Shown: one piece after another, positions 1 through 54,717 of the stretch
Position numbering within the stretch: position 1 is the stretch's first letter
Layout of the letters: the number at the start of each line of letters is the position of its first letter
Source: a virus
IMG/VR virus record: IMGVR_UViG_3300045988_073391
Coordinates: 1-54,717 of that record
Strand: one strand, 5' to 3'
Length of the DNA stretch: 54,717 bases
Made by a program: the position numbers and the translations under genes
Notes under the pieces: generated by a model
What the model was told of the DNA's origin: nothing
Databases searched by the model: none
Seen by the model: the letters and a program-made list of their open reading frames with translations, nothing else

Positions 1-55
1 GTGGATAACCATTACATTATAGAAGAAAAGTCAACGCAGAAGGGATAATCATATA
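1..55. repeat. Terminal overlap copy 1 (identical to 54663-54717)
   Basis: Exact 55-nt identity read directly (gtggataaccattacatt...ataatcatata). Most simply an assembler overlap of a circular or permuted molecule. Confidence 0.95.
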
Positions 56-143
56 TGGAGCGAGAGTCCCGTCTAATAGAGCCAGCTCTTCTTTAGCAGT
101 AAGAACATTTTCATCAGTAGCAAGAAGATTCTACAAACAGAAG

Positions 144-506
144 ATGGAAGAATTCCTTAATGTCAAAGTAAGGAAAGCAGTGAATGGGAATATCGTATCT
201 GTTGGTTTTACAAGAGATGGGAACAAACATCTATATGCAGATACTTTTATGCGAGGCCGTGCAATAGATAAGGCGGACTTGCTGAAAATGCCAGAGCTGC
301 TTGAAGGGTCTGAATATGTGAAGAGTTCTCCGAACGAAGGGAATAGGGCGCATATGGGTAACAGAAACATTACAATGTTTCATTATTTCAAAACAAGATT
401 GCATGGAAATGAAGTATACCTGAATGTTGCGGAAACATCTGTTGTAATAAATGAGACAACAACTAAAAGACGTTTCTTGTATTCTGTTACCAAGCACATA
501 AGATAA
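144..506 (+). CDS. Hypothetical protein (distal part of a long frame interrupted by one TAA at the junction)
   Basis: 120-aa ORF of ordinary composition. The same frame stays open upstream through the junction back to 54452 except for TAA at 6-8 (=54668-54670). No family recognised by eye. Confidence 0.45.
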   Translation: MEEFLNVKVRKAVNGNIVSVGFTRDGNKHLYADTFMRGRAIDKADLLKMPELLEGSEYVKSSPNEGNRAHMGNRNITMFHYFKTRLHGNEVYLNVAETSVVINETTTKRRFLYSVTKHIR

Positions 507-574
507 AGAGTTGGTAAGCGACCAACAAATAGACTCGATACGTCAGGCGAGGTTCAATTCTTACCAACTCTTTT
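507..574 (+). terminator. Hairpin plus T-run with alternative pairing
   Basis: AGAGTTGGTAAG (507-518) pairs perfectly with CTTACCAACTCT (560-571), followed by TTT. The 5' arm can instead pair with ACCAAC (521-526). Confidence 0.5.
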
Positions 575-589
575 AGTACTGCAAATATA
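572..589 (-). promoter_or_regulatory. TAnnTTTG-type box inside an 18-mer shared with 5062-5079
   Basis: TTTAGTACTGCAAATATA. The reverse strand reads TATATTTG. 17 of 18 nt are identical to the word at 5062-5079. Confidence 0.4.
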
Positions 590-622
590 CGACATTCTTT
601 TCACCCAAACAAGAAATCGCAT

Positions 623-1441
623 ATGGAATTATCAAAATATATCAAAAGCACATCTGTTGAACTACAACGTTCTCAGATACACTTCGCATCTTACAACCCA
701 CGCAGGATTTCCGATGAGAGCAAGAAAACGCTTAAAAAAGGCATAAAGAAATTTGGTCTCGCAGGAGGAATTATAGTCAATAAGCGCACAAACTACACCA
801 TCGTTAGCGGTCACCAGCGCATATCAGTGCTTGACGATTTGCAGAAATACGATGAAGAAACTAAGGAAAACGACTACAAAATCCGCGTAGACCTTGTAGA
901 CATTGACGAGAAGAGCGAGAAAGAACTGAATATCCTCACCAACAACCCAAACGCAATGGGTGAATGGGACTTGGAAAGCCTTGCGGCCCTTATCCCTGAT
1001 ATAGACTACAAAGACGCAGGACTGACAGAGGCAGACCTGTCCATGATTGGCTGTGATTATCTTTTCAAGACAGAAGAGGAAAACGACCTAAATAATGCGC
1101 TTGACGACCTTATGCAAGACTCTCTTGAATTGCATGACAAAGAAGTGCAAGCGCGTAAAGAGGAAAGGCAGTCACAACAACGCGAGCAAATTCAGAAAGC
1201 ACAAGAAATTGCAAAAAGCGAGCAGGCGGATTATGATGCAAGAGTGCAGCACATGAAGGACGTAAAGGCACAAGTGCGAGAGAAAGCATCAGAAAAGGCG
1301 GCAGATATGGACGCATACGTTATGCTCTCTTTTGACACATTCAAGGCAAAAGCGGCATTCATGCAGCGTTTCGGTTACAATGAGTATGATAAATTCATCA
1401 AAGGAGAAGTATTCTCCGACCAAGTAGAAAGGATAGACTGA
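623..1441 (+). CDS. ParB/Srx-fold nuclease-domain protein (IbrB-like)
   Basis: N-terminal motifs FASYNPRRIS and YTIVSGHQRISVL. The C-terminal half is acidic and coiled-coil-like. Lies immediately upstream of the terminase genes. Confidence 0.75.
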   Translation: MELSKYIKSTSVELQRSQIHFASYNPRRISDESKKTLKKGIKKFGLAGGIIVNKRTNYTIVSGHQRISVLDDLQKYDEETKENDYKIRVDLVDIDEKSEKELNILTNNPNAMGEWDLESLAALIPDIDYKDAGLTEADLSMIGCDYLFKTEEENDLNNALDDLMQDSLELHDKEVQARKEERQSQQREQIQKAQEIAKSEQADYDARVQHMKDVKAQVREKASEKAADMDAYVMLSFDTFKAKAAFMQRFGYNEYDKFIKGEVFSDQVERID

Positions 1442-2013
1442 TGGCAAAACCAAAGCATGATTATGACAGCGAGAAATTCAGACAGGACATCGCTATCGCA
1501 GCATCAAGCGGCATGACGGACGAGGAAATCGCTGACACCCTCAATCTTAGCCCAGAAGCATTCTCCCGAATGAAAAACGGGAAAATGGACATTTGGAGCG
1601 AAGAAGAGAATGAAAGAAGAGGTGCGAGTATTCGTCAAGTGTTAGCGCGAGCAAGAAGAAAAACCAACGCTATTGTAAGGGGCAGATACCTAAAAGCAGC
1701 ATTGGGAGGTATTAGGGTGAAGAGCAAAACGAAGAGAGCAATTCAGGGTAAATGCCCTGTTTGCGGAGGCACTGACCCCGAATGCACAGAATGCGGCGGT
1801 ACTGGCCAAGTCCTGCTGACGGACAAATCAGTATTGCAAGAAACGGAGAGTGAGACCCCACCCAATATGCAAGCCCTCGCCACATGGCTCTACCACCATG
1901 ACCCGGAATGGAGGAAGATAGAGCGAAACCTTGACGAAGAAGCAGACGATGTGGCCACTGACATCAATCATGGTGTTGACATAGAAAAGTGGATAACGAG
2001 CATGACCAAATGA
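1441..2013 (+). CDS. Putative small terminase subunit with HTH and double CxxCxGxG zinc knuckle
   Basis: 1-nt and 4-nt overlaps with flanking genes. HTH-like segment MTDEEIADTLNLSPEAFSRM and zinc-knuckle segment CPVCGGTDPECTECGGTGQV. Position directly before terL. Confidence 0.55.
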   Translation: MAKPKHDYDSEKFRQDIAIAASSGMTDEEIADTLNLSPEAFSRMKNGKMDIWSEEENERRGASIRQVLARARRKTNAIVRGRYLKAALGGIRVKSKTKRAIQGKCPVCGGTDPECTECGGTGQVLLTDKSVLQETESETPPNMQALATWLYHHDPEWRKIERNLDEEADDVATDINHGVDIEKWITSMTK

Positions 2014-3284
2014 TACAGACGCAACCGATATACAATCCCCTGTATTTAGACAAAGAGCATTTCATAATTCTGATTACAGGAGGGCGAGGAAGCGGTAAGA
2101 GTTTCAATGCCGCAGCCTTCATAGAAAGGCTGACATTTGAACTTACTCCAGAAGAACGTCTTGTGCATAACATACTTTACACTCGCTATACAATGATTTC
2201 TGCTGCAATATCCGTTATCCCCGAAATGCAGGAGAAAATAGAACTTGATGGTACTTCCAAATACTTTTCTGTAAAGTCGGCAGACATCGTGAACAAGATG
2301 ACTGGCAGCCATATCATGTTCCGCGGCATCAAGACAAGCAGCGGCAATCAGACTGCAAAGCTTAAATCAATACACGGCATAACGACATTTGTCTGTGATG
2401 AGGCAGAAGAGTGGACAAGTGAGGAGGACTTCGACAAGATTATGTTGTCAATCCGTCAAAAGGGTATTCAGAACCGTATAATTATCATAATGAACCCAAC
2501 GGACAGTAATCATTTTATCTATCGGAAGTACATTGAGAAGACTCACAAATTGGTTGAATATGACGGTGTGCCCGTGCAGATAAGTACACACCCGAATGTA
2601 CTGCACATACATACGACATATCTTGACAACAAGGAGCATCTAAGCGAGCAGTTTGTAAAAGAAGTGCGTGACATGAAGGAGAATGCTCCCGAAAAGTATG
2701 CACATATAGTAATGGGGCGTTGGGCTGATGTGGCAGAAGGCGCGGTATTCAAAAAATGGGGTATTGTTGACGAGTTTCCAGAAGAAGCCAAGAAGCAGGC
2801 AATCGGCCTTGACTTCGGATATGCGCAAGACCCGTCAGCGGCTATCAGATGCGGCATAGTGGACAATCGTCTATACCTTGATGAGATATTCTATCGCAAA
2901 GGAATGCTTGCGCGTGATTTGGTTGAAGAGTTGAGACCTTACAATCTTCACGTCATCGCAGATAGCGCAGACCCGCGTCTGATACAAGAAATATCCCTTG
3001 GAGGTATCATAATCTACCCCGTGCAGAAAGGGCCTGGTTCTATACTTGCAGGTATTGACAAAATGCAGTCGCTGGAAATATACGTTACACGCAGGTCTTA
3101 CAATCTGCAAGGTGAGATGCGAAACTACATTTGGGCAAAGGATAAGGACGGGAGATATATAAACGAGCCAGAGGACCATGACAATCACGGAATAGATGCT
3201 GGCAGATATTATGTGTTGGGGCAGTTGCTTGGCCGTGTCATGAGACCGAAAGCAGTATCAAAAGAAGACTTGGGAATATTTTAG
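2010..3284 (+). CDS. terL: Terminase large subunit (PBSX/Terminase_3-like)
   Basis: Walker A ILITGGRGSGKSF and Walker B FVCDEAEE. ATG 2010 overlaps the upstream TGA; the track's GTG at 1989 is the alternative start. Confidence 0.9.
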   Translation: MIQTQPIYNPLYLDKEHFIILITGGRGSGKSFNAAAFIERLTFELTPEERLVHNILYTRYTMISAAISVIPEMQEKIELDGTSKYFSVKSADIVNKMTGSHIMFRGIKTSSGNQTAKLKSIHGITTFVCDEAEEWTSEEDFDKIMLSIRQKGIQNRIIIIMNPTDSNHFIYRKYIEKTHKLVEYDGVPVQISTHPNVLHIHTTYLDNKEHLSEQFVKEVRDMKENAPEKYAHIVMGRWADVAEGAVFKKWGIVDEFPEEAKKQAIGLDFGYAQDPSAAIRCGIVDNRLYLDEIFYRKGMLARDLVEELRPYNLHVIADSADPRLIQEISLGGIIIYPVQKGPGSILAGIDKMQSLEIYVTRRSYNLQGEMRNYIWAKDKDGRYINEPEDHDNHGIDAGRYYVLGQLLGRVMRPKAVSKEDLGIF

Positions 3285-3287
3285 CTT

Positions 3288-4727
3288 ATGAACTTAATCG
3301 AACAAATTATAACCTTGTTCAAGAGCAAGGTGCTTGATTCTGGAGGCGCAGAAAAAAGCGTGTATGAGTACTTGCAAGAGGGCAAAGTGCTCAAGGCTGT
3401 AAGTATGATGCAGGACAGAGATGACGAGGTGGACAATGCTTTGAGGGAATATAACCCCGAATTGCACGAGGTGATGAGGCGTCCTAACAAGTTCAGAAAA
3501 AAAATGTCGCCTTACATCTCTGAAAAGCTACCTCGGAACAGACAAGATTACATCAATGAAGTAGAATTGTTTTTCTTGCTTGGCAACCCTATCATCTGGA
3601 AGAAAATAAGCGGAGATGATGAAGCATATAAGCTCTTTACGGACTTCCTTGATGAACAATTCTATCATGACAACTTGTGCCAGGCAAAACGCCTTGCCGG
3701 GGCAGAAACGGAAAGTGCAAAACTTTACCACATCACGCGCAAGAACGGGAAGATAAACGTGAAGACTGTTATACTGTCTCGTTCAAACGGGTACAAGTTG
3801 CGCCCTTTGATTGACCAATATGGGAATATGCAGGCTTTTGCATACGGATATGTCTTGAAGGAAGGCGGCCGTAATGTGCAGCATTGGGATTTTGAAACGT
3901 CCGATTTTCTCTTCTTCTGCAAGAGCGGCATAGGGGGCTGGGAGGTAACGACATATCCCAATCCTACTGGTAAGATAAATGTGATTTACTATCAGCAGAG
4001 AAAGGCATGGCATGGTGTTGAACAGCGTCTGAAACGGGACGAGATGCTTGACAGCAAAACGGCAGACACGAACAACTATTTTGCCGACCCTCTCGCTAAG
4101 GCTTCCGCAGATGTAATACAGAGCATGACAAGCCCGGAAACAATAGGAGGACTTATACAGACAACAGGAGAAAATTCCGTTTTTGAGTACATAAATCCAC
4201 CGCAATCAAGCGAGAGCAGAGAGTCGGAAAAAAGAAGCCTCAACACGTCAATTTTGTTTGACACTTACACGCCTGACCTTTCTTATGATAATTTGAAAGG
4301 AATGGGAAGCCTCAGCGGTGTCGCAATAAAGAACTCCATGACCATAGGTTATATCAAGAGAAACCGCAACATCGGAGTCTATAAGCAGCTTGTGCGTAGG
4401 GATTTGCATTTAATGCTTGAAATCCTTGTGTTGCTGCACCCAGAAAAGGCCGATGACATTCGAGGGCTAAAGATTGACTTTGAATTTGCAGAGCCTTTTG
4501 ACAGTGATAACGGAGAAAACCAAAGCAGAATTGCTGACCTTTATCAGAAGGGTGTTGTATCATTAGAGGAAGCTGTAAGGCAACTTGCAATTTGCGATGA
4601 TGTAAATTCAGAAATCAAACGACTAAAGGACGCTGAAAAGAATAACACGGAAGCATCTAAATCCGAAGAAACGAACAATAACAATAATACGAAACCCGTC
4701 GAAATACCTATAAAAGAGAAAAACTAA
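3288..4727 (+). CDS. Portal protein
   Basis: 479 aa, directly after terL, with an acidic/Asn-rich C-terminus. Called from size and synteny. Confidence 0.8.
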   Translation: MNLIEQIITLFKSKVLDSGGAEKSVYEYLQEGKVLKAVSMMQDRDDEVDNALREYNPELHEVMRRPNKFRKKMSPYISEKLPRNRQDYINEVELFFLLGNPIIWKKISGDDEAYKLFTDFLDEQFYHDNLCQAKRLAGAETESAKLYHITRKNGKINVKTVILSRSNGYKLRPLIDQYGNMQAFAYGYVLKEGGRNVQHWDFETSDFLFFCKSGIGGWEVTTYPNPTGKINVIYYQQRKAWHGVEQRLKRDEMLDSKTADTNNYFADPLAKASADVIQSMTSPETIGGLIQTTGENSVFEYINPPQSSESRESEKRSLNTSILFDTYTPDLSYDNLKGMGSLSGVAIKNSMTIGYIKRNRNIGVYKQLVRRDLHLMLEILVLLHPEKADDIRGLKIDFEFAEPFDSDNGENQSRIADLYQKGVVSLEEAVRQLAICDDVNSEIKRLKDAEKNNTEASKSEETNNNNNTKPVEIPIKEKN

Positions 4728-4759
4728 AGAAAAATCGAACAATGTTTTGATAATTCAGG

Positions 4760-4791
4760 GAGCCGCATCGTCTGTGAAGATAGTGCGGCTC
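4760..4791. terminator. Bidirectional hairpin between convergent portal and HTH genes
   Basis: GAGCCGCA (4760-4767) pairs with TGCGGCTC (4784-4791). Confidence 0.6.
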
Positions 4792-4802
4792 TCTGGATTT
4801 TT

Positions 4803-5048
4803 CTATTCAAGTTTAATTTTAACGGGCTTCCCACAATGTGGGCAAATAGCAGTTGTCATATTTTCTCCGTCCTCGTCTGCAAAAAACTCTGACATAGAGC
4901 AGCCTATAACATTTGCTATTTCCCTAAGCCTGGAAGTTGTAGGGTTAGAAGATATAGATTGGCTCAATGCACTTTGGGAGCATTCAAGGCTTTCTGCAAC
5001 TTGTGATATTGTGAAGCCATGTTTTTTGATTACTTGTTTTATATTCAT
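4803..5048 (-). CDS. XRE-type HTH regulator with C-terminal CxxC tail
   Basis: HTH segment FTISQVAESLECSQSALSQSISS and tail AICPHCGKPVKIKLE. It is a lone minus-strand gene inside the head module, divergent from the amidoligase gene. Confidence 0.75.
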   Translation of the reverse strand: MNIKQVIKKHGFTISQVAESLECSQSALSQSISSNPTTSRLREIANVIGCSMSEFFADEDGENMTTAICPHCGKPVKIKLE

Positions 5049-5061
5049 TTTATCTAATAAA

Positions 5062-5084
5062 TTTAGTACTGCAAAGATAGTACT
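5062..5084 (-). promoter_or_regulatory. Promoter/operator of the HTH gene
   Basis: The reverse strand reads TATCTTTG (plus-strand 5072-5079), about 24 nt before the ATG at 5048. It is flanked by two AGTACT palindromes (5065-5070, 5079-5084). Confidence 0.55.
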
Positions 5085-5210
5085 TATTTTATTATTATAT
5101 AAGAGTAAGCCAATAAAGAAAGAGCAAAAATAAGGTTTAATGTATATTTGGTTTTGTGTTAAATCTTAGTTAATCCTAATAATTTATTTGGATTTAGAAG
5201 AAAAACCTAA

Positions 5211-5218
5211 TACCTTTG
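5211..5218 (+). promoter_or_regulatory. TAnnTTTG box upstream of the amidoligase gene
   Basis: TACCTTTG, 65 nt upstream of ATG 5283. Confidence 0.5.
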
Positions 5219-5282
5219 CATCGTAATCAAAAAACAAAACCTTAGAACTCAAGGCAAGAGCATAAATACCGCCACCTATACA

Positions 5283-6152
5283 ATGAAGACTCTTTCAGAA
5301 ATGGTAAACGAAATCAAAGGTGCTAACATGAGCAAGGCAGACAAGAAGAAGGCAATCTTGTCACTGGGCTTCACTGAATATGAAGCAACATTGCTGACAG
5401 GCGAGAGCGCAAAGGTCGTACGTGGCAAGGCCGCAACATACACCTTTGGTGTAGAGATAGAAATGCTTGTGCCATCTGGTGCAATCAGAGAGAGAGCCAC
5501 AGCGAATAACTTGCCAATTCGTTATGAGGGCTATAATCATACAGACAACAAGCGATACTTTAAGTTTGTTTCTGATGCGTCTATACAAGGTGCGAACCCT
5601 ATTGAATGTGTATCGCCCATTCTTTCTTCTCGCGGTGGCATGAAGATGTTAGAGAATGCGTGCAAGACGATAAATGAAGCAGGCGCACAGGTAAATCGTT
5701 CTACAGGCTTGCACGTGCATATCGGTGCGGCTGGCCTTACAGATGAGCAGTATTGTAATGTATTTCAAAATTACAAGATGCTTGAAAGCGTTATTGACTC
5801 ATTCATGGCAAATTCAAGACGTGCAAACAATTCAAGATGGTGCAGAACTTTGCAAGACCATACGTTTTACAATGAACTGACAAAAGAGAACCTTTTGATT
5901 GAGATGGGGTGCGATAGATACCACAAGGTGAACCCTTGCAGCTATCAGAGACATCAGACGATAGAATTTCGCCAGCATCAAGGTAGCACAGATTTCACGA
6001 AGATTTCTAATTGGGTAAAGTTCTGCGCTAAGTTAGTTGAATGGTCAAAGACAAACAGACTTGAAAGCCCTGTTTCGTCAATCGACGAAATAGAATTTTT
6101 GAGCAAGACAGAAAAGTCTTTCTTCAAGAATAGAGCATCTCAATTAGCATAA
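5283..6152 (+). CDS. Amidoligase_2-type (glutamine-synthetase-like) COOH-NH2 ligase
   Basis: Motifs TFGVEIEM, IECVSPIL, TGLHVHIG and TIEFRQHQGS match the putative amidoligase family signature as I recall it. Confidence 0.8.
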   Translation: MKTLSEMVNEIKGANMSKADKKKAILSLGFTEYEATLLTGESAKVVRGKAATYTFGVEIEMLVPSGAIRERATANNLPIRYEGYNHTDNKRYFKFVSDASIQGANPIECVSPILSSRGGMKMLENACKTINEAGAQVNRSTGLHVHIGAAGLTDEQYCNVFQNYKMLESVIDSFMANSRRANNSRWCRTLQDHTFYNELTKENLLIEMGCDRYHKVNPCSYQRHQTIEFRQHQGSTDFTKISNWVKFCAKLVEWSKTNRLESPVSSIDEIEFLSKTEKSFFKNRASQLA

Positions 6153-6161
6153 CAATAACCA

Positions 6162-6187
6162 GAGCGTGCAAGGCATCTTGCACGCTC
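6162..6187 (+). terminator. 11-bp hairpin after the amidoligase gene (no T-run)
   Basis: GAGCGTGCAAG, loop gcat, CTTGCACGCTC. Confidence 0.4.
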
Positions 6188-6203
6188 ACAAATCAAGATA
6201 ACA

Positions 6204-6377
6204 ATGATTAAGCAGCATACGAAAGACGAGTATTTTGTAAAGAGAATAAGAGGTAAATACTATGCAGTAGTAAACAAGTATAACATGAATGTGTGTTACC
6301 TCGCATTTTCTAAGAGTGAAGCAAATGTAGAATGCTCTCATATAAACAAGCTAAATAACGACTATTATAATCTATAA
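6204..6377 (+). CDS. 57-aa ORF between amidoligase and amidotransferase (not in the ORF track)
   Basis: ATG 6204 to TAA 6375-6377 (MIKQHTKDEYFVKRIRGKYYAVVNKYN...). Fills the gap between the two enzymes. Confidence 0.3.
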   Translation: MIKQHTKDEYFVKRIRGKYYAVVNKYNMNVCYLAFSKSEANVECSHINKLNNDYYNL

Positions 6378-6382
6378 CAAAT

Positions 6383-6895
6383 ATGTGTGTACTCATATAT
6401 AAACCAGCAGGCGTAACGATGCCTGCGAAGAGAATATTAAAGGCTTGCTTTGACGCAAACCCTCATGGTGCAGGATTTGCAACACCTGATTGCGTGCATC
6501 ATTCAATGAGATTTGAGAGCATCTATAAAGGGCTGAAAAGTGTGCCTAAAGAGATGCCTTGTATCATTCATTTCAGGCTTGCTACGCATGGGTCTATAAG
6601 GCTGCGTAATTGTCACCCTTTTAAGATTGAGCAAACATATTTTGCCCATAATGGTGTTTTGTCATTGCCAACAAAGAATGATATGACAGACAGCGAGACA
6701 GCATTCAGAATGCTTTATCCAGCTATTAAGAGAGGTGGTTTATATAGTCAAGAATTAGACCGCAATGTGCGCCAAATAATTGGCACATCAAAATTCGCAT
6801 TCATGTGCGGCAAAGATGTGCGGCTATTTGGTGATTTCAAAAAGATTGATGGTGTGTATTACTCAAACCTAAGATGGCGTAATTACTTATTATAA
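6383..6895 (+). CDS. Class II (Ntn, Cys1) glutamine amidotransferase-like thiol amidohydrolase
   Basis: Starts MCVLIYKPAG (Cys at position 2 would be the N-terminal nucleophile). Also HFRLATHGS, NCHPF and FAHNGVL. Confidence 0.8.
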   Translation: MCVLIYKPAGVTMPAKRILKACFDANPHGAGFATPDCVHHSMRFESIYKGLKSVPKEMPCIIHFRLATHGSIRLRNCHPFKIEQTYFAHNGVLSLPTKNDMTDSETAFRMLYPAIKRGGLYSQELDRNVRQIIGTSKFAFMCGKDVRLFGDFKKIDGVYYSNLRWRNYLL

Positions 6896-6917
6896 TATGC
6901 TTGATTTCTAAGGTTTT

Positions 6918-6950
6918 GCCCCTAAATGCTTAGGCGTTTAGGGGCTTTTT
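6918..6950 (+). terminator. Rho-independent terminator
   Basis: GCCCCTAAA (6918-6926) pairs with TTTAGGGGC (6937-6945), followed by TTTTT. Confidence 0.75.
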
Positions 6951-7014
6951 GTTTACAATCGCACAAGTAAAAGGGTTGGCAGATAAATGTGTCCTGTATT
7001 GGTTCTTAGATGCT

Positions 7015-7022
7015 TATCTTTG
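7015..7022 (+). promoter_or_regulatory. TAnnTTTG box upstream of the scaffold gene
   Basis: TATCTTTG, 28 nt before ATG 7050. Confidence 0.5.
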
Positions 7023-7049
7023 TGTATCTCTGAAATATGATATACGTAT

Positions 7050-7775
7050 ATGGTAGAAAAGATTTTTAATGCACTAAAACAAGAGTTTTCGTACCTTGGG
7101 TTAGGTGATTCGGTTCTGAGACCTTATGCAGAGTCTCTTGGTGCTTGTGGCTTTGTGACTGATGACAATCTTAATGATGTTGTATCAAAGCAAAAAAGCA
7201 GCCTTGAAGCAATCCAAAAGGCAAATGACAAAAGGGCTGCCGATGCGATGAAAACAGCAGAAGAAAAGGCTGAAGCCAAGCGCAAGGCAGCAGAAGAAGC
7301 CGAAGCAAAGAAAGCAGAAGAAGCCGCAAAGAAGGCCGAAGAAGAAAAGGCCAAAAAAGCAGCAGAAGAAAAAGCCGTTGAAAATAAGGAAGATACTCCT
7401 GAATGGTTCAAGGCTTATCAAACCGCGCAAGAGGAAAAATTCAAGGAAGCTCTTGAAAAGAACAAGGCTCTTGAAGACTCTCTGAAAAGTCTCCAAGACG
7501 AAAACGCCAAATTCAAGACAGAACAAGATGCGGCCAAACGTAATTCCTTTATCGCGTCAGAAGCCAAGAGGTTGGGCGTACCGGAATGGCGTTCCAAGGA
7601 GGGCTTTAGCATCTCAACGGATATGGATGAAAAAGCAATCACGGAATACCTCTCTCAAGTTGCGAACAATGTGAAGGCGAATATGCTCCCCGAAGAAAAA
7701 ATGGGGTTCCCTAAATTTGACGGCAAGGCAACAAAGGAAGAAGTTGATAAAATTGCCGATAACCTATTAAAGTAA
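7050..7775 (+). CDS. Scaffolding protein (putative)
   Basis: Ala/Glu/Lys-rich coiled-coil sequence (AEEKAEAKRKAAEEAEAKKAEEAAKK). Lies just upstream of the capsid genes. Confidence 0.65.
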   Translation: MVEKIFNALKQEFSYLGLGDSVLRPYAESLGACGFVTDDNLNDVVSKQKSSLEAIQKANDKRAADAMKTAEEKAEAKRKAAEEAEAKKAEEAAKKAEEEKAKKAAEEKAVENKEDTPEWFKAYQTAQEEKFKEALEKNKALEDSLKSLQDENAKFKTEQDAAKRNSFIASEAKRLGVPEWRSKEGFSISTDMDEKAITEYLSQVANNVKANMLPEEKMGFPKFDGKATKEEVDKIADNLLK

Positions 7776-7782
7776 AAAACAA

Positions 7783-8187
7783 ATGGCACTTACAGATTTG
7801 ACAAATCCTCGTTCAGTTGTTGATTTTGGAAATGACGCAGTCGTTTGCCCTCAGTTTATATCGGGCATTGATGGAGGCCGTTCGCTTGATGTGACCGGGT
7901 ACACAGATGCTGTCATCAAGGCTGGACACGTAATAATCAAAGACACTAAGAAGGGAGACTATAAGCCGATGCCAGTAGCAAGCGGTAACTATGGAACACT
8001 GCCAGAAAACCACGAATACGTCGGTGTACTTTATAAAAGCATTCCGACGAATGCTCCGATGGCGTCTATCATGACCAATGGCAAGGTAAATTCGGTGGCA
8101 GCTCCTTATAAGATGGACACTATATTGGAAGCATTCAGCAATGCAGTACCCTTTATTGCTTTTGTTAGTGCAGAAGATGAAGTTTGA
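7783..8187 (+). CDS. Head decoration-like protein (putative)
   Basis: 134 aa immediately before the gpE-like capsid gene, mirroring the lambda D-E order. Confidence 0.4.
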   Translation: MALTDLTNPRSVVDFGNDAVVCPQFISGIDGGRSLDVTGYTDAVIKAGHVIIKDTKKGDYKPMPVASGNYGTLPENHEYVGVLYKSIPTNAPMASIMTNGKVNSVAAPYKMDTILEAFSNAVPFIAFVSAEDEV

Positions 8188-8204
8188 TTAAACAGATATA
8201 AAAC

Positions 8205-9296
8205 ATGGAACAATCACTATATTTTGAACTGGTAAAAAAGTATTTTCCGCAGCTTGTTCTCTCTGTCGTAGAGAAAGTTAATAGTAAGAGCGGAAATGCC
8301 GCATTAACCTATCTCTATAAAGACTATCTCACCCCGAAGTATGCGGCAGATGGCCGTTGGGCGAGCATCATGGCGGACTATAACCGTGTGGCTGCTGATG
8401 TGGTGGCTCTGTCTTCTCCCCTCCCCGTAAAAAGTCGTGAAGCCTTGGAGACTGTTTCAGGCAAATTGCCGAAACTCGGTTTGAAGCTGATGCTTGGCGA
8501 ACAGGAGATGAAGAACATTGACAATCTTCTTCGCCAACCAAACGCGAATATCAACCTCATAGTCGAGAAGGTCTTTAATGATACTCCAAGAGTAATTACT
8601 GCGATTTATGAGCGACTGGAAGATATGTTCCTTTCTGGTCTTTCAACTGGTATTGCTCTTGCTCCACGCAATGAGGGTACTGGCATTCGCATCAATTACG
8701 GCTACAAGGACACGAATAAATTCGGTGTGAAAATCCTGTGGGACGGAAATGCTGACACTGCACTTATTCTTGACGACATTCAGCGTGTTGTTGACAAGGC
8801 AGAACTTGAAGATGGCAACAAACTTCGTCACATCTTTGTTGATGATGTATGGCTTCGTGATTTCTATAAGAACAAGCAAGTGCGCGAGCAGTATGCCTTC
8901 AACATGGACTTTGTAGGCACAAATATCCCAGTATTGGATTTTGAGAAGGCTGCATCGGTTGTCAAGAAGCGTTGGGACGTGGAACTTCACCGCGTCAGCC
9001 GTTCAATCAAGACGGAAATAAATGGCGTGCGCAAGGTTCATACTCCGTGGCAGAAGGGCGTGGCTGTATTCGCCTGTGATGACAAGTTAGGCTCTATTGT
9101 ATGGACCGATGTTGCAGAGCAGAGCCGCAGGGTGAATGGTGTTACGTATGAAAACGCAGACGACTATATCCTTGTATCAAAGTACTCTAAGAACGACCCT
9201 CTCGAAGAGATTACGGCTTCGCAGGCCATGGTCGCTCCGATTGTGGATAATGTTGACCGCATATACACACTTGATTCAAAGAAGCAGCAGGCATGA
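8205..9296 (+). CDS. Major capsid protein (lambda gpE-like family)
   Basis: 363 aa. Called from position and the N-terminal region WASIMADYNRVAADVVALSSPLPVKSRE, typical of capsid protein E family members. Confidence 0.8.
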   Translation: MEQSLYFELVKKYFPQLVLSVVEKVNSKSGNAALTYLYKDYLTPKYAADGRWASIMADYNRVAADVVALSSPLPVKSREALETVSGKLPKLGLKLMLGEQEMKNIDNLLRQPNANINLIVEKVFNDTPRVITAIYERLEDMFLSGLSTGIALAPRNEGTGIRINYGYKDTNKFGVKILWDGNADTALILDDIQRVVDKAELEDGNKLRHIFVDDVWLRDFYKNKQVREQYAFNMDFVGTNIPVLDFEKAASVVKKRWDVELHRVSRSIKTEINGVRKVHTPWQKGVAVFACDDKLGSIVWTDVAEQSRRVNGVTYENADDYILVSKYSKNDPLEEITASQAMVAPIVDNVDRIYTLDSKKQQA

Positions 9297-9520
9297 AACT
9301 GACAATAATCAAAGAATTTCACGACATCGAAGATTTCTCACACGTGTTCCAAGTCGGAGATGTCGTGGAATTTAAGGACGACCGTGCTAAGGAAATCATC
9401 AGCTTAGGGCTTGGCGAGGAACTTCACCAAGAAGGCGAGGAACTTCACCAAGAAGAGCGTAAGAGCAGTATAAAGGTTTCCGGCAAGGGCGGTAAGAGAT
9501 TAACGAACATAGAAGATTAG
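9293..9520 (+). CDS. Hypothetical protein with in-frame 7-aa duplication
   Basis: ATGA overlap with the capsid gene. Contains GEELHQE twice. Confidence 0.5.
   Translation: MKLTIIKEFHDIEDFSHVFQVGDVVEFKDDRAKEIISLGLGEELHQEGEELHQEERKSSIKVSGKGGKRLTNIED
9413..9454 (+). repeat. Perfect 21-bp tandem duplication
   Basis: ggcgaggaacttcaccaagaa occurs twice (9413-9433, 9434-9454). Confidence 0.95.
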
Positions 9521-9524
9521 TAAT

Positions 9525-9860
9525 ATGACAATAAGGGAGTACATTCAAGGAAAGCTGTCAGCCTGGGGTAATTTATCCGAGTCAGACCTCGCGGCCTGGA
9601 ATGGTACTTCCCTTGATGCTGAATATTCTTCTGAAAATGCGAAAGAGGTAGGCGCGGCCCTATGTGAAATGATAGGAGAGCGCATACTTTCTCCGCGCGT
9701 TTCCAATGTGAGCGAAAGCGGATTCTCCATATCGTGGAACTTTGACAATATTGGCAAGTATTATTTGTGGCTCTGCAAGAAATACGGAGTAACTCCTGAT
9801 ACAGATATAGTCACCATGTCTGGAATGAGTACAATCACCAATAAATCTGATATGTGGTAG
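9525..9860 (+). CDS. Head-tail connector/adaptor (putative)
   Basis: Called from synteny only. Confidence 0.4.
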   Translation: MTIREYIQGKLSAWGNLSESDLAAWNGTSLDAEYSSENAKEVGAALCEMIGERILSPRVSNVSESGFSISWNFDNIGKYYLWLCKKYGVTPDTDIVTMSGMSTITNKSDMW

Positions 9861-9861
9861 T

Positions 9862-10167
9862 ATGTATTACGCCAAGCACAAACTTTACAAGAAAATATCA
9901 TCTATAGTGAGGGACTCAGACGGGTTCTTTGTAGAGACGTCAAACGAAGAATGGGAGTATCTTGGCCCTTGCAGGTGCGATGATGATAATACGACAGAAG
10001 TCGCTGACGAACGAGGTAATGTCCTTAGGGCTTCCTACCATATAGTCGCAGACAAGTGTAACGTCGACAGAGGTGATATTGTAAAGGTGGAAGGCAAGGG
10101 TTGTATCGGACAAGTCAAGGTAAAGAAAGAAGCGAATTTCTATAATTATGTAGAGCTATGGATTTAG
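9862..10167 (+). CDS. Head-closure protein (putative)
   Basis: Called from synteny only. Confidence 0.35.
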   Translation: MYYAKHKLYKKISSIVRDSDGFFVETSNEEWEYLGPCRCDDDNTTEVADERGNVLRASYHIVADKCNVDRGDIVKVEGKGCIGQVKVKKEANFYNYVELWI

Positions 10168-10436
10168 AGGAGACTATTGAACGAAGTGTTGCAGATTTCA
10201 AGATGCAGGTCGCTTCTGAATTGGCTCGTGTCGGTGATGAGGCGGTGCAAATAGCCAAAGCCTCAACCGCATATCATGATGTTACAGGGAGATTGAGGCA
10301 GTCAAATCACTATAAGGCGGACGAAAACGGACTGACGATATACAATGATGCACCTTACGCTTCACAAGTTGAGGCTCGGTGCGGCAATGTTATAGCAGAT
10401 GCTGTAATCTACGCCAAGAACGAGTTATCCAAATGA
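10158..10436 (+). CDS. HK97 gp10-like head-tail joining protein
   Basis: DVTGRLRQSNHYKADENGLTIYNDAPYASQVE resembles the gp10-family core. Confidence 0.6.
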   Translation: MDLEETIERSVADFKMQVASELARVGDEAVQIAKASTAYHDVTGRLRQSNHYKADENGLTIYNDAPYASQVEARCGNVIADAVIYAKNELSK

Positions 10437-10834
10437 GCATTACTACTGCGGACATACGTAGGATTATGTATGGTATTCTTTCCCCATTGGGGCTTCCAGT
10501 CCATTATAAGGAAGACATTCCAAAGGGAGAAATAACAGATGAAAGAATTATCATTGTAACAAGCGGCGAGGGGTATGGCAAAATATGGGCGACGTGTATT
10601 GTAACTATAAGCATCTGCGTTCCAGACCCTACGCCTAATGTAGCTAATCTCACAAGGCTTTCTTATTACGAGAACGAGGCCCTTAAAATGTTCAAGGATG
10701 GCATAGTCGGAGATTATAAAGGAGATAACTACGTGATTTCATTGCAAAAGAACGGGATAGAAGAAGATAGGCAGATGAGATGTCATTATGTTAATTTGAA
10801 ATTGTCTTTTGAAGTACTAAACGTTAAACAATAA
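10433..10834 (+). CDS. Tail completion/terminator protein (putative)
   Basis: The internal ATG at 10433 overlaps the upstream TGA (ATGA). Otherwise called from synteny. Confidence 0.4.
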   Translation: MSITTADIRRIMYGILSPLGLPVHYKEDIPKGEITDERIIIVTSGEGYGKIWATCIVTISICVPDPTPNVANLTRLSYYENEALKMFKDGIVGDYKGDNYVISLQKNGIEEDRQMRCHYVNLKLSFEVLNVKQ

Positions 10835-10839
10835 AAGAA

Positions 10840-11460
10840 ATGGCAAAACCGTATATTGGAATAAAGAACATTTGGTATGGGCCTGTAATAGCAGAGGTTC
10901 CAACCAAGGCTAAGCTGACGGCTATGATTGGCCCAAGCGGCTCTTTTACGCGCGTAAAAAATTCCCATGATGGAACGTGGGGCTATGAACAAGATGACCC
11001 TGAAACTACAGACTATAAAAATGAGCTGACTGGTCTAACTTACTTCACGGATAAGACATCCGATGGTAATCATATCATCAACTTTACAATGGGCGTTTAT
11101 GATTATGCCCAGAAGGCAGACCTGCAAGGAGGTCTGGAAGTCAAGAGTGGTGAAAGTACTACTAAAACGATGGACTTTGATGGCTGGCGGTCGGCATCTG
11201 CGAATGACCTCGTAAACAAAGGTGTAATTGCGCAAACAAAGACGGGGCATCTCATTGTGTTCACGAATGCGCTAATCATCGCGAAGGTAGACACTCAGGA
11301 GAAGAACCTTGGTCTCGGTGTCAAGGCAACAGCTCAAGAAAATGGAACACCAGGTGTTGCAGCAGAATATTGGGTTGATGCAGATTCTGCAAAAGATATT
11401 TTGACTGGCATCACGCCTTTGAATGCTCCCGATGAATCAGAGCAGAAATCCGTGAAGTAA
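10840..11460 (+). CDS. Major tail protein
   Basis: 206 aa, followed by a strong terminator and then the chaperone genes and tape measure. Confidence 0.6.
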   Translation: MAKPYIGIKNIWYGPVIAEVPTKAKLTAMIGPSGSFTRVKNSHDGTWGYEQDDPETTDYKNELTGLTYFTDKTSDGNHIINFTMGVYDYAQKADLQGGLEVKSGESTTKTMDFDGWRSASANDLVNKGVIAQTKTGHLIVFTNALIIAKVDTQEKNLGLGVKATAQENGTPGVAAEYWVDADSAKDILTGITPLNAPDESEQKSVK

Positions 11461-11485
11461 CATCGTTATAATAATATCAAACAAA

Positions 11486-11515
11486 GGCTCGTAGTTCAAG
11501 GTTGCGAGCCTTTTT
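11486..11515 (+). terminator. Rho-independent terminator after the major tail gene
   Basis: GGCTCG (11486-11491) pairs with CGAGCC (11505-11510), followed by TTTTT. Confidence 0.7.
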
Positions 11516-11525
11516 ATATTTCTAT

Positions 11526-11942
11526 ATGGACAACAAAGCCGCAATATTAGTTGCCAATTTGGTATCAGGGAAGAGGTTCAAGACCTTTGTTATCGGTGGA
11601 AAGGCTTATACGATGAGAAGCCCGACGATTAAAATAATGTGCAGGGCTATAAGTGAGTTCGCGATGACCGATATAGACTTTGAAAAAGGATTTACTGAAC
11701 AATTTCTAAGCATACCGCGCAACATGGAGCATATAGCAAAAGGCTTGGCTTATCTGTTTGTTGGCGACAAGGAAGATTACGAAGCGAAAGCGTATGATGT
11801 TGCTTCTATGCTTGAGAATGGTTCTATCGAGGAGTTATCCGCTGCATTATATGCTTTCTTTGAAATGACCAGTATGCAAGAGGTTTTTCAAGTTGCCGCC
11901 TCAGCAAAGAAATACGCGGAGGTGGCAGCAAGAACGAAATGA
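11526..11942 (+). CDS. Tail assembly chaperone (gpG-like)
   Basis: Position before the tape measure. The ATG at 11526 lies just after the terminator; the track start at 11502 lies inside the hairpin. Confidence 0.55.
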   Translation: MDNKAAILVANLVSGKRFKTFVIGGKAYTMRSPTIKIMCRAISEFAMTDIDFEKGFTEQFLSIPRNMEHIAKGLAYLFVGDKEDYEAKAYDVASMLENGSIEELSAALYAFFEMTSMQEVFQVAASAKKYAEVAARTK

Positions 11943-12163
11943 TACCATCATATACAATAGCCGGGCAAATAGCCTCATTCATATACAAGGGCGAAGGAGG
12001 ACTTGGACTCTCTTACAATGAGGCTGTTAATGAAATCCCTTACGAGCTGATTCTACTAATGCAGAAAGATAAGGCGCATTGGGCAGGTGATGATGCAAAA
12101 GTCGAAGTGGAAGACGAGGACGATTACATCTCAAGAATGGATATAAATCTGATAAAGGAATAA
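11939..12163 (+). CDS. Tail assembly chaperone, -1-frame extension or separate ORF (gpT-like)
   Basis: Lies in the -1 frame relative to 11526-11942, with an ATGA overlap. The -1 frame is open from 11864. Confidence 0.45.
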   Translation: MIPSYTIAGQIASFIYKGEGGLGLSYNEAVNEIPYELILLMQKDKAHWAGDDAKVEVEDEDDYISRMDINLIKE

Positions 12164-12172
12164 AGATTATTT

Positions 12173-15100
12173 ATGGAACTTTCATTTGAAATATTAGCAA
12201 ATTACGACCAGCTTGTCAAAATGCAGGGCAAGCTGGAGCAGTTCAAAAATGAGTACGACAGTGTTTGCAAGAAGCTGGCTACAGAAAATGTAGCTCCGTT
12301 ATTGATGCAGTCTATACAGAAAGATATAGACAACGTCAGCAATGGGATTAGTTCGTTGTCTGCCAAAATCATAGACGCTACAAAATCTATAAATGCCTCA
12401 TCATCGTCAGATTTACAATCGCTTAGTGGAAATGCGTCTGATGCGATTAGAGCAATAGGCTTGGCGGCAGACGAGCAAAAGACAAAGTTGAGCGATTTTT
12501 GGGGGTCTGTTGATGTGGTAAGGAATCAGATAGAAGGACTGAACGACAGTGCGTCAAGAATGTCTGGGGCTATTAACTCCATCAGTAATTTTTCAAGCAA
12601 GATGGAGGGCATAGGGCAACAAATAAGTTCGACAACTGACCCGCAGAAACTTGCATCTTACAATAATGAACTTAACAAATACTCCGAAGGCATCGCAGAA
12701 TGCGGCAGCAGATTGTCGGATTGGAATATAGTCGAAATAAACCATGCTAATATATCGGAGGAGGTAGCCCAAAAGCAGGCACAATTATCTTCAGTGATTG
12801 CAGACCAAACTGCTTATGTTGAAAATCTGAAACAGCAGGTTGCCATGCTCAATCAGCAATGGCTGGCAGCAAGTGGAACGGAGAAATTGAAGTTGTGGGA
12901 CGAAAAGACAGGGCGTGAAGATGTCTTGACAAAAGAAATCGCCAAACTTGACATGATGAAAGTCAAGGCAAACGAACTTTCTATTGCATTCAGTGCTGCT
13001 GATAGCACTGTAAGTAATGTTTCACAGAAGATGGGCGATGCCATTTCCACAATAGGGAACACTAAAATGGGAGATGGCATCAGACAAGGTTTTGAAGAGA
13101 TACATTCAAAGTGTGTTGTCGCGAGAGATTCCTTGAAGCAATATAATGAGGAGTTCGCTAATATTTCAAATCAGAGCGCAAGGATACTGCAACTGCGTGA
13201 TGCCATATCAAGTCTTGATGCTGAGGCCCAGTCTGGTGCGGTGGCCAAATTGGAGGCAGAGATGCGCTCATGCTCGCAATCAATAGACCAATCGTATGCG
13301 TCATTGGCAAAGATGCAGATAAACACGAAAGCGTTTGACAATGCAAGTGCAGCTGCTTCAAAGACCATATCAGACCTTGGGGAGAGCATTAAGACTCAAA
13401 CAGATGTTGTGGAGAGCCATCGTGCGGAGGTGCAGAGATTGCAACAAGCATATAGCGAAGCAACAGATAGCAACAAGGCATCTATACAATCGCAGTTGGA
13501 AACAGCGCAGCAGTCTCTCAAAGGCGAAGAAACTGCACTCACCACTATGCAGAACACACTGCATAGCGTCCGTGCTGATTATGAGCAAATGATGCAAGTC
13601 CGCAAAGCGGTAAACGATGGAATTGTGGCATCAGACCAAAAAGCTGCACAATCTCAGCAGGAGGTGCGGAAACAGACACAGCTATCATCAGAAGAAGCAA
13701 AGAAACAAAAAAAGGCAGTCCAAGACCTTGCCGGGACATGGAAGCAATTCCTTGGAACGATTGGCGTCGCTGCTGGTCTAAAGGCATTCATAACGCAGAT
13801 GATAGAAGTTAATGCGCGCATGGAGCAGATGAAGACATCTTTATATGGCATCATGCAAAGCAAATCGGCTGCCGACCAGTTATTTTCAAGCATAAAGGAC
13901 GTTTCTTCTCACTCGGCAATAGGGCTTGGCAGCCTTACTGGGGTGGCGCAGCAATTCGTGGCGTTTGGAGAAAGCGCATCGCGCATACCTAAGCTTTTGG
14001 AAGCTATGAATGAAGTTTCCATGGGCAGCGAGCAGAAATTCAACAGACTCGCGAGTTCATTGCAGATGATGGCCGCAATGGGTCAAGTGAATACACGCAC
14101 AATTCGCTCCATGATAACGGCAGGGTTCAATCCTCTCATATCCATATCAAGGAAAACGGGAGAAAGTATGTCAGACCTTATGAAAAAGGTCAAGAAAGGC
14201 ACTATCCCTGTAAGTGAAATCACAAACTCATTTATCTCAGCGACAGAAAAGGGCGGAATGTTCTATAAGATGAATGACAAGATGAGCGGTACATTGTCAT
14301 ATCAATTCGCTGTGATGAAGAAAAACGTGGCTGGCTTTTTCCTGGAGTTAGGCAAGGCCAACGATGGGACAATTCACAATGTCACGAATTTGATAGTCAC
14401 GTTGACAAAGCATCTAAAGGATTTTGCGGAGGCCGCGAAGATTGTCGTGACTTTTGCTGGCATCAAGACAGGCGCATATTTGGCAGGACAAGCCATAACT
14501 GCCATGTCCACAGCAATGAAAGTTGCAACGGGAGCCACAATCGGACTTAATACCGCAATGAAAGCAAGCGGTTGGGGTACTATAATATCTATTGCAGCAG
14601 CCGTAGGTGTCGCTATGTATGACTTTTATACAAGCACAAATGATGCTAACAGTGCGTTGTCTAATTACAATAAGACAGTTATTGATGCTACTGGCGATGC
14701 GGAAAGACTTTTTACAACCCTTGAAAACACAGATAAGACCACAAAGGTGCATCAAGACACGCTGAAGGAACTTGTTGATAAATATGAGGAATATGGCATA
14801 CATATAGACACGAGCAAGGGGCTATTGAACGATGAGGCAAATATAACACAACAGCTCATTGAGAAGAAGGGCATACTAATAGGGCTTATTCGGGAAGAGG
14901 CGTCTGAAAGAGCAAAGGCAGAACAATACAAGAAATTCCAAGATGAAAGAGATGAAACATATAAATCAGCGCAAGAAGACATTACAAGTAAGCTAAAATA
15001 CAAAGTCGCCACAATAGGAAAGAATGCTGGAAAGCAAATTTCTGAGGGTATGGCCCAAGGTCTTTCTATATCTATTCTTGAAGAAGTTAAGAGTGCTGTG

Positions 15101-18100
15101 CCTAAAATAAAAAATGCGTCAACAAAAGAAGAAAGAAAAAGAATAAAAGAAGAATATGCAGGTCTGTTCAATAAAATGGGTGTTAGAACTGGCGCATATG
15201 ATTCAGCTGAATTTAGTTTAGGTAATCAAAGTTGGAAATATACGCAGCAGAACATTGAGCGTCTAAAGGTCCTATATGAAGTATCGAAAAAAACAGGCAT
15301 CGCGGCGAAAGACTTAGGAAGTAATTTCGTTAATTCATTGAGAGACACGGAAGATAGTTTGATTTCCACAGAAACCAAAGAGCAGGATTTCAATAAGGCT
15401 GTTGGCAATACGAGTGAAGACCTTGACTTCAACTCCCTCAAGCTCCGCTACAACAAAATGTCTGTAGAGCAATTAGGTTCAACGATACGAGACTTCTTGC
15501 AAAATTACCAAGAAAATGACATAAACTTTCATATCAATGTTGATGATGCGCAAGTGCCTAAGTGGATGAAAAACTTGGGACTTTCATCAGACAGTTATAA
15601 GAGTAATGCCGCTTATTATGCTGCACTGTTGAAAGAAATGCAAGGAGCAAGAAAAAAGACAGGGAAGGTGCAGTATCGGAGGGTTGGTAAAGAATGGATG
15701 TCAGAAGAAAAAGTTGCCACGAGAATGGCTCAATATCAAAAGTCGGCAGAAAACAAGAAGGCGGAAGAGGATAAAGCGGCAGCTGAAAAAGAAGAGAAAG
15801 AGAAAGAGGAAGCCAAGGCGGAGAGAAAGAGGCAAGCCGCGCAGAGGAAAAGAGAGGCCGCACAACGAAAAATAGAAGAAAGAAATAGAAGAATTAAGGA
15901 AGCGACAGATAATTATAACTCATCAATAAAAGATGCTGTATCAGATTTGACAGCAGGCAACGAGCAGCAGAATAACGACCTGGCAGATGATGGCGTGGAG
16001 AAGTCAATGCGTGACGCAGAATTAAAGTACGACAAGGCCGTGAAAGACGCGGACAGCAAAATTGAGAATGTGGCCAAGAGCCTGCACGCATTGAACAAGG
16101 CTAAAGGAAGTGTTGCGAAAAGCGTTGAACAACTGAAGAAAGAGATATTAGCATCTGGTGAGAGTAGCAGCGAATATGGTGCTTTAATAAAGGCATATAA
16201 CGGTGCATTGGCTTTAGCAGGCAAGACATTGCAGAAGTCACAAAAAGAGATAGTAGACGGGCTTAGAGAAACATACGATAAGGACAATAAAGACCGCAGC
16301 GAAAAGGTAAAGAAGCTGCGTGCTGATATTGCCGCATTGGAGAAGCTTGCATCTAAGGCGACATCACAAGCAGAGAAAGAAGAGCTTAATAAGTTGCACG
16401 ACAACGCCCAAGCCCAACTTGACTGGGTGTCCCAATCAAAAGACGCATGGAATGACTATTACGAGAAGTACGGAACATTCTTGGAGAAACGCAAGGCGTT
16501 GGAGGAGAAGTTCTTGTATGAAACGACAGGTCTTGACCAAGACTCAGCGCAATACAAATTAAAGGTTAAAGATTTTGATGCGGCTAATAAGGCCCTTGAA
16601 TTTGAGGAGGTAAAGAAGCAGCTGAATTGGGAGGACGTCTTTGGCGACATTAGCAGCCTGAGCAAATCTGCCTTGGCAGAGCTACAAAGTCAGCTTGAAA
16701 CACTAATCAAGAACGATAAAAATCTCTCAATAGAAAGCATTAAGGCCATCAACGAAGCAATAAATAAAGTCCGCGATGAACAGACAAAGAAAGGCTCACT
16801 TATAGGCGGATTATTTACTTCGGTACGCAATCTAAAAGAAAAATCACAAGCGGCAAAGACTGCACAAGCACAAGTCCAACGTGTTGGCGGTGGAAGTCTT
16901 TGGACGAGATACCAAAATGCTTCGTCAGCAGAAGAAAAGGCAGAAATACGCGCGGAGAAAGTATACGACCCTGTAACTGGCGAGCTGAAAACATTTGGTG
17001 ATATGCTTGATAAAGCTGCAAAATCAACGAAAGACTTATCAGATGCGCAGAAGACAGCGCAATCCTCATTTAAGTCAGTCGGCAGCGGCTTTACTGCAAT
17101 GGCGAATATGGGCAAGGACGTATCTAATATGCTCGAGAAGTTCGGTGTGACAATGCCCGAAGGTTTAGGAACCATGTTCGATGGGATTGGAGAGATAGGC
17201 TCTGCGTTAGATGGGTTCGACTTGACGAAAATTGGGTCTTTCCTTGATATCGGGAATTACGTACACGCTATCACTGGCGTATTCAGTGGAATCGCAGACG
17301 TATTTACGGGAATGTTTAAGATGATATTCGGTAAAAGCGACTCACTTAAAGCCTATGAGAATGAAAGGGAACATTACGAGAAGCTGTCGGGTATATGGAG
17401 TGACCTTATAGAAAAAAAGAAACAATACATAGAAATGAGCTTCGGAGATGGTGCAGAGAAAGCCATCAAAGAAGTAGAAGCATTATACAAGGCCGAAGAA
17501 AAGTCGCTACAAACACTTGCGACAAAGTATCTGCAAGTACGTAACATAGGTGCTCATAGCTACGGTTACCGAATAGACCGAGACCTTGGAACAAATGGCT
17601 TGCAAGCAATGAGCCAAGCGGCAGGCGTGCAGATTAACAGCGTGTCTGACCTAACGAACCTCAGCTACGACCAACTTGTAGCAGCCAAAGGCGCAGACAA
17701 TGGCGAATACTGGGCGAAGCTTCCAGTAGAGATGCAAGACTACTTGGACAAGTTAATTGAATGCAAGAAGGCTACGCAAGACTTCCAAGAGGACATGAAA
17801 GAGAAGTTTACAGGCATCAAGTTCGATGATATGTACTCAAACTTCATGTCAGTTCTTGAAGATATGAACAGCGGTGCAGACGATTTCGCTAATTCTGTAA
17901 AGGACAAGATGCGCAAAGCCCTCATAGACAACACTATGGGTAAAGCAGTCGAAGCGTGGACAAAGGATTATACAGAACGCTATCAGAAGCAAGTCGAGGC
18001 CGATGGAGGAACGCTGACTGAAGAGCATGCACGCCAGCTCAAGCAAGAGTTGGAAGAGGCTGCAAACAACTTTACAAATCAGCGAAACGACACGCTGAAC

Positions 18101-18418
18101 AATGTCGGGCTTGGTGGTGAAGCGAGTGACGGGTCACAGACAAAAGGCTTTGCTGCCGCGTCAGAGAGCAGCATCGAGGAGCTTAGCGGTCGCGCATTGG
18201 CACAGACAGAAGCATTGTATCAGATACGTGATATTCAAAATGTCATACAATCCAGCGTGAAGAATATTGAGTATTCCATTGGCACTGTGCGTGATATTCA
18301 AGAAAACTCATATTTGGAGTTGGTTGAAATACGAAAGAATACTGGAGTGTCAAGCAAGGCTATATCGGGGGTCATGAATGAAGTCAGTAGAATACGCAAG
18401 AAAATAGAAAACCTATGA
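12173..18418 (+). CDS. Tape measure protein
   Basis: 2,081 aa and mostly coiled coil. Has a TP901-type core (SLYGIMQSKSAADQLFSSIKD...GFNPLISISRKTGESMSDLMKKVKKGTIPV) and hydrophobic segments around aa 740-820. Confidence 0.9.
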   Translation: MELSFEILANYDQLVKMQGKLEQFKNEYDSVCKKLATENVAPLLMQSIQKDIDNVSNGISSLSAKIIDATKSINASSSSDLQSLSGNASDAIRAIGLAADEQKTKLSDFWGSVDVVRNQIEGLNDSASRMSGAINSISNFSSKMEGIGQQISSTTDPQKLASYNNELNKYSEGIAECGSRLSDWNIVEINHANISEEVAQKQAQLSSVIADQTAYVENLKQQVAMLNQQWLAASGTEKLKLWDEKTGREDVLTKEIAKLDMMKVKANELSIAFSAADSTVSNVSQKMGDAISTIGNTKMGDGIRQGFEEIHSKCVVARDSLKQYNEEFANISNQSARILQLRDAISSLDAEAQSGAVAKLEAEMRSCSQSIDQSYASLAKMQINTKAFDNASAAASKTISDLGESIKTQTDVVESHRAEVQRLQQAYSEATDSNKASIQSQLETAQQSLKGEETALTTMQNTLHSVRADYEQMMQVRKAVNDGIVASDQKAAQSQQEVRKQTQLSSEEAKKQKKAVQDLAGTWKQFLGTIGVAAGLKAFITQMIEVNARMEQMKTSLYGIMQSKSAADQLFSSIKDVSSHSAIGLGSLTGVAQQFVAFGESASRIPKLLEAMNEVSMGSEQKFNRLASSLQMMAAMGQVNTRTIRSMITAGFNPLISISRKTGESMSDLMKKVKKGTIPVSEITNSFISATEKGGMFYKMNDKMSGTLSYQFAVMKKNVAGFFLELGKANDGTIHNVTNLIVTLTKHLKDFAEAAKIVVTFAGIKTGAYLAGQAITAMSTAMKVATGATIGLNTAMKASGWGTIISIAAAVGVAMYDFYTSTNDANSALSNYNKTVIDATGDAERLFTTLENTDKTTKVHQDTLKELVDKYEEYGIHIDTSKGLLNDEANITQQLIEKKGILIGLIREEASERAKAEQYKKFQDERDETYKSAQEDITSKLKYKVATIGKNAGKQISEGMAQGLSISILEEVKSAVPKIKNASTKEERKRIKEEYAGLFNKMGVRTGAYDSAEFSLGNQSWKYTQQNIERLKVLYEVSKKTGIAAKDLGSNFVNSLRDTEDSLISTETKEQDFNKAVGNTSEDLDFNSLKLRYNKMSVEQLGSTIRDFLQNYQENDINFHINVDDAQVPKWMKNLGLSSDSYKSNAAYYAALLKEMQGARKKTGKVQYRRVGKEWMSEEKVATRMAQYQKSAENKKAEEDKAAAEKEEKEKEEAKAERKRQAAQRKREAAQRKIEERNRRIKEATDNYNSSIKDAVSDLTAGNEQQNNDLADDGVEKSMRDAELKYDKAVKDADSKIENVAKSLHALNKAKGSVAKSVEQLKKEILASGESSSEYGALIKAYNGALALAGKTLQKSQKEIVDGLRETYDKDNKDRSEKVKKLRADIAALEKLASKATSQAEKEELNKLHDNAQAQLDWVSQSKDAWNDYYEKYGTFLEKRKALEEKFLYETTGLDQDSAQYKLKVKDFDAANKALEFEEVKKQLNWEDVFGDISSLSKSALAELQSQLETLIKNDKNLSIESIKAINEAINKVRDEQTKKGSLIGGLFTSVRNLKEKSQAAKTAQAQVQRVGGGSLWTRYQNASSAEEKAEIRAEKVYDPVTGELKTFGDMLDKAAKSTKDLSDAQKTAQSSFKSVGSGFTAMANMGKDVSNMLEKFGVTMPEGLGTMFDGIGEIGSALDGFDLTKIGSFLDIGNYVHAITGVFSGIADVFTGMFKMIFGKSDSLKAYENEREHYEKLSGIWSDLIEKKKQYIEMSFGDGAEKAIKEVEALYKAEEKSLQTLATKYLQVRNIGAHSYGYRIDRDLGTNGLQAMSQAAGVQINSVSDLTNLSYDQLVAAKGADNGEYWAKLPVEMQDYLDKLIECKKATQDFQEDMKEKFTGIKFDDMYSNFMSVLEDMNSGADDFANSVKDKMRKALIDNTMGKAVEAWTKDYTERYQKQVEADGGTLTEEHARQLKQELEEAANNFTNQRNDTLNNVGLGGEASDGSQTKGFAAASESSIEELSGRALAQTEALYQIRDIQNVIQSSVKNIEYSIGTVRDIQENSYLELVEIRKNTGVSSKAISGVMNEVSRIRKKIENL

Positions 18419-18420
18419 TA

Positions 18421-18459
18421 ACAGGGAAGCGGCACTTTGCCTCTGTGTCGCTTTCCTGT
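18421..18459 (+). terminator. 11-bp hairpin after the tape measure gene (no T-run)
   Basis: ACAGGGAAGCG pairs with CGCTTTCCTGT, including one G-T pair. Confidence 0.35.
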
Positions 18460-18532
18460 AACAACTGCATAAGTAATAAATTAAAATTGGAATACAATAT
18501 CATATCAGCATATAAATACGAAATTTGCCAAT

Positions 18533-18940
18533 ATGACCGAACTGCTTATAAACAATAAAGACGCATTTGAAAGTTATCGCGTCAAAATGGGTAATGGGTT
18601 TGTTGACGCGATAGATGCGCCTGCCGACTATAAGGATTATGTGTCTAATGAGTCAAGGTTGGAAAATGGCAAGCGGTGCATAATCAAGGATAGGAAAATA
18701 AAGGAACGTGAGGTTACATTGCCATTCGTTATAATAGCAAGCACAAGGGCTGAAACGAATGAACGCAAGAATGAACTTCTAAATGATATCCGTGACGGTT
18801 GTACAATTTCGATACCTATTGTGAATAATTATACTTACAAATTGGTGCCTGTCAGCTATTCTTCCTATCACGTGAACATGAAAGGTAATTTGTGTTCCCT
18901 TAAAATCAAGTTCCTTGAACCGAACCCGACAGACCGATAA
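18533..18940 (+). CDS. Distal tail protein (putative)
   Basis: First gene after the tape measure. Confidence 0.45.
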   Translation: MTELLINNKDAFESYRVKMGNGFVDAIDAPADYKDYVSNESRLENGKRCIIKDRKIKEREVTLPFVIIASTRAETNERKNELLNDIRDGCTISIPIVNNYTYKLVPVSYSSYHVNMKGNLCSLKIKFLEPNPTDR

Positions 18941-18953
18941 AACTGCACTCTGA

Positions 18954-21734
18954 ATGACATTACCAATATACAGCCCAAAGGGAGAGCTAATATACGAGAT
19001 GCCCAATATCTTCGTTGGGTGTATCGAACGCAAAGAGCTGATGAAGGAAGATTACGTGGAACTGCACTTCAACCTCGCAGAACCCGTATTCTTCCCCATT
19101 GGCTCATATTGTACGTGGAATGACAAGGTGTATCAAGTCACAGAGATACAATCACCGACATACGACAGCAACACGGGTGGTTATAAGTATGAGCTGAAAC
19201 TCGAAGCATACTACTTCGCGTGGAAGAACCGAATGTACAAGTACAAATCGGAGTACAACAACACGCTGGAGGCGTCATTCAACCTCACGGCCAACCTCGA
19301 AGAACAAGTCAAAACCCTTGTGCGCTGCCTTAACAAAGTGGAGGGCATGCGCTATAATGGTACGGACGAATACGATTTTAACGTGCCTAAGGATGACTAT
19401 GATTTGAAAAAGGTCAAAACGCAATCTTACTCGTCAGTAAACTACATTGATGCGCTGGCACAGATAGCAGAGGCTTGGGACACTGAATGGTGGGTAATAG
19501 AAAACGTGATACACTTCGGCAAATGTCAGGACGCAGAGGGAACGAATGTGGACTTTATCCTTGGCAAGAACGTTGAAAGCATGGACGGGTCTAAGAGCGA
19601 AACAGACTACGCAACGCGTGTGTATGCCTTTGGCTCATCAAACAATCTGCCTGCAAACTGGGATAAAGGTGATGTAGAGCTTACCGTCACGGGGCTGAAA
19701 GGAACAACAGACAGTTGGTATTTCAGCTCCGAATACCCTTTCTACTCCGAGTATTTTGACAAAGTAACGGAGGTAAAGGTTGAGAAGCCATCTGTGAATG
19801 ATTTTGGCACAATATCAATCGATAAGAAAACATTTTATTATTCTGATAAATACTTGGTAGGTGCTGCCAGTGGTGCTAAAACGGAGTATATCAGTATTAC
19901 AGCGAAGAACGCTGTTAAGTTAAGAGAAGGGTCTCATGAAGAACAGAAATCTGGAATCGGGTTGCTTCTATCATGGAGTACAGTCGGACCAATAGATAGT
20001 CAATGGTATATAAGTGGGCGAATATACGCGATTGTTCGTTGCGTTGACAGTGGAAAGGGTAGTGCTGTTAAAATTGGCGGAAAAGAATATGAACGTGTCT
20101 TGGCGTATAAGGAGTATTCACTCAACTTGAACGAATATGGCTCAGGCTCAGGTCAGCAATACAACTCGTATCAGTTCTGTATCCCGTCTGTAAAATTAAC
20201 TGAAGAAACTTCTGTTACGATTGAATATCTTTTAGTTTTAAGTCTTTCAGCCCGTGGGGTAGAAGGGAAGTTGTCCATATCAGATGAAAAAGCGAGCCTT
20301 GGCTTTGCAACAACGGAAGACGATTCATACACGCAAGCGGAATGCAAAATAACATTCACTAAAACGAAAAAGGAGGCAAAGGCTATATGGTATAACACCA
20401 CACAATACATCGAACCAACGCTTGACGTACATACGAGTATGTTCAAGATTGCTAAGAGCGCAATTACGCTTAAAGGTGGAGAAAAATTCACGCTCAACAA
20501 CCTTGTAACAGCGAAGCTTCCGACACACTTCTTTCCTGCAAACAAGCAAGAAGCAGAGAAAATCAAGGCCCTCGCTGAAACGCGATTAACGCTGCCATCG
20601 CCTGGATATATAGACACACAAGAGGCCAAGGACGGAGAGATTGTTGAAAAAGTGCTTGTATTCGATGACATCTACCCTCGCACTAAATCAGAAATAACAG
20701 AAGTGCGCGACAAACTGCAAAATGTAGTGGACGAGAACAAGCAGCCCACAGGCGAGAAATACACCGAATATTACATCAAGACAAACGAGTTCGTCTTTGA
20801 TAGAGCATGGCAACTGCCAAATGGTGAGAATATGCAAGTTATCTTCCAATCTGGCCCACTCTCAGGACTGACCTTTGATGTGCAGTTCAACAGTTCCGAA
20901 ACGCCCACAGAACCAACCATTGACCATCAATTTTTTCGCATTCTGAGGAAACAGTTCGATGGCGGTCTTTATCTCCCTAACAAGTCAATGCACCCCGAAA
21001 AAGGCAACGAATTTATCCTAACTGGCTGGGACAGCTCGCGAATTGAGAACCTTGGACTTATAGGCGAAGCTCAAGAAGAACTTGCAACGGAAACGCAGAA
21101 GCAAATCAAGAAAATGATGATTGACCCGAATACCTACGAATGTACCTTGTTTTCGGATATAGCGTATGGTGTGAGGGAAAAAACAAACATTACCGATGAC
21201 AGCGGCAACACACTCGTTGACGATTATGGCAATGAGATAGTGCAAGATTACAGCGGCAGCGACCTTGACGCGAAAAACGCATGGGACTTTGACCTCGGCA
21301 GACGAGTGACAATGTATAACGCTGCACTATTCCGCAGCGGAAAGCGTGAAAGCCGCGTTATGGGCTATGAAAAGAAGATGGACATACCTTATGATAGCCC
21401 TACGTACATCATTGGAGAAAAGGCCACCTATTCCAAGTTTAAGGACTTGGAGAAGCAGATAAATAACGAAGTGAGCCTTAATATTGGCGGCAGCACACTC
21501 GTAAGCGAAGGCACATCGGGCGGAGCATCAGTCTATATCATCAAGACTAACGACACAACAAAAGAAACTGATGATAACGTGTATTCTGCTCTCCGTATGA
21601 AGAACACCTTTCTGCACAGCCGCGATGATGACAACGCGCAAGGGCTTATAACGTTTGAAGCTGGAGCAATGTTCGCAAGCGGTTACAGCGGAAATGACAC
21701 TGCCGCAGATGGTATAATAGAATATTTTGAATAA
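18954..21734 (+). CDS. Tail-tip/baseplate protein (Tal-like, minor structural protein N-terminal region)
   Basis: 926 aa, second gene after the tape measure. The N-terminus VELHFNLAEPVFFPIGSYCTWNDKVYQV is typical of prophage tail proteins. Confidence 0.65.
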   Translation: MTLPIYSPKGELIYEMPNIFVGCIERKELMKEDYVELHFNLAEPVFFPIGSYCTWNDKVYQVTEIQSPTYDSNTGGYKYELKLEAYYFAWKNRMYKYKSEYNNTLEASFNLTANLEEQVKTLVRCLNKVEGMRYNGTDEYDFNVPKDDYDLKKVKTQSYSSVNYIDALAQIAEAWDTEWWVIENVIHFGKCQDAEGTNVDFILGKNVESMDGSKSETDYATRVYAFGSSNNLPANWDKGDVELTVTGLKGTTDSWYFSSEYPFYSEYFDKVTEVKVEKPSVNDFGTISIDKKTFYYSDKYLVGAASGAKTEYISITAKNAVKLREGSHEEQKSGIGLLLSWSTVGPIDSQWYISGRIYAIVRCVDSGKGSAVKIGGKEYERVLAYKEYSLNLNEYGSGSGQQYNSYQFCIPSVKLTEETSVTIEYLLVLSLSARGVEGKLSISDEKASLGFATTEDDSYTQAECKITFTKTKKEAKAIWYNTTQYIEPTLDVHTSMFKIAKSAITLKGGEKFTLNNLVTAKLPTHFFPANKQEAEKIKALAETRLTLPSPGYIDTQEAKDGEIVEKVLVFDDIYPRTKSEITEVRDKLQNVVDENKQPTGEKYTEYYIKTNEFVFDRAWQLPNGENMQVIFQSGPLSGLTFDVQFNSSETPTEPTIDHQFFRILRKQFDGGLYLPNKSMHPEKGNEFILTGWDSSRIENLGLIGEAQEELATETQKQIKKMMIDPNTYECTLFSDIAYGVREKTNITDDSGNTLVDDYGNEIVQDYSGSDLDAKNAWDFDLGRRVTMYNAALFRSGKRESRVMGYEKKMDIPYDSPTYIIGEKATYSKFKDLEKQINNEVSLNIGGSTLVSEGTSGGASVYIIKTNDTTKETDDNVYSALRMKNTFLHSRDDDNAQGLITFEAGAMFASGYSGNDTAADGIIEYFE

Positions 21735-21739
21735 GAGAT

Positions 21740-24373
21740 ATGGCAAGATTACTTAGCACATGGTTCAACGGATTTGTAGGGAGCGCAAGAAGTACTGGAA
21801 ACAAGGTGCTTAACGCTTTCGGAAAGGTGGTGTGCGAGATGCAAGAATACTTTGCTTCGGACTTCATGGGCCATGGGTGGAAGATATTCAACAGCGGTTC
21901 GGAAGAAAGCCCAGAATATACGCTTGAAATAGACAATGTAAAGGTGCGCAAAGCCTTTATTGCGCATGAGCTGATAATAGACCAAGTGCGTGCGATATGC
22001 GGCTCACTCGGAATCAGCCAGGCGTGCGGCAAGGTGAAGGAAGTAAGTCTGCGTACCGATGAACACGGAAACCAATATTACCTTATTAAGCTTGAAGGCG
22101 AAGCCACTCACGGATATGGCGGCTTTGTGAAGAATGACCTTATACGCTGCCAGCGTGTGGAGGTAGGGTCTGATGGCGTAACCAAAGGCATAAAGGGCTA
22201 CTGGGTGAAGATTGAGAGCGCAAACATGAAGGAGGGTTGGTTTACCGTCATGGCCAGCGAGTTTGTGGGCGAAATCATGCAGGAAGAAGAATCGGAATTT
22301 GTGGAGAGCAACGATGTGCCGATGAACTTGCCTGCGGCTGGTGACGAGATTGTGCAGTATGGCAACATAACCGAACCGAGCCGACAGAATGCGATATACC
22401 TCCATGCTACCGAAAACGGCGTGCCGACCATTGACTTACTTAATGGCGTAAACTCCAAGTCTTTTTCTGGCAAGATAGTTGCAAGTTTAGGCCGTATACC
22501 TGATGGTGGTGGATTTGGTTTGTATCTGCAAAATGGTACAATAATATCACTTAACAGCAATAGCGGAAAATATAATTACCATTTTAAGGAGAACGGCAGC
22601 TTTAGCCTTGGGCAAGGTGCGATAGATTACAACCCTGCAACTGGTGTTGTGACGATAGGCAGCGATGTCGTGATAAAGTGGGGTGCGAACAGCAAGAGCA
22701 ATGTAACCTATCAGATAGGCAGCAGCGGAGTTAATGCGCCAACGGGGACATGGCTAAACAGCGTGCCGCCATCGGAAGTGGGCAAATATCTGTGGACGCG
22801 CACGAAATGGCCCGATGGCACGTATTCTTACAGCGTGAGCTATATGGCCAAAGACGGTGCGCCTGGTAAAGATGGCACGGACGGGCAGGATATGCGCCCA
22901 AACTTGCTTGACTATACAGAGTTCAAGCAAGAAACGTTTGACAATGTGCCGACCACAGACAAAACTTTTGAACTGAAAGGTACGAGGTCTGACGGTTTGA
23001 ACGGACATGGGGCGGTGCAGATTGAAACTGCATTCAAAATAAATGGAGATTTGCCGACTCCTGACTCGAATGTTGATTTTTTTCAGCAAAATGTCAAGAG
23101 CCAAATTGCTCCATCAACTTGGTACACGCTATCGTTTTATCTGAAGGGTCGTGGAGTTGCAAATCCAGTATATACCTATCTATGGACATGGGCCACCGAT
23201 GGCCTTACTATGGTTGACACCACAGAGAAGATGTTCGTGGACGGCAAGGAACAAGATACTCCAAAAGACGGTGCTGTTAAATTCCAGCCAACAGCAGGTT
23301 CATGGGTACGCCACATTGTCACATTCAAGACGGCAGCCAATTTGCCAGATACTTGCCTTTGCCTGTTCCGTGTCATCTCGAAGCAAATTCCGCAAAACCA
23401 TCCGTTTGTTCCGTGTGTTTACGTTACAGAGCCGAAACTTGAAGTTGGCAAGACTGCAAGTGCATGGACGAGGAGCGATAACGATATTGCAGATATTGCG
23501 ATAGACAAGGTATCATGGGTGCGTCAGTGGGACGGACAGACCACCGAACTTGGTGCGGATTATGTGGCCGCGAAGAATGCCGCGTTTGGTACAAAGGACG
23601 CAGACGGAAAGTTTACAGGTATCGCGATGAGTGGTGAGGGCTTCGACCTTGGCGGCAAAGACACGAATGTAGTTGGGTTGTATGGTGTATATAAAGACGA
23701 ATGCCGCGTGATAATTGACCCGAAGAATGATAAGTATTGGTTTCGTGGGAATATCCTCTGCGAGAGTGGGCAAGTGAACGGGCTGCTTGTAGGTTCATAT
23801 CTGAAAGGGCTAACACAAGTTACGAATGATACGGAATGGGAAAAGGCTTTTACTCTTAAAGGAAGCTATTACAGACCGAACTTTTTCGTTATCAACCCGA
23901 TAGTAATATTGTCATACGATATAGGCGACAAAAGGACACTTTTACTCCCTCCTTATGGTAATAATGCAAACGATTATGCAGAATCCATAGCGTTTCTTGA
24001 TTATAAGTTCTATATAATAAACAAGATGTCGCAAGTACTTAATCAGAATATAATAGACATAAAAGCTGGTGTCTCGGAAGCTGGTGTCTCGGGTGCGCTC
24101 TACAAGAAGGACTCGACTATGACATCTGGAAAGAGTTCAATATCCTATTACAGACTGAAGACTGGTAAGGCTGTTATATTAACTGGCTGTATTGAAGGAA
24201 ACGGGAGTTTCTATTGGCTCGTAGAAGAAGGCAGCACGAGCAGCGACCTTGGCAGCGGCAGTATAGAAAAGCCGTCATTCAACATTAAGGATAATACGAA
24301 CATAGGACAGATGACATGGACTAAAGTACCACTGACACCTGGCCCTTCTGATAATGGAACAATAAAACCTTAA
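21740..24373 (+). CDS. Tail fibre / receptor-binding protein
   Basis: 877 aa with a short collagen-like stretch (KDGAPGKDGTDGQD). Called from position. Confidence 0.55.
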   Translation: MARLLSTWFNGFVGSARSTGNKVLNAFGKVVCEMQEYFASDFMGHGWKIFNSGSEESPEYTLEIDNVKVRKAFIAHELIIDQVRAICGSLGISQACGKVKEVSLRTDEHGNQYYLIKLEGEATHGYGGFVKNDLIRCQRVEVGSDGVTKGIKGYWVKIESANMKEGWFTVMASEFVGEIMQEEESEFVESNDVPMNLPAAGDEIVQYGNITEPSRQNAIYLHATENGVPTIDLLNGVNSKSFSGKIVASLGRIPDGGGFGLYLQNGTIISLNSNSGKYNYHFKENGSFSLGQGAIDYNPATGVVTIGSDVVIKWGANSKSNVTYQIGSSGVNAPTGTWLNSVPPSEVGKYLWTRTKWPDGTYSYSVSYMAKDGAPGKDGTDGQDMRPNLLDYTEFKQETFDNVPTTDKTFELKGTRSDGLNGHGAVQIETAFKINGDLPTPDSNVDFFQQNVKSQIAPSTWYTLSFYLKGRGVANPVYTYLWTWATDGLTMVDTTEKMFVDGKEQDTPKDGAVKFQPTAGSWVRHIVTFKTAANLPDTCLCLFRVISKQIPQNHPFVPCVYVTEPKLEVGKTASAWTRSDNDIADIAIDKVSWVRQWDGQTTELGADYVAAKNAAFGTKDADGKFTGIAMSGEGFDLGGKDTNVVGLYGVYKDECRVIIDPKNDKYWFRGNILCESGQVNGLLVGSYLKGLTQVTNDTEWEKAFTLKGSYYRPNFFVINPIVILSYDIGDKRTLLLPPYGNNANDYAESIAFLDYKFYIINKMSQVLNQNIIDIKAGVSEAGVSGALYKKDSTMTSGKSSISYYRLKTGKAVILTGCIEGNGSFYWLVEEGSTSSDLGSGSIEKPSFNIKDNTNIGQMTWTKVPLTPGPSDNGTIKP
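24064..24093 (+). repeat. 15-bp tandem duplication (AGVSE/AGVSG)
   Basis: agctggtgtctcgga followed by agctggtgtctcggg. Confidence 0.9.
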
Positions 24374-24377
24374 CAAT

Positions 24378-25772
24378 ATGGCAACAGTAAAACTCAAAGA
24401 CGTACTAAAATCGCTACCGCAGGACACGAGTCTGACGGGCAGCGAGATGGTCGTGATAAACGATAACGGGGAGAATAAATACATACCCTATTCTACGATA
24501 AAAAGCGGACTTGTCAATGCCTCAGAGCGCAGAACTTTGGCCAATACCGCAGAATGGCTCATTGCGCATGATAATGTGACTACTATTGATGCGCTGAACA
24601 AAGAACTTGACGTATTTGGTGCGGAAACTGCACAAGGTTTGCACCGCATGAAGTGTTTTGGCATTCCATTATTTGTGACGTTCGCGAATCTGAATGTGGG
24701 TGACAGCGTGTTCATGCAGACGATACAAGGCAGCATTACGTTCAACACGGCAAAGACGAGCATTGCGTCAATAAACACAGTTGGCAACTTGACTATTGCA
24801 GTTCGTTACTATCAAGGCGGCAAGTGGGGCGCATGGAACACACCGATGGCACCAATCAAGCCACCAACTGTTCAGACTTCGGTTAATGGCACAACTAAGA
24901 ACTACATTTATTCTAATGGTACTGATGCTGATAAAAACTGTGTTGCGTCATGTAACTGGTGGATTTATTCAGAAAAAGGTAGAATATATGTTCGCTGGAA
25001 AAGATGGGGTGCTGATAATAATATTCATTATGACCATGATAATGAAGAACATCAAACATCACAGTATATGATACCATATATGGGTAGTGATGGCGGCGCA
25101 TGTTATCAAGACGGACTTTTACCATGGCAATGGGGACAACGAATGAAAGACTGTGGAGTAAACTTTAGATTCATTCGAGAGGAGCAAAGTACAGCAGAAT
25201 ATGTTAATTTACGCTATCTGAATTTTGCAAATGGTGGAGCGTATGATACACCAATTTCTAAAGCCACTTCTGCCAAAGCGGGGGTGATGACGGCTGCTGA
25301 CAAGACAAAGCTTGATAATTTAACTGCCTATGCACGTGACCTTGGAAACTTTGAATCAGAGGAAGCGGCTCTTGATGCGCTTAAAGCCATTGAAATATCA
25401 AGCAACTCTAATATTGTACACGTGCTTTGCACGTATGCTAACGGAGCAATGAGTATTACAATGATGCAGAGCATTGAGAATGATTATACAAGGCAAATTA
25501 TTTTCAATAAATCAAAGGTTTTTCAACGTGCTATCTATTTTACGAATGGCACTCGACAAGAAATAAGTCATGTAGAAGATTGGGGTTGTCTTTTCGGTGA
25601 TAGATTACATTGGGACAGCGGAGAGAATAAATATGTATTAAGCCAATTTGGTTTACCTTTCAATAAGGAACATACAGACCCTATACCTACTGCAACAACG
25701 ACAAATGATGGCTTAATGTCTGCTACTGACAAGCAACTTATAGAACAAATTAAAACGAAACTTGGCTTATGA
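24378..25772 (+). CDS. Tail fibre protein
   Basis: 464 aa. Carries the motif G(V/L)M(T/S)A(A/T)DK internally (AGVMTAADKTKLDNL) and at the C-terminus (DGLMSATDKQLIEQIKTKLGL). Confidence 0.5.
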   Translation: MATVKLKDVLKSLPQDTSLTGSEMVVINDNGENKYIPYSTIKSGLVNASERRTLANTAEWLIAHDNVTTIDALNKELDVFGAETAQGLHRMKCFGIPLFVTFANLNVGDSVFMQTIQGSITFNTAKTSIASINTVGNLTIAVRYYQGGKWGAWNTPMAPIKPPTVQTSVNGTTKNYIYSNGTDADKNCVASCNWWIYSEKGRIYVRWKRWGADNNIHYDHDNEEHQTSQYMIPYMGSDGGACYQDGLLPWQWGQRMKDCGVNFRFIREEQSTAEYVNLRYLNFANGGAYDTPISKATSAKAGVMTAADKTKLDNLTAYARDLGNFESEEAALDALKAIEISSNSNIVHVLCTYANGAMSITMMQSIENDYTRQIIFNKSKVFQRAIYFTNGTRQEISHVEDWGCLFGDRLHWDSGENKYVLSQFGLPFNKEHTDPIPTATTTNDGLMSATDKQLIEQIKTKLGL

Positions 25773-25891
25773 CTAACCACATCAGCACGAAAGAATTAAG
25801 CATTTCGGCTGCGACAACCGCAAAGGCTGGGGTAATGACGGCAGCGGACAAAGAACTATTGAATAAGATAAAAGCAAAACTCGGATTATAA
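25769..25891 (+). CDS. 40-aa ORF duplicating the fibre C-terminal module
   Basis: ATGA overlap with the fibre stop. Sequence MTNHISTKELSISAATTAKAGVMTAADKELLNKIKAKLGL. Confidence 0.35.
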   Translation: MTNHISTKELSISAATTAKAGVMTAADKELLNKIKAKLGL

Positions 25892-26025
25892 TGAACAGAC
25901 TACAAGAAATAAGGATTGAGTGCGTTAAGATAGCGGCATCTCGCGGCGACATAAAGTCAGATGAGATAGTTGAAGTGGCAAGAGAGATAGAAGCCTATGT
26001 AAGAAGAAAGGAGGGCGAATTTTGA
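25891..26025 (+). CDS. 44-aa ORF
   Basis: TAATG overlap with the preceding ORF. Sequence MNRLQEIRIECVKIAASRGDIKSDEIVEVAREIEAYVRRKEGEF. Confidence 0.3.
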   Translation: MNRLQEIRIECVKIAASRGDIKSDEIVEVAREIEAYVRRKEGEF

Positions 26026-26411
26026 CTGACCTAATACAAACTATCAGTTCTATCGTTACAGGCGTAGCTATACCAGTGCTTGGCATATTTCTTTTTTATG
26101 ATGCGAAGAAACGTGAAGCTTCTGCAAAGGCAGGTAAGGCCGAGGCAGACAACATTACGCAATATGCTGCCCAATGGCAGAAGTTGTATGATGAGAAAGT
26201 GAAGCACGAAGAGGAACTGAATGGAAAGATTGATGCGCTATATGTGCAGTTGAATGAGCAACGCGATGAACTTGCACGACTAAAAAAGGAAATGGCAGAA
26301 CTGGTTGTGAAGCAGCAGTATGCGGAGAGCCAAAAGTGTACGGTGTTTGGTTGCCCAAACCGTCAGCCTCCACAACTTTTGTGTGCAAGTAGTAATCACC
26401 CTGAACAATAG
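26022..26411 (+). CDS. N-terminal TM plus coiled-coil protein (lysis-associated; i-spanin- or antiholin-like)
   Basis: Only a TTG start is available. TM segment IQTISSIVTGVAIPVLGIFLFY is followed by a coiled coil. Confidence 0.4.
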   Translation: MTDLIQTISSIVTGVAIPVLGIFLFYDAKKREASAKAGKAEADNITQYAAQWQKLYDEKVKHEEELNGKIDALYVQLNEQRDELARLKKEMAELVVKQQYAESQKCTVFGCPNRQPPQLLCASSNHPEQ

Positions 26412-26415
26412 GTCT

Positions 26416-26682
26416 ATGAGATTAACGAGATATATCACGGAACTGATACGTGTGAACAGTGGGCACAGCAGCAAGGCGTTCTTCCTTGTGGCTGTTACCC
26501 TGATAGGGTGTGTATTGTTGCTCTGTGTAGCATTTGTTCTGATATGGGAAGTTATGAACAGTAACACAATACACACTGACCTTATGGGGCTTAGTGCTTT
26601 CGTAGGCAGCGTGGCAAGTTTGTTTGTTACAGCTGGTATTACTAAGGTGTATGGCGAAAAACGCGAGAACAAAACTGAATAA
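26416..26682 (+). CDS. Holin (two TM segments, charged C-terminus)
   Basis: Internal ATG at 26416. TM1 is AFFLVAVTLIGCVLLLCVAFVLIW, TM2 is LMGLSAFVGSVASLFVTAGI, and the tail is KVYGEKRENKTE. Confidence 0.55.
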   Translation: MRLTRYITELIRVNSGHSSKAFFLVAVTLIGCVLLLCVAFVLIWEVMNSNTIHTDLMGLSAFVGSVASLFVTAGITKVYGEKRENKTE

Positions 26683-26779
26683 AAATTGGCGCGTTTCACA
26701 ACGCACCAACCCCTCAACATAACCATGTCAAAACAAAAATATTAACACCCACAAAGATAAGAAAAATAAGTTTAGACGT

Positions 26780-27295
26780 ATGGAAAATTGGAAAGAATTA
26801 GCGGCATTTGTGCTGGAGCGCGAGGGCGGCTATTGCAACAGAAAGGCTGACAAGGGAGGGCCGACTAACAAGGGTGTGACATTGGCCACTTACCGCAGTG
26901 TGTATGGGCAGAGCAAGACGATTGAGGACTTGAAGCGCATTACTGATGCGGAGTGGGAGTACATTTTTAAGAAATACTATTGGGACAAGTGCAAGGCTGA
27001 CTACATACAAGACAAGAGTGTTGCCTTTATCCTCGTGGATTGGGCCTATAACAGCGGAGTCAAGACGGCCGTGACGCACTTGCAGCGGATAGTTAAAACG
27101 GCTACTGATGGCATCATGGGCAAGCAGACCTTGCAGGCGGTAAATACGCGTAGTCCGCTGCCATTGTTCGGGGCGTTGAAGCAGGACAGGATAGCTTTTT
27201 ATAAGGCTATTGTTGCCAAGAATCCGAGCCAAAAGGTGAATTTGAATGGCTGGCTAAATCGGGTGAACCACTTTGCCTATGGAAAGTTTTTGTAA
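26780..27295 (+). CDS. Endolysin, GH108 lysozyme-like domain plus PG_binding_3
   Basis: LEREGGYCNRKADKGGPTNKGVT (EGGY...D.GG.T..G) and TDGIMGKQTLQAV. Confidence 0.85.
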   Translation: MENWKELAAFVLEREGGYCNRKADKGGPTNKGVTLATYRSVYGQSKTIEDLKRITDAEWEYIFKKYYWDKCKADYIQDKSVAFILVDWAYNSGVKTAVTHLQRIVKTATDGIMGKQTLQAVNTRSPLPLFGALKQDRIAFYKAIVAKNPSQKVNLNGWLNRVNHFAYGKFL

Positions 27296-27300
27296 AAAAA

Positions 27301-27331
27301 CTGCCACACGGAAAAACTCGTGCGGCAGTTT
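27301..27331 (+). terminator. Hairpin after the endolysin gene
   Basis: CTGCCACACG pairs with CGTGCGGCAG with one mismatch, followed by TTT. Confidence 0.4.
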
Positions 27332-27403
27332 AGGGCAACTTTAGGATGTGCCTCTTTTATATGGGAATTAAACACTGCAAAGGTAACAAATATAATCAAG
27401 AAT

Positions 27404-27880
27404 ATGCGTAGAATTAGTGGTTTTTTAATCGTAATTATCTGTGCAGTTGTCTTGCACAGCAGTTGCGCGCGCAAGGTTGCGCAGAGCATTGAGCGCACGC
27501 ACGACACGCTGATAGTGTATAAGACCGACAGCGTGATGATGCGCGATACGATTGTGACAGTTTCCAATTTGGAAACAGTGGACAGCGTGGCCGACCGCAT
27601 GACCACCTATGTAGTTGTGGACACAGCTGGCAAGGTGCTGACGAAGTATGTGTATCGCGACCGCAGCGTGTATCACAACAAGGACGCTCTTAGTGCGAGC
27701 AGTCATGTGTCATGCCGAGCACACCGCACAAACAGCACAAGCCACAAGGCTACGGTGCGTGATGCGGTGACAAAGGTGGAGAAGCCTCCTGCAAAGTGGA
27801 GGATTCGGGCCGTTGGCGGTCTGTTTATCATAGTAATAGGCGTGTTGCTCTATTACCATATATATAGTAAGTATAAGTGA
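27404..27880 (+). CDS. Unimolecular-spanin-like protein (N-terminal lipoprotein signal, C-terminal TM)
   Basis: Internal ATG at 27404. N-terminus MRRISGFLIVIICAVVLHSSC resembles a lipobox. C-terminal TM is AVGGLFIIVIGVLLYYHIY. Last gene of the lysis cassette. Confidence 0.45.
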   Translation: MRRISGFLIVIICAVVLHSSCARKVAQSIERTHDTLIVYKTDSVMMRDTIVTVSNLETVDSVADRMTTYVVVDTAGKVLTKYVYRDRSVYHNKDALSASSHVSCRAHRTNSTSHKATVRDAVTKVEKPPAKWRIRAVGGLFIIVIGVLLYYHIYSKYK

Positions 27881-27897
27881 TTTTGTTGGGTTGTTGT

Positions 27898-27940
27898 GGC
27901 AAGCATGGGCGCATGGTGATGTGTCCCGTGCTTGCCTTTG
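27898..27940 (+). terminator. Terminator closing the late operon
   Basis: GGCAAGCA (27898-27905) pairs with TGCTTGCC (27929-27936), followed by TTTG. Confidence 0.6.
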
Positions 27941-27977
27941 TGCTTAATTTTCTTACGAACAAAATCGCTTATGAACA

Positions 27978-28286
27978 ATGGAACAATTACAACAGATTTT
28001 TGATTTTGCAGTTGAAGCCGTGATGCAAGCCAGCGGCCTTGACTTTGATGCGCTTGCCAACTGTCGCTCGGAGCGGTGTGTGGTTGCGCGTGTGGTGCTT
28101 GTGGACGTGCTGATGGAACTTGGTATGAGCGAGGGTGATATTGCATTCCTTAGCGGCATGAGTCAGCAGAGGGCTAATTCGCTTAAGAATAGTGCGAGGT
28201 ACAGGCTAAAGGGGCTGGCTGCACGGGTGATGAGGGAGGAGGTGAGGAAATCCGTTTCCTTGCCAATAGCGGAAAATAATCGGTGA
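27978..28286 (+). CDS. Small HTH-like protein (DnaA domain IV-like?)
   Basis: RCVVARVVLVDVLMELGMSEGDIAFLSGMSQQRANSL. The similarity is weak and judged by eye only. Confidence 0.35.
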   Translation: MEQLQQIFDFAVEAVMQASGLDFDALANCRSERCVVARVVLVDVLMELGMSEGDIAFLSGMSQQRANSLKNSARYRLKGLAARVMREEVRKSVSLPIAENNR

Positions 28287-28314
28287 AAATATTGCTATAT
28301 CGCATGGATATTTG

Positions 28315-28322
28315 TATTTTTG
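28315..28322 (+). promoter_or_regulatory. TAnnTTTG box
   Basis: TATTTTTG, 17 nt before ATG 28339. Confidence 0.45.
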
Positions 28323-28338
28323 CAGAAAATAATAGGCT

Positions 28339-29529
28339 ATGAGCGATTTATACAAAGAGTATATGAAGGGGGTGTTTGTGCCACCTGTTGAAGCAACAGA
28401 TGACATATCCTGCCTGTCAATAGAGGAGTTGTTCCTTCGTAAGCAAGAAAGGGTTGGGCTAAGCAAAACCAAAATAGCGAAGATGCTTGACATGGACGTT
28501 GCGACCCTTGATAAAATAATAAAGGGCAATTATACTGGTGCAAGCGTTCTGAATACATTGAAGGTTGCTATATTTATCGGCGTTTCGATGAACGATTTCC
28601 TTAACGCAAATGCTGATACGCTTCAGTCAAAAGATGTTAGTGAAATTTGCCATGTACGTGATACGGCAGTCCTTTGCGAATATTTCAGCATAGACACACT
28701 TAATAAGATAGGGTTCTTTACTGATAATAATTATGTGCAAAGGATAAACGATTTCTTTGGCTTCAAGCAAATCAAGGAATATGCAGATATCGTTTCAGTT
28801 CTGACGAAAGCATACAGTATGACAAGAAGGAGTTACGACCAAAAGATGCGTGACTTCTGGACGATTTCTGCTTACGCTCAATTTAAGAATATTGACAACC
28901 CTAATATGTACGACAGGGATAGGCTTATGGATATAATGCCGAAGATTCGTCCTTGTTCGCAAGACGTAGAAACAGGGCTGTATCACGTGGCTCGTGCCCT
29001 TTATTCTGTTGGTGTGACGATGATTTACCAACCATCATTACCCAAAATGCAAGTACGTGGCGCAACAATGGAGTATAATGGAAAGCCATGTATTGTTATA
29101 TCAGACTTGAACAAACGCTATCCGACCTTATGGTTTTCTCTATTCCATGAGCTATACCATGTTTTGTTTGATTATGATGACATTGTGCTCAACAAAGTGC
29201 ATTTGAGTTCTGACGAAGGTGATTTATTTCTGACAGATGAAAATGCGGCAGATAAATTTGCTCGCGACTTTATTCTGTCGCCAACAAAATTGCAATTTAT
29301 AAAGCCTTATGTTCACGCACCTCTGATGATAAAAAAGTATGCTCAGAAATGGGGCGTCCATTCCTCGCTAATTTATGCGCTTATTGCTTATGATACAAAC
29401 AACTGGGCAGAATACAGTGCTCTAATACCGAGGTCGGAAAAAGCTACGGAAAGAGTAAATACAAATCCGTTCGAGGTTGAAACGATAAGAGAAGTGGCTG
29501 AAACGTATAAACAAAAATTGAATATATGA
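28339..29529 (+). CDS. XRE-HTH fused to an ImmA/IrrE (COG2856) zinc metallopeptidase domain
   Basis: N-terminal HTH VGLSKTKIAKMLDMDVATLDKIIKGN. HExxH motif in FSLFHELYHVLFDYDD. Confidence 0.8.
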   Translation: MSDLYKEYMKGVFVPPVEATDDISCLSIEELFLRKQERVGLSKTKIAKMLDMDVATLDKIIKGNYTGASVLNTLKVAIFIGVSMNDFLNANADTLQSKDVSEICHVRDTAVLCEYFSIDTLNKIGFFTDNNYVQRINDFFGFKQIKEYADIVSVLTKAYSMTRRSYDQKMRDFWTISAYAQFKNIDNPNMYDRDRLMDIMPKIRPCSQDVETGLYHVARALYSVGVTMIYQPSLPKMQVRGATMEYNGKPCIVISDLNKRYPTLWFSLFHELYHVLFDYDDIVLNKVHLSSDEGDLFLTDENAADKFARDFILSPTKLQFIKPYVHAPLMIKKYAQKWGVHSSLIYALIAYDTNNWAEYSALIPRSEKATERVNTNPFEVETIREVAETYKQKLNI

Positions 29530-30011
29530 CAAATAAGACCAAAGTTCTATCAGAAGAAAAAAAATCAAGAGAAGTTGAGGAGCTGTTGTTTAATGCCGAC
29601 AAGGCAAAGACTGACGGTTTGTTCATTGATAAGGATAACGATAATGTTGTCCTTAAAGATGAATTACAGAAACTGATTGAGTTGCCGACTGACAATCCAA
29701 ATGAGAAATATGAATTATATTATAAAGTCATAGAGAAAACACTCCGCGAGAAGTTGCCAAAAGGTGATGAATACAAGGAAGGAAATACTATGTTACGCGA
29801 AGAGAAAAATACATTTCTTACAGGACACAGGAAAGGGCGTGACGGCATACGTGGTGCTGACAGTAGGCAAGCATTTTTACCTGCAATGCAGGAATTTATC
29901 CAAATTTTGCATGATTGGCTTAAACGCGATGGTAGTACGTTTGACCTTTACCAAACATTACTCGAAGAGAATATCAAGAGAGGATATAAAGGACCAGAAG
30001 ATGTAAAATGA
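29526..30011 (+). CDS. Hypothetical hydrophilic protein translationally coupled to the HTH-ImmA gene
   Basis: ATGA overlap at 29526-29529. 161 aa, with no motif recognised. Confidence 0.55.
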   Translation: MTNKTKVLSEEKKSREVEELLFNADKAKTDGLFIDKDNDNVVLKDELQKLIELPTDNPNEKYELYYKVIEKTLREKLPKGDEYKEGNTMLREEKNTFLTGHRKGRDGIRGADSRQAFLPAMQEFIQILHDWLKRDGSTFDLYQTLLEENIKRGYKGPEDVK

Positions 30012-30023
30012 TTATGAATGAAC

Positions 30024-30050
30024 AAAGGCCACCTGGATTGGGTGGCCTTT
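30024..30050. terminator. Bidirectional terminator between convergent genes
   Basis: AAAGGCCACC, loop tggatt, GGGTGGCCTTT. Confidence 0.75.
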
Positions 30051-30068
30051 TTCTTGTAATTGGTTTTG

Positions 30069-31163
30069 TTACCTAATAGGTAAAGCTTTTGTTCCCTTAA
30101 GATTGTAGCAACCAGTGTCATGCTTATATCTCCATATTACCACATCTTCTGACAGGGACTTTTCTTTCGCCATCTTTTTAAGATGCGGAACGATGGAAGC
30201 AAAACCTTGTGGCATTTCGCTCCTGCTGATTTCTTTCCATATATGAGGTGGTATCAAAGCATCAGCAGCGAATTTATTAGCTTCGCTCTCTAAGTCCGTA
30301 TTCTTATTGCAATCAGAAGAGATAAACCCTGAATGCTCTCCTTTCCTTAAATGTAAAGATATGTGCCCAAGTTCGTGCAATACATTAAAGACAAGGCGGC
30401 TCATATCATTGTATCTGTTCGTTGTCACGATAGATGGGTATTCGTTCTTCCAGAAAGAGAAAGCATCAACAGGAACACGTTCTATTTTTCTGACAACAGA
30501 ATATGAGATGCCCAAGTCGCTAAGGATAGACTTCATCTTTGTTTGGGTTAATGTGCCTTTATTCATCTCAGATGAGATATAACCAGCTGCTTTATCTGCA
30601 TTTCCTTCTTCATAAGGTTTTTGAGGGGCATTATTGTTAGCTGATACGTATGAGAGTAACAACCACGTGTTTAAGTTCTTTTCGTCTGTCGTTAGCTTTT
30701 CGCTTTTCTTAAAAGCACCATTAGGAATAAGAGCAGGAATCTGTATTGGTTCTACGTGAAAGGCACTCCTAAGCATATCTAATTTGTCTTGCACAAAAAT
30801 AGACGCACGAATGCTTAGTTGCGAATACAGATAAGGAAGATTTAATACGTTATGCAGGCTTGTTTCAACTGTTATTGCAGACCGTTCTTCTTCCTCTCTT
30901 TGTGCTATTGCAGCGCAATCTTTGTCATATTGCAGTTGCAGGCTTATCCAATAATCTGCTGGAATACCAAGAGCTTGTTCAAGTTTTCTTGCTATGTCAA
31001 CAGATATGGACGTGCCACCTCTAAGCAATCTGCTAAGATTAGCCTGCTGAATGTTCATGCGTGTGGCGAGTTCCTTTTTACTCATTCCACGCGCTTTTAA
31101 CTCATCCTTTACTAATTCAACTGGATGTGTTGCTTCAAACGGAGTAATGTTATTTGTCGCCAT
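30069..31163 (-). CDS. HigA-type HTH antitoxin domain fused to an ImmA/IrrE metallopeptidase domain
   Basis: N-terminus FEATHPVELVKDELKARGMSKKELATRMNIQQANLSRLLRG...ADYWISLQLQYD. HExxH motif in NVLHELGHISLH. Confidence 0.8.
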   Translation of the reverse strand: MATNNITPFEATHPVELVKDELKARGMSKKELATRMNIQQANLSRLLRGGTSISVDIARKLEQALGIPADYWISLQLQYDKDCAAIAQREEEERSAITVETSLHNVLNLPYLYSQLSIRASIFVQDKLDMLRSAFHVEPIQIPALIPNGAFKKSEKLTTDEKNLNTWLLLSYVSANNNAPQKPYEEGNADKAAGYISSEMNKGTLTQTKMKSILSDLGISYSVVRKIERVPVDAFSFWKNEYPSIVTTNRYNDMSRLVFNVLHELGHISLHLRKGEHSGFISSDCNKNTDLESEANKFAADALIPPHIWKEISRSEMPQGFASIVPHLKKMAKEKSLSEDVVIWRYKHDTGCYNLKGTKALPIR

Positions 31164-31470
31164 AATGTTCGCTTATTTCGATTAGTTCTATTGTTATACC
31201 TAACTCGTTTTCTGTAAAGATTAGTCTGTATTTGCTATTGTAACCAATTCTTACACTACTAAAACCAGATTTGTCGTATTTCATTTTCTCGTAACGTAGT
31301 GTTTGAATACTTTTCAAGGTTTCAGTGTCTTTAGCCGCTCTTAAAGCATTAAAGACCTTCTGCAAATCTTTCTTTAATTTTCCAGCACTCTTATACTTTT
31401 TATATTTCCCATGAAAGTTGGAATATAGTACAGCATCTTCTATTTCCTCATCGGTAAATAATATCTCCAT
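31150..31470 (-). CDS. higB: HigB/RelE-family toxin
   Basis: Internal ATG at 31470. FSSVRIGYNSKYRLIFTENELGITIELIEISEHYGDK is the typical C-terminal signature. Overlaps the antitoxin gene by 14 nt. Confidence 0.7.
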   Translation of the reverse strand: MEILFTDEEIEDAVLYSNFHGKYKKYKSAGKLKKDLQKVFNALRAAKDTETLKSIQTLRYEKMKYDKSGFSSVRIGYNSKYRLIFTENELGITIELIEISEHYGDK

Positions 31471-31488
31471 GTTGTATGTTTTATGGTG

Positions 31489-31496
31489 CAAAGATA
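31489..31496 (-). promoter_or_regulatory. TAnnTTTG box of the higB operon
   Basis: The reverse strand reads TATCTTTG, 18 nt before the ATG at 31470. Confidence 0.55.
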
Positions 31497-31561
31497 CAAA
31501 GAATTTATCAAATATGATAATAATTGCCGAAATAAAGCAGCGAAAGAATGTATTAAAAGCA

Positions 31562-31613
31562 ACAAGCAACTAACAAACAACTAACAAAACCCACAAGCAA
31601 CTCACAAGCAACT
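31562..31613 (+). repeat. Three direct copies of ACAAGCAACT in a divergent intergenic region
   Basis: Copies at 31562-31571, 31593-31602 and 31604-31613, with related aacaactaaca words between them. Confidence 0.85.
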
Positions 31614-31632
31614 TGTCACCACCTTTGCGCTA

Positions 31633-31650
31633 TCGGGGGATATTCCCCGA
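31633..31650 (+). promoter_or_regulatory. Leader hairpin or palindrome
   Basis: TCGGGG, loop gatatt, CCCCGA, directly after a CACCTTTG box-like word. Confidence 0.35.
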
Positions 31651-31672
31651 CCGACTTAATACATTCATAATC

Positions 31673-32509
31673 ATGGACAATGTAGAGAAAGTAATCTGTT
31701 GCGACAGAGGTAATGATGCGCTTGCTTACGCGGCAATGGCTAACAACAAGGGCAATGACCCCATGGCCTTGGCAGCTATGATGAACGGTGGCCTTGGAGG
31801 TGCAAACCAGTGGCTGAACAATCCGTTTCTGTATCTTATTTTCCTTGCCATGTTCGGTGGCAATGGCTTCGGGTTTGGCAACAACCGCAATGGTCTGCAA
31901 GATGCTGAGATACAGGGTCAAATCCAATCTTTGCGCTCGCAGATGGCTGACAACCACAACTCCGACCTGCTGATGCAGGCCATCAAGGGCAATAACGATG
32001 CCTTGACCACACTGGGTGCAAACCTTAATTGCGACTTCAACCAGTTGCAGCAAGGCGTGTGCGCTGTTCGCTCCGCTATTGACAACGTAAGCGGCAAGGT
32101 AGGCTTCTCGGCAGAGCGCGTAATCAACGCAGCGGAGAGAGGTGATGCGGCAGTTATCCAGGCAATTCAGAATTGTTGCTGCAACACGCAGAATAGCATC
32201 ACCAAGATGGGCTATGAGAACCAGCTCGCAATACAAGGACAGACCAACTCCTTGCAGCAGAGCCTCAATTTTGTAAACTCGTCTGTGGAGCGCGGATTCA
32301 GCTCTGTTGGCTATCAGATGTCGCAAGACAAGTGCGATGTAATTCGTGCAGGACAGGACAACACGCAGCGCATAATTGATGCGCTGAACAATCATTGGTA
32401 TGCTGACATTGACCGCAAGTATCAAGACGCGAGATTGGAGTTGTCGCAGCAGAGCCAGACTGCCGCACTGATTGCAGCTTTGGGCAAGACTACAACTGCA
32501 ACGACATGA
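31673..32509 (+). CDS. Orphan Gln/Asn-rich protein with one TM-like segment and a CCC cluster
   Basis: ATG at 31673 (MDNVEKVICC). Hydrophobic segment NPFLYLIFLAMFGGNGFGFG, long Q/N-rich helical region, QNCCCNTQ. The 337-aa antisense ORF looks like a shadow. Confidence 0.6.
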   Translation: MDNVEKVICCDRGNDALAYAAMANNKGNDPMALAAMMNGGLGGANQWLNNPFLYLIFLAMFGGNGFGFGNNRNGLQDAEIQGQIQSLRSQMADNHNSDLLMQAIKGNNDALTTLGANLNCDFNQLQQGVCAVRSAIDNVSGKVGFSAERVINAAERGDAAVIQAIQNCCCNTQNSITKMGYENQLAIQGQTNSLQQSLNFVNSSVERGFSSVGYQMSQDKCDVIRAGQDNTQRIIDALNNHWYADIDRKYQDARLELSQQSQTAALIAALGKTTTATT

Positions 32510-32628
32510 GGAGGTGTTTCCAAAACGGAAATAACCACTGATGACCATTCTATTGACGCCAACGAAAAGGTTGACAACAATAGCTTTTTCGCGAGGTCGC
32601 GGAAAAGGTCGAAAGAGAAGTAATAACA

Positions 32629-32659
32629 AGCACGTGGGGAGGTGATTGCCCCACGTGCT
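32629..32659 (+). terminator. Perfect 11-bp hairpin (no T-run)
   Basis: AGCACGTGGGG (32629-32639) pairs with CCCCACGTGCT (32649-32659). Confidence 0.45.
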
Positions 32660-32676
32660 ACTAACACGTTGAAATT

Positions 32677-33159
32677 ATGCTATTCAAAGATGTGAAAATA
32701 GGCTACCCGATTTACTTTCTTGACAAGGAGGGGTCAAGATATTACCAAGGCAAAGCCGTGAGTGTTGCAGTTCCGCGCTACGACAATAGCCAAGCTAAGG
32801 CTTTTGGCGCGCAGCCGACTGGTCTTGTGGTAGACATAACCATAGAGGCAGATGGTGCGACCAAGACCTACACAATTCCAGAGACTGCAACAATAACGTA
32901 CGCAGGGCATCTTGTATTGTCAACAGACAAGGAAGGAATACTAAGAGAGGTCGAAGCACTTAAGGCTGCAAGCGAGGAGGCATTGTCACAGGTTGAGCGA
33001 CACAAGCAGATGGTTACAAATTGTAGTCAACTGATGGAGGAGATAAATCCAGCATTTGCAGAAAAGCGCGCGCAAGACAAGCGGATTGAGGGCATTGAGA
33101 ACGAGGTGAAGAGCCTTGGGGCTGTCCTTCGTGATTTTATAAACGAGTTCAAAAAATGA
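32677..33159 (+). CDS. Hypothetical protein with C-terminal coiled coil
   Basis: 160-aa ORF of ordinary composition. Confidence 0.55.
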   Translation: MLFKDVKIGYPIYFLDKEGSRYYQGKAVSVAVPRYDNSQAKAFGAQPTGLVVDITIEADGATKTYTIPETATITYAGHLVLSTDKEGILREVEALKAASEEALSQVERHKQMVTNCSQLMEEINPAFAEKRAQDKRIEGIENEVKSLGAVLRDFINEFKK

Positions 33160-33336
33160 TGATTATGGGAAGATTATATATGGTATTTTGCAAGGGTGGT
33201 GGCAAGTGCAAGCACTTCGACAAGGAAAGTGCAGAGAAAGCTGTCAGCCGCATATACTACACTACTAAAGACGGCGCGGAGCATCATGGGCCGCACTGGT
33301 CCACATAGTATGCTGATTTTCAGCGACTTATGATTT

Positions 33337-33356
33337 ATGCGTGCTAAAATGCGTGC
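33337..33356. repeat. Two ATGCGTGC words 12 bp apart, downstream of int (candidate arm-type sites)
   Basis: Copies at 33337-33344 and 33349-33356. Confidence 0.3.
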
Positions 33357-33373
33357 GAAATAAGCGGTTATGG

Positions 33374-34588
33374 TTACTTGTTGAACAAGTCCATAGCCGT
33401 TTTTTTTGCTTTGTCTGCTATATCGATGTAGGGCTTCATGCTCTTGTAATCGGAGTGTCCAGTCCACTTCATCACAACGTTTGGGGCAATTCCAAGCATC
33501 AGCGCATTACAGATAAATGTACGCCTTCCGCTGTGCGTTCCGACCATCTGCCATTTTTCTTTCGTTCCCTCTATTTTTTTTCCACCTATATAATATATAT
33601 CCGTTAGCTTCTCGTTGATACCGCATTGGCGGCACGCCTCCTTGATATATACGTTCATTTTCTGATTTGAGATGACTGGTAGAGCCTTGTCTGTATCGTT
33701 GTCCGCATAACGCTGTAAGATTGTGCGAGAGTAGTTGTTAAGCTCTATTGTAATCTTGTCATTAGTCTTTTGCGTGGTTATGTGTATCGCGTCATCGTAT
33801 ATGTCTGTTTTTTTGAGCGCAGCGGCATCGGAATAGCGCAATGACGTGAAGCAGCAGAAACAGAATATATCGCGTGTGCGTGACAGGTAGGGCTGGTCGA
33901 ACTTGTGGTTATACACTTTCATCAGTTCCTCCCATGTAAGAAATACCACATTGCGGTTGGCACGCTTTAGGTGTGTTCTCTGTGCAGTAAAGGAGATGTC
34001 AGTTAATAAGCCCTTGGCCACAAGCCAGCGAAAAAACCACTTGGACATTGACAGTTTCTTTTTTGTCGTTTCATTCTGGTGGCCGAGGTCCGACTGGAAA
34101 GCTGCAAACTTGTCAAGAGTTTCTGGCTTTATTTTGTCTATACTCATCTCTGCATCGAACATTTTCCATTCTTGCAGTAGCTTCCTGTGCTTATAGACTA
34201 CACTCTTGCCCCAATGACATAATTTGCTCTGCTCGTTAATATATTCTTCGTAGAGGTCAAAGAAACCCTCCTTTTGTGCAGTTTTATTTTCACGCTTAAA
34301 CTCCTTGTCAAGCTCCGCCTTGAAGTCCTCTATTGCAGGCGACTCCTTGAATGAGTTGGCAACGGATTGTATTGTCTCCTCATACCTCTGTATCTCTGCA
34401 TTTATCTTAATTGCAGGAGTAAAGCTCTTTCCGTGAGTTGTGTTGCGCTTGCACCGCTGCATAGTCATGTCCCATTTGCTCTTGTCCACGCTAAACCCGA
34501 GCGAATAAGAGAATTTACGCTTGTTGTAAGTAATGAACACGCGGAGAGAGCCGCGCGCATCAACTGCAAAGGTGTATACGTATTTCAT
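33374..34588 (-). CDS. int: Tyrosine site-specific integrase (Bacteroidota phage/CTn type)
   Basis: 404 aa. C-terminal catalytic region THSGRRTFICNALMLGIAPNVVMKWTGHSDYKSMKPYIDI (R...HxxR...Y). Confidence 0.9.
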   Translation of the reverse strand: MKYVYTFAVDARGSLRVFITYNKRKFSYSLGFSVDKSKWDMTMQRCKRNTTHGKSFTPAIKINAEIQRYEETIQSVANSFKESPAIEDFKAELDKEFKRENKTAQKEGFFDLYEEYINEQSKLCHWGKSVVYKHRKLLQEWKMFDAEMSIDKIKPETLDKFAAFQSDLGHQNETTKKKLSMSKWFFRWLVAKGLLTDISFTAQRTHLKRANRNVVFLTWEELMKVYNHKFDQPYLSRTRDIFCFCCFTSLRYSDAAALKKTDIYDDAIHITTQKTNDKITIELNNYSRTILQRYADNDTDKALPVISNQKMNVYIKEACRQCGINEKLTDIYYIGGKKIEGTKEKWQMVGTHSGRRTFICNALMLGIAPNVVMKWTGHSDYKSMKPYIDIADKAKKTAMDLFNK

Positions 34589-34589
34589 T
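34556..34589. repeat. 34-bp direct repeat, copy 1 (covers the int start codon)
   Basis: cgcatcaactgcaaaggtgtatacgtatttcatt is identical to 35499-35532. Confidence 0.95.
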
Positions 34590-35460
34590 TGTTCTCCTCT
34601 TTGTCATTTTTCAATATTGCATTCTGTTCAAGCATTCTGAAATCTTCCTCCGTGTTAGTATCCTTCAATACTTTAAGCTGCTCTTTTGCCATCTTGTGTA
34701 AGATTTGCATTCTCGTTTCTCGTTGCAGTTCCTGCTTTAATAATTCGGAGTTCATACTTTCAATATTTGATAACACAACCAGCTGATTTATTGTGGCTGT
34801 ATCACGTAGATTAAGCCCTTTCTTTGCCAATTCCGGATTTGCGGTGCGCCAATCTTCTGCTGTACACCCAAACAATATAATATTGAGCATATCGGCCTCG
34901 GACGCATATATCAAACGTTCTTTGTATTTTGAGATGTTGTACTTCGGTATAAGCGACTTGATTGCATTTGTATGAATAGAATAGTTCGTTTTTGCAAGCA
35001 ATCGTTTAACGTTCCATTTTTCAAGCAACGGATTGCTTTCTTTCTCTCGAAGTCTCTGGTATTCTTGTACAATATATAATTGGAAAATAGGACTTATCCA
35101 CATTCCAAAATTAAACGCAATGTCCTTATGTGCGTATGTACCTCCGTATCTTCCAGCTTTAGCAAAAATGCCAATAGCGTTAGTCCTATTGCACAATTCT
35201 TTTACACTTATTTTGAAATTGTTTAATCCAGCCTTTGATTTAATTATGGCGAATTCGCCATAATTAAAATTGGGGTTGTGTAGTTGCTCCCATGCTCCTA
35301 TATATTCAAGTGTGTTTCTATTGCGAAGCCAATCAGTAACAAAGAAATCTCCTTCTTTTGACCTTATCATATCTGTAATACAAATGTAGTCATTATCACG
35401 TTCCTGTAACATCACAGAGATTTCATTCCCTTGTACTACTATTTTTCTTGTTTTAGTCAT
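34585..35460 (-). CDS. KilA-N domain protein
   Basis: KIVVQGNEISVMLQERDNDYICITDMIRSKEGDFFVTDWLRNRNTLEYIGAWEQLHNPNF. The stop overlaps the int ATG (ATGA). Confidence 0.8.
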   Translation of the reverse strand: MTKTRKIVVQGNEISVMLQERDNDYICITDMIRSKEGDFFVTDWLRNRNTLEYIGAWEQLHNPNFNYGEFAIIKSKAGLNNFKISVKELCNRTNAIGIFAKAGRYGGTYAHKDIAFNFGMWISPIFQLYIVQEYQRLREKESNPLLEKWNVKRLLAKTNYSIHTNAIKSLIPKYNISKYKERLIYASEADMLNIILFGCTAEDWRTANPELAKKGLNLRDTATINQLVVLSNIESMNSELLKQELQRETRMQILHKMAKEQLKVLKDTNTEEDFRMLEQNAILKNDKEENK

Positions 35461-35483
35461 AATCGTTTTTTTGTTTATGTAAT

Positions 35484-35531
35484 TTACAATGTACCTCTCG
35501 CATCAACTGCAAAGGTGTATACGTATTTCAT
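35484..35531 (-). pseudogene. Relic integrase 5' end (15 codons then stop)
   Basis: Encodes MKYVYTFAVDARGTL*, versus MKYVYTFAVDARGSL for int. Codons 12-13 (Arg, Gly) differ only synonymously (aga ggt vs cgc ggc). Confidence 0.6.
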
Positions 35532-35532
35532 T
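35499..35532. repeat. 34-bp direct repeat, copy 2
   Basis: Identical to 34556-34589. Confidence 0.95.
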
Positions 35533-35545
35533 CTTTTCTTAACTT

Positions 35546-35573
35546 AAAAAGCCCCACGGAAATCCATGAGGCT
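35546..35573 (-). terminator. Strand-specific rho-independent terminator
   Basis: On the minus-strand RNA, AGCCUCAUGG, loop AUUU, CCGUGGGGCU (two G-U pairs), then UUUU. The plus strand would have A-C mismatches. Confidence 0.7.
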
Positions 35574-35579
35574 TATTTT

Positions 35580-35840
35580 TTACTTGTTTCTAATATCGTC
35601 TATCGCCATTCCTATCAGGCTGATTAGCAGGCTTTGAACGCACCCAACAAGAGCCGCAATATAGAATACATTATCCAGGCCTTCCTCGATAATGTTTACC
35701 ACGATAAAGAAAATTCCAACAGCATTTGCGAGAGCTACGAAAATGCAGACAATTTTTAGACCGCTCATCAAGTTGTTGTTTTCATTTAGAGTCCTTGGAG
35801 CGTTCCCCTTAGGGATTGGATTGTTGTTTATTGTTTCCAT
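35580..35840 (-). CDS. Small two-TM membrane protein
   Basis: TM segments LKIVCIFVALANAVGIFFIVVNII and FYIAALVGCVQSLLISLIGMAI. Expressed from the lysogeny side. Confidence 0.5.
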   Translation of the reverse strand: METINNNPIPKGNAPRTLNENNNLMSGLKIVCIFVALANAVGIFFIVVNIIEEGLDNVFYIAALVGCVQSLLISLIGMAIDDIRNK

Positions 35841-35986
35841 ATTGTTTTGTTATTTAACCGCCATGAGAATTTGCACCCGGTATATTCCGTGAATGTACTT
35901 AAAATCCACCTCAAACTTTTGATAGTCTGGACTGACTGAAACGCACACAACTTTTTTGGGCCATTCCGACGGCATGAGTTTTATTC

Positions 35987-36715
35987 TTAATCTCCCAGCC
36001 TTATAGAGTAAACTATTCTATACAGGCGGATAACCCTCGTCTTGGCTATATTCTGCGTTTCAAAGGAGCTATTTTCATTGATTATCCTGCATTCGTAGTA
36101 ATCTCCCCTATCATATATTCTTCGCAGAAGAAAGCCAAAGTCGTTGGTGTCTATTATCATGGAAGCACCTTGTATGATGTCAGAGCCGCGCTCCGTATGG
36201 GCAAGTGCGAGTACGTCGCCCTCCTTATATAGCGGCTTCATTGCGTCTTGCCTTACCATATAATAGAAATCAAAATTATTATAAGGAGGAATGGCGGTCA
36301 TGCTGTCAAGCTGCATTGTATGGCCGTCAGTATTTAGAATCTTGTATACGTCAGTGTTAGGCTGCGAGGTCAGGTATTTAGGAACTATTGGTTTAGAGTG
36401 ACTGTCTGTGCTTTTTTGCGCTTGTGTGTCCGCTATAATTGTATTGTTTCCCGTGTTGTTGTTGCCTACAATATTGTTGTTGCCAGTAATGTTATGTGAT
36501 GGCGCATGGCGAAACATCTCGCCCTCGCCTGTCAGAACCCATGACATATTTAGGTCGGGAAAGGCGGATTGAATTTGCAACTGGCGAGCCTTAGTTATAG
36601 ATAACGATTTACCAACAAACCCATTAGGGAGGTCTGCTTCTATCTCAAACTGTCTTATAGACTTAAATCCTTTCTTTTTAGCAAATAGCGAAAGTCTTTC
36701 ACCTATTGGTTTTAT
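35987..36715 (-). CDS. CI-like repressor (XRE HTH plus S24/LexA-like C-terminal domain) with a non-canonical start
   Basis: The frame is open to 36724. The HTH IGERLSLFAKKKGFKSIRQFEIEADLPNGFVGK lies upstream of the first canonical start (TTG 36578-36580). The only plausible initiator before it is ATA at 36713-36715. Confidence 0.6.
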   Translation of the reverse strand: MKPIGERLSLFAKKKGFKSIRQFEIEADLPNGFVGKSLSITKARQLQIQSAFPDLNMSWVLTGEGEMFRHAPSHNITGNNNIVGNNNTGNNTIIADTQAQKSTDSHSKPIVPKYLTSQPNTDVYKILNTDGHTMQLDSMTAIPPYNNFDFYYMVRQDAMKPLYKEGDVLALAHTERGSDIIQGASMIIDTNDFGFLLRRIYDRGDYYECRIINENSSFETQNIAKTRVIRLYRIVYSIRLGD

Positions 36716-36832
36716 AGTTGTATGTTATATTTATGTAATGCGTTGTTTACAAATACGTACATTACAGGTTAATAAATATTATTTTGGCGCATTTTCTTTA
36801 GCATATAGCTTTGTTTATGTAGCTATATGTTA

Positions 36833-36840
36833 TATCTTTG
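36833..36840 (+). promoter_or_regulatory. TAnnTTTG box of the early rightward operon
   Basis: TATCTTTG in the divergent region between the repressor and early genes. Confidence 0.5.
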
Positions 36841-36959
36841 CACTCGTAACGAAACAAGTAACGACAAATGTTTGCCACAAAGGTACAAACAAACTTGTTA
36901 TGTTGCAAGTGGTATTTGACTTATTGAACAAACAAAGAGAAGAGAACTCTATAAAACGA

Positions 36960-37030
36960 TGGCACATTAGGTAATGGCCGCAAGGTCAGGGCTTTGCAAT
37001 AGTGCTGGGGTTCGATGCCCCGTGTGCCAC
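36960..37030 (+). ncRNA. 71-nt degenerate tRNA-like element
   Basis: Acceptor TGGCACA pairs with TGTGCCA (7 bp). T arm is TGGGG/TTCGATG/CCCCG. The D and anticodon arms are not canonical. Confidence 0.4.
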
Positions 37031-37059
37031 TAATATTAACTAATAAAACCTTTAAGAAC

Positions 37060-37344
37060 ATGACAGACTTAGAAAATTACATTGTAGAGTGCATTATCAA
37101 AAGTGACGGTTATAATGACTGCTGCGACGGCTCTGTGTGGGTCGAATACGGCAGACTGACAATAGATTGCGACTACTCTATTGTTAGCGAGGGCTACTAC
37201 GATAATGATTACTACAACGGCACAGGCGCATTTGAAGAAACCTACTACAACTTCAGCATAGATGACTTAAAAGTCTATGACGAAGATGGCAAAGATGTAG
37301 TAGTGAATGTTGAAGCCATAGAGAAAGAACTAAACCAAAGATAA
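37060..37344 (+). CDS. Hypothetical acidic protein
   Basis: ATG at 37060 (MTDLENYIVE). The track start at 37015 lies inside the tRNA-like T arm. Confidence 0.5.
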   Translation: MTDLENYIVECIIKSDGYNDCCDGSVWVEYGRLTIDCDYSIVSEGYYDNDYYNGTGAFEETYYNFSIDDLKVYDEDGKDVVVNVEAIEKELNQR

Positions 37345-37347
37345 CCA

Positions 37348-37365
37348 GAGGGGCGAAAGCCCCTC
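37348..37365 (+). terminator. GAAA-tetraloop hairpin
   Basis: GAGGGGC, loop GAAA, GCCCCTC. No T-run. Confidence 0.35.
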
Positions 37366-37381
37366 ACAACACACTAAAAAC

Positions 37382-37690
37382 ATGAAAGAGACATTGAGAA
37401 AGATAATGAAGCTTGCTTGGCAGTTCGTCAAGAGAAATGGTTTTACATTGAGCGAAGCCCTAAAAGAAGCTTGGGCCAACATCAAGTTAGTAAACGCGAT
37501 GCACAATGGTATCGTTAAGTTCTACTTTACTAAGGTTGATGGCAGTAAACGCGAGGCATACGGCACACTGAGCAGCGAGGTGATTCCTCCTGTTGGTGGC
37601 GAGCGCAAGAATAATGACACCTGTCAAGTATACTTCGACACCGAGAAGCAGGCTTGGCGATGCTTCAAAAAAGCGAATTTGGCAATATAA
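37382..37690 (+). CDS. Hypothetical protein (possibly DUF2693/SH3-like)
   Basis: IVKFYFTKVDGSKREAYGTLS pattern. Assigned from memory only. Confidence 0.45.
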   Translation: MKETLRKIMKLAWQFVKRNGFTLSEALKEAWANIKLVNAMHNGIVKFYFTKVDGSKREAYGTLSSEVIPPVGGERKNNDTCQVYFDTEKQAWRCFKKANLAI

Positions 37691-37699
37691 ACAACATTA

Positions 37700-37724
37700 C
37701 CGGGCTATGTGAGAGGTAGCCCGG
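37700..37724 (+). terminator. 8-bp hairpin
   Basis: CCGGGCTA pairs with TAGCCCGG. Confidence 0.35.
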
Positions 37725-37740
37725 CTAAAACAACAAAAAT

Positions 37741-37965
37741 ATGAAATGGTTATGTTTTGCACTCATTGTCTTGCTTGATTTCCTTGCTTGCACAATGATG
37801 TGCGTGTCTACTGGGCACACCTGTTTTACGGTGTACGACATGATACCCCTGTGCGGCATCTCGCTATTTATTGCGACTGCAATCATTGCGGTGTGCGTAT
37901 ACAAGGCAAATATGTTTCCACAAAAGATACAGAAACTTATTAAATTTTCGATTGAAGATTGCTGA
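37741..37965 (+). CDS. Small Cys-rich two-TM protein
   Basis: 74-aa ORF; the stop is adjacent to the next ATG. Confidence 0.4.
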   Translation: MKWLCFALIVLLDFLACTMMCVSTGHTCFTVYDMIPLCGISLFIATAIIAVCVYKANMFPQKIQKLIKFSIEDC

Positions 37966-37966
37966 C

Positions 37967-38176
37967 ATGGACAAGAAACAAACAGACAAAGCAAAAAAAA
38001 TAATGCGCAAGGCTTACGAAGTCTACAATGAGATAGACGCTCTCGTAGGCCAGCTGCAAAGAGAAAAGGTAGACTATGAAGAAATAGAAGAGTTGATAAC
38101 TGCGCGCAACACATCATGCAATGTAGTTGACTCCCTCCAATACATAATAGAAACATTTGATGACAATGATAGGTAA
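37967..38176 (+). CDS. Hypothetical helical protein
   Basis: Internal ATG at 37967 (MDKKQTDKAKKIMRKAYEVYNEIDAL). Confidence 0.45.
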   Translation: MDKKQTDKAKKIMRKAYEVYNEIDALVGQLQREKVDYEEIEELITARNTSCNVVDSLQYIIETFDDNDR

Positions 38177-38251
38177 CATATACTGAGTTCTTTAAGGTTA
38201 TGGGCAATTACCCCAGTCGCGAGATTGCACGCCCTTTGTTTTTAGTGTGAC

Positions 38252-38271
38252 AGGCCGCTACTATGCGGCCT
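38252..38271 (+). other. 7-bp hairpin preceding the tRNA-like RNA
   Basis: AGGCCGC, loop tactat, GCGGCCT. Confidence 0.4.
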
Positions 38272-38276
38272 CACAA

Positions 38277-38423
38277 GCAGGTGATAGGCCGTTAATCGGA
38301 TAGACGGCAGAAGATAGTACATTGAACTCGCTACCATTATGATGCTGGATACCCCTTGGTAGCGCGTTCTTTTTTTGCGAAACGTTAGGGCATTAGCTGG
38401 TTCGACTCCAGCCACCTGCGCCA
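38277..38423 (+). ncRNA. 147-nt tRNA-like RNA with encoded CCA
   Basis: Acceptor GCAGGTG pairs with CACCTGC. T arm is GCTGG/TTCGACT/CCAGC, then G discriminator and CCA. A D-like arm GCCG/CGGC is present. About 85 nt replaces the anticodon arm. Confidence 0.5.
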
Positions 38424-38459
38424 AATAAAAGAAAGAGAAACAAAATAGAAAAATAAATC

Positions 38460-39050
38460 ATGGAAAAGAAAGAGGCAAAACCAATGACCTTTATTGAAAA
38501 GGTCGTATCTGTGCAACGAGATTTGAAAGCCCCCAAGGGACAATATAACAAGTTCGGCAAATACCGATACCGTTCTGCCGAGGATATTCTGAATTCTGTA
38601 AAACCTCTCCTTGCGAGCGTGGGCCTTGTGCTGACGCTCGAAGATGAAGTCTGCCTGATTGGCGCGCGATATTATATAAAGGCAACCGCAGTGCTGACAG
38701 ACGGCACACAAAACCTGGTAAAGAGTGCCTATGCGCGCGAGGACGAACAGCACAAGGGCAGCGATGGCGCGCAAATCACAGGCGCGGCAAGCTCATACGC
38801 ACGAAAGTACGCCCTTAACGGCCTGTTCTGCATAGACGATGCAAAGGACGCAGATGCAACAAATGACGGCACTGCACAAGCCAACAACAACCAACATGAG
38901 GAGCGCGTGCAGCTGGCAATACAAGAGGTTGACAATGCAAAGAGTAGAAAGTCACTCACGGACATTTGGAACAATTATTCTGACTTGCAGTCTGACGCAC
39001 GCTTCTCACAAGCAGTTGCAAATGCAAGTAAAAACTACCCCAAGCTATGA
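38460..39050 (+). CDS. erf: ERF-family single-strand annealing protein
   Basis: KFGKYRYRSAEDILNSVKPLLASVGLVL and QITGAASSYARKYALNGLFCIDD. Confidence 0.85.
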   Translation: MEKKEAKPMTFIEKVVSVQRDLKAPKGQYNKFGKYRYRSAEDILNSVKPLLASVGLVLTLEDEVCLIGARYYIKATAVLTDGTQNLVKSAYAREDEQHKGSDGAQITGAASSYARKYALNGLFCIDDAKDADATNDGTAQANNNQHEERVQLAIQEVDNAKSRKSLTDIWNNYSDLQSDARFSQAVANASKNYPKL

Positions 39051-39925
39051 TACTGAAATATTCAAGAGTTGACTACGACCCCGTTAGCCACACCTACACA
39101 CTGGACGGGAAACAATTAAGCGGCATTACTGGCGTAATCAAGGACAAGTTGTTCCCGTCCTATTACAAGGACGTTCCAGAGGACGTGTTGAACAAAGCCG
39201 CAGAACGCGGGCACCGCATACACACTGCAATAGAGCTATTTGACACGTGCGACATTCCAACCGAAGATTGCGATGAACTAAAAGGCTACATTGAAGAAAT
39301 CTTCTCACACGACTTTATTGGCCGACACATGGCAAGCGAATATGTGGTGAGCGATAATGAAAAGTATGCCAGTGCCATTGACAAGGTTTATGCCGACGGC
39401 ATGGGCGGCGTGATATTGGCAGACATCAAGACAACTTACAAACTTGACACGGATTATGTGTCGTGGCAGCTGTCTGTGTATGCCTATTTCTTCAGTATGC
39501 TCAACCCTGCCATTCCTGTAAGCGGTGCTTATGCCATCTGGCTAAGACGTGACAAACATAAGGTCGTGGAAGTTCCGCTGCGCCCTGTGGAAGATGTGCT
39601 CAAATTGTTATATGGCGACGAAGCACCAAAAAACGATTGTGGCTTCGGTGAGCTGTCTTTTACAGAGGATTACTTGCTTCAGTTAAAGAACGAAGCAGAA
39701 GAAGCCACAGCAAAGTACGAGCAAGCAAAGCAAGAGGCTCTTGCACTGCTCACGAAGAAAGGAATGAAGAATATACGCGGCTCGCACCTGATGATAACAC
39801 GAAGGGCTGACAGCGAGCGCAAAACATTCGACATCAAGAAGTTTAACACAGACCACCCAGAGCTATATGCGGAATATCTTAAAACCGCCATAACAAAAGG
39901 TGGCATAACAGTCAAGGCTATATGA
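39047..39925 (+). CDS. PD-(D/E)XK (Cas4/RecB-like) exonuclease
   Basis: RGHRIHTAIE, AIDKVY...ILADIKTT, WQLSVYAYFF. ATGA-coupled to erf. Confidence 0.7.
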   Translation: MILKYSRVDYDPVSHTYTLDGKQLSGITGVIKDKLFPSYYKDVPEDVLNKAAERGHRIHTAIELFDTCDIPTEDCDELKGYIEEIFSHDFIGRHMASEYVVSDNEKYASAIDKVYADGMGGVILADIKTTYKLDTDYVSWQLSVYAYFFSMLNPAIPVSGAYAIWLRRDKHKVVEVPLRPVEDVLKLLYGDEAPKNDCGFGELSFTEDYLLQLKNEAEEATAKYEQAKQEALALLTKKGMKNIRGSHLMITRRADSERKTFDIKKFNTDHPELYAEYLKTAITKGGITVKAI

Positions 39926-40176
39926 CACAGACATTTGTAAGCATTCCACTGGAGGATTGGCAACGCATGGTGTCAATACTTGAAAGAGTGGAAGAACGTC
40001 TGAAACCAGAAGACAAGTGGATAGGCACGAAAGAGGCTTGTGATATGCTTGGCATCACACCAAACACATGGATAAACTACCGAAAGAAATTCAAAGTGAA
40101 GTGTTCGCAGGTAGGGCGCAATGTGTTGGTGTTGAAGTCTGACGTTGAGCGACTGCTAAGGAAAAGAGAGCTATGA
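39922..40176 (+). CDS. Excisionase/MerR-type HTH protein
   Basis: WIGTKEACDMLGITPNTWINYRKK. Confidence 0.6.
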   Translation: MTQTFVSIPLEDWQRMVSILERVEERLKPEDKWIGTKEACDMLGITPNTWINYRKKFKVKCSQVGRNVLVLKSDVERLLRKREL

Positions 40177-40270
40177 ACGTATAAAAAACAGCACCTCGCC
40201 CAATCCCATAAGATTTTAGTTTGGCGACAATTTCTTTCGGGTGGGGTGCTTTCTTAATAAACCTACAATT

Positions 40271-40666
40271 ATGAACCAATGCTTTTTTATCGGCAACCTC
40301 GTTGCCAACGCCGCGCAGAAGAATGCTAACGGCAACAACTTTATAACATTCACCATCGCAGTAAACAGAAAGTATAAGGACAAGGAAACCGTACTGTTCG
40401 TGGAGTGCATTAAAAATGGTGATAACGCAAATCTCCTCCCATACTTGCAGAAGGGCAAAAAGGTGGCCGTCTGCGGCCGCGTGTCGTGCCATGCCTACAC
40501 CGACAACCAGGGCCAGCCGCGCGCATCTCTTGACTTATCTGTTTTCGAGCTTGAACTTGTAAGCAGTTCAAACACAACACAAGCACCGCAGCAAATGGCA
40601 GTCCAGGCACAAACGCCAAGCAATCCGTTCCCTACGAGCCAGCAAAGTGACGGACTCCCATTCTGA
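40271..40666 (+). CDS. ssb: Single-stranded DNA-binding protein
   Basis: MNQCFFIGNLVANA...VAVCGRVSCHAYTDNQG OB-fold pattern and acidic C-terminal tip DGLPF. Confidence 0.85.
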   Translation: MNQCFFIGNLVANAAQKNANGNNFITFTIAVNRKYKDKETVLFVECIKNGDNANLLPYLQKGKKVAVCGRVSCHAYTDNQGQPRASLDLSVFELELVSSSNTTQAPQQMAVQAQTPSNPFPTSQQSDGLPF

Positions 40667-41106
40667 TGAAGTACGATGTAAGCAACCCATTGCATAGGGA
40701 ACAGGCGAGGGAGCGACTTGAAGCATTGCTCGGCAAGGGGCATGGCATCATAGAATTGTCGGAGGTAAAACCGCAGCGCAGTATCAAGCAAAACAAGTAC
40801 CTGCACTTGCTGTTAGGATTTTTCGCTTCCGAATATGGTGAAACAATAGACTACGTAAAAGAGCAATACTTCAAGCTCGCTGCCAACCGTTCAATATTCG
40901 TGAGAGAACGAGATGACAAGTTGGCTGGCCGTGTTTCCTACCTGCGCTCCACACGCGACCTCGACAAAGGGGAAATGCAGATGGCAATAGAACGGTTTCG
41001 CAACTGGTCAAGCATTAACGCAGGCATTTACCTCCCATCGGCAGACGAGCACCGACTGCTTGAACTTGCAGAAATAGAAATAAGCAGAAACAAGAATTTC
41101 CTATGA
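40666..41106 (+). CDS. NinB-like recombination protein
   Basis: RSIKQNKYLHLLLG matches the RSxxQN motif of lambda NinB. Also RSTRDLDKGEMQMAIERF. Confidence 0.55.
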   Translation: MKYDVSNPLHREQARERLEALLGKGHGIIELSEVKPQRSIKQNKYLHLLLGFFASEYGETIDYVKEQYFKLAANRSIFVRERDDKLAGRVSYLRSTRDLDKGEMQMAIERFRNWSSINAGIYLPSADEHRLLELAEIEISRNKNFL

Positions 41107-41933
41107 ACGAGATACAAATTTTCAACAGCCCACAATTTGGCGAGATACGCACCGCAACTGACGACAACAACGAGCCTTTATTCTGTGCAGCTGATGTGTG
41201 CAAGGCCCTCGGATATGCAAAACCACAAAACGCTGTATCACAACACGTTGATGCACCCGATGCCCTGAAACGGGGCACCCCTACACAAGGTGGCATTCAG
41301 CAAATGACTTTCGTCAACGAGAGCGGACTTTATTCCCTCATCTTCGGCAGTAAGTTGGAGAGCGCGAAACAGTTCAAACGCTGGGTTACAAGCGAAGTCC
41401 TACCAGAAATCCGCAAAAACGGAGGATACATCAGAGGTAATGTGGACGAGACACCAGAAGAACTTATGGCACGAGCCTTGGCTGTTGCGAAGCAGACACT
41501 TGAAAGAGTGGAGCGCGAACGTCAACAACTCGCCAGCACCAACGAAAACCAACGCATACAATTAGGCATTCAGGACGCAGAGATTAGAAAAGCTGCTCCA
41601 AAGGTGGAATATTACGACAAGGTGATGCAGTCCAACTGCACCATGACAACCACTCAAATTGCCAACGGACTCGGAATGCCATGCCACAGACTGAACAAGT
41701 TGTTGCGAGATGCTGGCATTCAGTACAAGCAAAGCGGACAATGGTTGTTGCGCTCGCCATACACCGACTTCGGGCTGCACGCAGTACGCACACAAACCTA
41801 CACTCATGCCGATGGCTCAATAGGCACAAGCCAGTACACCGTATGGAACGAACGGGGTAAACGCTTCATTTCGGCACTTGTTGACAACAACTGGAACGTA
41901 AAACAAGCAATCAAAGTATTAAGCGATTTTTAG
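41103..41933 (+). CDS. Bro-N / KilAC-domain antirepressor
   Basis: IQIFNSPQFGEIRTATDDNNEPLFCAADVCKALGY...FKRWVTSEVLPEIRKNGGY, and the C-terminal KVEYYDKVMQSNCTMTTTQIA. Confidence 0.85.
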   Translation: MNEIQIFNSPQFGEIRTATDDNNEPLFCAADVCKALGYAKPQNAVSQHVDAPDALKRGTPTQGGIQQMTFVNESGLYSLIFGSKLESAKQFKRWVTSEVLPEIRKNGGYIRGNVDETPEELMARALAVAKQTLERVERERQQLASTNENQRIQLGIQDAEIRKAAPKVEYYDKVMQSNCTMTTTQIANGLGMPCHRLNKLLRDAGIQYKQSGQWLLRSPYTDFGLHAVRTQTYTHADGSIGTSQYTVWNERGKRFISALVDNNWNVKQAIKVLSDF

Positions 41934-41934
41934 T

Positions 41935-42174
41935 ATGAAATATATTGACAAAATATTTATTCTGTTCCGAGAGCGGAGAGCGCAAAGCAAGGCCAAGCAG
42001 TCCGAAATGCTGTGCGGCCAACTGTCAGAGCGCATTCAGGTAAAGGAGTTCCAAGGCCGTATGTACATAGCGGTCGATGGAGTGCCAATGATAGACACGG
42101 AGGACCTGCGGACTGGAGTTGTAGACGAACTTGCCGAAATACGCAACACCATCATAAAATACAAAATGCGTTGA
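41935..42174 (+). CDS. Hypothetical protein
   Basis: 79-aa ORF, tightly packed in the operon. Confidence 0.45.
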   Translation: MKYIDKIFILFRERRAQSKAKQSEMLCGQLSERIQVKEFQGRMYIAVDGVPMIDTEDLRTGVVDELAEIRNTIIKYKMR

Positions 42175-42175
42175 T

Positions 42176-42622
42176 ATGCCATACTACATCAAGAAAGAAA
42201 GTGCGAAAAAGAAACCACGCAAGAGCGGAACACGCACACTCATCAACAAACTTGACAAGATTTTCAGCCTCTACATAAGGTTGAGGGATAGCAAGCCATT
42301 TGGCTACAAGGCTTTCAAGTGCATATCATGCGGACGAATAAAGCCTTTCGCCAAGGCAGACTGCGGCCACTACTACTCACGCTCCAAAATGTCCACAAGG
42401 TACGACGAGGATAATTGTCATAGCGAATGCAATTTTTGCAACAGATTCAAATCAGACCATCTGGACGGTTACAGAGAGAACTTGATACGCAAGATAGGCC
42501 AAAGCAGATTCGACTTGTTGCGGTCACACTCCAACCAAGTTAAGAAGTGGTCAGAGTTCGAGTTGCAGCAACTAATCAAGTACTACTCGGCACTTGTTGA
42601 CAAAATGTTAGAAGAAAAATGA
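42176..42622 (+). CDS. NinG-like recombination/endonuclease protein
   Basis: LDKIFSLYIRLRD, KCISCGR, DCGHYYSRS, NCHSECNFCN. Confidence 0.65.
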   Translation: MPYYIKKESAKKKPRKSGTRTLINKLDKIFSLYIRLRDSKPFGYKAFKCISCGRIKPFAKADCGHYYSRSKMSTRYDEDNCHSECNFCNRFKSDHLDGYRENLIRKIGQSRFDLLRSHSNQVKKWSEFELQQLIKYYSALVDKMLEEK

Positions 42623-42828
42623 AACTATACCAGACACCGACAGAAAAGAAACGACAAAGGGAACATTCCAAGATATTCAGATTGTACTGCAAGCTGCAAG
42701 ACAGCACAGATTTGTCGAACAATCAGATATACAGCCACATTGCGTTTAAGCTTGGCTATTCGGTCAGCGGTGTGCGCAAAGTGGTCACACGCATCAAAAC
42801 CGAAAGACAATGTGCAATGGATGGATAA
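42619..42828 (+). CDS. Hypothetical protein
   Basis: ATGA coupling; 69 aa. Confidence 0.4.
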   Translation: MKLYQTPTEKKRQREHSKIFRLYCKLQDSTDLSNNQIYSHIAFKLGYSVSGVRKVVTRIKTERQCAMDG

Positions 42829-43655
42829 AGCTACACCGAAAAATTGTTGATTGGGAATGGTTCACTTGTTCTGCCACATTTCACCTGTTTATCTACCTGT
42901 TGTTAAAGGCAAGCAGAGAAGATAAACGGTGGAAAGGAATGGTTATAAAAAAGGGGCAGTTAGTCATATCAAGAGCTACGGCGTGCAAAGAAACTGGTCT
43001 AACAGCGCAACAATACCGCACCTCAATGGAAAGACTAAAATCAACCAACGAAATAACCAGCCAAACAACCAACAGATTTACACTCATAACTATCTGTAAA
43101 TACGAGAGTTACCAACTTACGGAAGATATAGAGCAACCAGCAAAACAACCAACGAAACAACCAGCAAACAACCAACGAGCAACCAACAAACAACCACATC
43201 TAAAGAATATAAGAAATAAAGAAAATAAGAATAACAAAGAATCTATACTCACTAACGTTCGTATAGATGAGAAAGCTACGGACGCTCCTGTCGTCGCTAC
43301 AACCACAACAGACGATATGGAACTTCGGAAAGAAAAATTTTATCAGTCTTTAGTGCCTTACGTCGCAAAGTATGGCAAGGACATGGTTCGGGCTTTCTAC
43401 GACTATTGGACGGAAAAAACGTATGGAGGACGAAAAATGCGGTTCGAGAAGCAACAAGCATTTGAAATCTCAAAACGTCTTGCCACATGGCAGAAACATG
43501 ATTTAAGCTATGCAAACAGAGATAACACAAGAATTGGTCAGTCGGGCAGCACTCGCGCAGAGCGAGATGCAGAGTTCCTTGCCCATGTCAGAGAAAAAAT
43601 GTCGCGCACTGACGAAGACGCAAGCGACATACCTTTTGCGCTACGCGACTGCTGA
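42810..43655 (+). CDS. Replication initiator / replisome organiser (winged-helix N-terminus)
   Basis: WIKLHRKIVDWEWF...GQLVISRATACKETGLTAQQYRTSMERLKS, with a low-complexity QPAKQPTKQPANNQ linker. Confidence 0.55.
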   Translation: MCNGWIKLHRKIVDWEWFTCSATFHLFIYLLLKASREDKRWKGMVIKKGQLVISRATACKETGLTAQQYRTSMERLKSTNEITSQTTNRFTLITICKYESYQLTEDIEQPAKQPTKQPANNQRATNKQPHLKNIRNKENKNNKESILTNVRIDEKATDAPVVATTTTDDMELRKEKFYQSLVPYVAKYGKDMVRAFYDYWTEKTYGGRKMRFEKQQAFEISKRLATWQKHDLSYANRDNTRIGQSGSTRAERDAEFLAHVREKMSRTDEDASDIPFALRDC

Positions 43656-44178
43656 AAACGTGATAGCATCATTTTCGCCAGACAAGCAAGTGAATTTTGC
43701 ACGCTATCCGCAGAAATGCCTCGTCGGGAACTGCCCCACACTGGTTGATGTCCGCTGCATCTGGGGTGGACGGTTCGCAGAGTTGTGGCTGGAGTGCCAG
43801 CTGAAAGACCTCTCAGAGTATGCAGGGGCAAAAGAGAAACCCGACACGCTGCAAATCGAGGAAACCGCAAGGGTCATAGCAGGCGAGTTCTACTACCTCA
43901 AACTTTCAGAGTTCATGTTGTTCTTCGCCCACTTCAAGGCTGGGCGGTATGGCAAGTTCTACGGCAGCGTCGACCCCCTCGTGATAACAGAAGCCTTGCA
44001 AAAGTTCAAACTATGGCGGTTCGATGCCCTGAACAGAGTGCATGAGGCGGCAGAACGGGAAAAGCGGAACGCGAAACCAGCAAACGACCCAGATTGCTGC
44101 ACATGGGCAGAATGGCAAGAACTGCGGTGGTTGTTCAACATGGGCTACGAACGCGGAAAGGACGGGAAAATCAAATGA
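43585..44178 (+). CDS. Hypothetical protein (start uncertain)
   Basis: ATG at 43585 overlaps the upstream gene by 71 nt. The composition looks conserved. Confidence 0.45.
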   Translation: MSEKKCRALTKTQATYLLRYATAENVIASFSPDKQVNFARYPQKCLVGNCPTLVDVRCIWGGRFAELWLECQLKDLSEYAGAKEKPDTLQIEETARVIAGEFYYLKLSEFMLFFAHFKAGRYGKFYGSVDPLVITEALQKFKLWRFDALNRVHEAAEREKRNAKPANDPDCCTWAEWQELRWLFNMGYERGKDGKIK

Positions 44179-44360
44179 GGAAAGTCTTGGTCTATTGGAC
44201 TTGCAACCGCATTGCAAAACGCAAAATCCAAAAACGTTTCAAACTCATTGAGCATACTTCTGTCAACGGAGAAACAGAATGCACGGTACATGACGCAGAT
44301 TGGGAGCTACTCAAAGAGACATCAAAACGCGGATTTTTCAAAATTCGGCACAAAACATAG
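44175..44360 (+). CDS. Hypothetical small protein
   Basis: ATGA coupling at 44175. Confidence 0.4.
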   Translation: MRKVLVYWTCNRIAKRKIQKRFKLIEHTSVNGETECTVHDADWELLKETSKRGFFKIRHKT

Positions 44361-44493
44361 AAGATGACATCGTTCCATACGTCAAAACAACCACGGAATG
44401 GTGGCTTATCTTCGTTCTGACGGCATTTTATACGTAAATCGTATAAGTTATCACACAAAGACAAAATAAAGCCTTAAACGCAAATTTTAGAAA

Positions 44494-45297
44494 ATGACAA
44501 AACAACCAATAAACCCCATCACATCACAATTCTCCAATCCATTCTTCGGCAAAAGCCTGAAAAGACGCATTGGCTCACCTCTCTACACCACCTACAAGAA
44601 TGGCATTAACGAGCTGGAGGAGCGCGACAGGCGATGCAGAGAAGAACCGACAAGCAAGGAGAGCCGCATATTTGGCGATGTGTTCTACTTGAACATGATG
44701 CGCAAAGAACTTGCTAACGAGAAGCTGCGCAGTGCGCTGTGTACTATCAGCCAGAGCAAGTACTACCGACACGACATTAAGAAGGGCGTGAAAGAACTTC
44801 AGATTAAGATAGCAAGGTGGGACAGTGATATAGCTCGCTGCATAGCTACCGACAGCTTGATTGACATGTATGACGGTCTCGCAGAATGGACGAGCGAACA
44901 CTTTGAACATCTGTGGCAACCGTTTTACTACTCGGTGATGCAGGTGCTTACACGGAATGGCGTTAAGGACGCTCCCGTGATGGCGGCTCTTGAATGTGCG
45001 CTGCCGCTGTATGAGTATGCCAACGGCCGCTTGCTGATGGACATTGCACAGACAGCAATGGACTGCCCTGCCACAAAGCTGCTTGGCGTGATGGTGGAGG
45101 AGGATATTTACCGCATGGCCGACAGACTACGCACAAGACTGGCTGGCATTGTGACTGGCAAGGACGAGGAGATTGACCTTAATGCCGACAACAACGTCAA
45201 CACAGCTGGCGTCAATCTGCTTAACGCATTGAGCAACACGGAGCAGATGAAGGGCTGGTTGCAAGATTACTTTGAATATCGCGATAGTGCGAAATAA
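44494..45297 (+). CDS. Hypothetical protein
   Basis: 267-aa ORF. Confidence 0.55.
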   Translation: MTKQPINPITSQFSNPFFGKSLKRRIGSPLYTTYKNGINELEERDRRCREEPTSKESRIFGDVFYLNMMRKELANEKLRSALCTISQSKYYRHDIKKGVKELQIKIARWDSDIARCIATDSLIDMYDGLAEWTSEHFEHLWQPFYYSVMQVLTRNGVKDAPVMAALECALPLYEYANGRLLMDIAQTAMDCPATKLLGVMVEEDIYRMADRLRTRLAGIVTGKDEEIDLNADNNVNTAGVNLLNALSNTEQMKGWLQDYFEYRDSAK

Positions 45298-45310
45298 ATT
45301 TACAAACAAC

Positions 45311-45475
45311 ATGACGATAGAAGAAAGAGTTTTACACTACACACGAAGGAATTCCTACGGAAGATTGATATTTCCTCATTGCGTGAGAGCGCACATTGAC
45401 GAGATAATGCTTTATGCGCCTTGGGCGTTGAGCGCAACAGAAGTGGATAACATTAAGAGAGGTATTATGCGATGA
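45311..45475 (+). CDS. Hypothetical small protein
   Basis: ATG at 45311 (MTIEERVLHY). Confidence 0.35.
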   Translation: MTIEERVLHYTRRNSYGRLIFPHCVRAHIDEIMLYAPWALSATEVDNIKRGIMR

Positions 45476-45656
45476 ATAAGCCTGCAGATACCTGACCGTT
45501 GCAAAAAATGCAATAGTCGAGGCCATAACACAATGTACGAAACAAGAAGTTTGCATCAGTTGCAATGCAACACACTGATGCACTTTTCTGAGAATAAATA
45601 AACAATAATCACAGTTGCCAGAATAAGTGGCGACAACAACAAAAACAAATAAAGAA

Positions 45657-45953
45657 ATGGAAACAAACATCGGGAAGAAAGTCATTATCCGCGGCGACCG
45701 CAGCGGAGTAGAGTTTGGAACATTGATAGCGCAAAACGGTCAAGAGGTTACACTGCACAATGCTCGTAGAATATGGTACTGGGAAGGAGCAGCATCTATT
45801 TCACAGCTCGCCGTAGATGGCACGTCTAGCCCAAGAGAATGCAAGTTTACTGTCACGGTAGAGAGTATTACCATTCTTGACGCAATAGAGATAATTCGAT
45901 GCACAGACAAAGCGATAGAATCAATAGAAGGTGTACCAGAATGGAAAAATTAG
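45657..45953 (+). CDS. Hypothetical conserved phage protein
   Basis: ATG at 45657. Contains VIIRGDRSGVEFGTLIAQNGQEVTLHNARRIWYWEGAASISQLA. Confidence 0.5.
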   Translation: METNIGKKVIIRGDRSGVEFGTLIAQNGQEVTLHNARRIWYWEGAASISQLAVDGTSSPRECKFTVTVESITILDAIEIIRCTDKAIESIEGVPEWKN

Positions 45954-46705
45954 AAACGCGCATAAAAGAATTTTTGAGCACAACCAGTGGCGATGGTTCT
46001 GGCCTTGGCTCTGGCTGTGGCTTTTTCGATAGCAGTGGCTGTGGTTATGGCGATGGCTCTGGTTATGGCTCTTTTTATGCCTCTGGCGATGGCTCTGGCC
46101 TTGGCGATGGCAAAGGCTATATACGTGGCGATGGCGATGGCTCTGGCAACGGCAAGGGCTTTGGTTCTGATGATGGCTGTGGCTATGGCTCTGGCAATGG
46201 CTTTGAGTCTCGCAGAGGCGTAAAGGAACTGAATGGAGAAAATGTCCATCTCGTAGATGGTCTTCAAACCATTATAAAATCAGTTCACGGCAACATTGCA
46301 CAATGTTTTGTCCTAAACAGCGACCTTACTTTGCAGCCTTGCTACATTGTCAAAGAACAAAATAAATTCGCTCATGGCAATACCTTGCACGATGCTTTCA
46401 CATCTCTGCAAGAGAAACTCGAGAGACTCTATGACGAGAGCACCGAGGAGGAGCGAATAGAGGCGTTTGTTGAGAAATTTCCAAACTACGACACGCCTTA
46501 TTCCAACCGCGACCTTTTCGATTATCACCACGTCCTCACTGGCTCATGTCGCATGGGTAGAGAGAGCTTTTGCAAGGATAAGGGCATAAACCTTGATGGC
46601 AGCACCACAGTCCGCGATTTCGTTTCTCTGACAAAGGATAGCTATGGGTCAGAAACTATTCGTATGCTACCGCAGGCTTATGGAGTGGACGAGATAGATG
46701 AATAG
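45941..46705 (+). CDS. Gly-rich (GDGSG/GYG) repeat protein with a globular C-terminal domain
   Basis: ATG at 45941. About 75 aa of G-x-G repeats, then VHLVDGLQTIIKSVHGNIAQCFVL...FAHGNTLHDA. Confidence 0.6.
   Translation: MEKLETRIKEFLSTTSGDGSGLGSGCGFFDSSGCGYGDGSGYGSFYASGDGSGLGDGKGYIRGDGDGSGNGKGFGSDDGCGYGSGNGFESRRGVKELNGENVHLVDGLQTIIKSVHGNIAQCFVLNSDLTLQPCYIVKEQNKFAHGNTLHDAFTSLQEKLERLYDESTEEERIEAFVEKFPNYDTPYSNRDLFDYHHVLTGSCRMGRESFCKDKGINLDGSTTVRDFVSLTKDSYGSETIRMLPQAYGVDEIDE
45987..46205 (+). repeat. Degenerate GGC-GAT-GGC-TCT-GG DNA repeats encoding the Gly-rich region
   Basis: ggcgatggctctgg occurs at 46049, 46085 and 46133, with many variants. The repeats create spurious ORFs on both strands. 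Confidence 0.8.
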
Positions 46706-46710
46706 TAATT

Positions 46711-46911
46711 ATGGCATGGTTGGCAGTAGATAAAAATGGTACAGAATGTATATGTAGCACCAAGCCTTATCGGGATTGGGTGGATTTTATGTGGTGTATT
46801 GAAAATATTTCCAACTCCTGTGCTATAAGACTACCAAAAGGTACTATTGAAAAGTTTATTGGAAGAAAATTAACTTGGAACGATAAGCCCGTAGAACTTA
46901 AAGATAAATAG
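46711..46911 (+). CDS. Hypothetical small protein
   Basis: 66-aa ORF. Confidence 0.4.
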   Translation: MAWLAVDKNGTECICSTKPYRDWVDFMWCIENISNSCAIRLPKGTIEKFIGRKLTWNDKPVELKDK

Positions 46912-46966
46912 CGTATGTATTAAAAATTATAACATTTATCAAAACAATATGGATTAGAAACAACGA

Positions 46967-47524
46967 ATGTTTTATTTCGGAACACATGGTTGTGTTGGGC
47001 ATTATGCTATGCCTATCAATTCTAATTTGCCTAAAGTAAAAAGAGACCGTTGGGCGGATTACGATGGTGCTATGCTTGTCTGGATAAGAAAATATGGCAC
47101 TTATAGCCAAGCAAAATTATTCGGTTCTGAGTGGTCTGTGTATGCAGTTCCTTGGTCGGTTGATGATGCACGCGGTGGTTGTCACACTGATTTCCTTTGG
47201 GAAGGCGAGCACACTAAAGAAGAAATGGAAGCATATATTAAGCAAGACGCTTTTCTTCGTAGGCAGTTCCGTTTTAAGCTTGAAGCCAACATGGTGCGTA
47301 AAGGTGACATTGTTCATGCGTCAGACGACACGCTCATCAAAATCCATCACATTGGCGCAGAAGGAGAAGTTTATTATGAAGCCTATGCAGACAATGCTCG
47401 TGGACGAATACAACATGAACCGTACACTTGTCATTACGGATTTATCACAAGTTGCTATCCTGCTACCGAAAAGCAAAAGCGGTGGTTTATGAATCGAATG
47501 AGCAAAACGAATGACAGAATATGA
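46967..47524 (+). CDS. Hypothetical protein
   Basis: 185-aa ORF. Confidence 0.5.
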   Translation: MFYFGTHGCVGHYAMPINSNLPKVKRDRWADYDGAMLVWIRKYGTYSQAKLFGSEWSVYAVPWSVDDARGGCHTDFLWEGEHTKEEMEAYIKQDAFLRRQFRFKLEANMVRKGDIVHASDDTLIKIHHIGAEGEVYYEAYADNARGRIQHEPYTCHYGFITSCYPATEKQKRWFMNRMSKTNDRI

Positions 47525-47712
47525 CGGAAAAAGAAAAGATTAGAATGCTGCTCAAAATGCGCAACCAGATTGCGAGCATGGGCATGGACTACAAGTGCAG
47601 CTGCACATTCGTTGAAAACAGACTGACAGACCCGAATGTCGCAAAGACGTTTGATGCGCTGAGGGAGGCACTGGAAAATCAAATACGTAAACAATTCAAA
47701 TTTAACATTTAG
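47521..47712 (+). CDS. Hypothetical small protein
   Basis: ATGA coupling. Confidence 0.4.
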   Translation: MTEKEKIRMLLKMRNQIASMGMDYKCSCTFVENRLTDPNVAKTFDALREALENQIRKQFKFNI

Positions 47713-47716
47713 AGCT

Positions 47717-48031
47717 ATGACAACAACATTATACAATTACACACCCCACTCGATAACGCTTAACAGCGGAGAGAAGTATGACAGTGTCGGGGTGGCACGA
47801 GTTCAGAACACTTTCAGCGAGGTTGATGATAACGGCATTTGCTCGGTTGAATATGGCGACATAACGGGGCTTCCAGAACCTAAAGATGGCTGCACGTATA
47901 TCGTAAGCGCATTGGTACTTGCGGCAGCTAAGGCGGCTGGCAGAACGGATTGCGTTGCGCCTGCAACGGGCCACCCTGATTGTCTGCGCAAGGACGGGTT
48001 TATCGTTTCTGTTCCTTGCTTTGTGAGATAA
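47717..48031 (+). CDS. Hypothetical protein
   Basis: 104-aa ORF. Confidence 0.45.
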   Translation: MTTTLYNYTPHSITLNSGEKYDSVGVARVQNTFSEVDDNGICSVEYGDITGLPEPKDGCTYIVSALVLAAAKAAGRTDCVAPATGHPDCLRKDGFIVSVPCFVR

Positions 48032-48058
48032 CATTACTAACAACAAAAACCAAACAAT

Positions 48059-48742
48059 ATGCAAGTAGAAATAAGTGCAATGATTGAGGATTACGATATT
48101 CTCGCTTACGTGCCGACGCATAAACAGGCTAAAGTAATTGACAACATCTTCTATGAGTGTGCCGAAGAGAGTAGAAGAGAATTTATTCACGGTCTTGATG
48201 ATTCTTACCTCATAGAAGAATTAGAAGAAAGAGGTTTTACAATAACTAAAAAACGAACAACAATGGATAACAAAGTATTTGACTATCACGAAATCAAAAC
48301 CTTTGCAGATGCTTGTGAGAAGTTGGGCATGAAAGAACACCTACTTACTGGCAGTATGGGTGGAGATAGAGAAGCGCAAGGACAAGCGCAAGCACTTTAC
48401 AAGTTGCTGATTATCCAAAAGGCTATCAACAATGGCAAGTGGCGTGATGAAGAAGGCTGGAGCTTTTACCCTTACTGGGTGCTCTACTCTAAGGAAGAAA
48501 TGGAGCGCATGAGTGAGGAGGAGAAGCAGAGAAAGGGTATTAGACAGCTCCTCTCCTGTGCTGATGCGGATAGTACGGGGAGTGCGGGTGTCCGCTGTGC
48601 GTATGCGAGTAATCGTGGTGCGCATACGGTTACGAGTTTTGGTTTCCCCTTGTGCTTTAACAGCGAGGAAGCCGCCCTCTACGCCGCCCATCAGTTTGAA
48701 GATTTGTTCTTTCAGTACTACGGAATTAAAGTAAAAGCGTAA
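48059..48742 (+). CDS. Hypothetical protein
   Basis: 227-aa ORF. Confidence 0.5.
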   Translation: MQVEISAMIEDYDILAYVPTHKQAKVIDNIFYECAEESRREFIHGLDDSYLIEELEERGFTITKKRTTMDNKVFDYHEIKTFADACEKLGMKEHLLTGSMGGDREAQGQAQALYKLLIIQKAINNGKWRDEEGWSFYPYWVLYSKEEMERMSEEEKQRKGIRQLLSCADADSTGSAGVRCAYASNRGAHTVTSFGFPLCFNSEEAALYAAHQFEDLFFQYYGIKVKA

Positions 48743-48758
48743 CATAACTAAAAACAAT

Positions 48759-48995
48759 ATGGGAAAGAAGCAATACAACGAATGGATAAGCGTTAAGGAC
48801 GAGCTTCCAGAATATGAGGAGGTCGTGCTTGTGTGCAACGAAAAAGACCCTTGTGATGTTTGGTTTGCATCTCGTAGCAGCCTGCATGCACGTACCGATA
48901 TCAATGGCTTCGGTAAAAGTATTGAAGATGATGTAACTCATTGGACAAGAGTTAAACCATTAAACAAGAGACAATATGACACGAACAAAATTTAA
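48759..48995 (+). CDS. DUF551-like protein
   Basis: WISVKDELPEYEEVVLVC...THWTRVKPL. Confidence 0.55.
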   Translation: MGKKQYNEWISVKDELPEYEEVVLVCNEKDPCDVWFASRSSLHARTDINGFGKSIEDDVTHWTRVKPLNKRQYDTNKI

Positions 48996-49506
48996 GAAAA
49001 TTCCGTTTAACCTTGAACTTGCGAAGAAAATAATGAACAAGGAGGTAAAAGGAAGGATAGTATCAGAAGATGGTCGTAAGGTTCGCATTATTTACATCGA
49101 CAACGAGTCCTTTACTGAAACAACATTCCTCGCACTGTATAAGGATAAAGATTTTAATATAGAGAGAGACTACCGATTGAATAAAGATGGAAGATATTTC
49201 CGAGGAGAAAGAAGTGACCTTGACCTCCATATTGAAGTCCCAAAATACCGCGACTACTCCAACTTTGTTCCTCAAAGATGGCAGACTTGTTTGGTGAGAG
49301 ATTATTCTTTAGATATATGGAGAGTAGCAGTATGTAGCGGAAAAGATGCTTATGGTAGACCACTCTTTTACTCGGAAAGGAATACTCATGGCTGTTGCGG
49401 TTGGTATCATTATCTCCCACTTTCTAAGGTAACCGAGCGTCTGATTGGTATAAGCAAGAGCTACGAGCAGTTGATTAAAGAGCTTGACGGAAATGGGCAA
49501 GATTAA
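48976..49506 (+). CDS. Hypothetical protein
   Basis: 176-aa ORF. Confidence 0.5.
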   Translation: MTRTKFKKIPFNLELAKKIMNKEVKGRIVSEDGRKVRIIYIDNESFTETTFLALYKDKDFNIERDYRLNKDGRYFRGERSDLDLHIEVPKYRDYSNFVPQRWQTCLVRDYSLDIWRVAVCSGKDAYGRPLFYSERNTHGCCGWYHYLPLSKVTERLIGISKSYEQLIKELDGNGQD

Positions 49507-49663
49507 AGCATGTGACGGGCAAGGCTGCAAGGAGCGCAAGGCTTGCCTGCGATTTGCTCTGTCGCATACAGAGAGTGACAGACACAACATTCACAAGGCT
49601 TGCTATTTCGCAAGTCCGAACGGGCGAGACTGCCCGATAATGATTAAACAAAGAACAATATGA
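49493..49663 (+). CDS. 56-aa Cys-rich ORF (not in the ORF track)
   Basis: MGKIKACDGQGCKERKACLRFALSH...RDCPIMIKQRTI. Overlaps the upstream gene by 14 nt and is ATGA-coupled to the next gene. Confidence 0.4.
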   Translation: MGKIKACDGQGCKERKACLRFALSHTESDRHNIHKACYFASPNGRDCPIMIKQRTI

Positions 49664-49968
49664 AAGAGGACATGACTGCACTTGTGCTAAGACACATACC
49701 AGAACGTGTTCCGCGCACCAAAGCGGAGCTTGCCGACATCTATCTGACCGAGTCGAATAAAATTGAAACAGACCGCATGAAGTCGCGTGAGAGAAAACGT
49801 GACGATGACGAGGTGGTCAAGAGCCGCTACGACTCGCTGATTGCCGACAAGGAGGCACTACTCACCGAACTGCAAAACGAGATAGAGAAACTTAGACATG
49901 AGATGTCTGGGAAACTCTTATATGCCAGTTTGGAAGAGGAGCTCAGGAACCTGGAACTTGCCGACTGA
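49660..49968 (+). CDS. Hypothetical coiled-coil protein
   Basis: 102-aa ORF. Confidence 0.5.
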   Translation: MKEDMTALVLRHIPERVPRTKAELADIYLTESNKIETDRMKSRERKRDDDEVVKSRYDSLIADKEALLTELQNEIEKLRHEMSGKLLYASLEEELRNLELAD

Positions 49969-50059
49969 CGGAAGGTGCTTGATATGTGGTTTGAGACAAT
50001 GCGAAACAGAATAGAAAAAGAACAAGGAAACAGCAAATAACAAAAAAAACGAATAAATT

Positions 50060-50353
50060 ATGACGAAACTTTTTGTAGAAGAATTGAAGGATATGTATGC
50101 AGTGTTAGAAGATGCCATACAGAACTCTGACCACACGGATTTTGACCAGTGTTATTGGGCACTTGAAGAGTTGTGCAAGCACGCCCTGCACGGCTCAGAC
50201 AGATATGAGGGAGTGGCTTCTATTCGTGATTTTAGAAATATGGAAAAAAGAGACATGAATTATGTGCAGGGACTCATGAGCAAGGAGCAGGAGAAAGCTT
50301 ACCTTGATGATGAGTGGGAACGCCTAACTGGTAAAGAGGAGGGTAAGGAATGA
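50060..50353 (+). CDS. Hypothetical protein
   Basis: 97-aa ORF. Confidence 0.5.
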   Translation: MTKLFVEELKDMYAVLEDAIQNSDHTDFDQCYWALEELCKHALHGSDRYEGVASIRDFRNMEKRDMNYVQGLMSKEQEKAYLDDEWERLTGKEEGKE

Positions 50354-50541
50354 TAGCGATGATTTTTGCCGCTGTGGCGTTTATCTGTGGTATGTTCGTT
50401 GCTTACCTTGCAGGCAAGGATATTGGCAGAGAGAACGGATATTATGAGGGCCGCAGCGAGGCTCGCAGAGACCTTGAACACATTGTTGAACACTACAAAA
50501 AAATGGCTTATGCAAAGGACACTCCAACAGAGGGCGCGTGA
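50350..50541 (+). CDS. Small N-terminal-TM protein
   Basis: ATGA coupling. Starts MIAMIFAAVAFICGMFVAYLAG. Confidence 0.45.
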   Translation: MIAMIFAAVAFICGMFVAYLAGKDIGRENGYYEGRSEARRDLEHIVEHYKKMAYAKDTPTEGA

Positions 50542-50662
50542 GGCTGCCGACCGCATTCGCTGTGACGAGTGTGGCGAGCAAAGCACTTGTACGCCACTTA
50601 TGGCGAAAGCCTGTCTTAAAGGTTTTATTCGCGGTTATGTTGCCGCTAATTCTAAAAATTGA
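50510..50662 (+). CDS. 50-aa Cys-containing ORF (tentative)
   Basis: ATG at 50510 in the frame of track ORF 50366-50662. The tail AADRIRCDECGEQSTCTPLMAKACLKGFIRGY looks protein-like. Confidence 0.3.
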   Translation: MQRTLQQRAREAADRIRCDECGEQSTCTPLMAKACLKGFIRGYVAANSKN

Positions 50663-50667
50663 CAAAA

Positions 50668-50763
50668 ATGAAACTACTGATAGTAATAGCACTAATGTTG
50701 TTCGTTTACTGGCTCTGGAAGGACATCAACCGTCATGACGGACCACCGATTGCGAGCAACTAA
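50668..50763 (+). CDS. 31-aa hydrophobic ORF (tentative)
   Basis: MKLLIVIALMLFVYWLWKDINRHDGPPIASN. Confidence 0.3.
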   Translation: MKLLIVIALMLFVYWLWKDINRHDGPPIASN

Positions 50764-50773
50764 TTAGCAACAT

Positions 50774-50891
50774 ACCCCACTTACCAACCTCATATTTTAT
50801 TTACTTCATAAATATAAATGGTTTTGTTTAGTTGGATTGTTTTTAATTGCCCGAGGTCTGGTAACACTCGGTCCGTGTCCGAGGTGGGGTA
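50774..50891 (+). ncRNA. Structured tRNA-like element, unit A
   Basis: Acceptor-like ACCCCAC (50774-50780) pairs with GTGGGGT (50884-50890). Bipartite helix ACCA-CCTC (50783-50791) pairs with GAGG-TGGT (50853-50862). T-arm-like CTCGG/TCCGTGT/CCGAG (50867-50883). Confidence 0.5.
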
Positions 50892-50897
50892 CTTATA

Positions 50898-51001
50898 AGC
50901 CCTCTCTGCAACGCCACAATTTTATTTACTTAATACTAAAGGATTGATTTTTAATGGTGCAGTGGTGTCGGCAGCACGTGGTTCGTGGCCACGGAGGGCG
51001 C
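50898..51001 (+). ncRNA. Structured tRNA-like element, unit B
   Basis: GCCCTC (50899-50904) pairs with GAGGGC (50994-50999). CTGC-CGCCAC (50906-50917) pairs with GTGGTG-GCAG (50962-50974). CGTGG/TTCGTGG/CCACG (50977-50993). The AT-rich interior is shared with unit A. Confidence 0.5.
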
Positions 51002-51020
51002 AATTTTAATGAGAAATAAT

Positions 51021-51185
51021 ATGACTACAAAACAAGTTATTCACGCCCTGCACCTGCACCAGAAATGGCGCAGAGGGGCAATTAGCGAGATGCCTCTGAC
51101 GGCAAAGGAATATGGTGAAACCTTGGACGAGGCAATAAGACTATTACGGCAATATGACAAACAGCAAGACGGGGCAGTGCGGTGA
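51021..51185 (+). CDS. Hypothetical small protein
   Basis: ATG at 51021 (MTTKQVIHALHLHQKWRRG). Confidence 0.4.
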   Translation: MTTKQVIHALHLHQKWRRGAISEMPLTAKEYGETLDEAIRLLRQYDKQQDGAVR

Positions 51186-51306
51186 GTGCCTGAGGTTCGC
51201 CAAGGGCAGATGCCCGAAATTCTTTTCCAACTCTGTGCGGACAGCGTGTAATGGCTTCACACAGAGCAAATCAGTAACTAAAAATACACACTTCGATAAA
51301 GTATAA
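51154..51306 (+). CDS. 50-aa Cys-rich ORF (not in the ORF track)
   Basis: MTNSKTGQCGECLRFAKGRCPKFFSNSVRTACNGF... Shares the CLRFA core with ORF 49493-49663. Confidence 0.35.
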   Translation: MTNSKTGQCGECLRFAKGRCPKFFSNSVRTACNGFTQSKSVTKNTHFDKV

Positions 51307-51311
51307 ACATT

Positions 51312-51671
51312 ATGACATTCGACGAATACCAAGAACTTGCAATGACTTTCTGCACAAAGGAGAGTAACAATTTACCATACATGATACTCGGCCTTAACGA
51401 GGAAGTAGGAGAACTGACAGGAAAGCTTGCAAAAGCAGTGCGCAAGGGACTGCTAAAACCTGACCTTACCTTTGACGAGGACAACGTGAGTGAAGAACAT
51501 TTTGAACTCATGGACAACATTACAAAGGAATGTGGCGATGTACTATGGATGCTCGCTGGGGTACACTCCGTTCTTAACAAACGGCTCGAAACTACTGCGC
51601 ATCTGAATATACACAAACTTACAAGCCGCAAAAAACGAGGCGTTATCGTCGGGGATGGCGACAACAGATGA
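51312..51671 (+). CDS. mazG: MazG-like nucleotide pyrophosphohydrolase
   Basis: LGLNEEVGELTGKLAK and ECGDVLWMLAGV. Confidence 0.8.
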   Translation: MTFDEYQELAMTFCTKESNNLPYMILGLNEEVGELTGKLAKAVRKGLLKPDLTFDEDNVSEEHFELMDNITKECGDVLWMLAGVHSVLNKRLETTAHLNIHKLTSRKKRGVIVGDGDNR

Positions 51672-52285
51672 GCAAAGATTGGAATGGAGGATTTAATTCC
51701 GTTTTCAAATGTCTCGGCGCAAGCTCGCACACTGAAAAAGAACGCGAGCCTAACGACTACTATGCCACAAGCCCTGAAGCAATAGACCTGTTGTTTGAAA
51801 GCAACAACTTCGTTCGGCCAAAATATGTTTGGGAGTGCGCATGCGGTGAGGGGCATCTCGCAAAACGACTTGCCGATTTTGGCTGCAAAGTATATTCGTC
51901 AGACCTCATTTATAGGGGGTTCGGCACAGGTGGCGTTGACTTCCTTGAACAGGTTGAAATGCCATTCCGTAACGTTGGAAGATGTATTATCACTAATCCT
52001 CCGTATAAATACGCTATGGAGTTTATACTTCATGCGCTTGCCTTGCTTGAAAATGGTGAACGCGCGGTGTTCTTCCTAAAGACAAGTGCGCTTGAAGGCA
52101 AGAAAAGATACGAAAGGTTATTCAAGCCTTTCCCTCCTAAAATGATTTACCAATTCAAAGGGAGAGTCATCTGCGCAAAAAATGGCGATTTTGGAAACAT
52201 GAAGAAGGTCGGCAGTGCGGTTAGCTATGCCTGGTTTGAATGGGTCAAAGGCTATAACGGTGTAACTAATATTTGTTGGATATGA
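51668..52285 (+). CDS. N6-adenine DNA methyltransferase (orphan)
   Basis: SAM motif VWECACGEGHL and catalytic motif CIITNPPYKY. Confidence 0.8.
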   Translation: MSKDWNGGFNSVFKCLGASSHTEKEREPNDYYATSPEAIDLLFESNNFVRPKYVWECACGEGHLAKRLADFGCKVYSSDLIYRGFGTGGVDFLEQVEMPFRNVGRCIITNPPYKYAMEFILHALALLENGERAVFFLKTSALEGKKRYERLFKPFPPKMIYQFKGRVICAKNGDFGNMKKVGSAVSYAWFEWVKGYNGVTNICWI

Positions 52286-52719
52286 TAGATGTAGAAAAAT
52301 TGTCAGTCTTGGAAAAGCTTGTCAAGGAGCAAAGAGCATTACGTAAGAGAATTGAAACCGCTTTCCCCAAAAGGCAGATAGATAAAAATTCCATAGCTTG
52401 TTTCTTTGGTGCAATGACAGCCTTGGGAATAGAGAAAGACGCAAAGCTTTTTGTTATGCTTTACCTTTGTTCCCCCCATACACTTTCTGGGTGCAAGATG
52501 AAGCGAGGCTTACGCGACTTTTTGGCATCATTGTTCAAGTATACATCTCCAAGTTCTGTGTCAATGAAAAGTAGAGGTCTACTTTTCCGGTATAAGCATT
52601 ACAAGACTATGCAGAATGACGTAGACCGGGCTTTGAATGCCATAAGAAAGAGTTTTGACAGCGGAGTTCTAAACATTTGCGAAGCTCCTAATAATCAACA
52701 ACTTACGAACGAAAAATAA
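52282..52719 (+). CDS. Hypothetical protein
   Basis: ATG at 52282 overlaps the methyltransferase TGA. Confidence 0.45.
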   Translation: MIDVEKLSVLEKLVKEQRALRKRIETAFPKRQIDKNSIACFFGAMTALGIEKDAKLFVMLYLCSPHTLSGCKMKRGLRDFLASLFKYTSPSSVSMKSRGLLFRYKHYKTMQNDVDRALNAIRKSFDSGVLNICEAPNNQQLTNEK

Positions 52720-52753
52720 CCCAAAAATATTTGCACATATAATACTTATTGCA

Positions 52754-52761
52754 TACCTTTG
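52754..52761 (+). promoter_or_regulatory. TAnnTTTG box upstream of the tRNA
   Basis: TACCTTTG, 95 nt before the tRNA 5' end. Confidence 0.45.
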
Positions 52762-52855
52762 CAAACGGTTGAAAACCTTACAAACCTATTAGTAACAATA
52801 AGGTGAAGAATCAATTTGTTGATGAATTGCGAATGTTCTATTTTTGTGTCTATAT

Positions 52856-52927
52856 CGCAGGGTAGAGCAGTGGTAGCTCGTCAGTCTGACTTACTGAAAG
52901 TCGCAAGTTCGATTCTTGCCCCTGCAA
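52856..52927 (+). tRNA. tRNA, anticodon GAC by manual fold (Val), with an initiator-like acceptor end
   Basis: Manual fold: CGCAGGG-TA-GAGC-AGTGGTA-GCTC-G-TCAGT-CTGACTT-ACTGA-AAGTC-GCAAG-TTCGATT-CTTGC-CCCTGCA-A. All four arms are canonical. C1 lies opposite A72, T is at position 37, and CCA is not encoded. Confidence 0.75.
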
Positions 52928-52939
52928 CAACTTACAACA

Positions 52940-53395
52940 ATGAAAGTACTTACGCTATCAATCAAGAGAGAATGGTTTGACAAAATTCTCGCTGGCGAAA
53001 AAGACCATGAGTATCGCGAAGTAACCCCAAAAAGTGGTGGCAAATACATCAATTACATACTAAATGGGCAAATCGTCCCATTCAATTATGATGGCGAAAT
53101 CAAAGATGAAGACACCATAGGCATTGAATGCAGACAATATGACGCTATTAAATTTCTAACTGGTGCGTATAGTGGCAAACGCCCTTGGGCATTAGTAGAA
53201 GTGAAAAGTGTTGAGCACCAATTTCTGTTTGACGAAGATGGTAAAGATGTTTTCGTTAACTCAGCTGTAGAGTATACAGGTAATGGTGCTCAAGTTAGAT
53301 ATGTTCTAAGTGATGAGGAAGATGATTATTGGCTTGTGCAGCGAATGGACTATACCTTGGGCAAAGTACTTGATAAGAATCTAAATCCCGAATAA
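52940..53395 (+). CDS. ASCH-domain protein
   Basis: ATG at 52940. MKVLTLSIKREWFDKILAGEKDHEYRE is the typical ASCH N-terminus. Confidence 0.65.
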   Translation: MKVLTLSIKREWFDKILAGEKDHEYREVTPKSGGKYINYILNGQIVPFNYDGEIKDEDTIGIECRQYDAIKFLTGAYSGKRPWALVEVKSVEHQFLFDEDGKDVFVNSAVEYTGNGAQVRYVLSDEEDDYWLVQRMDYTLGKVLDKNLNPE

Positions 53396-53426
53396 GCCGA
53401 GTTAGAAGAATAACTTGAAAATATAA

Positions 53427-53482
53427 GCGCATTATAGTATCGCATGAATAATATCGTGTGGTGCTATGATGCGCTTTGTTTG
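53427..53482 (+). terminator. 11-bp stem plus T-rich tail
   Basis: GCGCATTATAG (53427-53437) pairs with CTATGATGCGC (53464-53474), followed by TTTGTTTG. Confidence 0.5.
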
Positions 53483-53513
53483 TATTCACATGTATAATTA
53501 AATATCATACAAA

Positions 53514-53765
53514 ATGGCACAAACTGATATTCAGAAGAGAATCAATAAAATGGTTGGTTTTAGAGGTTCTCAAAAAGGAGATGGAAACACTCCTGTTGTG
53601 GCAAGAAAGAACGCACGTTCTGCTTATGATGCAAGAGGAAAAGCTAAGCCAAGAAGTTCTGGTCTTGATGGTAGACGCGACAAGACTGGCACTCGCGGTG
53701 CTTTTGGTAATCGTAAAGACAAGTATCGTGACATTCGTTCCGCATTTGGCCTAAGCACAGGTTAG
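53514..53765 (+). CDS. Highly basic, probably disordered small protein
   Basis: 83 aa rich in R/K/G. The competing frame 53476-53754 looks less protein-like. Confidence 0.4.
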   Translation: MAQTDIQKRINKMVGFRGSQKGDGNTPVVARKNARSAYDARGKAKPRSSGLDGRRDKTGTRGAFGNRKDKYRDIRSAFGLSTG

Positions 53766-53769
53766 TATT

Positions 53770-54447
53770 ATGACCATAATGCAATCATCGCAAAATAGCA
53801 TTCAGAAAGTCCGTGAACAAACGGATAGTGTAATGCTATTTTGCTCATTAGGCAAAGACAGCCTTGTGTTGCTTGACTTGATTTATCCACACTTCAACAA
53901 GATTGTCTGTGTGTTCATGTACTTTGTAAAGGGTCTTGAGCATGTGGAGCGGTGGGTAGATTGGGTTAAGGCCAAATACCCCAAGATTGAATTTGTGCAG
54001 GTGCCTCATTGGAACTTGACATACGTTCTCAGAAGTGGTATGTACTGTGTGGCAAACCCGAAGACAAGGCTTCTCAAGCTCCGCAATGTTGTTGACGCGA
54101 TGAGGCTTAAATATGGCATTCATTATTGCTTTCTCGGCATGAAAAAGGCTGACGGAATGAACCGAAACCTTATGTTGAAAGGCTATGCGTCTAACAACTA
54201 TGAAAATGACGGACTTGTTTACCCATTGGCAGAGTGGACGCAGAAGAACATACTTGCATACATGAAGCAGCACAAACTACCGCAGCCCGTCAGATATGGC
54301 AAGAAGGCATCAAACGGAATAGGGTTTAACATTGACTGCTTCCTGTGGCTGAGGGAGAACTGCCCACAAGACTTATTGAAGATTTACAAAGTATTCCCAC
54401 TGTCACGAAGAATACTATGGGAGTATGACCAAAAGAATACAGACTAA
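53770..54447 (+). CDS. PAPS-reductase-family (PP-loop ATP pyrophosphatase) protein
   Basis: PP-loop variant VMLFCSLGKDSLVLLDLI. 225 aa. Confidence 0.75.
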   Translation: MTIMQSSQNSIQKVREQTDSVMLFCSLGKDSLVLLDLIYPHFNKIVCVFMYFVKGLEHVERWVDWVKAKYPKIEFVQVPHWNLTYVLRSGMYCVANPKTRLLKLRNVVDAMRLKYGIHYCFLGMKKADGMNRNLMLKGYASNNYENDGLVYPLAEWTQKNILAYMKQHKLPQPVRYGKKASNGIGFNIDCFLWLRENCPQDLLKIYKVFPLSRRILWEYDQKNTD

Positions 54448-54573
54448 TTAAAATAAAAGTAGAGTCAGAAGAAAAAGTTTATCACAAACAGAGTCACAAT
54501 TCGCAAGAGTAAAGAATGCACTTGCACAACGCACTCCAAATCCTTCAGTTGGCCTATCTTCCCTTTCTAATAT

Positions 54574-54581
54574 GGGGGGGG
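54574..54581 (+). repeat. G8 homopolymer
   Basis: tatggggggggcaaat; the run begins at the G of ATG 54572-54574. Confidence 0.95.
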
Positions 54582-54662
54582 CAAATGGTAGAATAGCAAA
54601 TTTATACGCAAGAGCGACATCTGCTTACATTAAAAGGAAACAAGCTGCATTAGGTGCGGTAA

Positions 54663-54717
54663 GTGGATAACCATTACATTATAGAAGAAAAGTCAACGCA
54701 GAAGGGATAATCATATA
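54663..54717. repeat. Terminal overlap copy 2 (identical to 1-55)
   Basis: Exact identity read directly. Confidence 0.95.

Follow-up and report, generated by a model that had tools for sequence, protein, structure and literature searches.

A predicted amidoligase and Ntn-hydrolase pair with a divergent HTH regulator between the portal and scaffold genes of a temperate Bacteroidales phage

Introduction

Pairing of an Amidoligase_2 ligase with a neighbouring class II glutamine amidotransferase (GATase)-like thiol peptidase, or with an AIG2/GGCT protein, was predicted by comparative genomics (Iyer, Abhiman, Burroughs and Aravind, 2009, Mol Biosyst 5:1636) and is given in the Pfam family description. 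An amidoligase/GATase system has been annotated in LUZ24-like, phiEco32, OM43, Marvin-like and other phages. The papers that discuss the pair give conjecture only, and no substrate, product or phenotype for the family was found in the literature searched. The same two folds are paired in ergothioneine biosynthesis, where EgtA is a GCS2-type gamma-glutamylcysteine ligase and EgtC is a GATase_4 Ntn gamma-glutamyl hydrolase.

Here a compact version of the pair is described from a temperate Bacteroidales siphophage, a prophage of gut Bacteroidales. "The window" below means the whole stretch analysed, 54,717 nucleotides (IMG/VR record IMGVR_UViG_3300045988_073391). The cassette shares with the system of Iyer et al. 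(2009) the ligase family, as judged by HMM, the pairing with an Ntn-type GATase, and GGACT as an alternative partner. It differs in that its Ntn protein is a minimal domain of 170 aa, whereas those of Tesla and UFV-P2 have 299-486 aa, and in that no ATP-grasp or COOH-NH2 ligase accompanies it. It also has a dedicated divergent HTH gene, and its setting is not an early-gene block but the accessory hot spots of temperate Bacteroidales phages.

Organization and boundaries of the cassette

The terminator-bounded block occupies positions 4752-6945 of the window, in the order terminator, HTH gene (minus strand), divergent promoters, then ligase, small ORF and Ntn gene (plus strand), and terminator. 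It is preceded by the portal gene (3288-4727, plus strand; SPP1_portal 5.8e-19, phrog_64 6.9e-30) and followed by a scaffold-like gene starting at 7050 (phrog_5824) and the major head protein gene (8205-9296, phrog_29). The original prediction, made from the sequence of this locus by itself, had described an insulated block between the portal and scaffold genes. All the elements that it listed lie where it had placed them or close by, and the insulation is borne out by terminators at both ends and by the block's own promoter boxes.

The left boundary hairpin (inverted repeat I4) is located between the convergent portal (plus) and HTH (minus) genes and extends over 4752-4799, further than the 4760-4791 first assigned to it. 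Its plus-strand RNA fold has a dG of -33.6 kcal/mol (z -7.9) and is followed by a U-run, and the minus-strand fold is weaker (-20.1 kcal/mol, z -4.8). This hairpin looks like the intrinsic terminator of the portal transcript. The right boundary is a plus-strand intrinsic terminator (6918-6953) with a 12-bp stem at 6918-6945, followed by TTTTTGTTT (dG -22.4 kcal/mol, z -5.1); terminators are found 3' of the Ntn gene in 11 of 28 unique loci of the same layout. A third plus-strand hairpin, absent from the original prediction, was found at 6162-6187 between the ligase and the next gene. It has an 11-bp stem (dG -20.5 kcal/mol, z -7.1) without a U-run, and the alignment indicates that it is kept in relatives without the small ORF. 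It may serve in RNA processing or stability or act as an attenuator. Outside the cassette, a plus-strand TATCTTTG box at 7015-7022, 28 nt upstream of the scaffold start, is a candidate restart promoter for the head genes.

The ligase

The ligase gene (5283-6152, plus strand) encodes 289 aa that match Amidoligase_2 (PF12224, 1.3e-30; 107.5 bits against a cut-off of 22) and phrog_2443 (4.4e-59). Residues 52-252 span positions 2-245 of the 245-position Pfam profile, and residues 1-40 form a lineage-specific N-terminal three-helix domain. The motifs GVEIE, GLHVHI and TIEFRQHQG are invariant, including residues E58, E60, H144, H146, E228 and R230. In Foldseek searches with the AlphaFold (AF2) model (pLDDT 90.3), YbdK (1r8g) and glutamine synthetase (GS; 8fbp) were matched with probability 1.0 and TMq of 0.41-0.46, and viral amidoligases with TMq up to 0.73; 1-naphthylamine GS (8wwu) and gamma-glutamylmethylamide synthetase (9qur) are further structural neighbours. 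No sequence match to PDB chains was detectable. The profile and the modelled fold thus uphold the original family assignment, and the protein is predicted to be a minimal GS/GCS2-fold carboxylate-amine ligase that forms amides in an ATP-dependent manner. Since the TMq to GS and YbdK is only 0.41-0.46, the substrate pocket cannot be read from these matches. Homologues of the ligase are numerous (1957 found), with hundreds of members in some 90% clusters, and the Bacteroidales version of the ligase-Ntn pair is common in gut metagenomes.

The distance of this ligase from true GS bears on a metabolic reading that has been claimed for other phage amidoligase/GATase genes (PMC10945688, PMC10580990). 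If it applied here, the two genes would be an auxiliary metabolic pair rewiring glutamine/glutamate nitrogen metabolism of the host. We regard this as the least probable of the explanations weighed in this study, given a minimal 289-aa ligase with TMq of about 0.45 and no PDB sequence match. Moreover, a synthetase and a glutaminase together would amount to mere cycling, and the toxin-antitoxin and defence hot-spot context described below does not suggest central metabolism.

The Ntn protein

The second enzyme gene (6383-6895, plus strand) encodes a 170-aa Cys-Ntn protein that begins with MC. Its match to GATase_4 (1.6e-6; 27.7 bits against a cut-off of 23) is confined to residues 60-122, and the AF2 model (pLDDT 95.7) has the alpha-beta-beta-alpha Ntn fold. 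Among solved structures, the glutaminase domain of GlmS (1xff/3ooj) was matched with TMq 0.69, EgtC (4zfk) with 0.68 and PurF with 0.6. Class II glutaminases bind the alpha-carboxylate of the substrate by an Arg and its alpha-amino group by an Asp, and an Asn-Gly pair forms the oxyanion hole. The first two residues, M1 and C2, are invariant in 42 Ntn sequences, C2 being the nucleophile after removal of Met, and R65, T68, H69, N90 and G91 align to R73, T76, H77, N98 and G99 of GlmS. D103 of the TDSE motif is also invariant and matches the alpha-amino-binding Asp at the motif level, as the GlmS alignments end before D103. The protein shares with GlmS, PurF and AsnB the N-terminal Cys nucleophile, the Arg and Asn-Gly pocket residues and the fold. 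It differs from them in standing alone without a fused synthase domain, and from GlmS in a loop before the TDSE helix that is shorter by about 12 residues, as read by eye from unaligned sequences. In addition, its partner has the GS fold, not a known class II synthase domain. Profile and fold again agree with the class that had been proposed, and the simplest description of the protein is a minimal, predicted hydrolase with the fold of class II glutamine amidotransferases.

Linkage of the two enzymes

Across a comparison set of about 240 related loci, which are not independent samples and many of which were drawn from a single IMG/VR data set, the ligase and Ntn genes travel together, and the HTH gene usually joins them. 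The two enzyme genes are direct neighbours in 138 of 154 loci, in keeping with the pairing known from comparative genomics; they overlap by 4 nt in 26 loci, and most gaps are of 90 nt or less.

Such tight coupling, 4-nt overlaps included, would be expected of a two-subunit glutamine-dependent amidotransferase, in which ammonia released by the Ntn protein would be used by the ligase to amidate an ATP-activated carboxylate, by the logic of AsnB (asparagine synthetase B) or MurT/GatD. The invariant glutaminase site (Cys2, Arg65, Asn90-Gly91, and TDSE at the expected place of the Asp) and the true glutaminase domains of GlmS and PurF as nearest solved structures argue for the same arrangement. The GS fold ancestrally uses ammonia as its nucleophile, which likewise speaks for this arrangement. 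However, the ligase partner in Firmicute phages makes no ammonia: in Bacillus phages (e.g., 035JT001) a gene for GGACT, a gamma-glutamyl cyclotransferase, is found near the ligase, and one environmental phage encodes an Ntn-GGACT fusion protein. No Ntn-ligase fusion was seen among the loci and relatives examined; Tesla, once a candidate for such a fusion, was rejected as it has two adjacent genes. Furthermore, EgtC, a pure hydrolase, fits the Ntn model equally well as GlmS. Overall, the two-subunit amidotransferase is possible, though on balance unlikely.

The GGACT gene near the Bacillus-phage ligase, the Ntn-GGACT fusion, and the gamma-glutamyl-amine ligases and EgtC among the structural neighbours instead favour a gamma-glutamyl reading, and making and cleaving a gamma-glutamyl-type amide bond is the likely chemistry of the pair. 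EgtC structures (4zfj/4zfk/4zfl) fit the Ntn model with TMq of 0.61-0.69, and YbdK-type ligases are the top matches of the ligase. The logic of adding and then removing a gamma-glutamyl group in EgtA/EgtC fits the pair, and that of PuuA/PuuD is related. The differences are that genes like EgtB and EgtD for the middle steps are not present here, that the context is a phage and not a biosynthetic cluster, and that the identity of the Ntn protein to EgtC is only 16-18%.

The small open reading frame

Between the two enzyme genes lies an orphan ORF of 57 codons (6204-6377, plus strand), for which no family match was obtained in Pfam, PHROG or PADLOC. It has a dN/dS of 0.24, and its nucleotide identity is 78%, against 94-95% in the flanking genes. 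It is confined to near-identical relatives (ligase at least 97% identical) and is precisely missing in one of them; in L002/L157, which are without it, the difference is a 176-nt indel bordered by ATAACAA repeats. Only two other homologue clusters were found in 1.84 billion (1.84e9) representatives, and the phage context of one of these is unrelated. The ORF is thus a real coding sequence, but as an insert it is optional and diverges fast, and it is no conserved partner.

It had been asked whether the small protein is the substrate or a carrier for the ligase. The comparison does not support this idea, as the ORF is limited to near-identical relatives and the spacing of ligase and Ntn genes in most loci (90 nt or less, or overlapping) leaves no room for an intervening ORF. 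A conserved tag or carrier of the Pup type likewise finds no support, given the narrow spread, the deletion and the close spacing of most ligase-Ntn loci.

The regulator and the divergent promoters

The regulator gene (4803-5048, minus strand) encodes an 81-aa XRE/Cro-C1-type HTH protein (HTH_3 1.8e-7, above the Pfam cut-off; HTH_26 1.3e-5), whose PHROG match is to transcriptional regulators. It ends in a CPHCG knuckle, and 51 of 77 unique homologues carry a CxxC tail. Upstream of the ligase, an HTH gene in divergent orientation occurs in 97 of 131 loci, and in none does it share the strand of the ligase. The dedicated divergent regulator that had been proposed is therefore a conserved partner of the pair.

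Both TAnnTTTG boxes that had been pointed out are present, at 5072-5079 (minus strand) and 5211-5218 (plus strand), and AGTACT palindromes flank the former. The minus-strand -7 box, TATCTTTG at 5079-5072, is surrounded by paired TAGTACT copies with palindromic AGTACT cores (5064-5084); the hexamers are at 5065-5070 and 5079-5084, and the arms of inverted repeat I5 at 5055-5070 and 5079-5094. A variant in one relative (L001), AGCGCT, preserves the palindrome at this box. The TAGTACT pair is a candidate operator overlapping the HTH promoter. On the plus strand, a Bacteroidetes-type promoter of the ligase operon (5187-5218) was found by a composite pattern match, with a -33 TTTG (5187-5190) located 20 nt upstream of the -7 box TACCTTTG (5211-5218). 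The ligase leader of about 60 nt is A-rich and unstructured (fold z 0.04). Directly downstream of this -7 box, GTAATCAAAAAACA (5223-5236; inverted repeat I3) is a perfect 14-nt inverted copy (100% complementary) of 5020-5033, within the first codons of the HTH gene, and is identical in L237. It is possibly a second operator and is otherwise unexplained.

By itself, TAnnTTTG is no commoner in the window than expected (46 occurrences against 49). The boxes are meaningful because their position is conserved in relatives, not by abundance: the minus-strand box is at a conserved distance in 60 of 73 unique HTH upstream regions (control 3.5%), and for the ligase, 52 of 112 unique upstream regions have a plus-strand box at 30-100 nt from the gene (control 5.3%). 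Lineage-specific repeats surround the boxes in relatives. Taken from these sequence patterns, the HTH protein is a candidate repressor of both divergent promoters. It would act through the repeats overlapping the -7 boxes, so that the operon would be controlled apart from the late head operon.

The portal-scaffold junction as a cargo site

Gaps between the portal and scaffold genes of related phages range from 69 to 4464 nt. That the cassette had been inserted here was part of the original prediction, and it is supported by phages with 50-59% identical portals, in which the gap is as small as 69-298 nt or holds different cargo. Of 38 related head modules in which the scaffold was recognisable, blastp detected a ligase between portal and scaffold in 6 and in none of the other 32, where the site is empty or filled differently. 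Other cargo includes HicAB, HigBA, Gp49 with HTH, SIR2, PDC-S26, DUF4062, DUF4145 and HNH endonucleases. The junction is thus a variable cargo site, of which the cassette is one of several alternative occupants. Features of a moron are found in the sequence, namely promoter boxes at conserved positions, terminators, and presence or absence between the same flanking genes. From the terminators, own promoters and insertion, separately controlled, moron-like expression is a reasonable inference. Hot spots of the P2/P4 type are similar in variable occupancy between conserved genes, in toxin-antitoxin, SIR2 and PDC-S26 cargo, and in flanking terminators. The present site differs in lying within the head-gene block, and the ligase-Ntn pair matches no catalogued defence system: in PADLOC-DB 2.0 neither of the two enzymes nor the 57-aa ORF had a match, and the regulator hit generic HTH models only.

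The location among head genes would be explained if the pair added and trimmed a tag, either amino acid or peptide, on a protein of the virion, for instance the scaffold, portal or major head protein, as had been suggested in the original prediction. The cassette recurs beside head or packaging genes in two layouts, and in Porphyromonas phages an amidoligase follows the portal and adaptor genes. However, a virion target is hard to reconcile with the 32 of 38 head modules in which the ligase was not found, some with gaps of only 69-298 nt, and with toxin-antitoxin and defence genes as the alternative cargo. With a terminator-bounded cassette under its own regulator and a small ORF that is not a conserved tag, this proposal has become improbable.

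Elsewhere, the cassette is found upstream of ASCH, PAPS-reductase, ParB and terminase genes, which is the commoner layout, or beside an integrase; at one locus of these types it is near a type IIG-like restriction-modification gene. The commoner layout, adjoining ASCH, PAPS-reductase and ParB genes, could suit modification of phage DNA or nucleotides, for example attachment of an amino acid to a hypermodified base, and amidoligase and amidotransferase genes have been reported to be co-associated with thymidine hypermodification genes (PMC8989533). Against this, the scanned ORFs of the window yielded no hypermodification gene, be it for dUMP hydroxymethylase, 5-hmdU kinase, aGPT-Pplase or another enzyme, and none of the three named genes was found in the gene lists of related loci. 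The cassette is also optional in close relatives and has its own repressor-like regulator. DNA modification is thus very improbable.

Proposed function

The reading we favour, with roughly even confidence, is a self-contained accessory cassette of the moron type in a temperate Bacteroidales siphophage, encoding a gamma-glutamyl ligase/hydrolase pair. At the expense of ATP, the ligase would produce first an acyl-phosphate and from it an amide. This would most likely be an amide of the gamma-glutamyl kind, and its amine-bearing target could, for example, be a small molecule, a cell-envelope component or a protein. The Ntn enzyme would recognise a free gamma-glutamyl or glutamine head group and cleave the amide. 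In this way, a gamma-glutamyl group would be put on and taken off again, or processed, by the pair, on the model of EgtA/EgtC or PuuA/PuuD. Adding and trimming by the pair is chemically plausible and competes with the supply of ammonia from glutamine by the Ntn protein. If a ligase and a hydrolase both acted on one bond, the result would be futile cycling, unless there is a second substrate or an intermediate step not seen here. A role in lysogen fitness or phage-host conflict is more likely than one in capsid assembly, with location as the only pointer to conflict.

In a more specific and rather unlikely version, the HTH-controlled pair would be an unrecognised prophage conflict system for defence, superinfection exclusion or counter-defence. 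Its target, a molecule of phage or host, would undergo ATP-dependent gamma-glutamylation (or amidation) and de-glutamylation, and the pair would be exchanged among Bacteroidales phages at hot spots shared with toxin-antitoxin, SIR2 and PDC-S26 genes.

Significance

The amidoligase-GATase pair, noted since 2009, is among the most widespread phage gene pairs for which we found no assigned function. The pairing of the enzymes was already known, and the regulator and the hot-spot context are the new elements. In the form described here, the pair makes up a compact module that comes with a regulator of its own, relocates as a unit and shares a site with toxin-antitoxin and defence cargo. Two distractions, a tagging role of the small ORF and modification of the capsid, are removed, and a vague amidoligase/GATase annotation becomes concretely testable. 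If the conflict-system reading is true, the pair would represent a new enzymatic logic in the phage-host warfare of a major gut phylum.

Anatomy of the cassette

The window is a complete metagenome contig of 54,717 bp (ENA ERZ28578837 scaffold_299). It is a temperate Bacteroidales-type siphophage, as it encodes a tyrosine integrase (33374-34588, minus strand), an HTH-IrrE protein (30069-31163, minus strand), an ERF recombinase, an antirepressor, and a gene block with MazG, ASCH, PAPS reductase, LPD3, ParB_N, small and large terminase and an SPP1-type portal. The LPD3 (large polyvalent protein-associated domain 3) protein of 120 aa is standalone (144-506, plus strand), encoded between the PAPS-reductase and ParB_N genes and 5' of the terminase genes.

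All elements that the original prediction listed for the stretch from the portal stop (4727) to the scaffold-like gene (7050) are found there. An XRE HTH gene of 81 aa (4803-5048, HTH_3 1.8e-7) lies on the minus strand. The plus strand carries an Amidoligase_2 protein of 289 aa (5283-6152; PF12224 1.3e-30, phrog_2443 4.4e-59), a 57-codon ORF with no family match (6204-6377), and a class II GATase-fold (Ntn) hydrolase of 170 aa that starts with MC (6383-6895), whose GATase_4 match (1.6e-6) is limited to residues 60-122. Three hairpins fold much more strongly than shuffled sequence. Two of them are the proposed boundaries, at 4752-4799 (-33.6 kcal/mol, z -7.9, with a U-run on the plus strand) and 6918-6945 (-22.4 kcal/mol, z -5.1, followed by TTTTTGTTT). 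The third, which separates the ligase from the small ORF at 6162-6187 (-20.5 kcal/mol, z -7.1), had been missed. Its stem is identical to that of the equivalent hairpin in two related loci, L001 and L002, and its 4-nt loop reads GCAT in the window and ATGC in the other two. With the loop inverted and the stem unchanged, the entire hairpin is an exact reverse complement, which looks like inversion of a palindromic element. Parts of the cassette are poorer in G+C than its flanks (0.43-0.47), with values of 0.30-0.39 in the region of the HTH gene and 0.34 for the small ORF. A similarity search of the DNA at 4700-7050 against INPHARED phages gave no match. In an Rfam scan of 4600-7200 nothing came near threshold, the top score being 30 bits over the terminator against a gathering score of 81. 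A riboswitch in the ligase leader was ruled out, the leader being unstructured (z 0.04).

Gene linkage among relatives

About 150 loci with relatives of the ligase (39-100% identity) were gathered from IMG/VR and GTDB genomes, and their ORFs were called from the first ATG and classed by blastp or HMM at 1e-3. Many share a single IMG/VR data set as their source and are related to one another, so each count given here is a number of loci, not of independent events. Nearly all belong to phages or prophages of Bacteroidales (Prevotella, Phocaeicola, Muribaculaceae, Alistipes, Paludibacteraceae). The ligase and Ntn genes adjoin in 138 of 154 loci, overlapping by 4 nt in 26 and lying at most 90 nt apart in most.

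Other partners occur around the pair. A WYL_2 (PF10902) Sm-like SH3 protein of 109 aa is encoded in L004 (2682-3011) and 35 other loci, often just 5' of the ligase gene or just 3' of the Ntn gene; the window cassette lacks it. In an environmental podophage (L241, MW202828.1), a GATase_4-type Ntn domain forms the N-terminal part of a 405-aa fusion protein (3001-4218) that also has a GGACT gamma-glutamyl cyclotransferase domain, and the 574-aa protein encoded upstream of this fusion has no Pfam match. Mycobacteriophage Tesla was considered as a case of Ntn-ligase fusion and rejected, as it has two adjacent genes, gp108 and gp109.

The small ORF

The 57-aa ORF is a real gene, yet one outside the system. 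Compared with its counterpart in the related locus L237 (4001-4174), its length is kept and dN/dS is 0.24. DNA identity between the two is 78% (22% diverged), against 94-95% for the flanking ligase and Ntn genes, which suggests recombinational replacement or fast evolution of an orphan gene. Two related loci, L002 and L157, precisely lack the ORF through a 176-nt indel with ATAACAA repeats at its flanks. When 1.84 billion representatives were scanned in full with HMMER, only two further clusters of homologues came up, one in the same slot and one, in an unrelated phage, within a group of small genes that follows an amidase. This deletion, the scarcity of homologues and the short ligase-Ntn gaps speak against the suggestion that the ORF encodes a substrate or carrier, which we reject on conservation. 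In other lineages the gap holds different inserts, including a NUMOD4/HNH_3 homing endonuclease (L078, 7998-8513); the same type of enzyme is found among hot-spot cargo in L161 (6706-7278). The LUZ24-like phage UFV-P2 likewise has an HNH gene between its amidoligase and GATase genes.

Predicted chemistry of the ligase and the Ntn protein

The amidoligase and Ntn assignments are supported both by HMM (PF12224, GATase_4) and by fold. The single-chain AlphaFold2 model of the ligase is confident (pLDDT 90.3). It matches YbdK, glutamine synthetases, 1-naphthylamine GS and gamma-glutamylmethylamide synthetase with a probability of 1.0 at low TM (0.41-0.46), and phage amidoligases are far better matches (Foldseek TM score of the query, TMq, up to 0.73). 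A profile search against PDB sequences gave no real match for the ligase, and Pfam at E up to 10 gave none for its N-terminal 49-51 residues or for the 57-aa ORF. The GVEIE, GLHVHI and TIEFRQHQG motifs are invariant among its homologues and are of the kind expected to bind metal and phosphate in this fold.

The Ntn model, also single-chain, is confident as well (pLDDT 95.7). It can be superposed on the GlmS glutaminase domain (1xff/3ooj, TMq 0.69), the gamma-glutamyl hydrolase EgtC (4zfk, TMq 0.68) and PurF. Residues M1, C2, R65, T68, N90, G91 and D103 are invariant among 42 homologues, and profile alignments place R65, T68, H69, N90 and G91 opposite GlmS R73, T76, H77, N98 and G99. By the established picture of class II amidotransferases, these residues supply the nucleophile, clamp the alpha-carboxylate and form the oxyanion hole. 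For the Asp expected to bind the alpha-amino group, the match is at motif level only (TDSE), as the hhalign alignment of D103 with GlmS D123, with residues 68-102 of the GlmS sequence verified, ended at residue 94. With pocket residues of this type, the Ntn pocket should accept free glutamine or a gamma-glutamyl head group.

GGACT cyclotransferases and Ntn-GGACT proteins are enzymes that break gamma-glutamyl amides. A GGACT gamma-glutamyl cyclotransferase is encoded near the ligase in Bacillus phages, and one environmental phage has the Ntn-GGACT fusion. Together with the predicted pocket and the presence of gamma-glutamyl-amine ligases among the nearest solved ligases, this favours a pair in which the ligase would make, and the Ntn protein would cleave, a gamma-glutamyl bond. 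Anatomy, folds, conserved residues, gene linkage and variable presence are shown by the analysis; chemistry and role are inferred. Our confidence in the gamma-glutamyl statement as a whole is evenly divided, and that in the anatomy is much higher. The main rival is a two-subunit glutamine-dependent amidotransferase, a reading supported by the translational coupling of the two genes and by a glutaminase site that is intact. It is weakened by the GGACT partners, and we consider it rather unlikely.

The neighbourhood of ligase and GATase (or GGCT) genes appears in the Pfam family description and was reportedly predicted by Iyer et al. in 2009. Phages in which the pair is a routine annotation include LUZ24-like, OM43, Marvin-like, Porphyromonas, Arthrobacter and Bacillus phages. 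The roles proposed in the literature, all speculative, are cell-wall modification, secondary metabolites, nitrogen metabolism and DNA hypermodification. Beside a gamma-glutamyl make-and-cleave pair, the last two are less likely readings of the cassette, as is capsid tagging. A literature search for an experimental function of the pair found none, so the window locus belongs to an already known, uncharacterised kind. It differs from the known pairs in its minimal 170-aa Ntn protein, in its conserved divergent HTH gene and in behaving as mobile cargo at prophage hot spots.

The divergent regulator

In 97 of the 131 loci with enough upstream sequence, the ligase is preceded within 1.5 kb by a gene of the window's HTH family, in every case on the opposite strand. 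Its product ends in a C-terminal CPxCG knuckle in 51 of 77 unique sequences, and this lone CxxC suggests metal-bridged dimerisation. Other cassette HTH proteins have a beta-rich tail (…GYVKVKGTLYEVHSFEDL…), and the same HTH type accompanies other cargo too (L160, L161). In L014, a zinc-ribbon protein gene (179 aa, 6019-6558, minus strand) follows the HTH gene in its operon, and L199 likewise encodes a 179-aa protein next to its HTH gene and on the strand of that gene.

The divergent intergenic regions vary in sequence by lineage, yet retain the Bacteroidetes -7 box. Of 73 unique regions, 60 have it at a distance of 10-60 nt from the HTH start (control 3.5%), and 52 of 112 have it 30-100 nt ahead of the ligase (control 5.3%). 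Enrichment of TAnnTTTG was rejected as standalone evidence (46 found in the window, 49 expected); the evidence for these putative promoter boxes is their conserved position, not the motif. Lineage-specific inverted or direct repeats surround the boxes. In the window, the AGTACT palindromes noted near the minus-strand box are present as two TAGTACT copies that flank it. A perfect 14-nt inverted repeat (GTAATCAAAAAACA), identical in L237, has one copy over codons 6-10 of the HTH gene (5020-5033) and the other 5 nt past the ligase -7 box (5223-5236), and could be a second operator or a 5' element common to both mRNAs.

The portal-scaffold junction as an accessory site

The cassette recurs in two layouts. 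Most relatives (55-66% ligase identity) have a minus-strand HTH gene, then ligase and Ntn genes, followed by ASCH, PAPS reductase, ParB, terminase and portal, sometimes directly beside an integrase. One locus of this commoner layout (L014) has a 744-aa type IIG-like restriction-modification gene (913-3147, minus strand) on the HTH side, farther out than the zinc-ribbon gene. The window and about 40 other loci (39-50% ligase identity) have the cassette, again with the HTH gene on the minus strand, between the portal gene and the genes for scaffold, a decoration-like protein and the major head protein. Terminators are found 3' of the Ntn gene in 11 of 28 unique loci sharing the window layout.

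Insertion was examined in 80 of roughly 430 portal relatives, with portals 50-59% identical, and the scaffold gene was recognisable in 38 of these loci. Portal-scaffold gaps of 69, 245 and 298 nt stand at the short end of a range that reaches 4464 nt, and by blastp the ligase is present in 6 of the 38 and none was detected in the other 32. This bears out the proposed insertion of the cassette between the two genes. The site also holds HicA/HicB (L163, 7563-8176), HigB/HigA, Gp49 with an HTH protein, DUF4062 (L196, 8814-9797), DUF4145, an Fmt-like formyltransferase and HNH endonucleases. Defence-type cargo there includes a SIR2 protein (L165, 8280-9458; PADLOC Aga_SIR2 1.7e-17) and a PDDEXK_4/PDC-S26 protein (L173, 8399-9547; 1.1e-35); PADLOC matched neither the ligase nor the Ntn protein. 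The formyltransferase gene (L200, 7561-8682, minus strand; Formyl_trans_N and Formyl_trans_C), which is methionyl-tRNA-formyltransferase-like, is the sole cargo of its locus and unusual for a phage accessory site. From this variable gap and varied cargo, the junction is an accessory hot spot for defence and toxin-antitoxin genes within the head-gene block, and the cassette is one of its cargoes. The context, in the form of a dedicated repressor-like HTH gene, flanking terminators and the hot-spot neighbours, suggests that the cassette is expressed separately from the late operon and may serve lysogen fitness or phage-host conflict.

Follow-up and report, generated by a model that had tools for sequence, protein, structure and literature searches.

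Two Exchangeable Cassettes, Probably Toxin–Antitoxin-like and of the PD-lambda-2/RosmerTA Kind, in the Cargo Slot of a Temperate Bacteroidales Phage

Introduction

Fusions of an Xre-type helix-turn-helix (HTH) with COG2856 were described by Makarova, Wolf and Koonin in 2009 (PMC2701414) as sharing operons with genes for RelE or PIN toxins, and they are abundant in phages and prophages. A more complex toxin–antitoxin system with LexA-like logic was proposed for them, as a prediction only. In E. coli, PD-lambda-2 consists of a HigB-like gene, a gene for a HigA-HTH/peptidase protein and a third gene, and acts in anti-phage defence; the P4-antitoxin-like product of the third gene, PD-lambda-2C, is required for this defence (Vassallo 2022, PMC9519451). 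RosmerTA, for which phage defence was reported in 2022, combines a Zn-peptidase antitoxin with diverse toxins (Millman 2022; Ernits 2023, PMC10440598), and the literature on systems of this kind also includes 10.1101/2022.05.11.491447. Cleavage of an HTH repressor by an ssDNA-activated M78 peptidase is known from CapP/CapH of CBASS and other immune operons (PMC13228613).

Here, we analyse the window, i.e., the whole stretch of 54,717 nucleotides of IMG/VR virus record IMGVR_UViG_3300045988_073391, which is the complete genome of a temperate Bacteroidales phage. Its region 27978–31569 includes a cargo (“moron”) hotspot between backbone genes A and F. We consider it likely that the cargo here is a set of two cassettes of two genes each, toxin–antitoxin-like and of the PD-lambda-2/RosmerTA kind; they are independent, self-contained and exchanged horizontally, and are wired neither to each other nor to the lysogeny switch.

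Results

Exchange of Cassettes in the Cargo Slot

The hotspot lies between the lysis genes and the integrase, as a sequence-only reading of this DNA had placed it, with a GH108 endolysin at 26780–27295 and the integrase at 33374–34588; the conserved phage genes F and G separate gene E from the integrase. The slot is composed as follows:

27978–28286, + strand: gene A, 102 aa, left backbone border of the cargo slot, outside both cassettes
28335–30015, + strand: B–C cassette, accessory segment of 1681 bp
30024–30050, unstranded: G+C-rich hairpin terminator, found by terminator scan
30052–31561, − strand: E–D cassette, accessory segment of 1510 bp including its own promoter and operator

The five open reading frames A–E, the ATGA and 14-nt overlaps, the HExxH motifs and the hairpin, all reported in the sequence-only reading, are present. 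Gene A had also been regarded as an HTH-like member of the island, and the data bear out neither point. It has no match in Pfam, PHROG or NCBIfam, and its best PDB match (E = 1.3) gives no significant evidence of a helix-turn-helix; it is a conserved backbone gene rather than accessory DNA, kept at 95–99% identity in all related phages, whichever cassette is present.

The cassette borders are sharp. In blastn comparisons with relatives of roughly 91–98% DNA identity over the shared backbone, phages that carry only E–D match the window to 28334 and again from 30016, and those that carry only B–C match it to 30051 and again from 31562, which sets the borders at 28334/28335, 30015/30016, 30051/30052 and 31561/31562. 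The hairpin, with a stem of 12 bp including six G-C pairs and T-rich sequence 3′ on both strands, sits in the backbone segment 30016–30051 that separates the two insertion points, and blastn finds it kept in B–C-only as well as E–D-only relatives. The slot contains E–D only in three contigs, B–C only in eight and other cargo in five; both cassettes occur together in one relative (L004, the same as L022) besides the window. The alternative cargo comprises Panacea with a 135-aa protein and HigA, a 157-aa protein with an HTH, and an ATPase-like protein with DUF4325. Exchange between backbone genes bears out the accessory position that had been proposed. Because relatives carry either cassette singly, both, or other cargo in the same slot, the suggestion that the two fusion proteins form one island-level system is not supported.

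Outside this phage family, E–D adjoins B–C at one locus among those with a full-length D homolog, a Prevotella MAG (L033), and none of the B–C contexts contains E–D. In L033, the two are convergent, 51–83% identical to those of the window, with Abi_2 and DUF4325 in between. This convergent pair leaves room for some linkage between the cassettes.

That the two form a cross-wired system, e.g., one protease cutting the HTH of the other fusion in a two-input gate on toxin release, is very improbable: their convergent co-occurrence in the window, in one close relative and in the Prevotella MAG speaks for it, but 11 relatives have one cassette only, that MAG is the sole genome locus with B–C in the flanks of a full-length D homolog, and the two fusions share only 21% identity and have unlike upstream motifs; in addition, the operator of D has a single copy in this genome, in D's own promoter.

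The E–D Cassette

The E–D cassette consists of two overlapping genes with a promoter and a palindromic operator:

31150–31470, − strand: E, 106 aa from ATG, HigB/RelE-fold toxin-like protein
30069–31163, − strand: D, 364 aa, HigA-type HTH, helical linker and ImmA/IrrE M78 peptidase
31489–31496, − strand: Bacteroidota −7 promoter box TATCTTTG of the E–D operon, from sequence reading and locus comparison
31505–31520, unstranded: palindromic operator TTATCA-N4-TGATAA, overlapping the −33 region of the E–D promoter

The mechanical open reading frame of E extends back to a TTG at 31569, and its overlap with D spans 14 nt (31150–31163). E scores 23 bits against Pfam HigB (PF05015), under the cutoff of 27, and matches phrog_3066, “toxin of TA system”. 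Its AlphaFold2 model (pLDDT 89) superposes on HigB of P. vulgaris with TM values of 0.71/0.76 and an rmsd of 2.7 Å. The family has 178 matches, some of which are labelled “plasmid maintenance system killer”, and R74, R82, H102 and Y103 are conserved in it. The modelled E thus combines the HigB fold, known from ribosome-dependent mRNA endonucleases, with conserved catalytic-type residues.

D begins with a HigA-type HTH (aa 4–92; 30888–31154) that scores 51.9 bits against TIGR02607, over the curated cutoff of 47.7. Alignments of this HTH with experimental HigA structures have E-values of 1e-8 to 1e-13; residues 4–80 align to the structure from P. vulgaris (E = 1e-8). The M78 peptidase domain follows at about 30204–30494, with the HExxH motif HELGHISLH at 30363–30377 and a score of 24 bits against PF06114 (curated cutoff, 22). 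Thirteen homologs all retain H263, E264, H267, E292 and E294. Judged from these alignments, the peptidase fused to D is conserved and its catalytic residues are intact. In 23 of 30 Bacteroidales genome loci, the E homolog is followed by a gene for a full-length, HExxH-containing D homolog, and in the remaining seven by one for a short HigA. A third gene conserved beside E–D was not found across 22 homologous loci.

The defence profiles of PADLOC, proposed earlier as a check, gave a divided result. PD-Lambda-2_B matches D nearly over its full length (5e-26) and B over most of its length (6e-18), and RmrA matches D (3e-19) in the peptidase core only and B barely (0.0025); the capP and capH profiles match D weakly. 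On the partner side, PD-Lambda-2_A does not match the E family, and RmrT profiles match neither E nor C.

Of 24 E–D-type loci, 20 have an exact copy of the operator palindrome and 23 have it with at most one mismatch. The distance from the palindrome down to the −7 box is 24 nt in 19 of the exact loci and 23 nt in the twentieth. This conservation holds although the proteins of the compared loci are only about 45–50% identical. Within the 54.7-kb window, the sole match at up to one mismatch is the E–D promoter. The site is therefore predicted to bind the HigA domain of D.

The B–C Cassette

The B–C cassette has the fusion gene first:

28315–28322, + strand: Bacteroidota-type −7 promoter box TATTTTTG, from motif scan, 17 nt before the start codon of B
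28339–29529, + strand: B, 396 aa, Xre-type HTH, helical middle and ImmA/IrrE M78 peptidase
29526–30011, + strand: C, 161 aa, acidic, hydrophilic and all-helical, from an unannotated family

The HTH of B covers about aa 38–86, and its peptidase has the motif HELYHVLFD (HExxH at 29146–29160) with E301 as third zinc ligand. Pfam matches are sub-threshold; B matches phrog_2439 and phrog_87, and source databases name its homologs ImmA/IrrE family metallo-endopeptidases. H270, E271, H274 and E301 are invariant in nine homologs of 26–60% identity. With 21% identity to D over 324 aa, B is, at the sequence level, a distant paralog of D. The −7 box of B lies in backbone DNA common to relatives that lack B–C, and a motif scan found no convincing operator for B in this phage; the upstream motifs of B and D differ.

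C is joined to B by an ATGA overlap and carries the conserved loop motif EEKNxFLTGxRKxxxGxRGADSRQ (29799–29870). Its family counts 183 representatives among 1.84 billion proteins, and C and 61 family members have no match in Pfam, PHROG, NCBIfam or PADLOC. Comparison of the AlphaFold2 model (pLDDT 69) with PDB and BFVD returned no similar fold, and no toxin-like fold, membrane segment or enzymatic signature was found. Its genetic association is consistent: a B homolog lies directly upstream of the C-family gene in 7/7 independent contexts looked up, and the two are paired in nine of ten independent contexts outside the phage family (seven approached from the C side, three from the B side), the exception (L074) having a P63C-domain protein as partner. 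The neighbours are often defence genes, including DISARM-like DUF1156 with PLD/SNF2, TIR, and GmrSD with PglZ, and one pair lies inside a DISARM-like operon (L065). Its position makes C a candidate for the effector or toxin that works with B, and its relatives probably constitute a new family of partners or toxins. Collectively, profiles and structures uphold the domain assignments of the sequence-only reading (a HigB-like toxin, a HigA-HTH/ImmA-IrrE fusion, and a second HTH–M78 fusion with a coupled protein), and the toxin–antitoxin or defence flavour that it saw is consistent with these results.

Discussion

Proposed Mechanism and Alternatives

The HigA domain of D may bind and neutralise E and, as the conserved site suggests, repress the E–D operon via TTATCA-N4-TGATAA over the −33 element. 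The M78 peptidase would be a built-in trigger, which is proposed because signal-dependent repressor cleavage is the paradigm in ImmA/ImmR, IrrE/DdrO and ssDNA-activated CapP/CapH. By analogy, the peptidase might respond to a signal of phage infection or DNA damage by cleaving, in cis or in trans, the HTH/antitoxin part; this would derepress the operon and free E, resulting in translation arrest, with abortive infection, superinfection exclusion or prophage addiction as possible outcomes. B–C appears to be built alike, antitoxin first, with B as the HTH–M78 fusion and the translationally coupled C as a putative effector or toxin.

The polarity could be the reverse, as in PD-lambda-2, such that D and B inhibit growth (e.g., by degrading a target protein of the host or the phage, or by over-repression) and E and C restrain them. 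PD-lambda-2B is toxic alone and is rescued by the HigB-like PD-lambda-2A (Vassallo 2022, PMC9519451), its profile spans nearly the full length of D and B, and C has no toxin-like features. We nevertheless regard this as unlikely, since the E family retains the HigB fold with its catalytic-type residues and is found with a plain short HigA in 7/30 loci, i.e., in the canonical toxin and antitoxin arrangement, and since deletion of the peptidase protein proved impossible in RosmerTA, as would fit an antitoxin.

It is quite doubtful that D and B are single-chain stress regulators of the ImmR/ImmA or CapH/CapP type, acting on cargo or phage genes, with E and C as regulated cargo rather than toxin–antitoxin partners. 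The M78 and Xre logic is that of ImmA/ImmR, IrrE/DdrO and CapP/CapH (PMC2701414; PMC13228613), the weak capP/capH matches and the B–C pair within a DISARM-like operon fit, and the operator marks D as a transcription factor. Yet this operator is confined to D's own promoter in this genome, the E–D neighbours are unconserved across 22 genomes, and the sole constant “cargo” is a HigB-like toxin. Moreover, the phage's own switch is a CI-like repressor (35987–36580) with its own S24 autocleavage domain; therefore, neither M78 protease is needed for induction. Near-identical phages without one or both fusions agree with this, and the cleavage of the CI-like repressor by either protease, raised previously, is unlikely given the S24 domain and the relatives that lack both M78 genes (L005–L009). 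The two self-contained toxin–antitoxin-like cassettes thus remain the preferred reading.

Comparison with Known Systems

E–D has exactly the architecture of Xre-COG2856 with RelE or PIN toxins (PMC2701414), and the C family as a partner lies outside that prediction. The likeness to canonical HigBA (Proteus vulgaris Rts1; PDB 4mcx, 4px8) includes the toxin-first order, the overlapping genes, a palindromic operator in the promoter, the HigB fold of E and the HigA HTH of D. However, D is extended by ~270 aa that include an intact metallopeptidase. The means of removing the antitoxin probably lies within D itself, so that the task need not fall to host Lon/Clp proteases.

With ImmA/ImmR (ICEBs1), IrrE/DdrO (Deinococcus) and CapP/CapH, the cassettes share an M78 HExxH peptidase and an Xre-type HTH repressor. 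In those systems, protease and repressor are separate, whereas here they are fused. Those systems control element induction or a downstream immune operon, while D's operator occurs only at its own promoter and the induction switch is the separate S24 repressor.

RosmerTA resembles the region in its two-gene modules, its diverse, swappable toxins, its variable gene order and its presence in phages; RmrA is an ImmA-type Zn-peptidase antitoxin, often with an N-terminal HTH. It differs in that the RmrA profiles match D in its peptidase core only and the RmrT profiles match neither partner. In addition, E is a HigB of the classical type, whereas the RmrT toxins described in the cited papers either have no assigned function or depolarise membranes. 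PD-lambda-2 shares a HigB-like first gene, a following HigA-type HTH with a C-terminal ImmA/IrrE peptidase, and carriage on mobile elements. Unlike PD-lambda-2 of E. coli, the cassettes are hosted by Bacteroidales, the E family does not match PD-Lambda-2_A, no PD-lambda-2C equivalent is present here or in the 22 homologous loci, and B–C has the fusion first with a partner unrelated to HigB. The wiring, earlier considered uncharacterised, has an architecture covered by PMC2701414, PMC9519451 and PMC10440598. Rather than a new system, the region is a useful example of a kind already known, the PD-lambda-2/RosmerTA anti-phage toxin–antitoxin systems.

Genome Organization and Backbone

The first 55 bases of the window recur exactly at 54663–54717, so the window represents an entire phage genome, assembled as a circle of ~54.66 kb, rather than a fragment of an integrated prophage. 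The genes run from structural and lysis functions through the backbone gene A and a cargo slot to the conserved phage genes F and G, the integrase, a KilA-N gene, an S24 repressor, and the early genes, which include ERF. Judging from the type of integrase and the TAnnTTTG promoter boxes, the host probably belongs to the Bacteroidota. No DNA similarity match to the window was found among deposited phages, and no RNA families were detected in 27800–33400.

A sequence-only reading had described five open reading frames, two gene overlaps, two HExxH motifs, and a hairpin between the lysis genes and the integrase, and all were recovered at the same positions. Its assignment of A as a helix-turn-helix (HTH)-like member of an island is not supported: A gives no significant helix-turn-helix signal and belongs to the backbone.

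Main features of the cargo slot and its surroundings (cassette and backbone borders set by blastn)
26780–27295, GH108 endolysin, among the lysis genes
27978–28286, + strand, A, 102-aa backbone protein
up to 28334, left backbone
28335–30015, B-C cassette
28339–29529, + strand, B, 396-aa fusion of an HTH to an M78 (ImmA/IrrE) peptidase
29526–30011, + strand, C, 161-aa partner of B
30016–30051, backbone hairpin
30052–31561, E-D cassette
30069–31163, − strand, D, 364-aa fusion of a HigA HTH to an M78 peptidase
31150–31470, − strand, E, 106-aa HigB-fold protein
from 31562, right backbone
33374–34588, − strand, integrase
34585–35460, − strand, KilA-N domain protein, adjoining the integrase
35987–36580, − strand, 197-aa repressor with a Peptidase_S24 (LexA/CI-type) domain, lysogeny module

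Elsewhere in the genome, ARAGORN reported, just upstream of the early operon, a tRNA-like gene (36960–37030) whose anticodon has four bases (cagg), and a tRNA-Val (gac) at 52856–52928, near the right end. A 2081-aa open reading frame in the structural region (12173–18418) presumably encodes a tape-measure or large tail protein. The mechanical reading frame of F (31613–32509) begins at TTG 31613; the true start is probably an ATG at ~31673 (MDNVEKVICC), since the L026 homolog starts with MSEVEKVICC. Upstream of F, where the right-hand cassette meets the backbone, positions 31555–31613 hold degenerate ACAAGCAAC(T) repeats in tandem, which could be an F promoter element or a recombination site.

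Two Independent Cassettes in One Slot

IMG/VR scans with D and with B yielded 27 related-phage loci, onto which the window proteins were mapped. A, F, and G are present in all of them, and the DNA between A and F is variable.

Cargo between A and F in related phages
E-D only: L001–L003
B-C only: L017–L021, L023–L025
Both: the window and one contig (L004 = L022)
Panacea-domain protein, 135-aa protein, and 97-aa HigA: L005–L009
Diverged B-C, a 157-aa/HTH pair, and an ATPase-like/DUF4325 pair: L026, L027

The blastn borders indicate that the hairpin, originally described as a bidirectional terminator, is a backbone element with cargo inserted on either side. B-C and E-D are two independent cassettes, and E-D is mobile as a unit.

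In L005 (3019–4282), and also in L006–L009, the slot equivalent to window 28335–31561 holds a 182-aa SocA/Panacea-domain protein, the 135-aa protein, and a stand-alone HigA. This 97-aa HigA is 93% identical to residues 4–92 of D and shares only 30833–31178 with the window (91% DNA identity), i.e., the HTH part of D. Thus, this antitoxin domain exists in nature both fused to the peptidase and free of it, in the latter case next to another upstream partner. The pattern resembles domain-level recombination in which the HigA HTH stayed constant while its toxin partner and peptidase domain were exchanged. In the same hotspot, L026 carries a 157-aa protein with an 87-aa HTH protein (3090–3823) and a 288-aa ATPase-like protein with a STAS-like DUF4325 protein (5724–6891). 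Outside this phage family, a Prevotella MAG has Abi_2 and DUF4325 genes between E-D and a convergent B-C (L033:5140–6353).

The E-D Cassette

D scores above the curated cutoffs for both HigA (TIGR02607) and Peptidase_M78. Its first 80 residues align to the solved HigA structure of Proteus vulgaris with an E-value of 1e-8 (1e-13 with the family profile), and residues 7–355 match positions 53–382 of the 402-position PADLOC profile PD-Lambda-2_B at 5e-26. E falls below the Pfam HigB cutoff. Some of its 178 homologs carry PF05015 or are named "plasmid maintenance system killer", Arg74, Arg82, His102, and Tyr103 are conserved in the family, and the AlphaFold2 model of E (pLDDT 89) superimposes best on P. 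vulgaris HigB, with TM-scores of 0.71/0.76 and an RMSD of 2.7 Å.

When one genome per species was searched with the E-family alignment, 30 loci emerged, almost all of them from Bacteroidales; the nearest genomic copy of E-D (83% and 80% identity) lies in a Prevotella MAG. In 23 of these loci, a full-length D homolog of 365–378 aa (one truncated by a contig end), 29–80% identical and with HExxH, overlaps the end of the E homolog. His263, Glu264, His267, Glu292, and Glu294 are invariant among the D homologs. The remaining seven loci have a short HigA; frameshifted fusions were ruled out as its origin, since no M78 remnant lies downstream. No conserved gene flanks the E-D genes in 22 homologous loci, and the cassette thus appears to have no third component. 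In the window, the hairpin and the convergent gene C lie directly 3′ of D.

The regions upstream of E-D share the palindrome TTATCA-N4-TGATAA, exact in 20 of 24 sequences and with at most one mismatch in 23. Of the 20 sequences with the exact form, 19 place it 24 nt ahead of the Bacteroidota −7 box and one places it 23 nt ahead; the −33 TTTG often falls inside the palindrome. Judged from these sequences, the conservation and spacing of the predicted operator cannot be due to chance. Even when one mismatch is allowed, the 54.7-kb window contains a single copy, at 31505–31520. A palindrome that is both conserved and unique marks D as a predicted DNA-binding autoregulator, acting through this putative operator on the E-D operon and, by this criterion, on no other target in the phage. 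The palindrome within a Bacteroidota −33/−7 promoter provides a concrete, conserved predicted operator for the HigB-linked subfamily.

The B-C Cassette

B has only sub-threshold Pfam matches but hits PD-Lambda-2_B at 6e-18. It shares 21% identity with D over 324 residues in the same domain order, and His270, Glu271, His274, and Glu301 are invariant in homologs down to 26% identity. C has no match in Pfam, PHROG, NCBIfam, or PADLOC, and neither do 61 members of its family. The family is small: a word-indexed protein search found only 10 clusters, and profile searching of 1.84 billion proteins recovered 183 representatives (about 183 clusters at 50% identity). Each of these representatives is a stand-alone protein of 150–200 aa; the family has a conserved loop, EEKNxFLxRGKxKxxxGxRGxDSR(M/Q)AY, in which G-x-R-x-x-D-S-R is invariant. 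The AlphaFold2 model of C is all-helical at medium confidence (pLDDT 69), and Foldseek returned no significant match to it in the PDB (best E-value 0.7) or BFVD (0.43).

Exact-protein look-ups reached seven independent contexts of the C family, all with a B homolog of 398–440 aa directly upstream. Conversely, look-ups from B homologs in three isolate genomes found a C-family gene downstream in two, Cloacibacterium normanense and Lunatibacter salilacus. In the third, Hymenobacter arcticus (L074:5001–6899), a P63C-domain protein of 204 aa lies downstream of the B-family HTH-M78 protein (423 aa) in place of a C-family member, which suggests partner swapping in the B lineage. Neighbors of B-C include a DISARM-like DUF1156 methylase with a PLD/SNF2 helicase, a TIR protein, and GmrSD with an EcoRI methylase and PglZ.

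The search for an operator upstream of B in the window found only a direct repeat within backbone DNA, G(C/A)(G/A)GAAAATAAT(C/A)(G/A)G at 28269–28283 and 28322–28336, which L026 also shows. Distant B homologs (L028:~690–720, L063, L065, L072, and L075) have GGTAAATTTACC-type palindromes upstream, absent from the window and L026, that may be the operator of a distant B-C subfamily. Measured against Pfam 2025, PADLOC 2023, the PDB, and BFVD, in which the C family lacks a match, B-C can tentatively be viewed as an undescribed, Bacteroidota-wide two-gene immune or toxin–antitoxin (TA) module that would pair a single-chain HTH-M78 sensor-regulator with a new helical effector whose mechanism would be unlike that of known toxins. 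We consider this view somewhat less likely than not.

Proposed Mechanism and Alternatives

The best-supported mechanism for E-D is that of a HigBA module whose antitoxin would contain its own trigger. We take as established its folds, conserved catalytic motifs, gene coupling, operator, and mobility as a unit. The HigA domain of D would neutralize E and repress the promoter. A signal would then prompt the M78 domain to cleave the HTH/antitoxin part and free the mRNase; ssDNA, the activator of CapP (PMC13228613), is one candidate. B-C would work alike in antitoxin-first order, with C as the effector. The opposite polarity, with the roles of toxin and antitoxin exchanged between fusion and partner, is improbable.

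That the fusions are pure stress-responsive regulators is less probable still; the operator occurs only once, the phage has an S24 repressor, and relatives do without the cassettes. The sequence-only reading is supported in part: its HigB, HigA, and M78 assignments hold. Cross-wiring, which it implied by treating both fusions as one lysogeny-side island for protease-gated toxin release or sensing, is very improbable. The cassettes do occur together in the window, one relative, and the Prevotella MAG with Abi_2 and DUF4325 between them, but each occurs alone far more often.

With these cassettes, the known range of HTH-M78 (PD-lambda-2B/RmrA-like) TA/defence modules takes in temperate phages of Bacteroidales from gut and rumen, and the C family is identified as an unannotated partner of HTH-M78 proteins. 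No new kind of system is revealed; the phage family is a convenient test bed. Near-identical phages carry neither, one, or both cassettes, and in one relative the same HigA domain lacks the peptidase and is paired with another protein. Such natural variants lend themselves directly to asking what a HigBA system gains from the fused peptidase. If the proposed reading of B-C is true, the variants with none, B-C, E-D, or both would be an isogenic series for fused-peptidase sensing.

Comparison with Known Systems

The wiring, at first regarded as uncharacterized, has precedents. Makarova et al. (2009; PMC2701414) predicted Xre-COG2856 fusions in RelE/PIN toxin operons, common in phages, and both cassettes share this architecture; PD-lambda-2 and RosmerTA, with the same design, were later shown to be anti-phage. 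In the literature, we found no mechanistic study of the fused peptidase, PD-lambda-2 follow-ups included, and the papers found on the two systems do not report what it senses.

PD-lambda-2 has three genes: the first is HigB-like, the second encodes a HigA-HTH/peptidase fusion, and the third, P4-antitoxin-like, lies in the same operon and is required for defence; the system protects against phage by abortive infection (PMC9519451). Its second component, a HigA-like Xre HTH with a C-terminal ImmA/IrrE peptidase, is matched by D and B. For the first component the picture is mixed: E has the HigB fold and some of its homologs carry PF05015, yet no E-family protein matches PADLOC PD-Lambda-2_A, and no HigB-like gene lies upstream of B. 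A counterpart of the third gene was rejected, there being no PD-Lambda-2_C match and no conserved neighbor in the 22 homologous loci.

In RosmerTA, toxins of diverse kinds accompany a Zn-peptidase antitoxin, the order of the genes varies, and one example is phage-borne (PMC10440598). D matches at least 14 profiles of its antitoxin RmrA (an ImmA-type Zn-peptidase, often with an N-terminal HTH), the best at 3e-19, whereas B matches weakly (0.0025); HExxH...E is invariant in the D and B families. The RosmerTA toxin, RmrT, is adjacent, co-transcribed, and of variable family. E and C, the candidate counterparts, are translationally coupled to the fusions and tightly linked to them across genomes, but neither matches an RmrT profile.

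An ImmA/ImmR-type switch, in which an M78 protein cleaves the main repressor and is needed for induction, is unlikely in this phage, because its repressor has an S24 autocleavage domain, near-identical phages lack one or both M78 genes, and the D operator recurs nowhere else in the genome. Like canonical HigBA, E-D has a RelE-fold HigB upstream of and overlapping a HigA HTH, together with a palindromic operator. The canonical antitoxin is a small single-domain protein of ~100 aa, as in L005 and the seven short-HigA loci, whereas D has 364 aa with its peptidase domain. Collectively, the cassettes belong to a known kind and are not categorically new: E-D is a Bacteroidales lineage, with two genes, of the HigB + HigA-M78 architecture, and B-C adds an unannotated partner family.

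Follow-up and report, generated by a model that had tools for sequence, protein, structure and literature searches.

The analysed window, a stretch of 54,717 nucleotides (IMG/VR record IMGVR_UViG_3300045988_073391), belongs to a temperate gut phage of Bacteroidales type and encodes one real tRNA and four tRNA-shaped, non-decoding RNAs, here called E1 to E4. We consider it somewhat better than an even chance that E1-E4 derive from tRNAs, share transcripts with the early genes and are cut out of them by RNase P and the 3' tRNA-processing enzymes. At least the RNA family to which E2 belongs is widespread, and we found no description of it. The elements and their surroundings are as follows.

35987-36547, - strand: S24 repressor gene, divergent from the promoter motifs that follow
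36783-36840, + strand: two overlapping promoter motifs of Bacteroidetes type (pattern search, TTTG-N17-23-TAnnTTTG)
36960-37030, + strand: E1, 71-nt tRNA-like element (ARAGORN, both scans, fold prediction)
37060-37344, + strand: first early ORF, 94 aa
38252-38271, + strand: hairpin AGGCCGC-UACUAU-GCGGCCU (read from the sequence), ending 5 nt ahead of E2
38277-38423, + strand: E2, 143-nt tRNA-like RNA plus encoded GCCA (scans, folds, family covariation)
38460-39050, + strand: erf, ssDNA-annealing protein (Pfam ERF 4e-39, PHROG 155)
50674-50763, + strand: small hydrophobic ORF, 29 aa, stopping 10 nt ahead of E3
50774-50891, + strand: E3, 118-nt tRNA-like element (both scans, folds, relatives)
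50898-51001, + strand: E4, 104-nt paralogue of E3 (relaxed scan, folds, relatives)
51021-51185, + strand: ORF, 54 aa
52730-52761: second promoter motif of the tRNA-Val region (pattern search)
52815-52846, + strand: promoter motif of Bacteroidetes type (pattern search), ending 10 nt ahead of the tRNA
52856-52928, + strand: tRNA-Val (GAC) with a C1.A72 mismatch (ARAGORN; Rfam RF00005)
52940-53395, + strand: ASCH-domain gene (Pfam ASCH)
53427-53474, + strand: terminator-like hairpin with T-rich tail, closing the promoter-tRNA-ASCH cassette

Two scans recovered these elements. The strict one (5-bp T stem, 7-nt loop T[TC][CG][GA], perfect 7-bp acceptor with at most one G-U) matched E1 (36960-37029), E2 (38277-38419), E3 (50774-50890) and one unrelated site, four sites against 0.29 expected per strand. 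The uniform relaxed scan (5-bp T stem, loop TYCG, an acceptor of six or more contiguous pairs that stacks on the T stem) yielded on the + strand precisely the five elements that the first-pass annotation had placed there, and none on the - strand. Its chance level in 200 shuffles was 0.12 +/- 0.35, with a maximum of 2. In the predicted folds, acceptor and T arm are closed in each of the five (z-scores -2.2 to -2.8). A perfect 7-bp terminal helix, also claimed for the elements, is present in E1, E2 and E3 but not in E4 or tRNA-Val. ARAGORN called only two of the five, tRNA-Val and E1, and labelled E1 'tRNA-???' with an anticodon of 4 nt; in Rfam, tRNA-Val was the sole match (59.5 bits) and E1-E4 matched no family. 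The element at 52856-52928 is the sole true tRNA among the five.

All five lie between genes, as had been noted, and the distances reported for them proved right. E1 ends 29-30 nt before the start of the 94-aa ORF, for which no family match was found; E2, counted after GCCA, ends 36 nt before erf, E4 19 nt before 51021 and the tRNA 12 nt before the ASCH gene. The fifth element, E3, adjoins the next unit, with a spacer of 6-7 nt to E4. ATG 51021 is the conserved start, because the in-frame ATG 51009 is lost in relative L087; the C-terminus of the 29-aa ORF upstream of E3 is kept in relative L005. The motif pair at 36783-36840 is the promoter of the early rightward operon and lies about 120 nt 5' of E1, which occupies the leader behind it.

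E1 consists of a 7-bp acceptor, a mini-hairpin, a canonical T arm (GGGG UUCGAUG CCCC) and discriminator C; where a tRNA has its D and anticodon arms, E1 has an 11-bp arm with a GCAA tetraloop at its tip. Among relatives it is 99.5% conserved, against 63-83% identity in its flanks. E3 combines a 7-bp acceptor and the T arm CUCGG UCCGUGU CCGAG with a long arm (UUACC.ACCUC/GAGGU..GGUAA) around an AU-rich interior, and was found in one phage lineage only. E4 has a 6-7-bp acceptor, the long arm CUGC.ACGCCAC/GUGGUGU..GCAG and the T arm CGUGG UUCGUGG CCACG, and its interior shares the motifs AUUUUAUUUACUU and GGAUUGAUUUUUAAU with E3. The two are lineage-specific paralogues that retain three helices built from different sequences, and in about 25 contigs their variation falls mostly in the interior loop. 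E4 can pair with 6 bp plus a 5-bp T stem (A.G at 1:72) or with 7 bp including a G-U plus a 4-bp T stem; either way its coaxial stack has 11 bp, not 12. The canonical A58 is absent from the T-loops of both E3 (UCCGUGU) and E4 (UUCGUGG).

E2 is a member of what we call the 'GAUAG' tRNA-like family, whose layout is acceptor, AUAG, D arm, a variable centre of 13-165 nt, ACAUUAG and T arm. In E2 the acceptor is followed by AUAG, a 5-bp D stem with loop UAAUCGGAUAG, a 75-nt insertion containing a covarying hairpin, GCAUUAG (in place of the family's ACAUUAG), the T arm GCUGG UUCGACU CCAGC and the other acceptor strand. Phages in IMG/VR and genomes of Bacteroidales supplied 50 distinct members. The D stem, which played no part in choosing them, is 92.5% paired, with four of its five pairs covarying; the overall covariation score is 0.786 versus 0.18 in shuffled and at most 0.16 in slid controls, and the inner hairpin shows covariation between its AT-rich and its GC-rich versions. 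The loop motifs (D loop CGGAUAG, GAUAGUAC, GAYGCUGGAUAGCC and GUUAGGACAUUAG) are invariant across phages differing in GC content and neighbour genes, and we know of no need for them in RNase P recognition. Members stand 5' of unrelated genes, and for 30 of 55 E2-type elements an ORF on the same strand begins within 40 nt. The putatively excised E2 RNA looks like a selected product in itself.

Similar elements were found in related phages. In 88 related loci, 161 minihelices lie on the gene strand and 11 on the opposite one. A same-strand ORF start follows within 40 nt in 70 of 193 tRNA-like elements (median 32 nt), a nearness that is partly a trivial outcome of genome compaction, yet generalises to relatives. 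A stable hairpin lies upstream of 57% of the elements in relatives versus 29% of random positions. The elements form a series from real tRNAs through tetraloop 'anticodon-less' tRNAs (>29 bits) to 57-nt forms with the minihelix only, and the processing-competent module is the only part that stays constant. Some related phages carry arrays of four to six anticodon-less elements with no ORFs in between; the array of L011 ends in a canonical terminator ahead of erf and is a separate non-coding unit.

Within the window, the elements share the minihelix, are co-oriented with the genes, stand between cistrons and are followed by short A-rich leaders. The acceptor/T-arm minihelix is a minimal substrate for RNase Z and for the CCA-adding enzyme. 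It is the minimal substrate of RNase P as well, and RNase P also cleaves acceptor/T-arm model hairpins, the phage M3 and C4 RNAs and operon mRNAs (PMC11143913). Under the mechanism that we propose, E1-E4 would have lost the decoding anticodon loop, and E1, E3 and E4 also the D arm, and would have retained the part of a tRNA that host maturation enzymes recognise. They would be transcribed within early rightward transcripts, E2 and E3/E4 inside the operon, with the true tRNA-Val coming first after its own promoter. Cleavage by RNase P at the 5' end of each acceptor stem, and by RNase Z or an equivalent 3' pathway behind the discriminator base, would release tRNA-like RNAs of 70-145 nt and sever the polycistronic RNA; the next cistron would begin with a 12-36-nt A-rich leader and the upstream fragment would end in a hairpin where one is present. 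The hairpin ahead of E2 would be such a cap. The elements may, we infer, also affect translation or RNA stability.

The first-pass annotation had proposed that the elements cut long transcripts into units. The shared minihelix, the co-orientation and the position bias recurring in relatives support this proposal, but as a sole role it conflicts with the invariant motifs of E2 and the ORF-free arrays. Transcript punctuation is plausible but probably not the whole account, since selection seems to act on the RNAs that would be released, and stand-alone arrays ending in a terminator show that it is not the general purpose. Several gaps of at least 90 nt in the same operon lack any element, and one close relative carries an extra element ahead of a gene having none here; evidently, elements are not required for expression of downstream genes. 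The same downstream gene occurs with and without an element in close relatives, and in some relatives inserts of 110-420 nt part E3 from E4, which likewise does not fit punctuation as the sole role. Moreover, the 11-bp stack of E4, the missing A58 of E3 and E4 and the lack in E1, E3 and E4 of a D loop for the elbow contacted by RNase P may make these elements poorer substrates.

It is possible, though we hold it to be less probable, that the elements are trans-acting RNAs selected as a product, serving as decoys or sponges for tRNA-binding or tRNA-attacking host factors, and that their location upstream of genes is incidental. Conceivable targets, contacted via the acceptor/T-arm or the elbow, would be tRNA-targeting immune nucleases, CCA-tail-modifying toxins and modification or charging enzymes. 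Such a function would agree with the conserved loops of E2, with the terminator-bearing arrays and with the clean replacement of anticodon loops by tetraloops in RNAs of related phages that are otherwise still tRNA-like. Presence and absence of elements turn over quickly among near-identical phages, as is typical of accessory or counter-defence loci, and the literature documents well both defences that target tRNAs and phage tRNA counter-measures (PMC11555353, PMC10802454, PMC12851939). However, no defence system or binding partner could be assigned, no conserved neighbouring protein gene was found for the elements, and no antisense targets exist in the phage genome. E1, E3 and E4, having neither D arms nor canonical elbows, would imitate the minihelix only.

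Decay of a former phage tRNA cluster into functionless pseudogenes seems very improbable to us. E1-E4 do fall under every Rfam tRNA threshold, stem mismatches stand without compensation in some relatives (E3 in L081 and L082, E4 in L081 and L087), E4 is about as diverged as its flanks (84%), and L005 keeps a truncated remnant of E3. Neutral decay, however, would not spare precisely the minihelix in each element, and it accords poorly with the sharp conservation island of E1, the strong covariation and invariant loops of the E2 family, the preserved helices of E3/E4 and the strand bias of 161:11. Least probable of all is a function of the elements as DNA, in recombination or integration, be it as attP-like cores or as cassette boundaries for mosaic exchange of early modules. 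tRNA genes are classical integration targets, and the tRNA-Val/ASCH unit indeed acts as a cassette, being absent in relatives L081, L082, L084 and L087. In L001-L003, a junction where a module was replaced lies no more than 5 nt from an extra element, some relatives carry inserts of 110-420 nt exactly between E3 and E4, and E1 is conserved amid diverged flanks. Yet the compensatory changes seen in three or four helices point to selection acting on the RNA fold rather than the DNA sequence, the strict strand bias follows the direction of transcription, and E1 is implausible as attP, since the integrase gene is 2.4 kb away and the element stands between the early promoter and the first gene.

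Excised, non-decoding tRNA-like RNAs, the reading we prefer, can be compared with several known systems. A survey of structured RNAs in IMG/VR phages (Comput Struct Biotechnol J 2023) lists 'tRNA or tRNA-like' candidates, some of them 5' of genes; in its main text only five tRNA-like candidates are described, all of which overlap ARAGORN calls, and neither the GAUAG family nor the tetraloop forms nor the intercistronic pattern appears in that main text (PMC10690425). Like tmRNA, E2 and E3/E4 have an acceptor and T arm and, where the anticodon arm would be, a long helix that leads into an inserted domain. Nevertheless, E2 differs from tmRNA: A3-U70 stands in place of the alanine identity pair G3.U70, there is no conserved tag ORF and no pseudoknots are predicted. 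ARAGORN found no tmRNA, and Rfam gave only a 9-bit partial match to the T arm; E2 itself matched neither Rfam nor tmRNA. YrlA-type Y RNAs, also present in phages, have a tRNA-like domain (with T and D arms) that tRNA enzymes recognise, among them RNase P and the CCA-adding enzyme (PMC4201824). They are circularly permuted relative to tRNA, carry a Ro60-binding helix and are encoded beside rsr, whereas the ends of the phage elements form an acceptor stem; no Y-RNA match was obtained for these in Rfam, and there was no Ro60/TROVE gene among 40 proteins scanned.

RNase P acting on tRNA or tRNA-like modules in longer bacterial and phage transcripts alters the fate of flanking RNA (PMC11143913, PMC2190699). 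Examples are thrU-tufB, the his, tna and rbs operons, and the C4 RNAs of phages P1/P7 and M3 RNA of phi80. Those are genuine tRNAs or loose tRNA-like folds, in contrast to the dedicated, conserved non-decoding genes described here. RNAC and RNAD of phage T4 have ends that resemble those of tRNAs and mature through the tRNA-processing machinery. These species 1 and 2 RNAs are small and stable, are co-transcribed with tRNAs and have unknown roles (PMC3014915). No sequence relationship links them to our elements, and T4, a lytic coliphage, keeps its tRNAs in a dedicated cluster, unlike the temperate Bacteroidales phage, where the elements are scattered among protein genes.

In mitochondria, cleavage by RNase P and RNase Z sets mRNA 5' and 3' ends (PMC1920247, PMC3790967), and the t-elements of plant mitochondria are non-decoding tRNA-like structures able to define mRNA ends (PMC1920247). 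The first-pass annotation argued along these same lines. These systems are organellar and use protein-only or organellar RNase P, and in the phage we infer the cleavage; many members of the phage family stand in mRNA-free arrays, and the conserved extra domains of E2 would be superfluous for punctuation. What the phage elements share with plant t-elements and animal mitochondrial tRNA punctuation is anatomy and position, namely tRNA or tRNA-like structures adjoining mRNA ends in polycistronic transcripts.

A uniform scan of both strands with relaxed settings (at least six stacked acceptor pairs, loop TYCG) returned precisely five elements on the + strand and none on the - strand, against 0.12 expected (200 shuffles). 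This is the same set that the first-pass annotation had proposed, and its start-codon distances agree with ours: the five elements are co-oriented, intergenic and situated 12-36 nt before the next start. A strict scan, in which a 5-bp T stem had to enclose a T-loop-like heptaloop and stack without a gap on a 7-bp acceptor, found E1, E2 and E3 together with one unrelated + strand site, 0.29 being expected per strand. Acceptor and T arms are closed in the folds of all five (z-scores -2.2 to -2.8). The 7-bp terminal helix formerly attributed to the four tRNA-like elements needs qualification for E4, where the helix has either 6 bp stacked on a T stem of 5 bp or, with a G-U pair included, 7 bp stacked on one of 4 bp.

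tRNA-like elements of the window and the features around them
33374-34588, - strand: integrase gene
35987-36547, - strand: S24-peptidase repressor gene
36783-36840: promoter motifs, first site, about 120 nt upstream of E1 (pattern search)
36960-37030, + strand: E1, 71 nt; 7-bp acceptor, single 11-bp arm with a GCAA tetraloop replacing the D and anticodon arms, mini-hairpin, canonical T arm
38252-38271: hairpin before E2
38277-38423, + strand: E2, 143 nt plus encoded GCCA; acceptor, AUAG connector, 5-bp D stem, 75-nt insertion, GCAUUAG block, canonical T arm
50774-50891, + strand: E3, paralogue of E4; acceptor, long arm around an AU-rich interior, two-base connector (CA), T arm
50898-51001, + strand: E4, of the same layout as E3
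52730-52846: promoter motifs, second site, the last motif stopping 10 nt before tRNA-Val (pattern search)
52856-52928, + strand: tRNA-Val

Standard tools see little of this. ARAGORN reports the tRNA-Val (52856-52928) and, at E1 (36960-37030), a 'tRNA-???' with a four-base anticodon. The sole Rfam match in the window is the tRNA-Val, with 59.5 bits. This tRNA (GAC, with U at position 37) is real, as first annotated, although that description has to be corrected for a C1.A72 mismatch. Local searches do not match E1-E4 to RF00005 (gathering threshold 29 bits) even when relaxed to E<=10. At gathering and permissive thresholds, Rfam offered no family for E1-E4, short E2-type elements or the upstream hairpin in the window and 12 related loci.

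The window begins and ends with an exact 55-nt direct repeat (1-55 and 54663-54717), and so is a phage genome that is complete and circular (or circularly permuted), 54,662 bp in size. Besides the integrase and repressor it encodes a KilA-N protein and a long rightward early operon for a WYL_2/Sm-like protein, Erf, PD-(D/E)XK exonuclease, SSB, antirepressor, NinG, MazG, DNA methyltransferase, ASCH and a PAPS-reductase-like protein. Of five matches to the Bacteroidetes promoter pattern TTTG-N17-23-TAnnTTTG, four lie at the two listed sites. BLAST against INPHARED (50,697 deposited phage genomes), near and distant, with the region, E2 and an array of elements from the related locus L011, gave no informative match. 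The close relatives are uncultured IMG/VR contigs, and E2-type elements turn up in genome assemblies of Prevotellamassilia, Alistipes and Bacteroidaceae, which suggests a Bacteroidales host. The cultured Prevotellamassilia timonensis strain Marseille-P2831 (locus L231) has two such elements in tandem.

Several other features of this genome were recorded. At 30069-31470 (-), in the lysogeny region, a HigB/RelE-like toxin gene lies beside an HTH + M78 peptidase (IrrE/ImmA-like) gene, a toxin-antitoxin-like or anti-repressor pair. Two copies of a 39-nt repeat that share 95% identity, at 34551-34589 and 35494-35532, lie 943 nt apart; since the former spans the 5' end of the integrase gene, its coding start (MKYVYTFAVDA) is duplicated at the latter. 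Within ORF 45899-46705, which has no Pfam match, a GGC/GAT-rich repeat with a 12-nt period (45981-46226, about 13 overlapping copies) codes for a Gly-rich repetitive segment.

We compared E1-E4 with known classes of structured RNA. None of the four has an anticodon loop, that is, the 5-bp stem, 7-nt loop and 3-nt anticodon of a canonical tRNA. The canonical 7-bp acceptor, 5-bp T stem and UUCRA T-loop are found in E1, E2 and the tRNA-Val. E3 has a 7+5 stack with the T-loop UCCGUGU and E4 a 6+5 stack with UUCGUGG, A58 being missing from both T-loops. E3 and E4 build all three helices from differing sequences; their AU-rich interiors (about 40-57 nt) have the motifs AUUUUAUUUACUU and GGAUUGnUUUUUAAU in common. 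The D loop of E2 is class-II-like (UAAUCGGAUAG). E2 is not a tmRNA, as it has A3-U70 instead of G3.U70, ARAGORN reports no tmRNA, and Rfam tmRNA models, which match just its T arm, score no more than 9 bits. A mini-tmRNA with a GCU GGA UAG tag is ruled out by the missing G3.U70 and by recurrence of the motif as a D-loop-like GAUAG repeat. YrlA/Y RNA was likewise rejected because the topology of E1-E4 is not permuted and Rfam gives no match; a Pfam scan of 40 proteins encoded in the lysogeny and early regions showed no TROVE/Ro60 domain. By these comparisons, E1-E4 fall outside tRNA, tmRNA and Y RNA.

Two further assignments were discarded. E1 was rejected as the phage attP core on position: of all the elements it is nearest to the integrase gene, but it lies 2.4 kb away, in the stretch that separates the early promoter from its first gene. 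The inner hairpin of E2 with the following U7 (38324-38375) does not qualify as an intrinsic terminator: the hairpin loop is 20 nt long and the U tract is not conserved, members elsewhere carrying GGUAUUC or GGUCUUG in its place. In the lineage of the window itself, the hairpin and U7 together look like a weak intrinsic terminator a short way before erf.

Six relatives carry E1 unchanged, and a seventh has it almost unchanged. Its conservation of 99.5%, compared with 73% identity in the upstream non-coding DNA and 63% in the downstream ORF, makes it a clear conservation island. The copies of E1 vary too little for covariation to show. Searches of 229 loci by nhmmer with E1, E3 and E4 retrieved near-identical relatives only. 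E3 and E4 are confined to one phage lineage of about 25 contigs, as judged by a tighter interior pattern; a loose one (GGATTGN{0,2}TTTTAATKG) gave mainly chance matches across IMG/VR. Changes cluster within the AU-rich interior, with hardly any in the stems; three loci (L081, L082, L087) have uncompensated stem changes along with several wobble-compatible ones. The junction between E3 and E4 appears to be an insertion hot spot, for relatives carry inserts of about 420 nt (L082-L084 and L086, about 2808-3228) or about 110 nt (L085, about 3118-3225) there. Hairpins occur within these inserts, perhaps together with a minus-strand ORF of 68 aa.

E2 proved to belong to a much broader group. Two pattern scans of IMG/VR and one scan of GTDB genomes recovered 50 distinct closed elements of 73-226 nt, which we call the GAUAG family. 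Their layout consists of acceptor, AUAG, D arm (NNNGN UAAWYGGAUAG NNNNN), variable centre, ACAUUAG, T arm (GGUUCGAYUCC) and acceptor. E2 fits every block but for one base (GCAUUAG instead of ACAUUAG); E1, E3 and E4 do not match this layout. When the constant parts are aligned, 96% of cells pair and double changes occur in 14 of 17 pairs, acceptor and T stems having been partly selected for pairing by the extraction rule. The D stem, which was not so selected, is 92.5% paired and covaries in four of its five pairs. The covariation score amounts to 0.786, versus 0.18 for shuffled alignments and at most 0.16 with partners slid. Pattern matches failing the closure rule are mostly register variants (e.g. 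6/6 stems), not non-elements. ARAGORN calls one of the 50 members as a tRNA, and Rfam 15 gave no match in six loci holding short members. This is a conserved, covarying tRNA-like RNA family, largely invisible to ARAGORN and Rfam 15 and defined by the present analysis. It occurs in many uncultured gut phages and Bacteroidales genomes, with nothing among the 50,697 deposited phage genomes. Full-text literature searches yielded no description of the family, of tetraloop forms or of intercistronic placement.

E2 itself represents a long form of 142-151 nt, whose inner hairpin covaries between AT-rich and GC-rich phages and whose single-stranded motifs GAUAGUAC, GAYGCUGGAUAGCC and AACGUUAGGAC are invariant. 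These motifs are not known to be required for RNase P recognition. Among 55 E2-type elements, an ORF starts on the same strand within 40 nt in 30 and within 100 nt in 41; the downstream genes are mutually unrelated and no conserved protein-coding neighbour is held in common with the window.

Non-decoding elements are not limited to the window. In 88 loci fetched via Erf or methyltransferase, the strict scan detected 161 minihelices (acceptor stem stacked on T arm) on the gene strand versus 11 on the opposite one, few of them called by ARAGORN. As tRNAs, many of them reach 35-58 bits in Rfam, yet have the anticodon loop swapped for a tetraloop (UUCC, GAUA, AGAU) or long insertions; others, of 57 nt, are barely more than the minihelix. 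The position occupied by E2 before erf is taken in locus L004 by a tRNA-Met, 22 nt upstream of the gene, and in L005 by a 75-nt E2-type element with an AGAU tetraloop. Over 193 distinct element contexts, 70 have an ATG-ORF within 40 nt downstream (median 32 nt); in 56 the next feature is another element, and in 39 a gap of more than 100 nt comes next.

ORF-free arrays of four to six tRNA-like genes, with UUCC or GAUA tetraloops or long insertions, were found in L011 (2974-3900) and L009 (1395-3591). The L011 array comprises four elements in 1 kb, a canonical terminator (CTGCCTGTAC-AATACC-GTACAGGCAG-TTTTTT) and then a promoter-like motif and erf; judged by this arrangement, it is a putative self-contained non-coding RNA operon. 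Two single elements deserve mention. At L009 1395-1526, the anticodon-site insertion of a 132-nt element holds a T-arm-like and then a D-arm-like hairpin, a nested, permuted tRNA-like module. A 96-nt tRNA-like gene at L005 3390-3485, with the GGUUAGAGC segment duplicated, is called 'tRNA-Pyl (cta)' by ARAGORN and scores 51.8 bits as tRNA in Rfam; it is possibly an amber-suppressor-like tRNA or a further insertion-bearing tRNA-like element.

Upstream hairpins accompany many of these elements. A stable hairpin ends no more than 12 nt before the element 5' end in 57% of cases, compared with 29% of random positions. In many relatives its stems covary and its loop, GGUUCGUGAGAAUAG, is strongly conserved, combining a T-loop-like GGUUCG with a D-loop-like RAUAG. 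This hairpin precedes many tRNA-like elements by 2-11 nt, always on the gene strand (L005 2243-2275, 3513-3545 and 3861-3890; L011 3486-3512 and 3643-3672; also in L231, Prevotellamassilia timonensis). The exact 15-mer was present in 28 of the first 88 loci. The loop is not present in the window, and the hairpin has no Rfam match.

What all forms share, from the real tRNA to minihelix-only elements, is the minihelix as one constant module. Its coaxial acceptor and T helix spans 12 bp in E1-E3 and the tRNA and 11 bp in E4, with unpaired, A-rich flanks. In structural terms, the elements offer the helix of about 12 bp, T-loop and single-stranded 5' and 3' flanks of a minimal substrate. For RNase Z and the CCA-adding enzyme, the minihelix is such a substrate. 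The same holds for RNase P, which also processes phage M3 and C4 RNAs and operon mRNAs (PMC11143913). In plant mitochondria, non-decoding tRNA-like structures known as t-elements set mRNA ends (PMC1920247). From the constancy of the module, its status as minimal enzyme substrate and these precedents we infer that the elements are excised. They would be transcribed together with early genes and cut out by the host tRNA-maturation machinery; the next cistron would be left with a 12-36-nt A-rich leader, and the upstream RNA would end in a hairpin where one is present. As in organelles, all five lie directly next to cistrons of a polycistronic unit and on its coding strand, an arrangement that recurs in relatives. 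The tRNA-Val stands apart, its layout being that of a promoter-tRNA-gene-terminator cassette (52730-53474: two promoter motifs, the tRNA, the ASCH gene 12 nt on and a terminator-like hairpin). The whole tRNA-Val/ASCH module is missing from four close relatives.

The proposal of the first-pass annotation, that the elements are RNase P/RNase Z signals punctuating early transcripts, is partly supported by minihelix anatomy and intercistronic placement, but punctuation is probably not the whole story. Arrays stand alone, the loops of E2 are invariant and downstream genes are unrelated; a gene with no element before it in the window is preceded by an extra one in a close relative, inserts enter between E3 and E4, and other gaps of at least 90 nt in the same operon of the window hold no element. 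Taken together, these patterns suggest that the released RNAs may themselves be products under selection. Mere decay of tRNA pseudogenes is contradicted by conservation and covariation. Several elements do lie at mosaic junctions, as a recombination role at the DNA level would have it, yet compensatory changes and strand bias contradict such a role.

A bolder reading treats the elements as a new class of phage effector RNAs, released by host enzymes and acting in trans, e.g. as decoys against tRNA-targeting immunity. The window would then be the tip of a large, hitherto undescribed repertoire in temperate Bacteroidales phages, comprising the GAUAG family, tetraloop anticodon-less tRNAs and minihelix-only forms, many of them paired with the conserved GGUUCGUGAGAAUAG-loop hairpin. 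We hold this bolder reading to be less likely than not. Known tRNA-targeting defences do make a role in, or directed against, host processes centred on tRNA attractive (PMC11555353, PMC10802454, PMC12851939). The reasoning is wholly inferential, and the search of E2-type neighbourhoods found no partner protein. When the phage genome was searched for antisense matches to the interiors of the elements, nothing but chance 10-12-mers appeared.

Should cleavage occur as predicted, temperate Bacteroidales phages of the gut would arrange their early transcripts by tRNA-shaped modules, a bacterial-virus counterpart to organellar tRNA punctuation. Punctuation could be particularly useful in hosts without Shine-Dalgarno-driven initiation, where a free 5' end and a short A-rich leader may favour translation. 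The tRNA-like RNAs are also candidates for new phage-host interactions around tRNA biology, and they illustrate how under-annotated phage 'intergenic' regions are.

Among known systems, organellar tRNA punctuation and plant t-elements are closest in function. The closest phage RNAs are RNAC and RNAD of T4, small RNAs of still unknown role (PMC3014915), and the closest bacterial ones are tRNA-mRNA co-transcripts and the YrlA Y RNAs (PMC4201824). For IMG/VR phages, a large survey made general mention of tRNA-like candidate RNAs (PMC10690425).

Follow-up and report, generated by a model that had tools for sequence, protein, structure and literature searches.

What kind of RNA, if any, is made from the 147 nucleotides that lie directly upstream of erf in the 54,717-nt stretch of phage DNA analysed here (hereafter the window)? 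An earlier note on this DNA had read positions 38277-38423 as an RNA with the shape of a tRNA that is neither tRNA nor tmRNA nor intron but could be recognised by RNase P, the CCA-adding enzyme or other tRNA-binding factors. It had also named two scenarios that could overturn this description, namely an attachment core copied from a host tRNA and an ordinary terminator. The analysis reported here supports the note's reading, in which recognition by RNase P and the CCA-adding enzyme is a prediction. By its sequence and predicted fold, the element is a member of a distinct phage family, which we named AUAG-type.

Parts of the element

The element (plus strand, 144-147 nt, in an early operon of a temperate gut phage) has an acceptor stem of 7 bp, a D arm and a T arm without mismatches, and it ends in a discriminator base and CCA; the D and T arms are about 87 nt apart (Table 1). 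The acceptor strands, T arm, discriminator, CCA and T7 run described in the earlier note all match the sequence, and two further structures had to be redrawn. The inner strands of the D-like arm, GCCG (38288-38291) and CGGC (38305-38308), are complementary as described, but the stem extends to 6 bp and the loop has 9 nt rather than 13. Likewise, the 8-bp hairpin (CGCTACCA, 38329-38336, with TGGTAGCG, 38357-38364) and its 20-nt loop are present, but GAAC (38324-38327) and GUUC (38366-38369) add to its length. The proposed 5-bp helix between GAAGA and TCTTT is doubtful as drawn: it falls outside the RNAalifold consensus, and the partner reads TCGGT in close relatives. Still, purine-rich and pyrimidine-rich strands recur in further lineages in different registers, a similar purine-rich segment being found in lineage CGCAGGG (L308: AAGAAGAUAGUUCAU).

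Table 1. Positions of the element, its parts and its surroundings in the window
Feature	Positions	Strand	Basis
Probable early rightward promoter, Bacteroides type: TTTG (36810-36813), 19 nt, TATCTTTG (36833-36840)	36810-36840	+	Read from the sequence
Stable hairpin GGCCGC-UACUAU-GCGGCC (38253-38270) extended by UGUGA/UCACA; ends 1 nt before element +1	38246-38275	+	Fold
Acceptor stem, 5' strand GCAGGUG	38277-38283	+	Perfect complement of 38413-38419 (CACCTGC)
AUAG linker, 4 nt (tRNA: 2)	38284-38287	+	Same in 18/18 lineages, in part a product of the search patterns
D arm: 6-bp stem GCCGUU/GACGGC, 9-nt loop AAUCGGAUA	38288-38308	+	MFE fold and RNAalifold
Purine-rich segment AGAAGAUAGUACAUU 3' of the D arm, containing GAAGA	38309-38323	+	Pairing partner not conserved in register
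Long hairpin in the place of the anticodon loop: GAAC-U-CGCUACCA, 20-nt loop, UGGUAGCG-C-GUUC	38324-38369	+	RNAalifold, 11 group-A variants
U7 run directly 3' of the long hairpin	38370-38376	+	T7-T8 in the closest clade only
Long variable region GCGAAACGUUAGGGCAUUA; final 5 nt CAUUA	38377-38395	+	CAUUA in 17/18 lineages, CGUUA in 1
T arm GCUGG-UUCGACU-CCAGC, canonical T loop	38396-38412	+	4/5 stem pairs changed on both sides, 0 unpaired cells
Acceptor 3' strand CACCUGC (38413-38419), discriminator G (38420), encoded CCA (38421-38423)	38413-38423	+	Sequence
A-rich 36-nt spacer to the erf start codon at 38460	38424-38459	+	Sequence

The minimum free energy fold retains the acceptor, the D arm, the hairpin and the T arm at -48.3 kcal/mol. 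Because its z-score is only -2.16 (single sequence), the case rests on comparison with relatives and not on energy. The window has two places at which a T arm (TTCRA-type loop, 5-bp stem) finds a 7-bp acceptor partner, fully Watson-Crick, no more than 260 nt away, and the same pattern was found on average 0.08 times, and at most once, in 100 dinucleotide shuffles. The element also contains six UAG triplets in 144 nt, where 3.3 are expected (p ~0.04), an excess too weak to build on.

ARAGORN found no tRNA or tmRNA at the element, and Rfam 15 returned nothing there, the tRNA model RF00005 giving no match even at E<=10 (gathering threshold 29 bits); the note's statement that the element belongs to neither class thus holds for both programs. 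The Rfam tRNA model and ARAGORN also miss all other AUAG-type members. The element shares with canonical tRNA (RF00005) a 7-bp acceptor on a 5-bp T stem with a TPsiC-type loop (UUCGAnU), the GG of the D loop and a discriminator, to which the window copy adds an encoded CCA, but it differs in the 4-nt AUAG linker, the 6-bp D stem and the length of 144-147 nt. A 5-bp/7-nt anticodon arm with U33 is absent, no 7-nt anticodon loop lies in the ~87 nt between the D and T arms, as had been noted before, and the element has no anticodon.

An RNA in which a tRNA-like body carries a large insert instead of an anticodon arm brings a tmRNA to mind, since the tRNA-like domain of tmRNA likewise combines acceptor and T arm with such an insert and has no anticodon. 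The loop of the hairpin in the window copy even holds a 7-codon frame ending in UAG (AUGAUGCUGGAUACCCCUUGGUAG), which a miniature tmRNA-like RNA might offer for trans-translation. However, this frame is not kept in L086 and L089, and L086 has no in-frame stop. The pair 3:70, which is A-U in the window, is A-U, G-C, C-G or U-A in the family and never the G-U of tmRNA. Unlike tmRNA, the element has a D stem, is much shorter and lacks predicted pseudoknots. The frame was rejected because it is not conserved, G3-U70 is missing and neither ARAGORN nor Rfam detects a tmRNA; we consider this explanation extremely improbable.

Covariation in the AUAG-type family

The family comprises 112 matches with 74 distinct sequences in 18 acceptor-stem lineages, all from gut phage and metagenome contigs. 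Its members are characterised by a 7-bp acceptor, the AUAG linker, a 6-bp D stem, the D loop AAwyGGAUA, a variable module, CAUUA and a canonical T arm, and the window shows all of these features, scoring 147.5 bits with covariance model R1, for which it was one of the seed sequences. With R1, family members reached at least 36.8 bits and nearly all at least 48, and other phage tRNA-like sequences at most 20. AUAG, the D loop and CAUUA are nearly invariant while all stems have been rewritten, although ascertainment accounts for part of this invariance, the motifs having been a requirement of the search patterns and of the model. Throughout the family the T loop and the elbow nucleotides have been kept, and UAGGACAUUA is the most frequent form of the last 10 nt of the variable region. 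Ideas of a sarcin-ricin motif, a UAA/GAN motif and a D-loop/variable-loop pairing were weighed by eye; the columns involved are invariant. Literature searches on anticodon-less tRNA-like RNAs in phages did not turn up a description of the family, and a DNA search of annotated phages gave only a chance T-arm match in a Bradyrhizobium phage. Since neither ARAGORN nor Rfam 15 detects it, thousands of gut virome contigs probably contain the family without annotation.

The paired regions vary in a concerted manner. Of the cells in the acceptor, D and T stems, 97.7% are paired, and both sides have changed in 14 of the 16 pairs; the covariation score was 0.861 versus 0.208 in shuffles (0 of 500 reached 0.861), and slid partners gave 0.06-0.19. 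When seven lineages were compared, all seven acceptor pairs and four of the five T-stem pairs had changed on both sides with no broken cell, and the acceptor and T stems of 33 sequences contain no non-canonical cell. The inner four pairs of the D stem covary as well (for example, GCCG/CGGC, GCGG/CCGC, GUAG/CUAC and CGUG/CACG), and D-stem pair 16:28 is U-A, U-G or C-G in 16 of the 18 lineages and never C-A, the other two having A/C and G-U. For the long hairpin, RNAalifold with 11 group-A variants placed 10 of 12 pairs in the consensus, and every one of these is intact in all 11 sequences; at one pair U-A has become A-U, a compensatory change, and several one-sided substitutions leave a G-U pair. 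The loop core of the insert, GAUGCUGGAUAGCC, is retained in diverged variants, including those with a changed stem, and the window reads ...GGAUACCC. These comparisons show that the RNA fold predicted for the element is under selection, and the covariation of the acceptor, T and D stems strongly backs the tRNA shape that the earlier note had proposed.

The same data bear on the idea of a decaying tRNA pseudogene, or of an element acting as DNA (a recombination hot spot or an origin), without any RNA function. Early regions are mosaic, tRNA-like pieces could mark recombination joints, and the elements are located in recombination and replication modules. Nevertheless, compensatory changes in three helices and in the insert hairpin, together with the tolerance of G-U, point to folding of the plus-strand RNA. 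These strand-specific G-U pairs would be A-C mismatches on the other strand, and the preserved T-loop and elbow nucleotides also speak against decay. We regard such an origin as very improbable.

Could the element instead be an intrinsic terminator or attenuator, whose hairpin at 38324-38369 and U7 run stop part of the early transcription before erf, the tRNA likeness being incidental? The window and its closest relatives do have a 12-bp hairpin followed by U7-U8. However, the position of the U-run reads GGTATTC, GGTCTT or GGTTTTT in L086, L110, L118, L318 and L320, although hairpin and tRNA body are both retained there, which speaks against the terminator named in the earlier note. The 20-nt loop is atypical, a terminator scan did not call the site, and termination cannot explain the covariation of the acceptor stem, the 3' strand of which lies downstream of the U-run. 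A conserved terminator was rejected because the U-run is lineage-specific, and we hold this alternative to be quite improbable.

The shortest family members (75-82 nt) have, at the position of the anticodon arm, a short hairpin or 13-20 nt without a stable fold; two short lineages have a 4-nt loop there (GCGA-GAAA-UCGC and UAUGA-AGAU-UCAUA). As these short members have only a short hairpin at this position, we conclude that the family does not decode. They are also relevant to the possibility of a decoding tRNA gene, in which an intron-like insert is removed to give the anticodon loop. Precedent comes from the Lak megaphages of Prevotella, which carry tRNAs with 'enigmatic introns' (bioRxiv 10.1101/356790), and other odd tRNA-like sequences near erf in related phages resemble tRNA-Leu, have enlarged anticodon loops and pass the Rfam tRNA model. 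The AUAG-type members behave differently: the insert-free ones have a 4-nt loop or no anticodon hairpin, no simple excision yields a 7-nt loop with U33 or a canonical anticodon stem-loop, and the failure of both the Rfam tRNA model and ARAGORN extends to every one of them. Moreover, we know of no bacterial splicing mechanism for a 50-nt insert. Both the Lak genes and the element are over-long tRNA-like genes of gut Bacteroidota phages that bacterial tRNA finders miss, but the Lak tRNAs were reported as typed (Phe, Gly, Thr, Tyr) and carrying an insert, whereas insert-free AUAG-type members have no anticodon. A hidden decoding tRNA therefore appears to us a very remote prospect.

Other traits differ between lineages. 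The discriminator base is G, A, C or U across the family, and therefore no single aminoacylation identity can be proposed. The encoded CCA, which the earlier note had pointed out, is present in the window and limited to its closest clade, other members reading ACTA, ACTG, ACAG and so on. Tandem triplets of members occur with 10-nt spacers, and phages that are otherwise nearly identical can differ in whether they carry a member; a 76-nt member of L001, for instance, is missing from the window.

Genomic setting

Family members sit in early recombination or replication operons. The position directly upstream of erf, also remarked on in the earlier note, holds for the window but not across the family, where the flanking genes are Erf/PDDEXK, RecT/YqaJ, DUF4494/Lin1244_N, NinB or methylase genes and the gene that follows other members is RecT/YqaJ or DUF4494. 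Among these flanking genes we looked for a protein partner conserved as a neighbour, and none was consistently adjacent. The element in the window is intergenic, internal to the prophage and on the same strand as the flanking early recombination and replication genes, and it has no recognisable promoter of its own. The Bacteroides promoter consensus is TTTG-N19-21-TAnnTTTG. Because no such motif was found directly upstream of the element, we infer its co-transcription with the operon that the putative promoter at 36810-36840 would drive.

In many temperate phages, attP contains the 3' portion of a tRNA gene. A tyrosine integrase is encoded in the window (33374-34588), and an exact-sequence look-up of it gave no match. 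The 3' 28 nt of the element might accordingly be an att core copied from a host tRNA at which the phage integrates, the other scenario raised in the earlier note. This scenario fails on several counts. The integrase is located 3.7 kb from the element, and prophages with an identical Erf protein adjoin a host tRNA-Leu(TAG) or tRNA-Met gene by the integrase, with the element ~4 kb inside. Among 185,579 species-representative genomes, 46 matches to the 3' end were found, none from Bacteroidota, and only one of eight matched loci checked by ARAGORN lies in a tRNA gene, that of a candidate-phylum bacterium. The tRNA-Leu gene beside related prophages has a different 3' end, and an att core would not need the covarying 5' half. 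With the genome scan, the prophage junctions and the integrase position already contradicting it, the att core was ruled out, and we assign it a negligible probability.

The immediate surroundings are more informative about processing. The 45 nt upstream of the element fold at -18.3 kcal/mol (z about -4.4), and in 11 of the 16 non-internal lineages a hairpin stops 1-7 nt short of +1, its loop being unrelated in sequence from one lineage to another. Downstream, a same-strand ORF begins 20-45 nt 3' of the element in most lineages. These observations are those expected from purely cis-acting punctuation, in which the tRNA shape would serve only to bring RNase P and a 3' endonuclease to the early polycistronic RNA for cutting and the excised RNA would have no function; the upstream message would be capped by the hairpin at 38246-38275, and the erf-exo message would start with a short A-rich leader. 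The location between cistrons of one operon without an own promoter favours the same view, and plant mitochondrial t-elements provide a precedent (PMC1920247). MALAT1/mascRNA operates along these lines too. However, tandem triplets with 10-nt spacers would be redundant for cutting, and the insert hairpin and its loop are maintained by compensatory change. In addition, minihelices are enough for RNase P and RNase Z, and the conservation of the AUAG linker, D arm and variable region goes far beyond what these enzymes would require. On balance, we judge punctuation alone to be rather unlikely, while giving it more weight than any of the alternatives rejected above.

Possible maturation and role

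The explanation that we favour, with slightly more confidence than doubt, is that the element is a real gene for a non-decoding tRNA-shaped ncRNA, which is processed and acts as a tRNA mimic; we infer this function from sequence comparison. The tRNA body is kept and the anticodon loop is replaced by a lineage-specific module, a 46-nt hairpin with flanks in the window and a short hairpin in the shortest members. After infection or induction, the element would be transcribed within the early operon, RNase P would cut at 38277 and leave the upstream mRNA ending in its hairpin, and tRNA 3'-processing enzymes would mature the 3' end, and CCA would be added to RNAs whose gene lacks it. Once released, the stable RNA could act in trans as a tRNA mimic, in which the tRNA body would serve maturation, stability and recognition by a tRNA-binding factor, and the variable arm would confer specificity. 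Most probably it would serve as a decoy or sponge that captures a tRNA-binding protein of the host or the phage, and excision would also split the erf-exonuclease message from the upstream message. The conserved D and variable region, the lineage-specific arms and the tandem arrays suggest a role in trans. The near-invariance of AUAG, the D loop and CAUUA, the patchy occurrence of members among very similar phages and the conserved loop of the insert likewise favour something beyond a cut site.

A search of the phage genome for an antisense target of the insert gave only 9-12-nt matches, mostly 9-mers expected by chance. This result, the z-score of -2.16, the partial ascertainment of the motifs, the varying discriminator base and the inconsistent protein neighbours count against a mimic. 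The upstream hairpin and the short distance to the next ORF would equally fit a purely cis-acting processing signal.

Phage tRNA genes are usually interpreted as aids to codon usage or as substitutes for tRNAs that host defences have destroyed, and a conserved family with everything of a tRNA but decoding fits neither reading. Tentatively, and at less than even confidence, we propose that gut phages carry a previously unrecognised class of modular non-decoding tRNA mimics, matured by the host tRNA machinery, with exchangeable arms at the anticodon position and expressed early, sometimes as tandem sets, which titrate or misdirect a host tRNA-binding factor. Candidates for that factor are a defence nuclease that targets tRNAs and an enzyme that modifies or processes them. 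If the proposal is true, these mimics would amount to counter-defence by RNA, or to a naturally occurring tRNA scaffold for effector RNAs. Provided that they are matured and stable, the RNAs would be candidate decoys against tRNA-directed host factors or natural scaffolds carrying effector hairpins; alternatively, they could be built-in cut sites that shape early phage messages in Bacteroidota, a phylum that departs from the E. coli model in how it processes RNA and initiates translation. Covariance model R1 and the motif make the family directly searchable and testable.

Several known systems resemble the AUAG-type RNAs in part. Tandem arrays, lineage-specific arms, a strongly conserved D and variable region and the bacterial or viral setting distinguish the AUAG-type RNAs from MALAT1/mascRNA, where the protective structure upstream of the cut is a triple helix, and equally from the t-elements of plant mitochondria. 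All three have a non-decoding tRNA-like fold within a longer transcript (t-elements: PMC1920247); cleavage by RNase P and RNase Z, which we predict for the element, would define the ends of the flanking RNAs, and a protective structure lies just 5' of the predicted cut, in our case the hairpin ending 1 nt before +1. Further afield, a tRNA-like chassis can provide processing and stability while an attached hairpin is the active part, as in the MHV68 TMERs and in engineered tRNA scaffolds. The hairpins of the TMERs follow the tRNA-like part and become miRNAs, whereas the AUAG-type module, for which no target was found in the phage genome, lies inside the anticodon-arm position. Finally, the stable RNAs species 1 and 2 of phage T4 (rnaC and rnaD), which are of unknown function, are co-transcribed with tRNAs and matured by tRNA enzymes. 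At ~140 nt they are similar in size to the element, and they belong to the tRNA cluster of a lytic coliphage.

The AUAG-type family and its conserved fold

Re-reading the window sequence confirmed, with their positions, all features that the earlier note had listed for the 147-nt tRNA-like gene directly upstream of erf. The window contains two T arms that find a perfectly matching 7-bp acceptor strand no more than 260 nt away, against a shuffle mean of 0.08. When the element is folded by itself, its acceptor stem and hairpin form along with the D and T arms, but the z-score is only -2.16. ARAGORN called no tRNA or tmRNA at the element; its only calls in the window were a 71-nt 'tRNA-???' and a tRNA-Val (Table). 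Rfam 15 gave no match at the element at gathering scores, and none at E<=10 in a 1.8-kb search.

The exact 3' 28-mer of the element was found in three IMG/VR contigs. The D-arm pattern ATAGGNNNNTAANNGGATAGA brought up further members with very different acceptor stems, and a gapped pattern added 41 loci on metagenome contigs. The covariance model R1, built on seven lineages, scored family members at 36.8-152 bits (nearly all >=48) and all other tRNA-likes of related phages at <=20 bits. Run over 0.93 Mb from other gut-phage loci, it produced one weak match (28.5 bits). The 112 matches represent 74 distinct sequences with 18 acceptor stems. The element falls into a distinct phage family, which we call AUAG-type. 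Its members have in common a 7-bp acceptor stem, the AUAG linker, a six-pair D stem (four of the pairs covarying) that closes the D loop AAwyGGAUA, a middle part that varies, and CAUUA (often UAGGACAUUA) ahead of the T stem with its canonical T loop, although part of this motif conservation is imposed by the search patterns and R1 themselves. Sixteen of the 18 lineages have U-A, U-G or C-G at D-stem pair 16:28, and C-A never occurs there; the T stem reaches 6 bp in one lineage.

Selection maintains the RNA fold of the element, which has a tRNA body and lacks an anticodon. Across the seven aligned lineages, standard pairing holds in 97.7% of cells, and 14 of the 16 pairs show changes in both partners. 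The covariation score was 0.861, as compared with 0.208 after shuffling (0/500 reached 0.861) and 0.06-0.19 with slid partners. No non-canonical cell occurs in the acceptor and T stems of 33 sequences. For the window's own lineage, RNAalifold retained the acceptor, a 6-bp D stem, the long hairpin (4+6 consensus pairs) and the T arm; among the 11 variants no pair is broken, one has switched from U-A to A-U by compensatory change, and several one-sided substitutions leave a G-U pair. The GAAGA/UCUUU helix, previously proposed at the anticodon-stem position, is absent from this consensus, but a purine-rich strand 3' of the D arm and a pyrimidine-rich strand 5' of the variable region recur at that place in other lineages (GGAAAA/UUUUUC, AAAGA/UCUU, UAUGA/UCAUA). 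This recurrence makes an anticodon-stem equivalent in the family plausible but unproven.

AUAG-type members do not decode. The shortest, at 75-82 nt, are cloverleaf-sized; where the anticodon arm should be, they carry either a short hairpin, in two cases with a 4-nt loop (Table), or 13-20 nt without a stable fold. At that position the longer members, the window copy among them, have lineage-specific structured inserts, and no excision creates a 7-nt loop with U33. G, A, C and U all occur as the discriminator base. An encoded CCA is not conserved across the family, and it is absent from the phage tRNA-Val and the host tRNA-Leu. The Rfam tRNA model misses every AUAG-type member, yet matches other odd tRNA-likes of the same phages.

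A full-text literature search found no description of an anticodon-less tRNA-like family of this type, nor does Rfam 15 include a model of one. The closest phage precedent is the over-long tRNAs with 'enigmatic introns' in Lak megaphages (bioRxiv 10.1101/356790); tRNA-like candidates, not further specified, are also mentioned in a large survey of structured RNAs from viruses (PMC10690425). We rate the family as belonging among viral tRNA mimics, already known as a kind.

Genomic setting, integration and termination

The exact 55-nt direct repeat at its ends identifies the window as a complete, circularly assembled genome of ~54.66 kb. The phage is temperate, and its host was assigned to Bacteroidota from the promoter type, integrase domains and flanking host genes; some G+C-rich metagenomic lineages of the family may have other hosts. 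The promoter motif was typed by the Bacteroides consensus.

Coordinates of features in the window and on related phage or metagenome contigs (L handles)
Feature	Contig	Position	Strand	Remark
Terminal repeat	window	1-55 = 54663-54717
Structural genes	window	up to ~30 kb	+
Tyrosine integrase	window	33374-34588	-
39-nt repeat	window	34551-34589, 35494-35532	-	95% identical; at integrase gene start and upstream of KilA-N gene
KilA-N protein gene	window			regulatory/early region, between integrase and repressor
S24 CI-like repressor	window	35987-36580	-
Promoter motif, Bacteroides-type	window	36810-36840		TTTG, 19 nt, TATCTTTG; upstream of early operon
Second tRNA-like, 71 nt	window	36960-37030	+	early operon start
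Upstream hairpin	window	38246-38275		ends 1 nt 5' of +1
Element	window	38277-38423	+	147 nt including CCA
GAAGA/UCUUU helix	window	38310-38314/38368-38372
Erf	window	38460-39050		rightward early operon: WYL_2 protein, small ORFs, Erf, PD-(D/E)XK exonuclease
12-nt-period repeat	window	45981-46226		13 overlapping copies, GGCxxTGGCTxT-like; in ORF 45899-46705
tRNA-Val(GAC)	window	52856-52928	+	canonical; ARAGORN; Rfam 59.5 bits; among late or accessory genes
4-nt-loop member	L008	2893-2968		UAUGA-AGAU-UCAUA
4-nt-loop member	L303	1746-1827		GCGA-GAAA-UCGC
CTA tRNA, 95 nt	L008	2390-2485		ARAGORN 'tRNA-Pyl'
Odd tRNA-likes	L012	395-530, 1515-1623, 2278-2407, 2495-2595
Odd tRNA-likes	L014	351-424, 2030-2103
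GGTTCGTGAGAATAG hairpins	L211	2010-2024, 2222-2236, 2411-2425
Host tRNA-Leu(TAG)	L289	5841-5923
Host tRNA-Leu(TAG)	L290	4367-4449
Host tRNA-Leu(TAG)	L293	5842-5924
Host tRNA-Met	L296	5715-5789

The earlier note had considered that the 3' end might be an att core copied from a host tRNA. We searched the T loop plus acceptor 3' strand in 185,579 species, one genome each, and obtained 46 matches, none of them in Bacteroidota; in only one of eight matching loci examined with ARAGORN did the pattern lie within a tRNA gene. The window's exact Erf protein is also found on metagenome contigs with integrated prophages, whose integrase end adjoins a host tRNA-Leu(TAG) gene beside GH95 and M20 peptidase genes (L289, L290, L293) or a tRNA-Met gene (L296). 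A near-identical copy of the element lies ~4 kb inside these four prophages. The 3' end of the host tRNA-Leu has no relation to the element and does not occur in the window; what the window has next to its integrase gene is similar to the prophage flank of the junction. The genome scan, the junctions elsewhere and the dissimilar tRNA-Leu 3' end therefore refute the att core; the element sits inside the prophage, as part of the early operon. The two kinds of junction also place close relatives with identical Erf at different integration sites, and integrase modules are swapped among them.

The note had likewise considered that the hairpin and T7 run might be an ordinary terminator. A U7-U8 run 3' of the long hairpin is limited to the closest clade. 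Six relatives (L086, L089, L110, L118, L318, L320) keep the hairpin and the entire tRNA body with GGUAUUC, GGUCUU or GGUUUUU at the U-run site, which argues against termination as the conserved function, while some attenuation may occur within the window's own lineage.

A putative role as a non-decoding tRNA mimic

Family members always lie on the strand of the flanking genes, within early recombination or replication modules: directly upstream of Erf/PD-(D/E)XK (window, L007, L008), ~0.9 kb upstream of a RecT/YqaJ pair (L110, L115) or just after one (L308), or upstream of DUF4494/Lin1244_N (L087, L317). In most lineages the downstream ORF begins 20-45 nt past the member. A comparison of flanking genes found no constant protein neighbour, and no antisense target of the insert was found in the phage genome. 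Leaving out array-internal members, a stable hairpin ends 1-7 nt 5' of +1 in 11 of 16 lineages, with loops unrelated in sequence between lineages. In L086, L110, L111, L115 and L318, the upstream hairpin, ~20 nt before the member, is GCUCG-GAAAGA-CGAGC, recalling the lambdoid boxB (GCCCU-GAAAA-AGGGC) in size and purine-rich loop.

RNase P would cut at 38277, leaving an upstream message that ends in the hairpin; tRNA 3'-end enzymes would finish the 3' end, and the released RNA would presumably be stable. Such processing could by analogy serve cis-only punctuation, the main rival explanation, for which MALAT1/mascRNA is one precedent. Plant mitochondrial t-elements are the other (PMC1920247). 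We favour a non-decoding tRNA mimic that would either engage a tRNA-binding factor, as its decoy or sponge, or carry an effector arm on a tRNA scaffold. A function in trans, over and above marking the cut site, is suggested because every stem is rewritten around unchanging AUAG, D-loop and CAUUA motifs, because the insert keeps its hairpin and loop, because tandem arrays occur in several phages (two members, or three with 10-nt spacers), and because near-identical phages differ in which members they have gained or lost, as they do for accessory genes. The trans role and cis punctuation are not exclusive.

Other tRNA-like elements and repeats

The second, likewise non-canonical tRNA-like element of the window has the acceptor UGGCACA/UGUGCCA and a perfect T arm; ARAGORN assigns it an anticodon of four bases, cagg. 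L001-L006, L290, L291, L293 and L294 conserve this element, and R1 does not match it. The erf-bearing relatives L012-L040 carry arrays of up to ~7 other odd tRNA-likes ~0.4-2.6 kb upstream of erf (examples in the Table). Some resemble tRNA-Leu with 'anticodon loops' of 19-27 nt, some have a 4-nt loop (UUCU or UUCC) and are canonical elsewhere, and one has a second T arm nested in its insert; the Rfam tRNA model accepts several of them by skipping the anticodon region.

A hairpin with the conserved loop GGTTCGTGAGAATAG (inner UUC-GUGA-GAA) and variable stems, unmatched in Rfam 15, occurs on at least 120 IMG/VR contigs (L169-L288, with L211 as an example in the Table), including phages of 100-370 kb. 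A T-run often follows it, terminator-like, and a tRNA or tRNA-like gene lies directly 3' in 26 of 116 distinct contexts.

Within the window, the 12-nt-period repeat probably encodes a Gly-rich repeat protein, and the 39-nt direct repeat may stem from duplication of a 5' gene end or mark a recombination joint. In L008, a tRNA with the amber-suppressor anticodon CTA shares an array with two AUAG-type members just upstream of erf, and its anticodon hints at stop-codon recoding in that relative.
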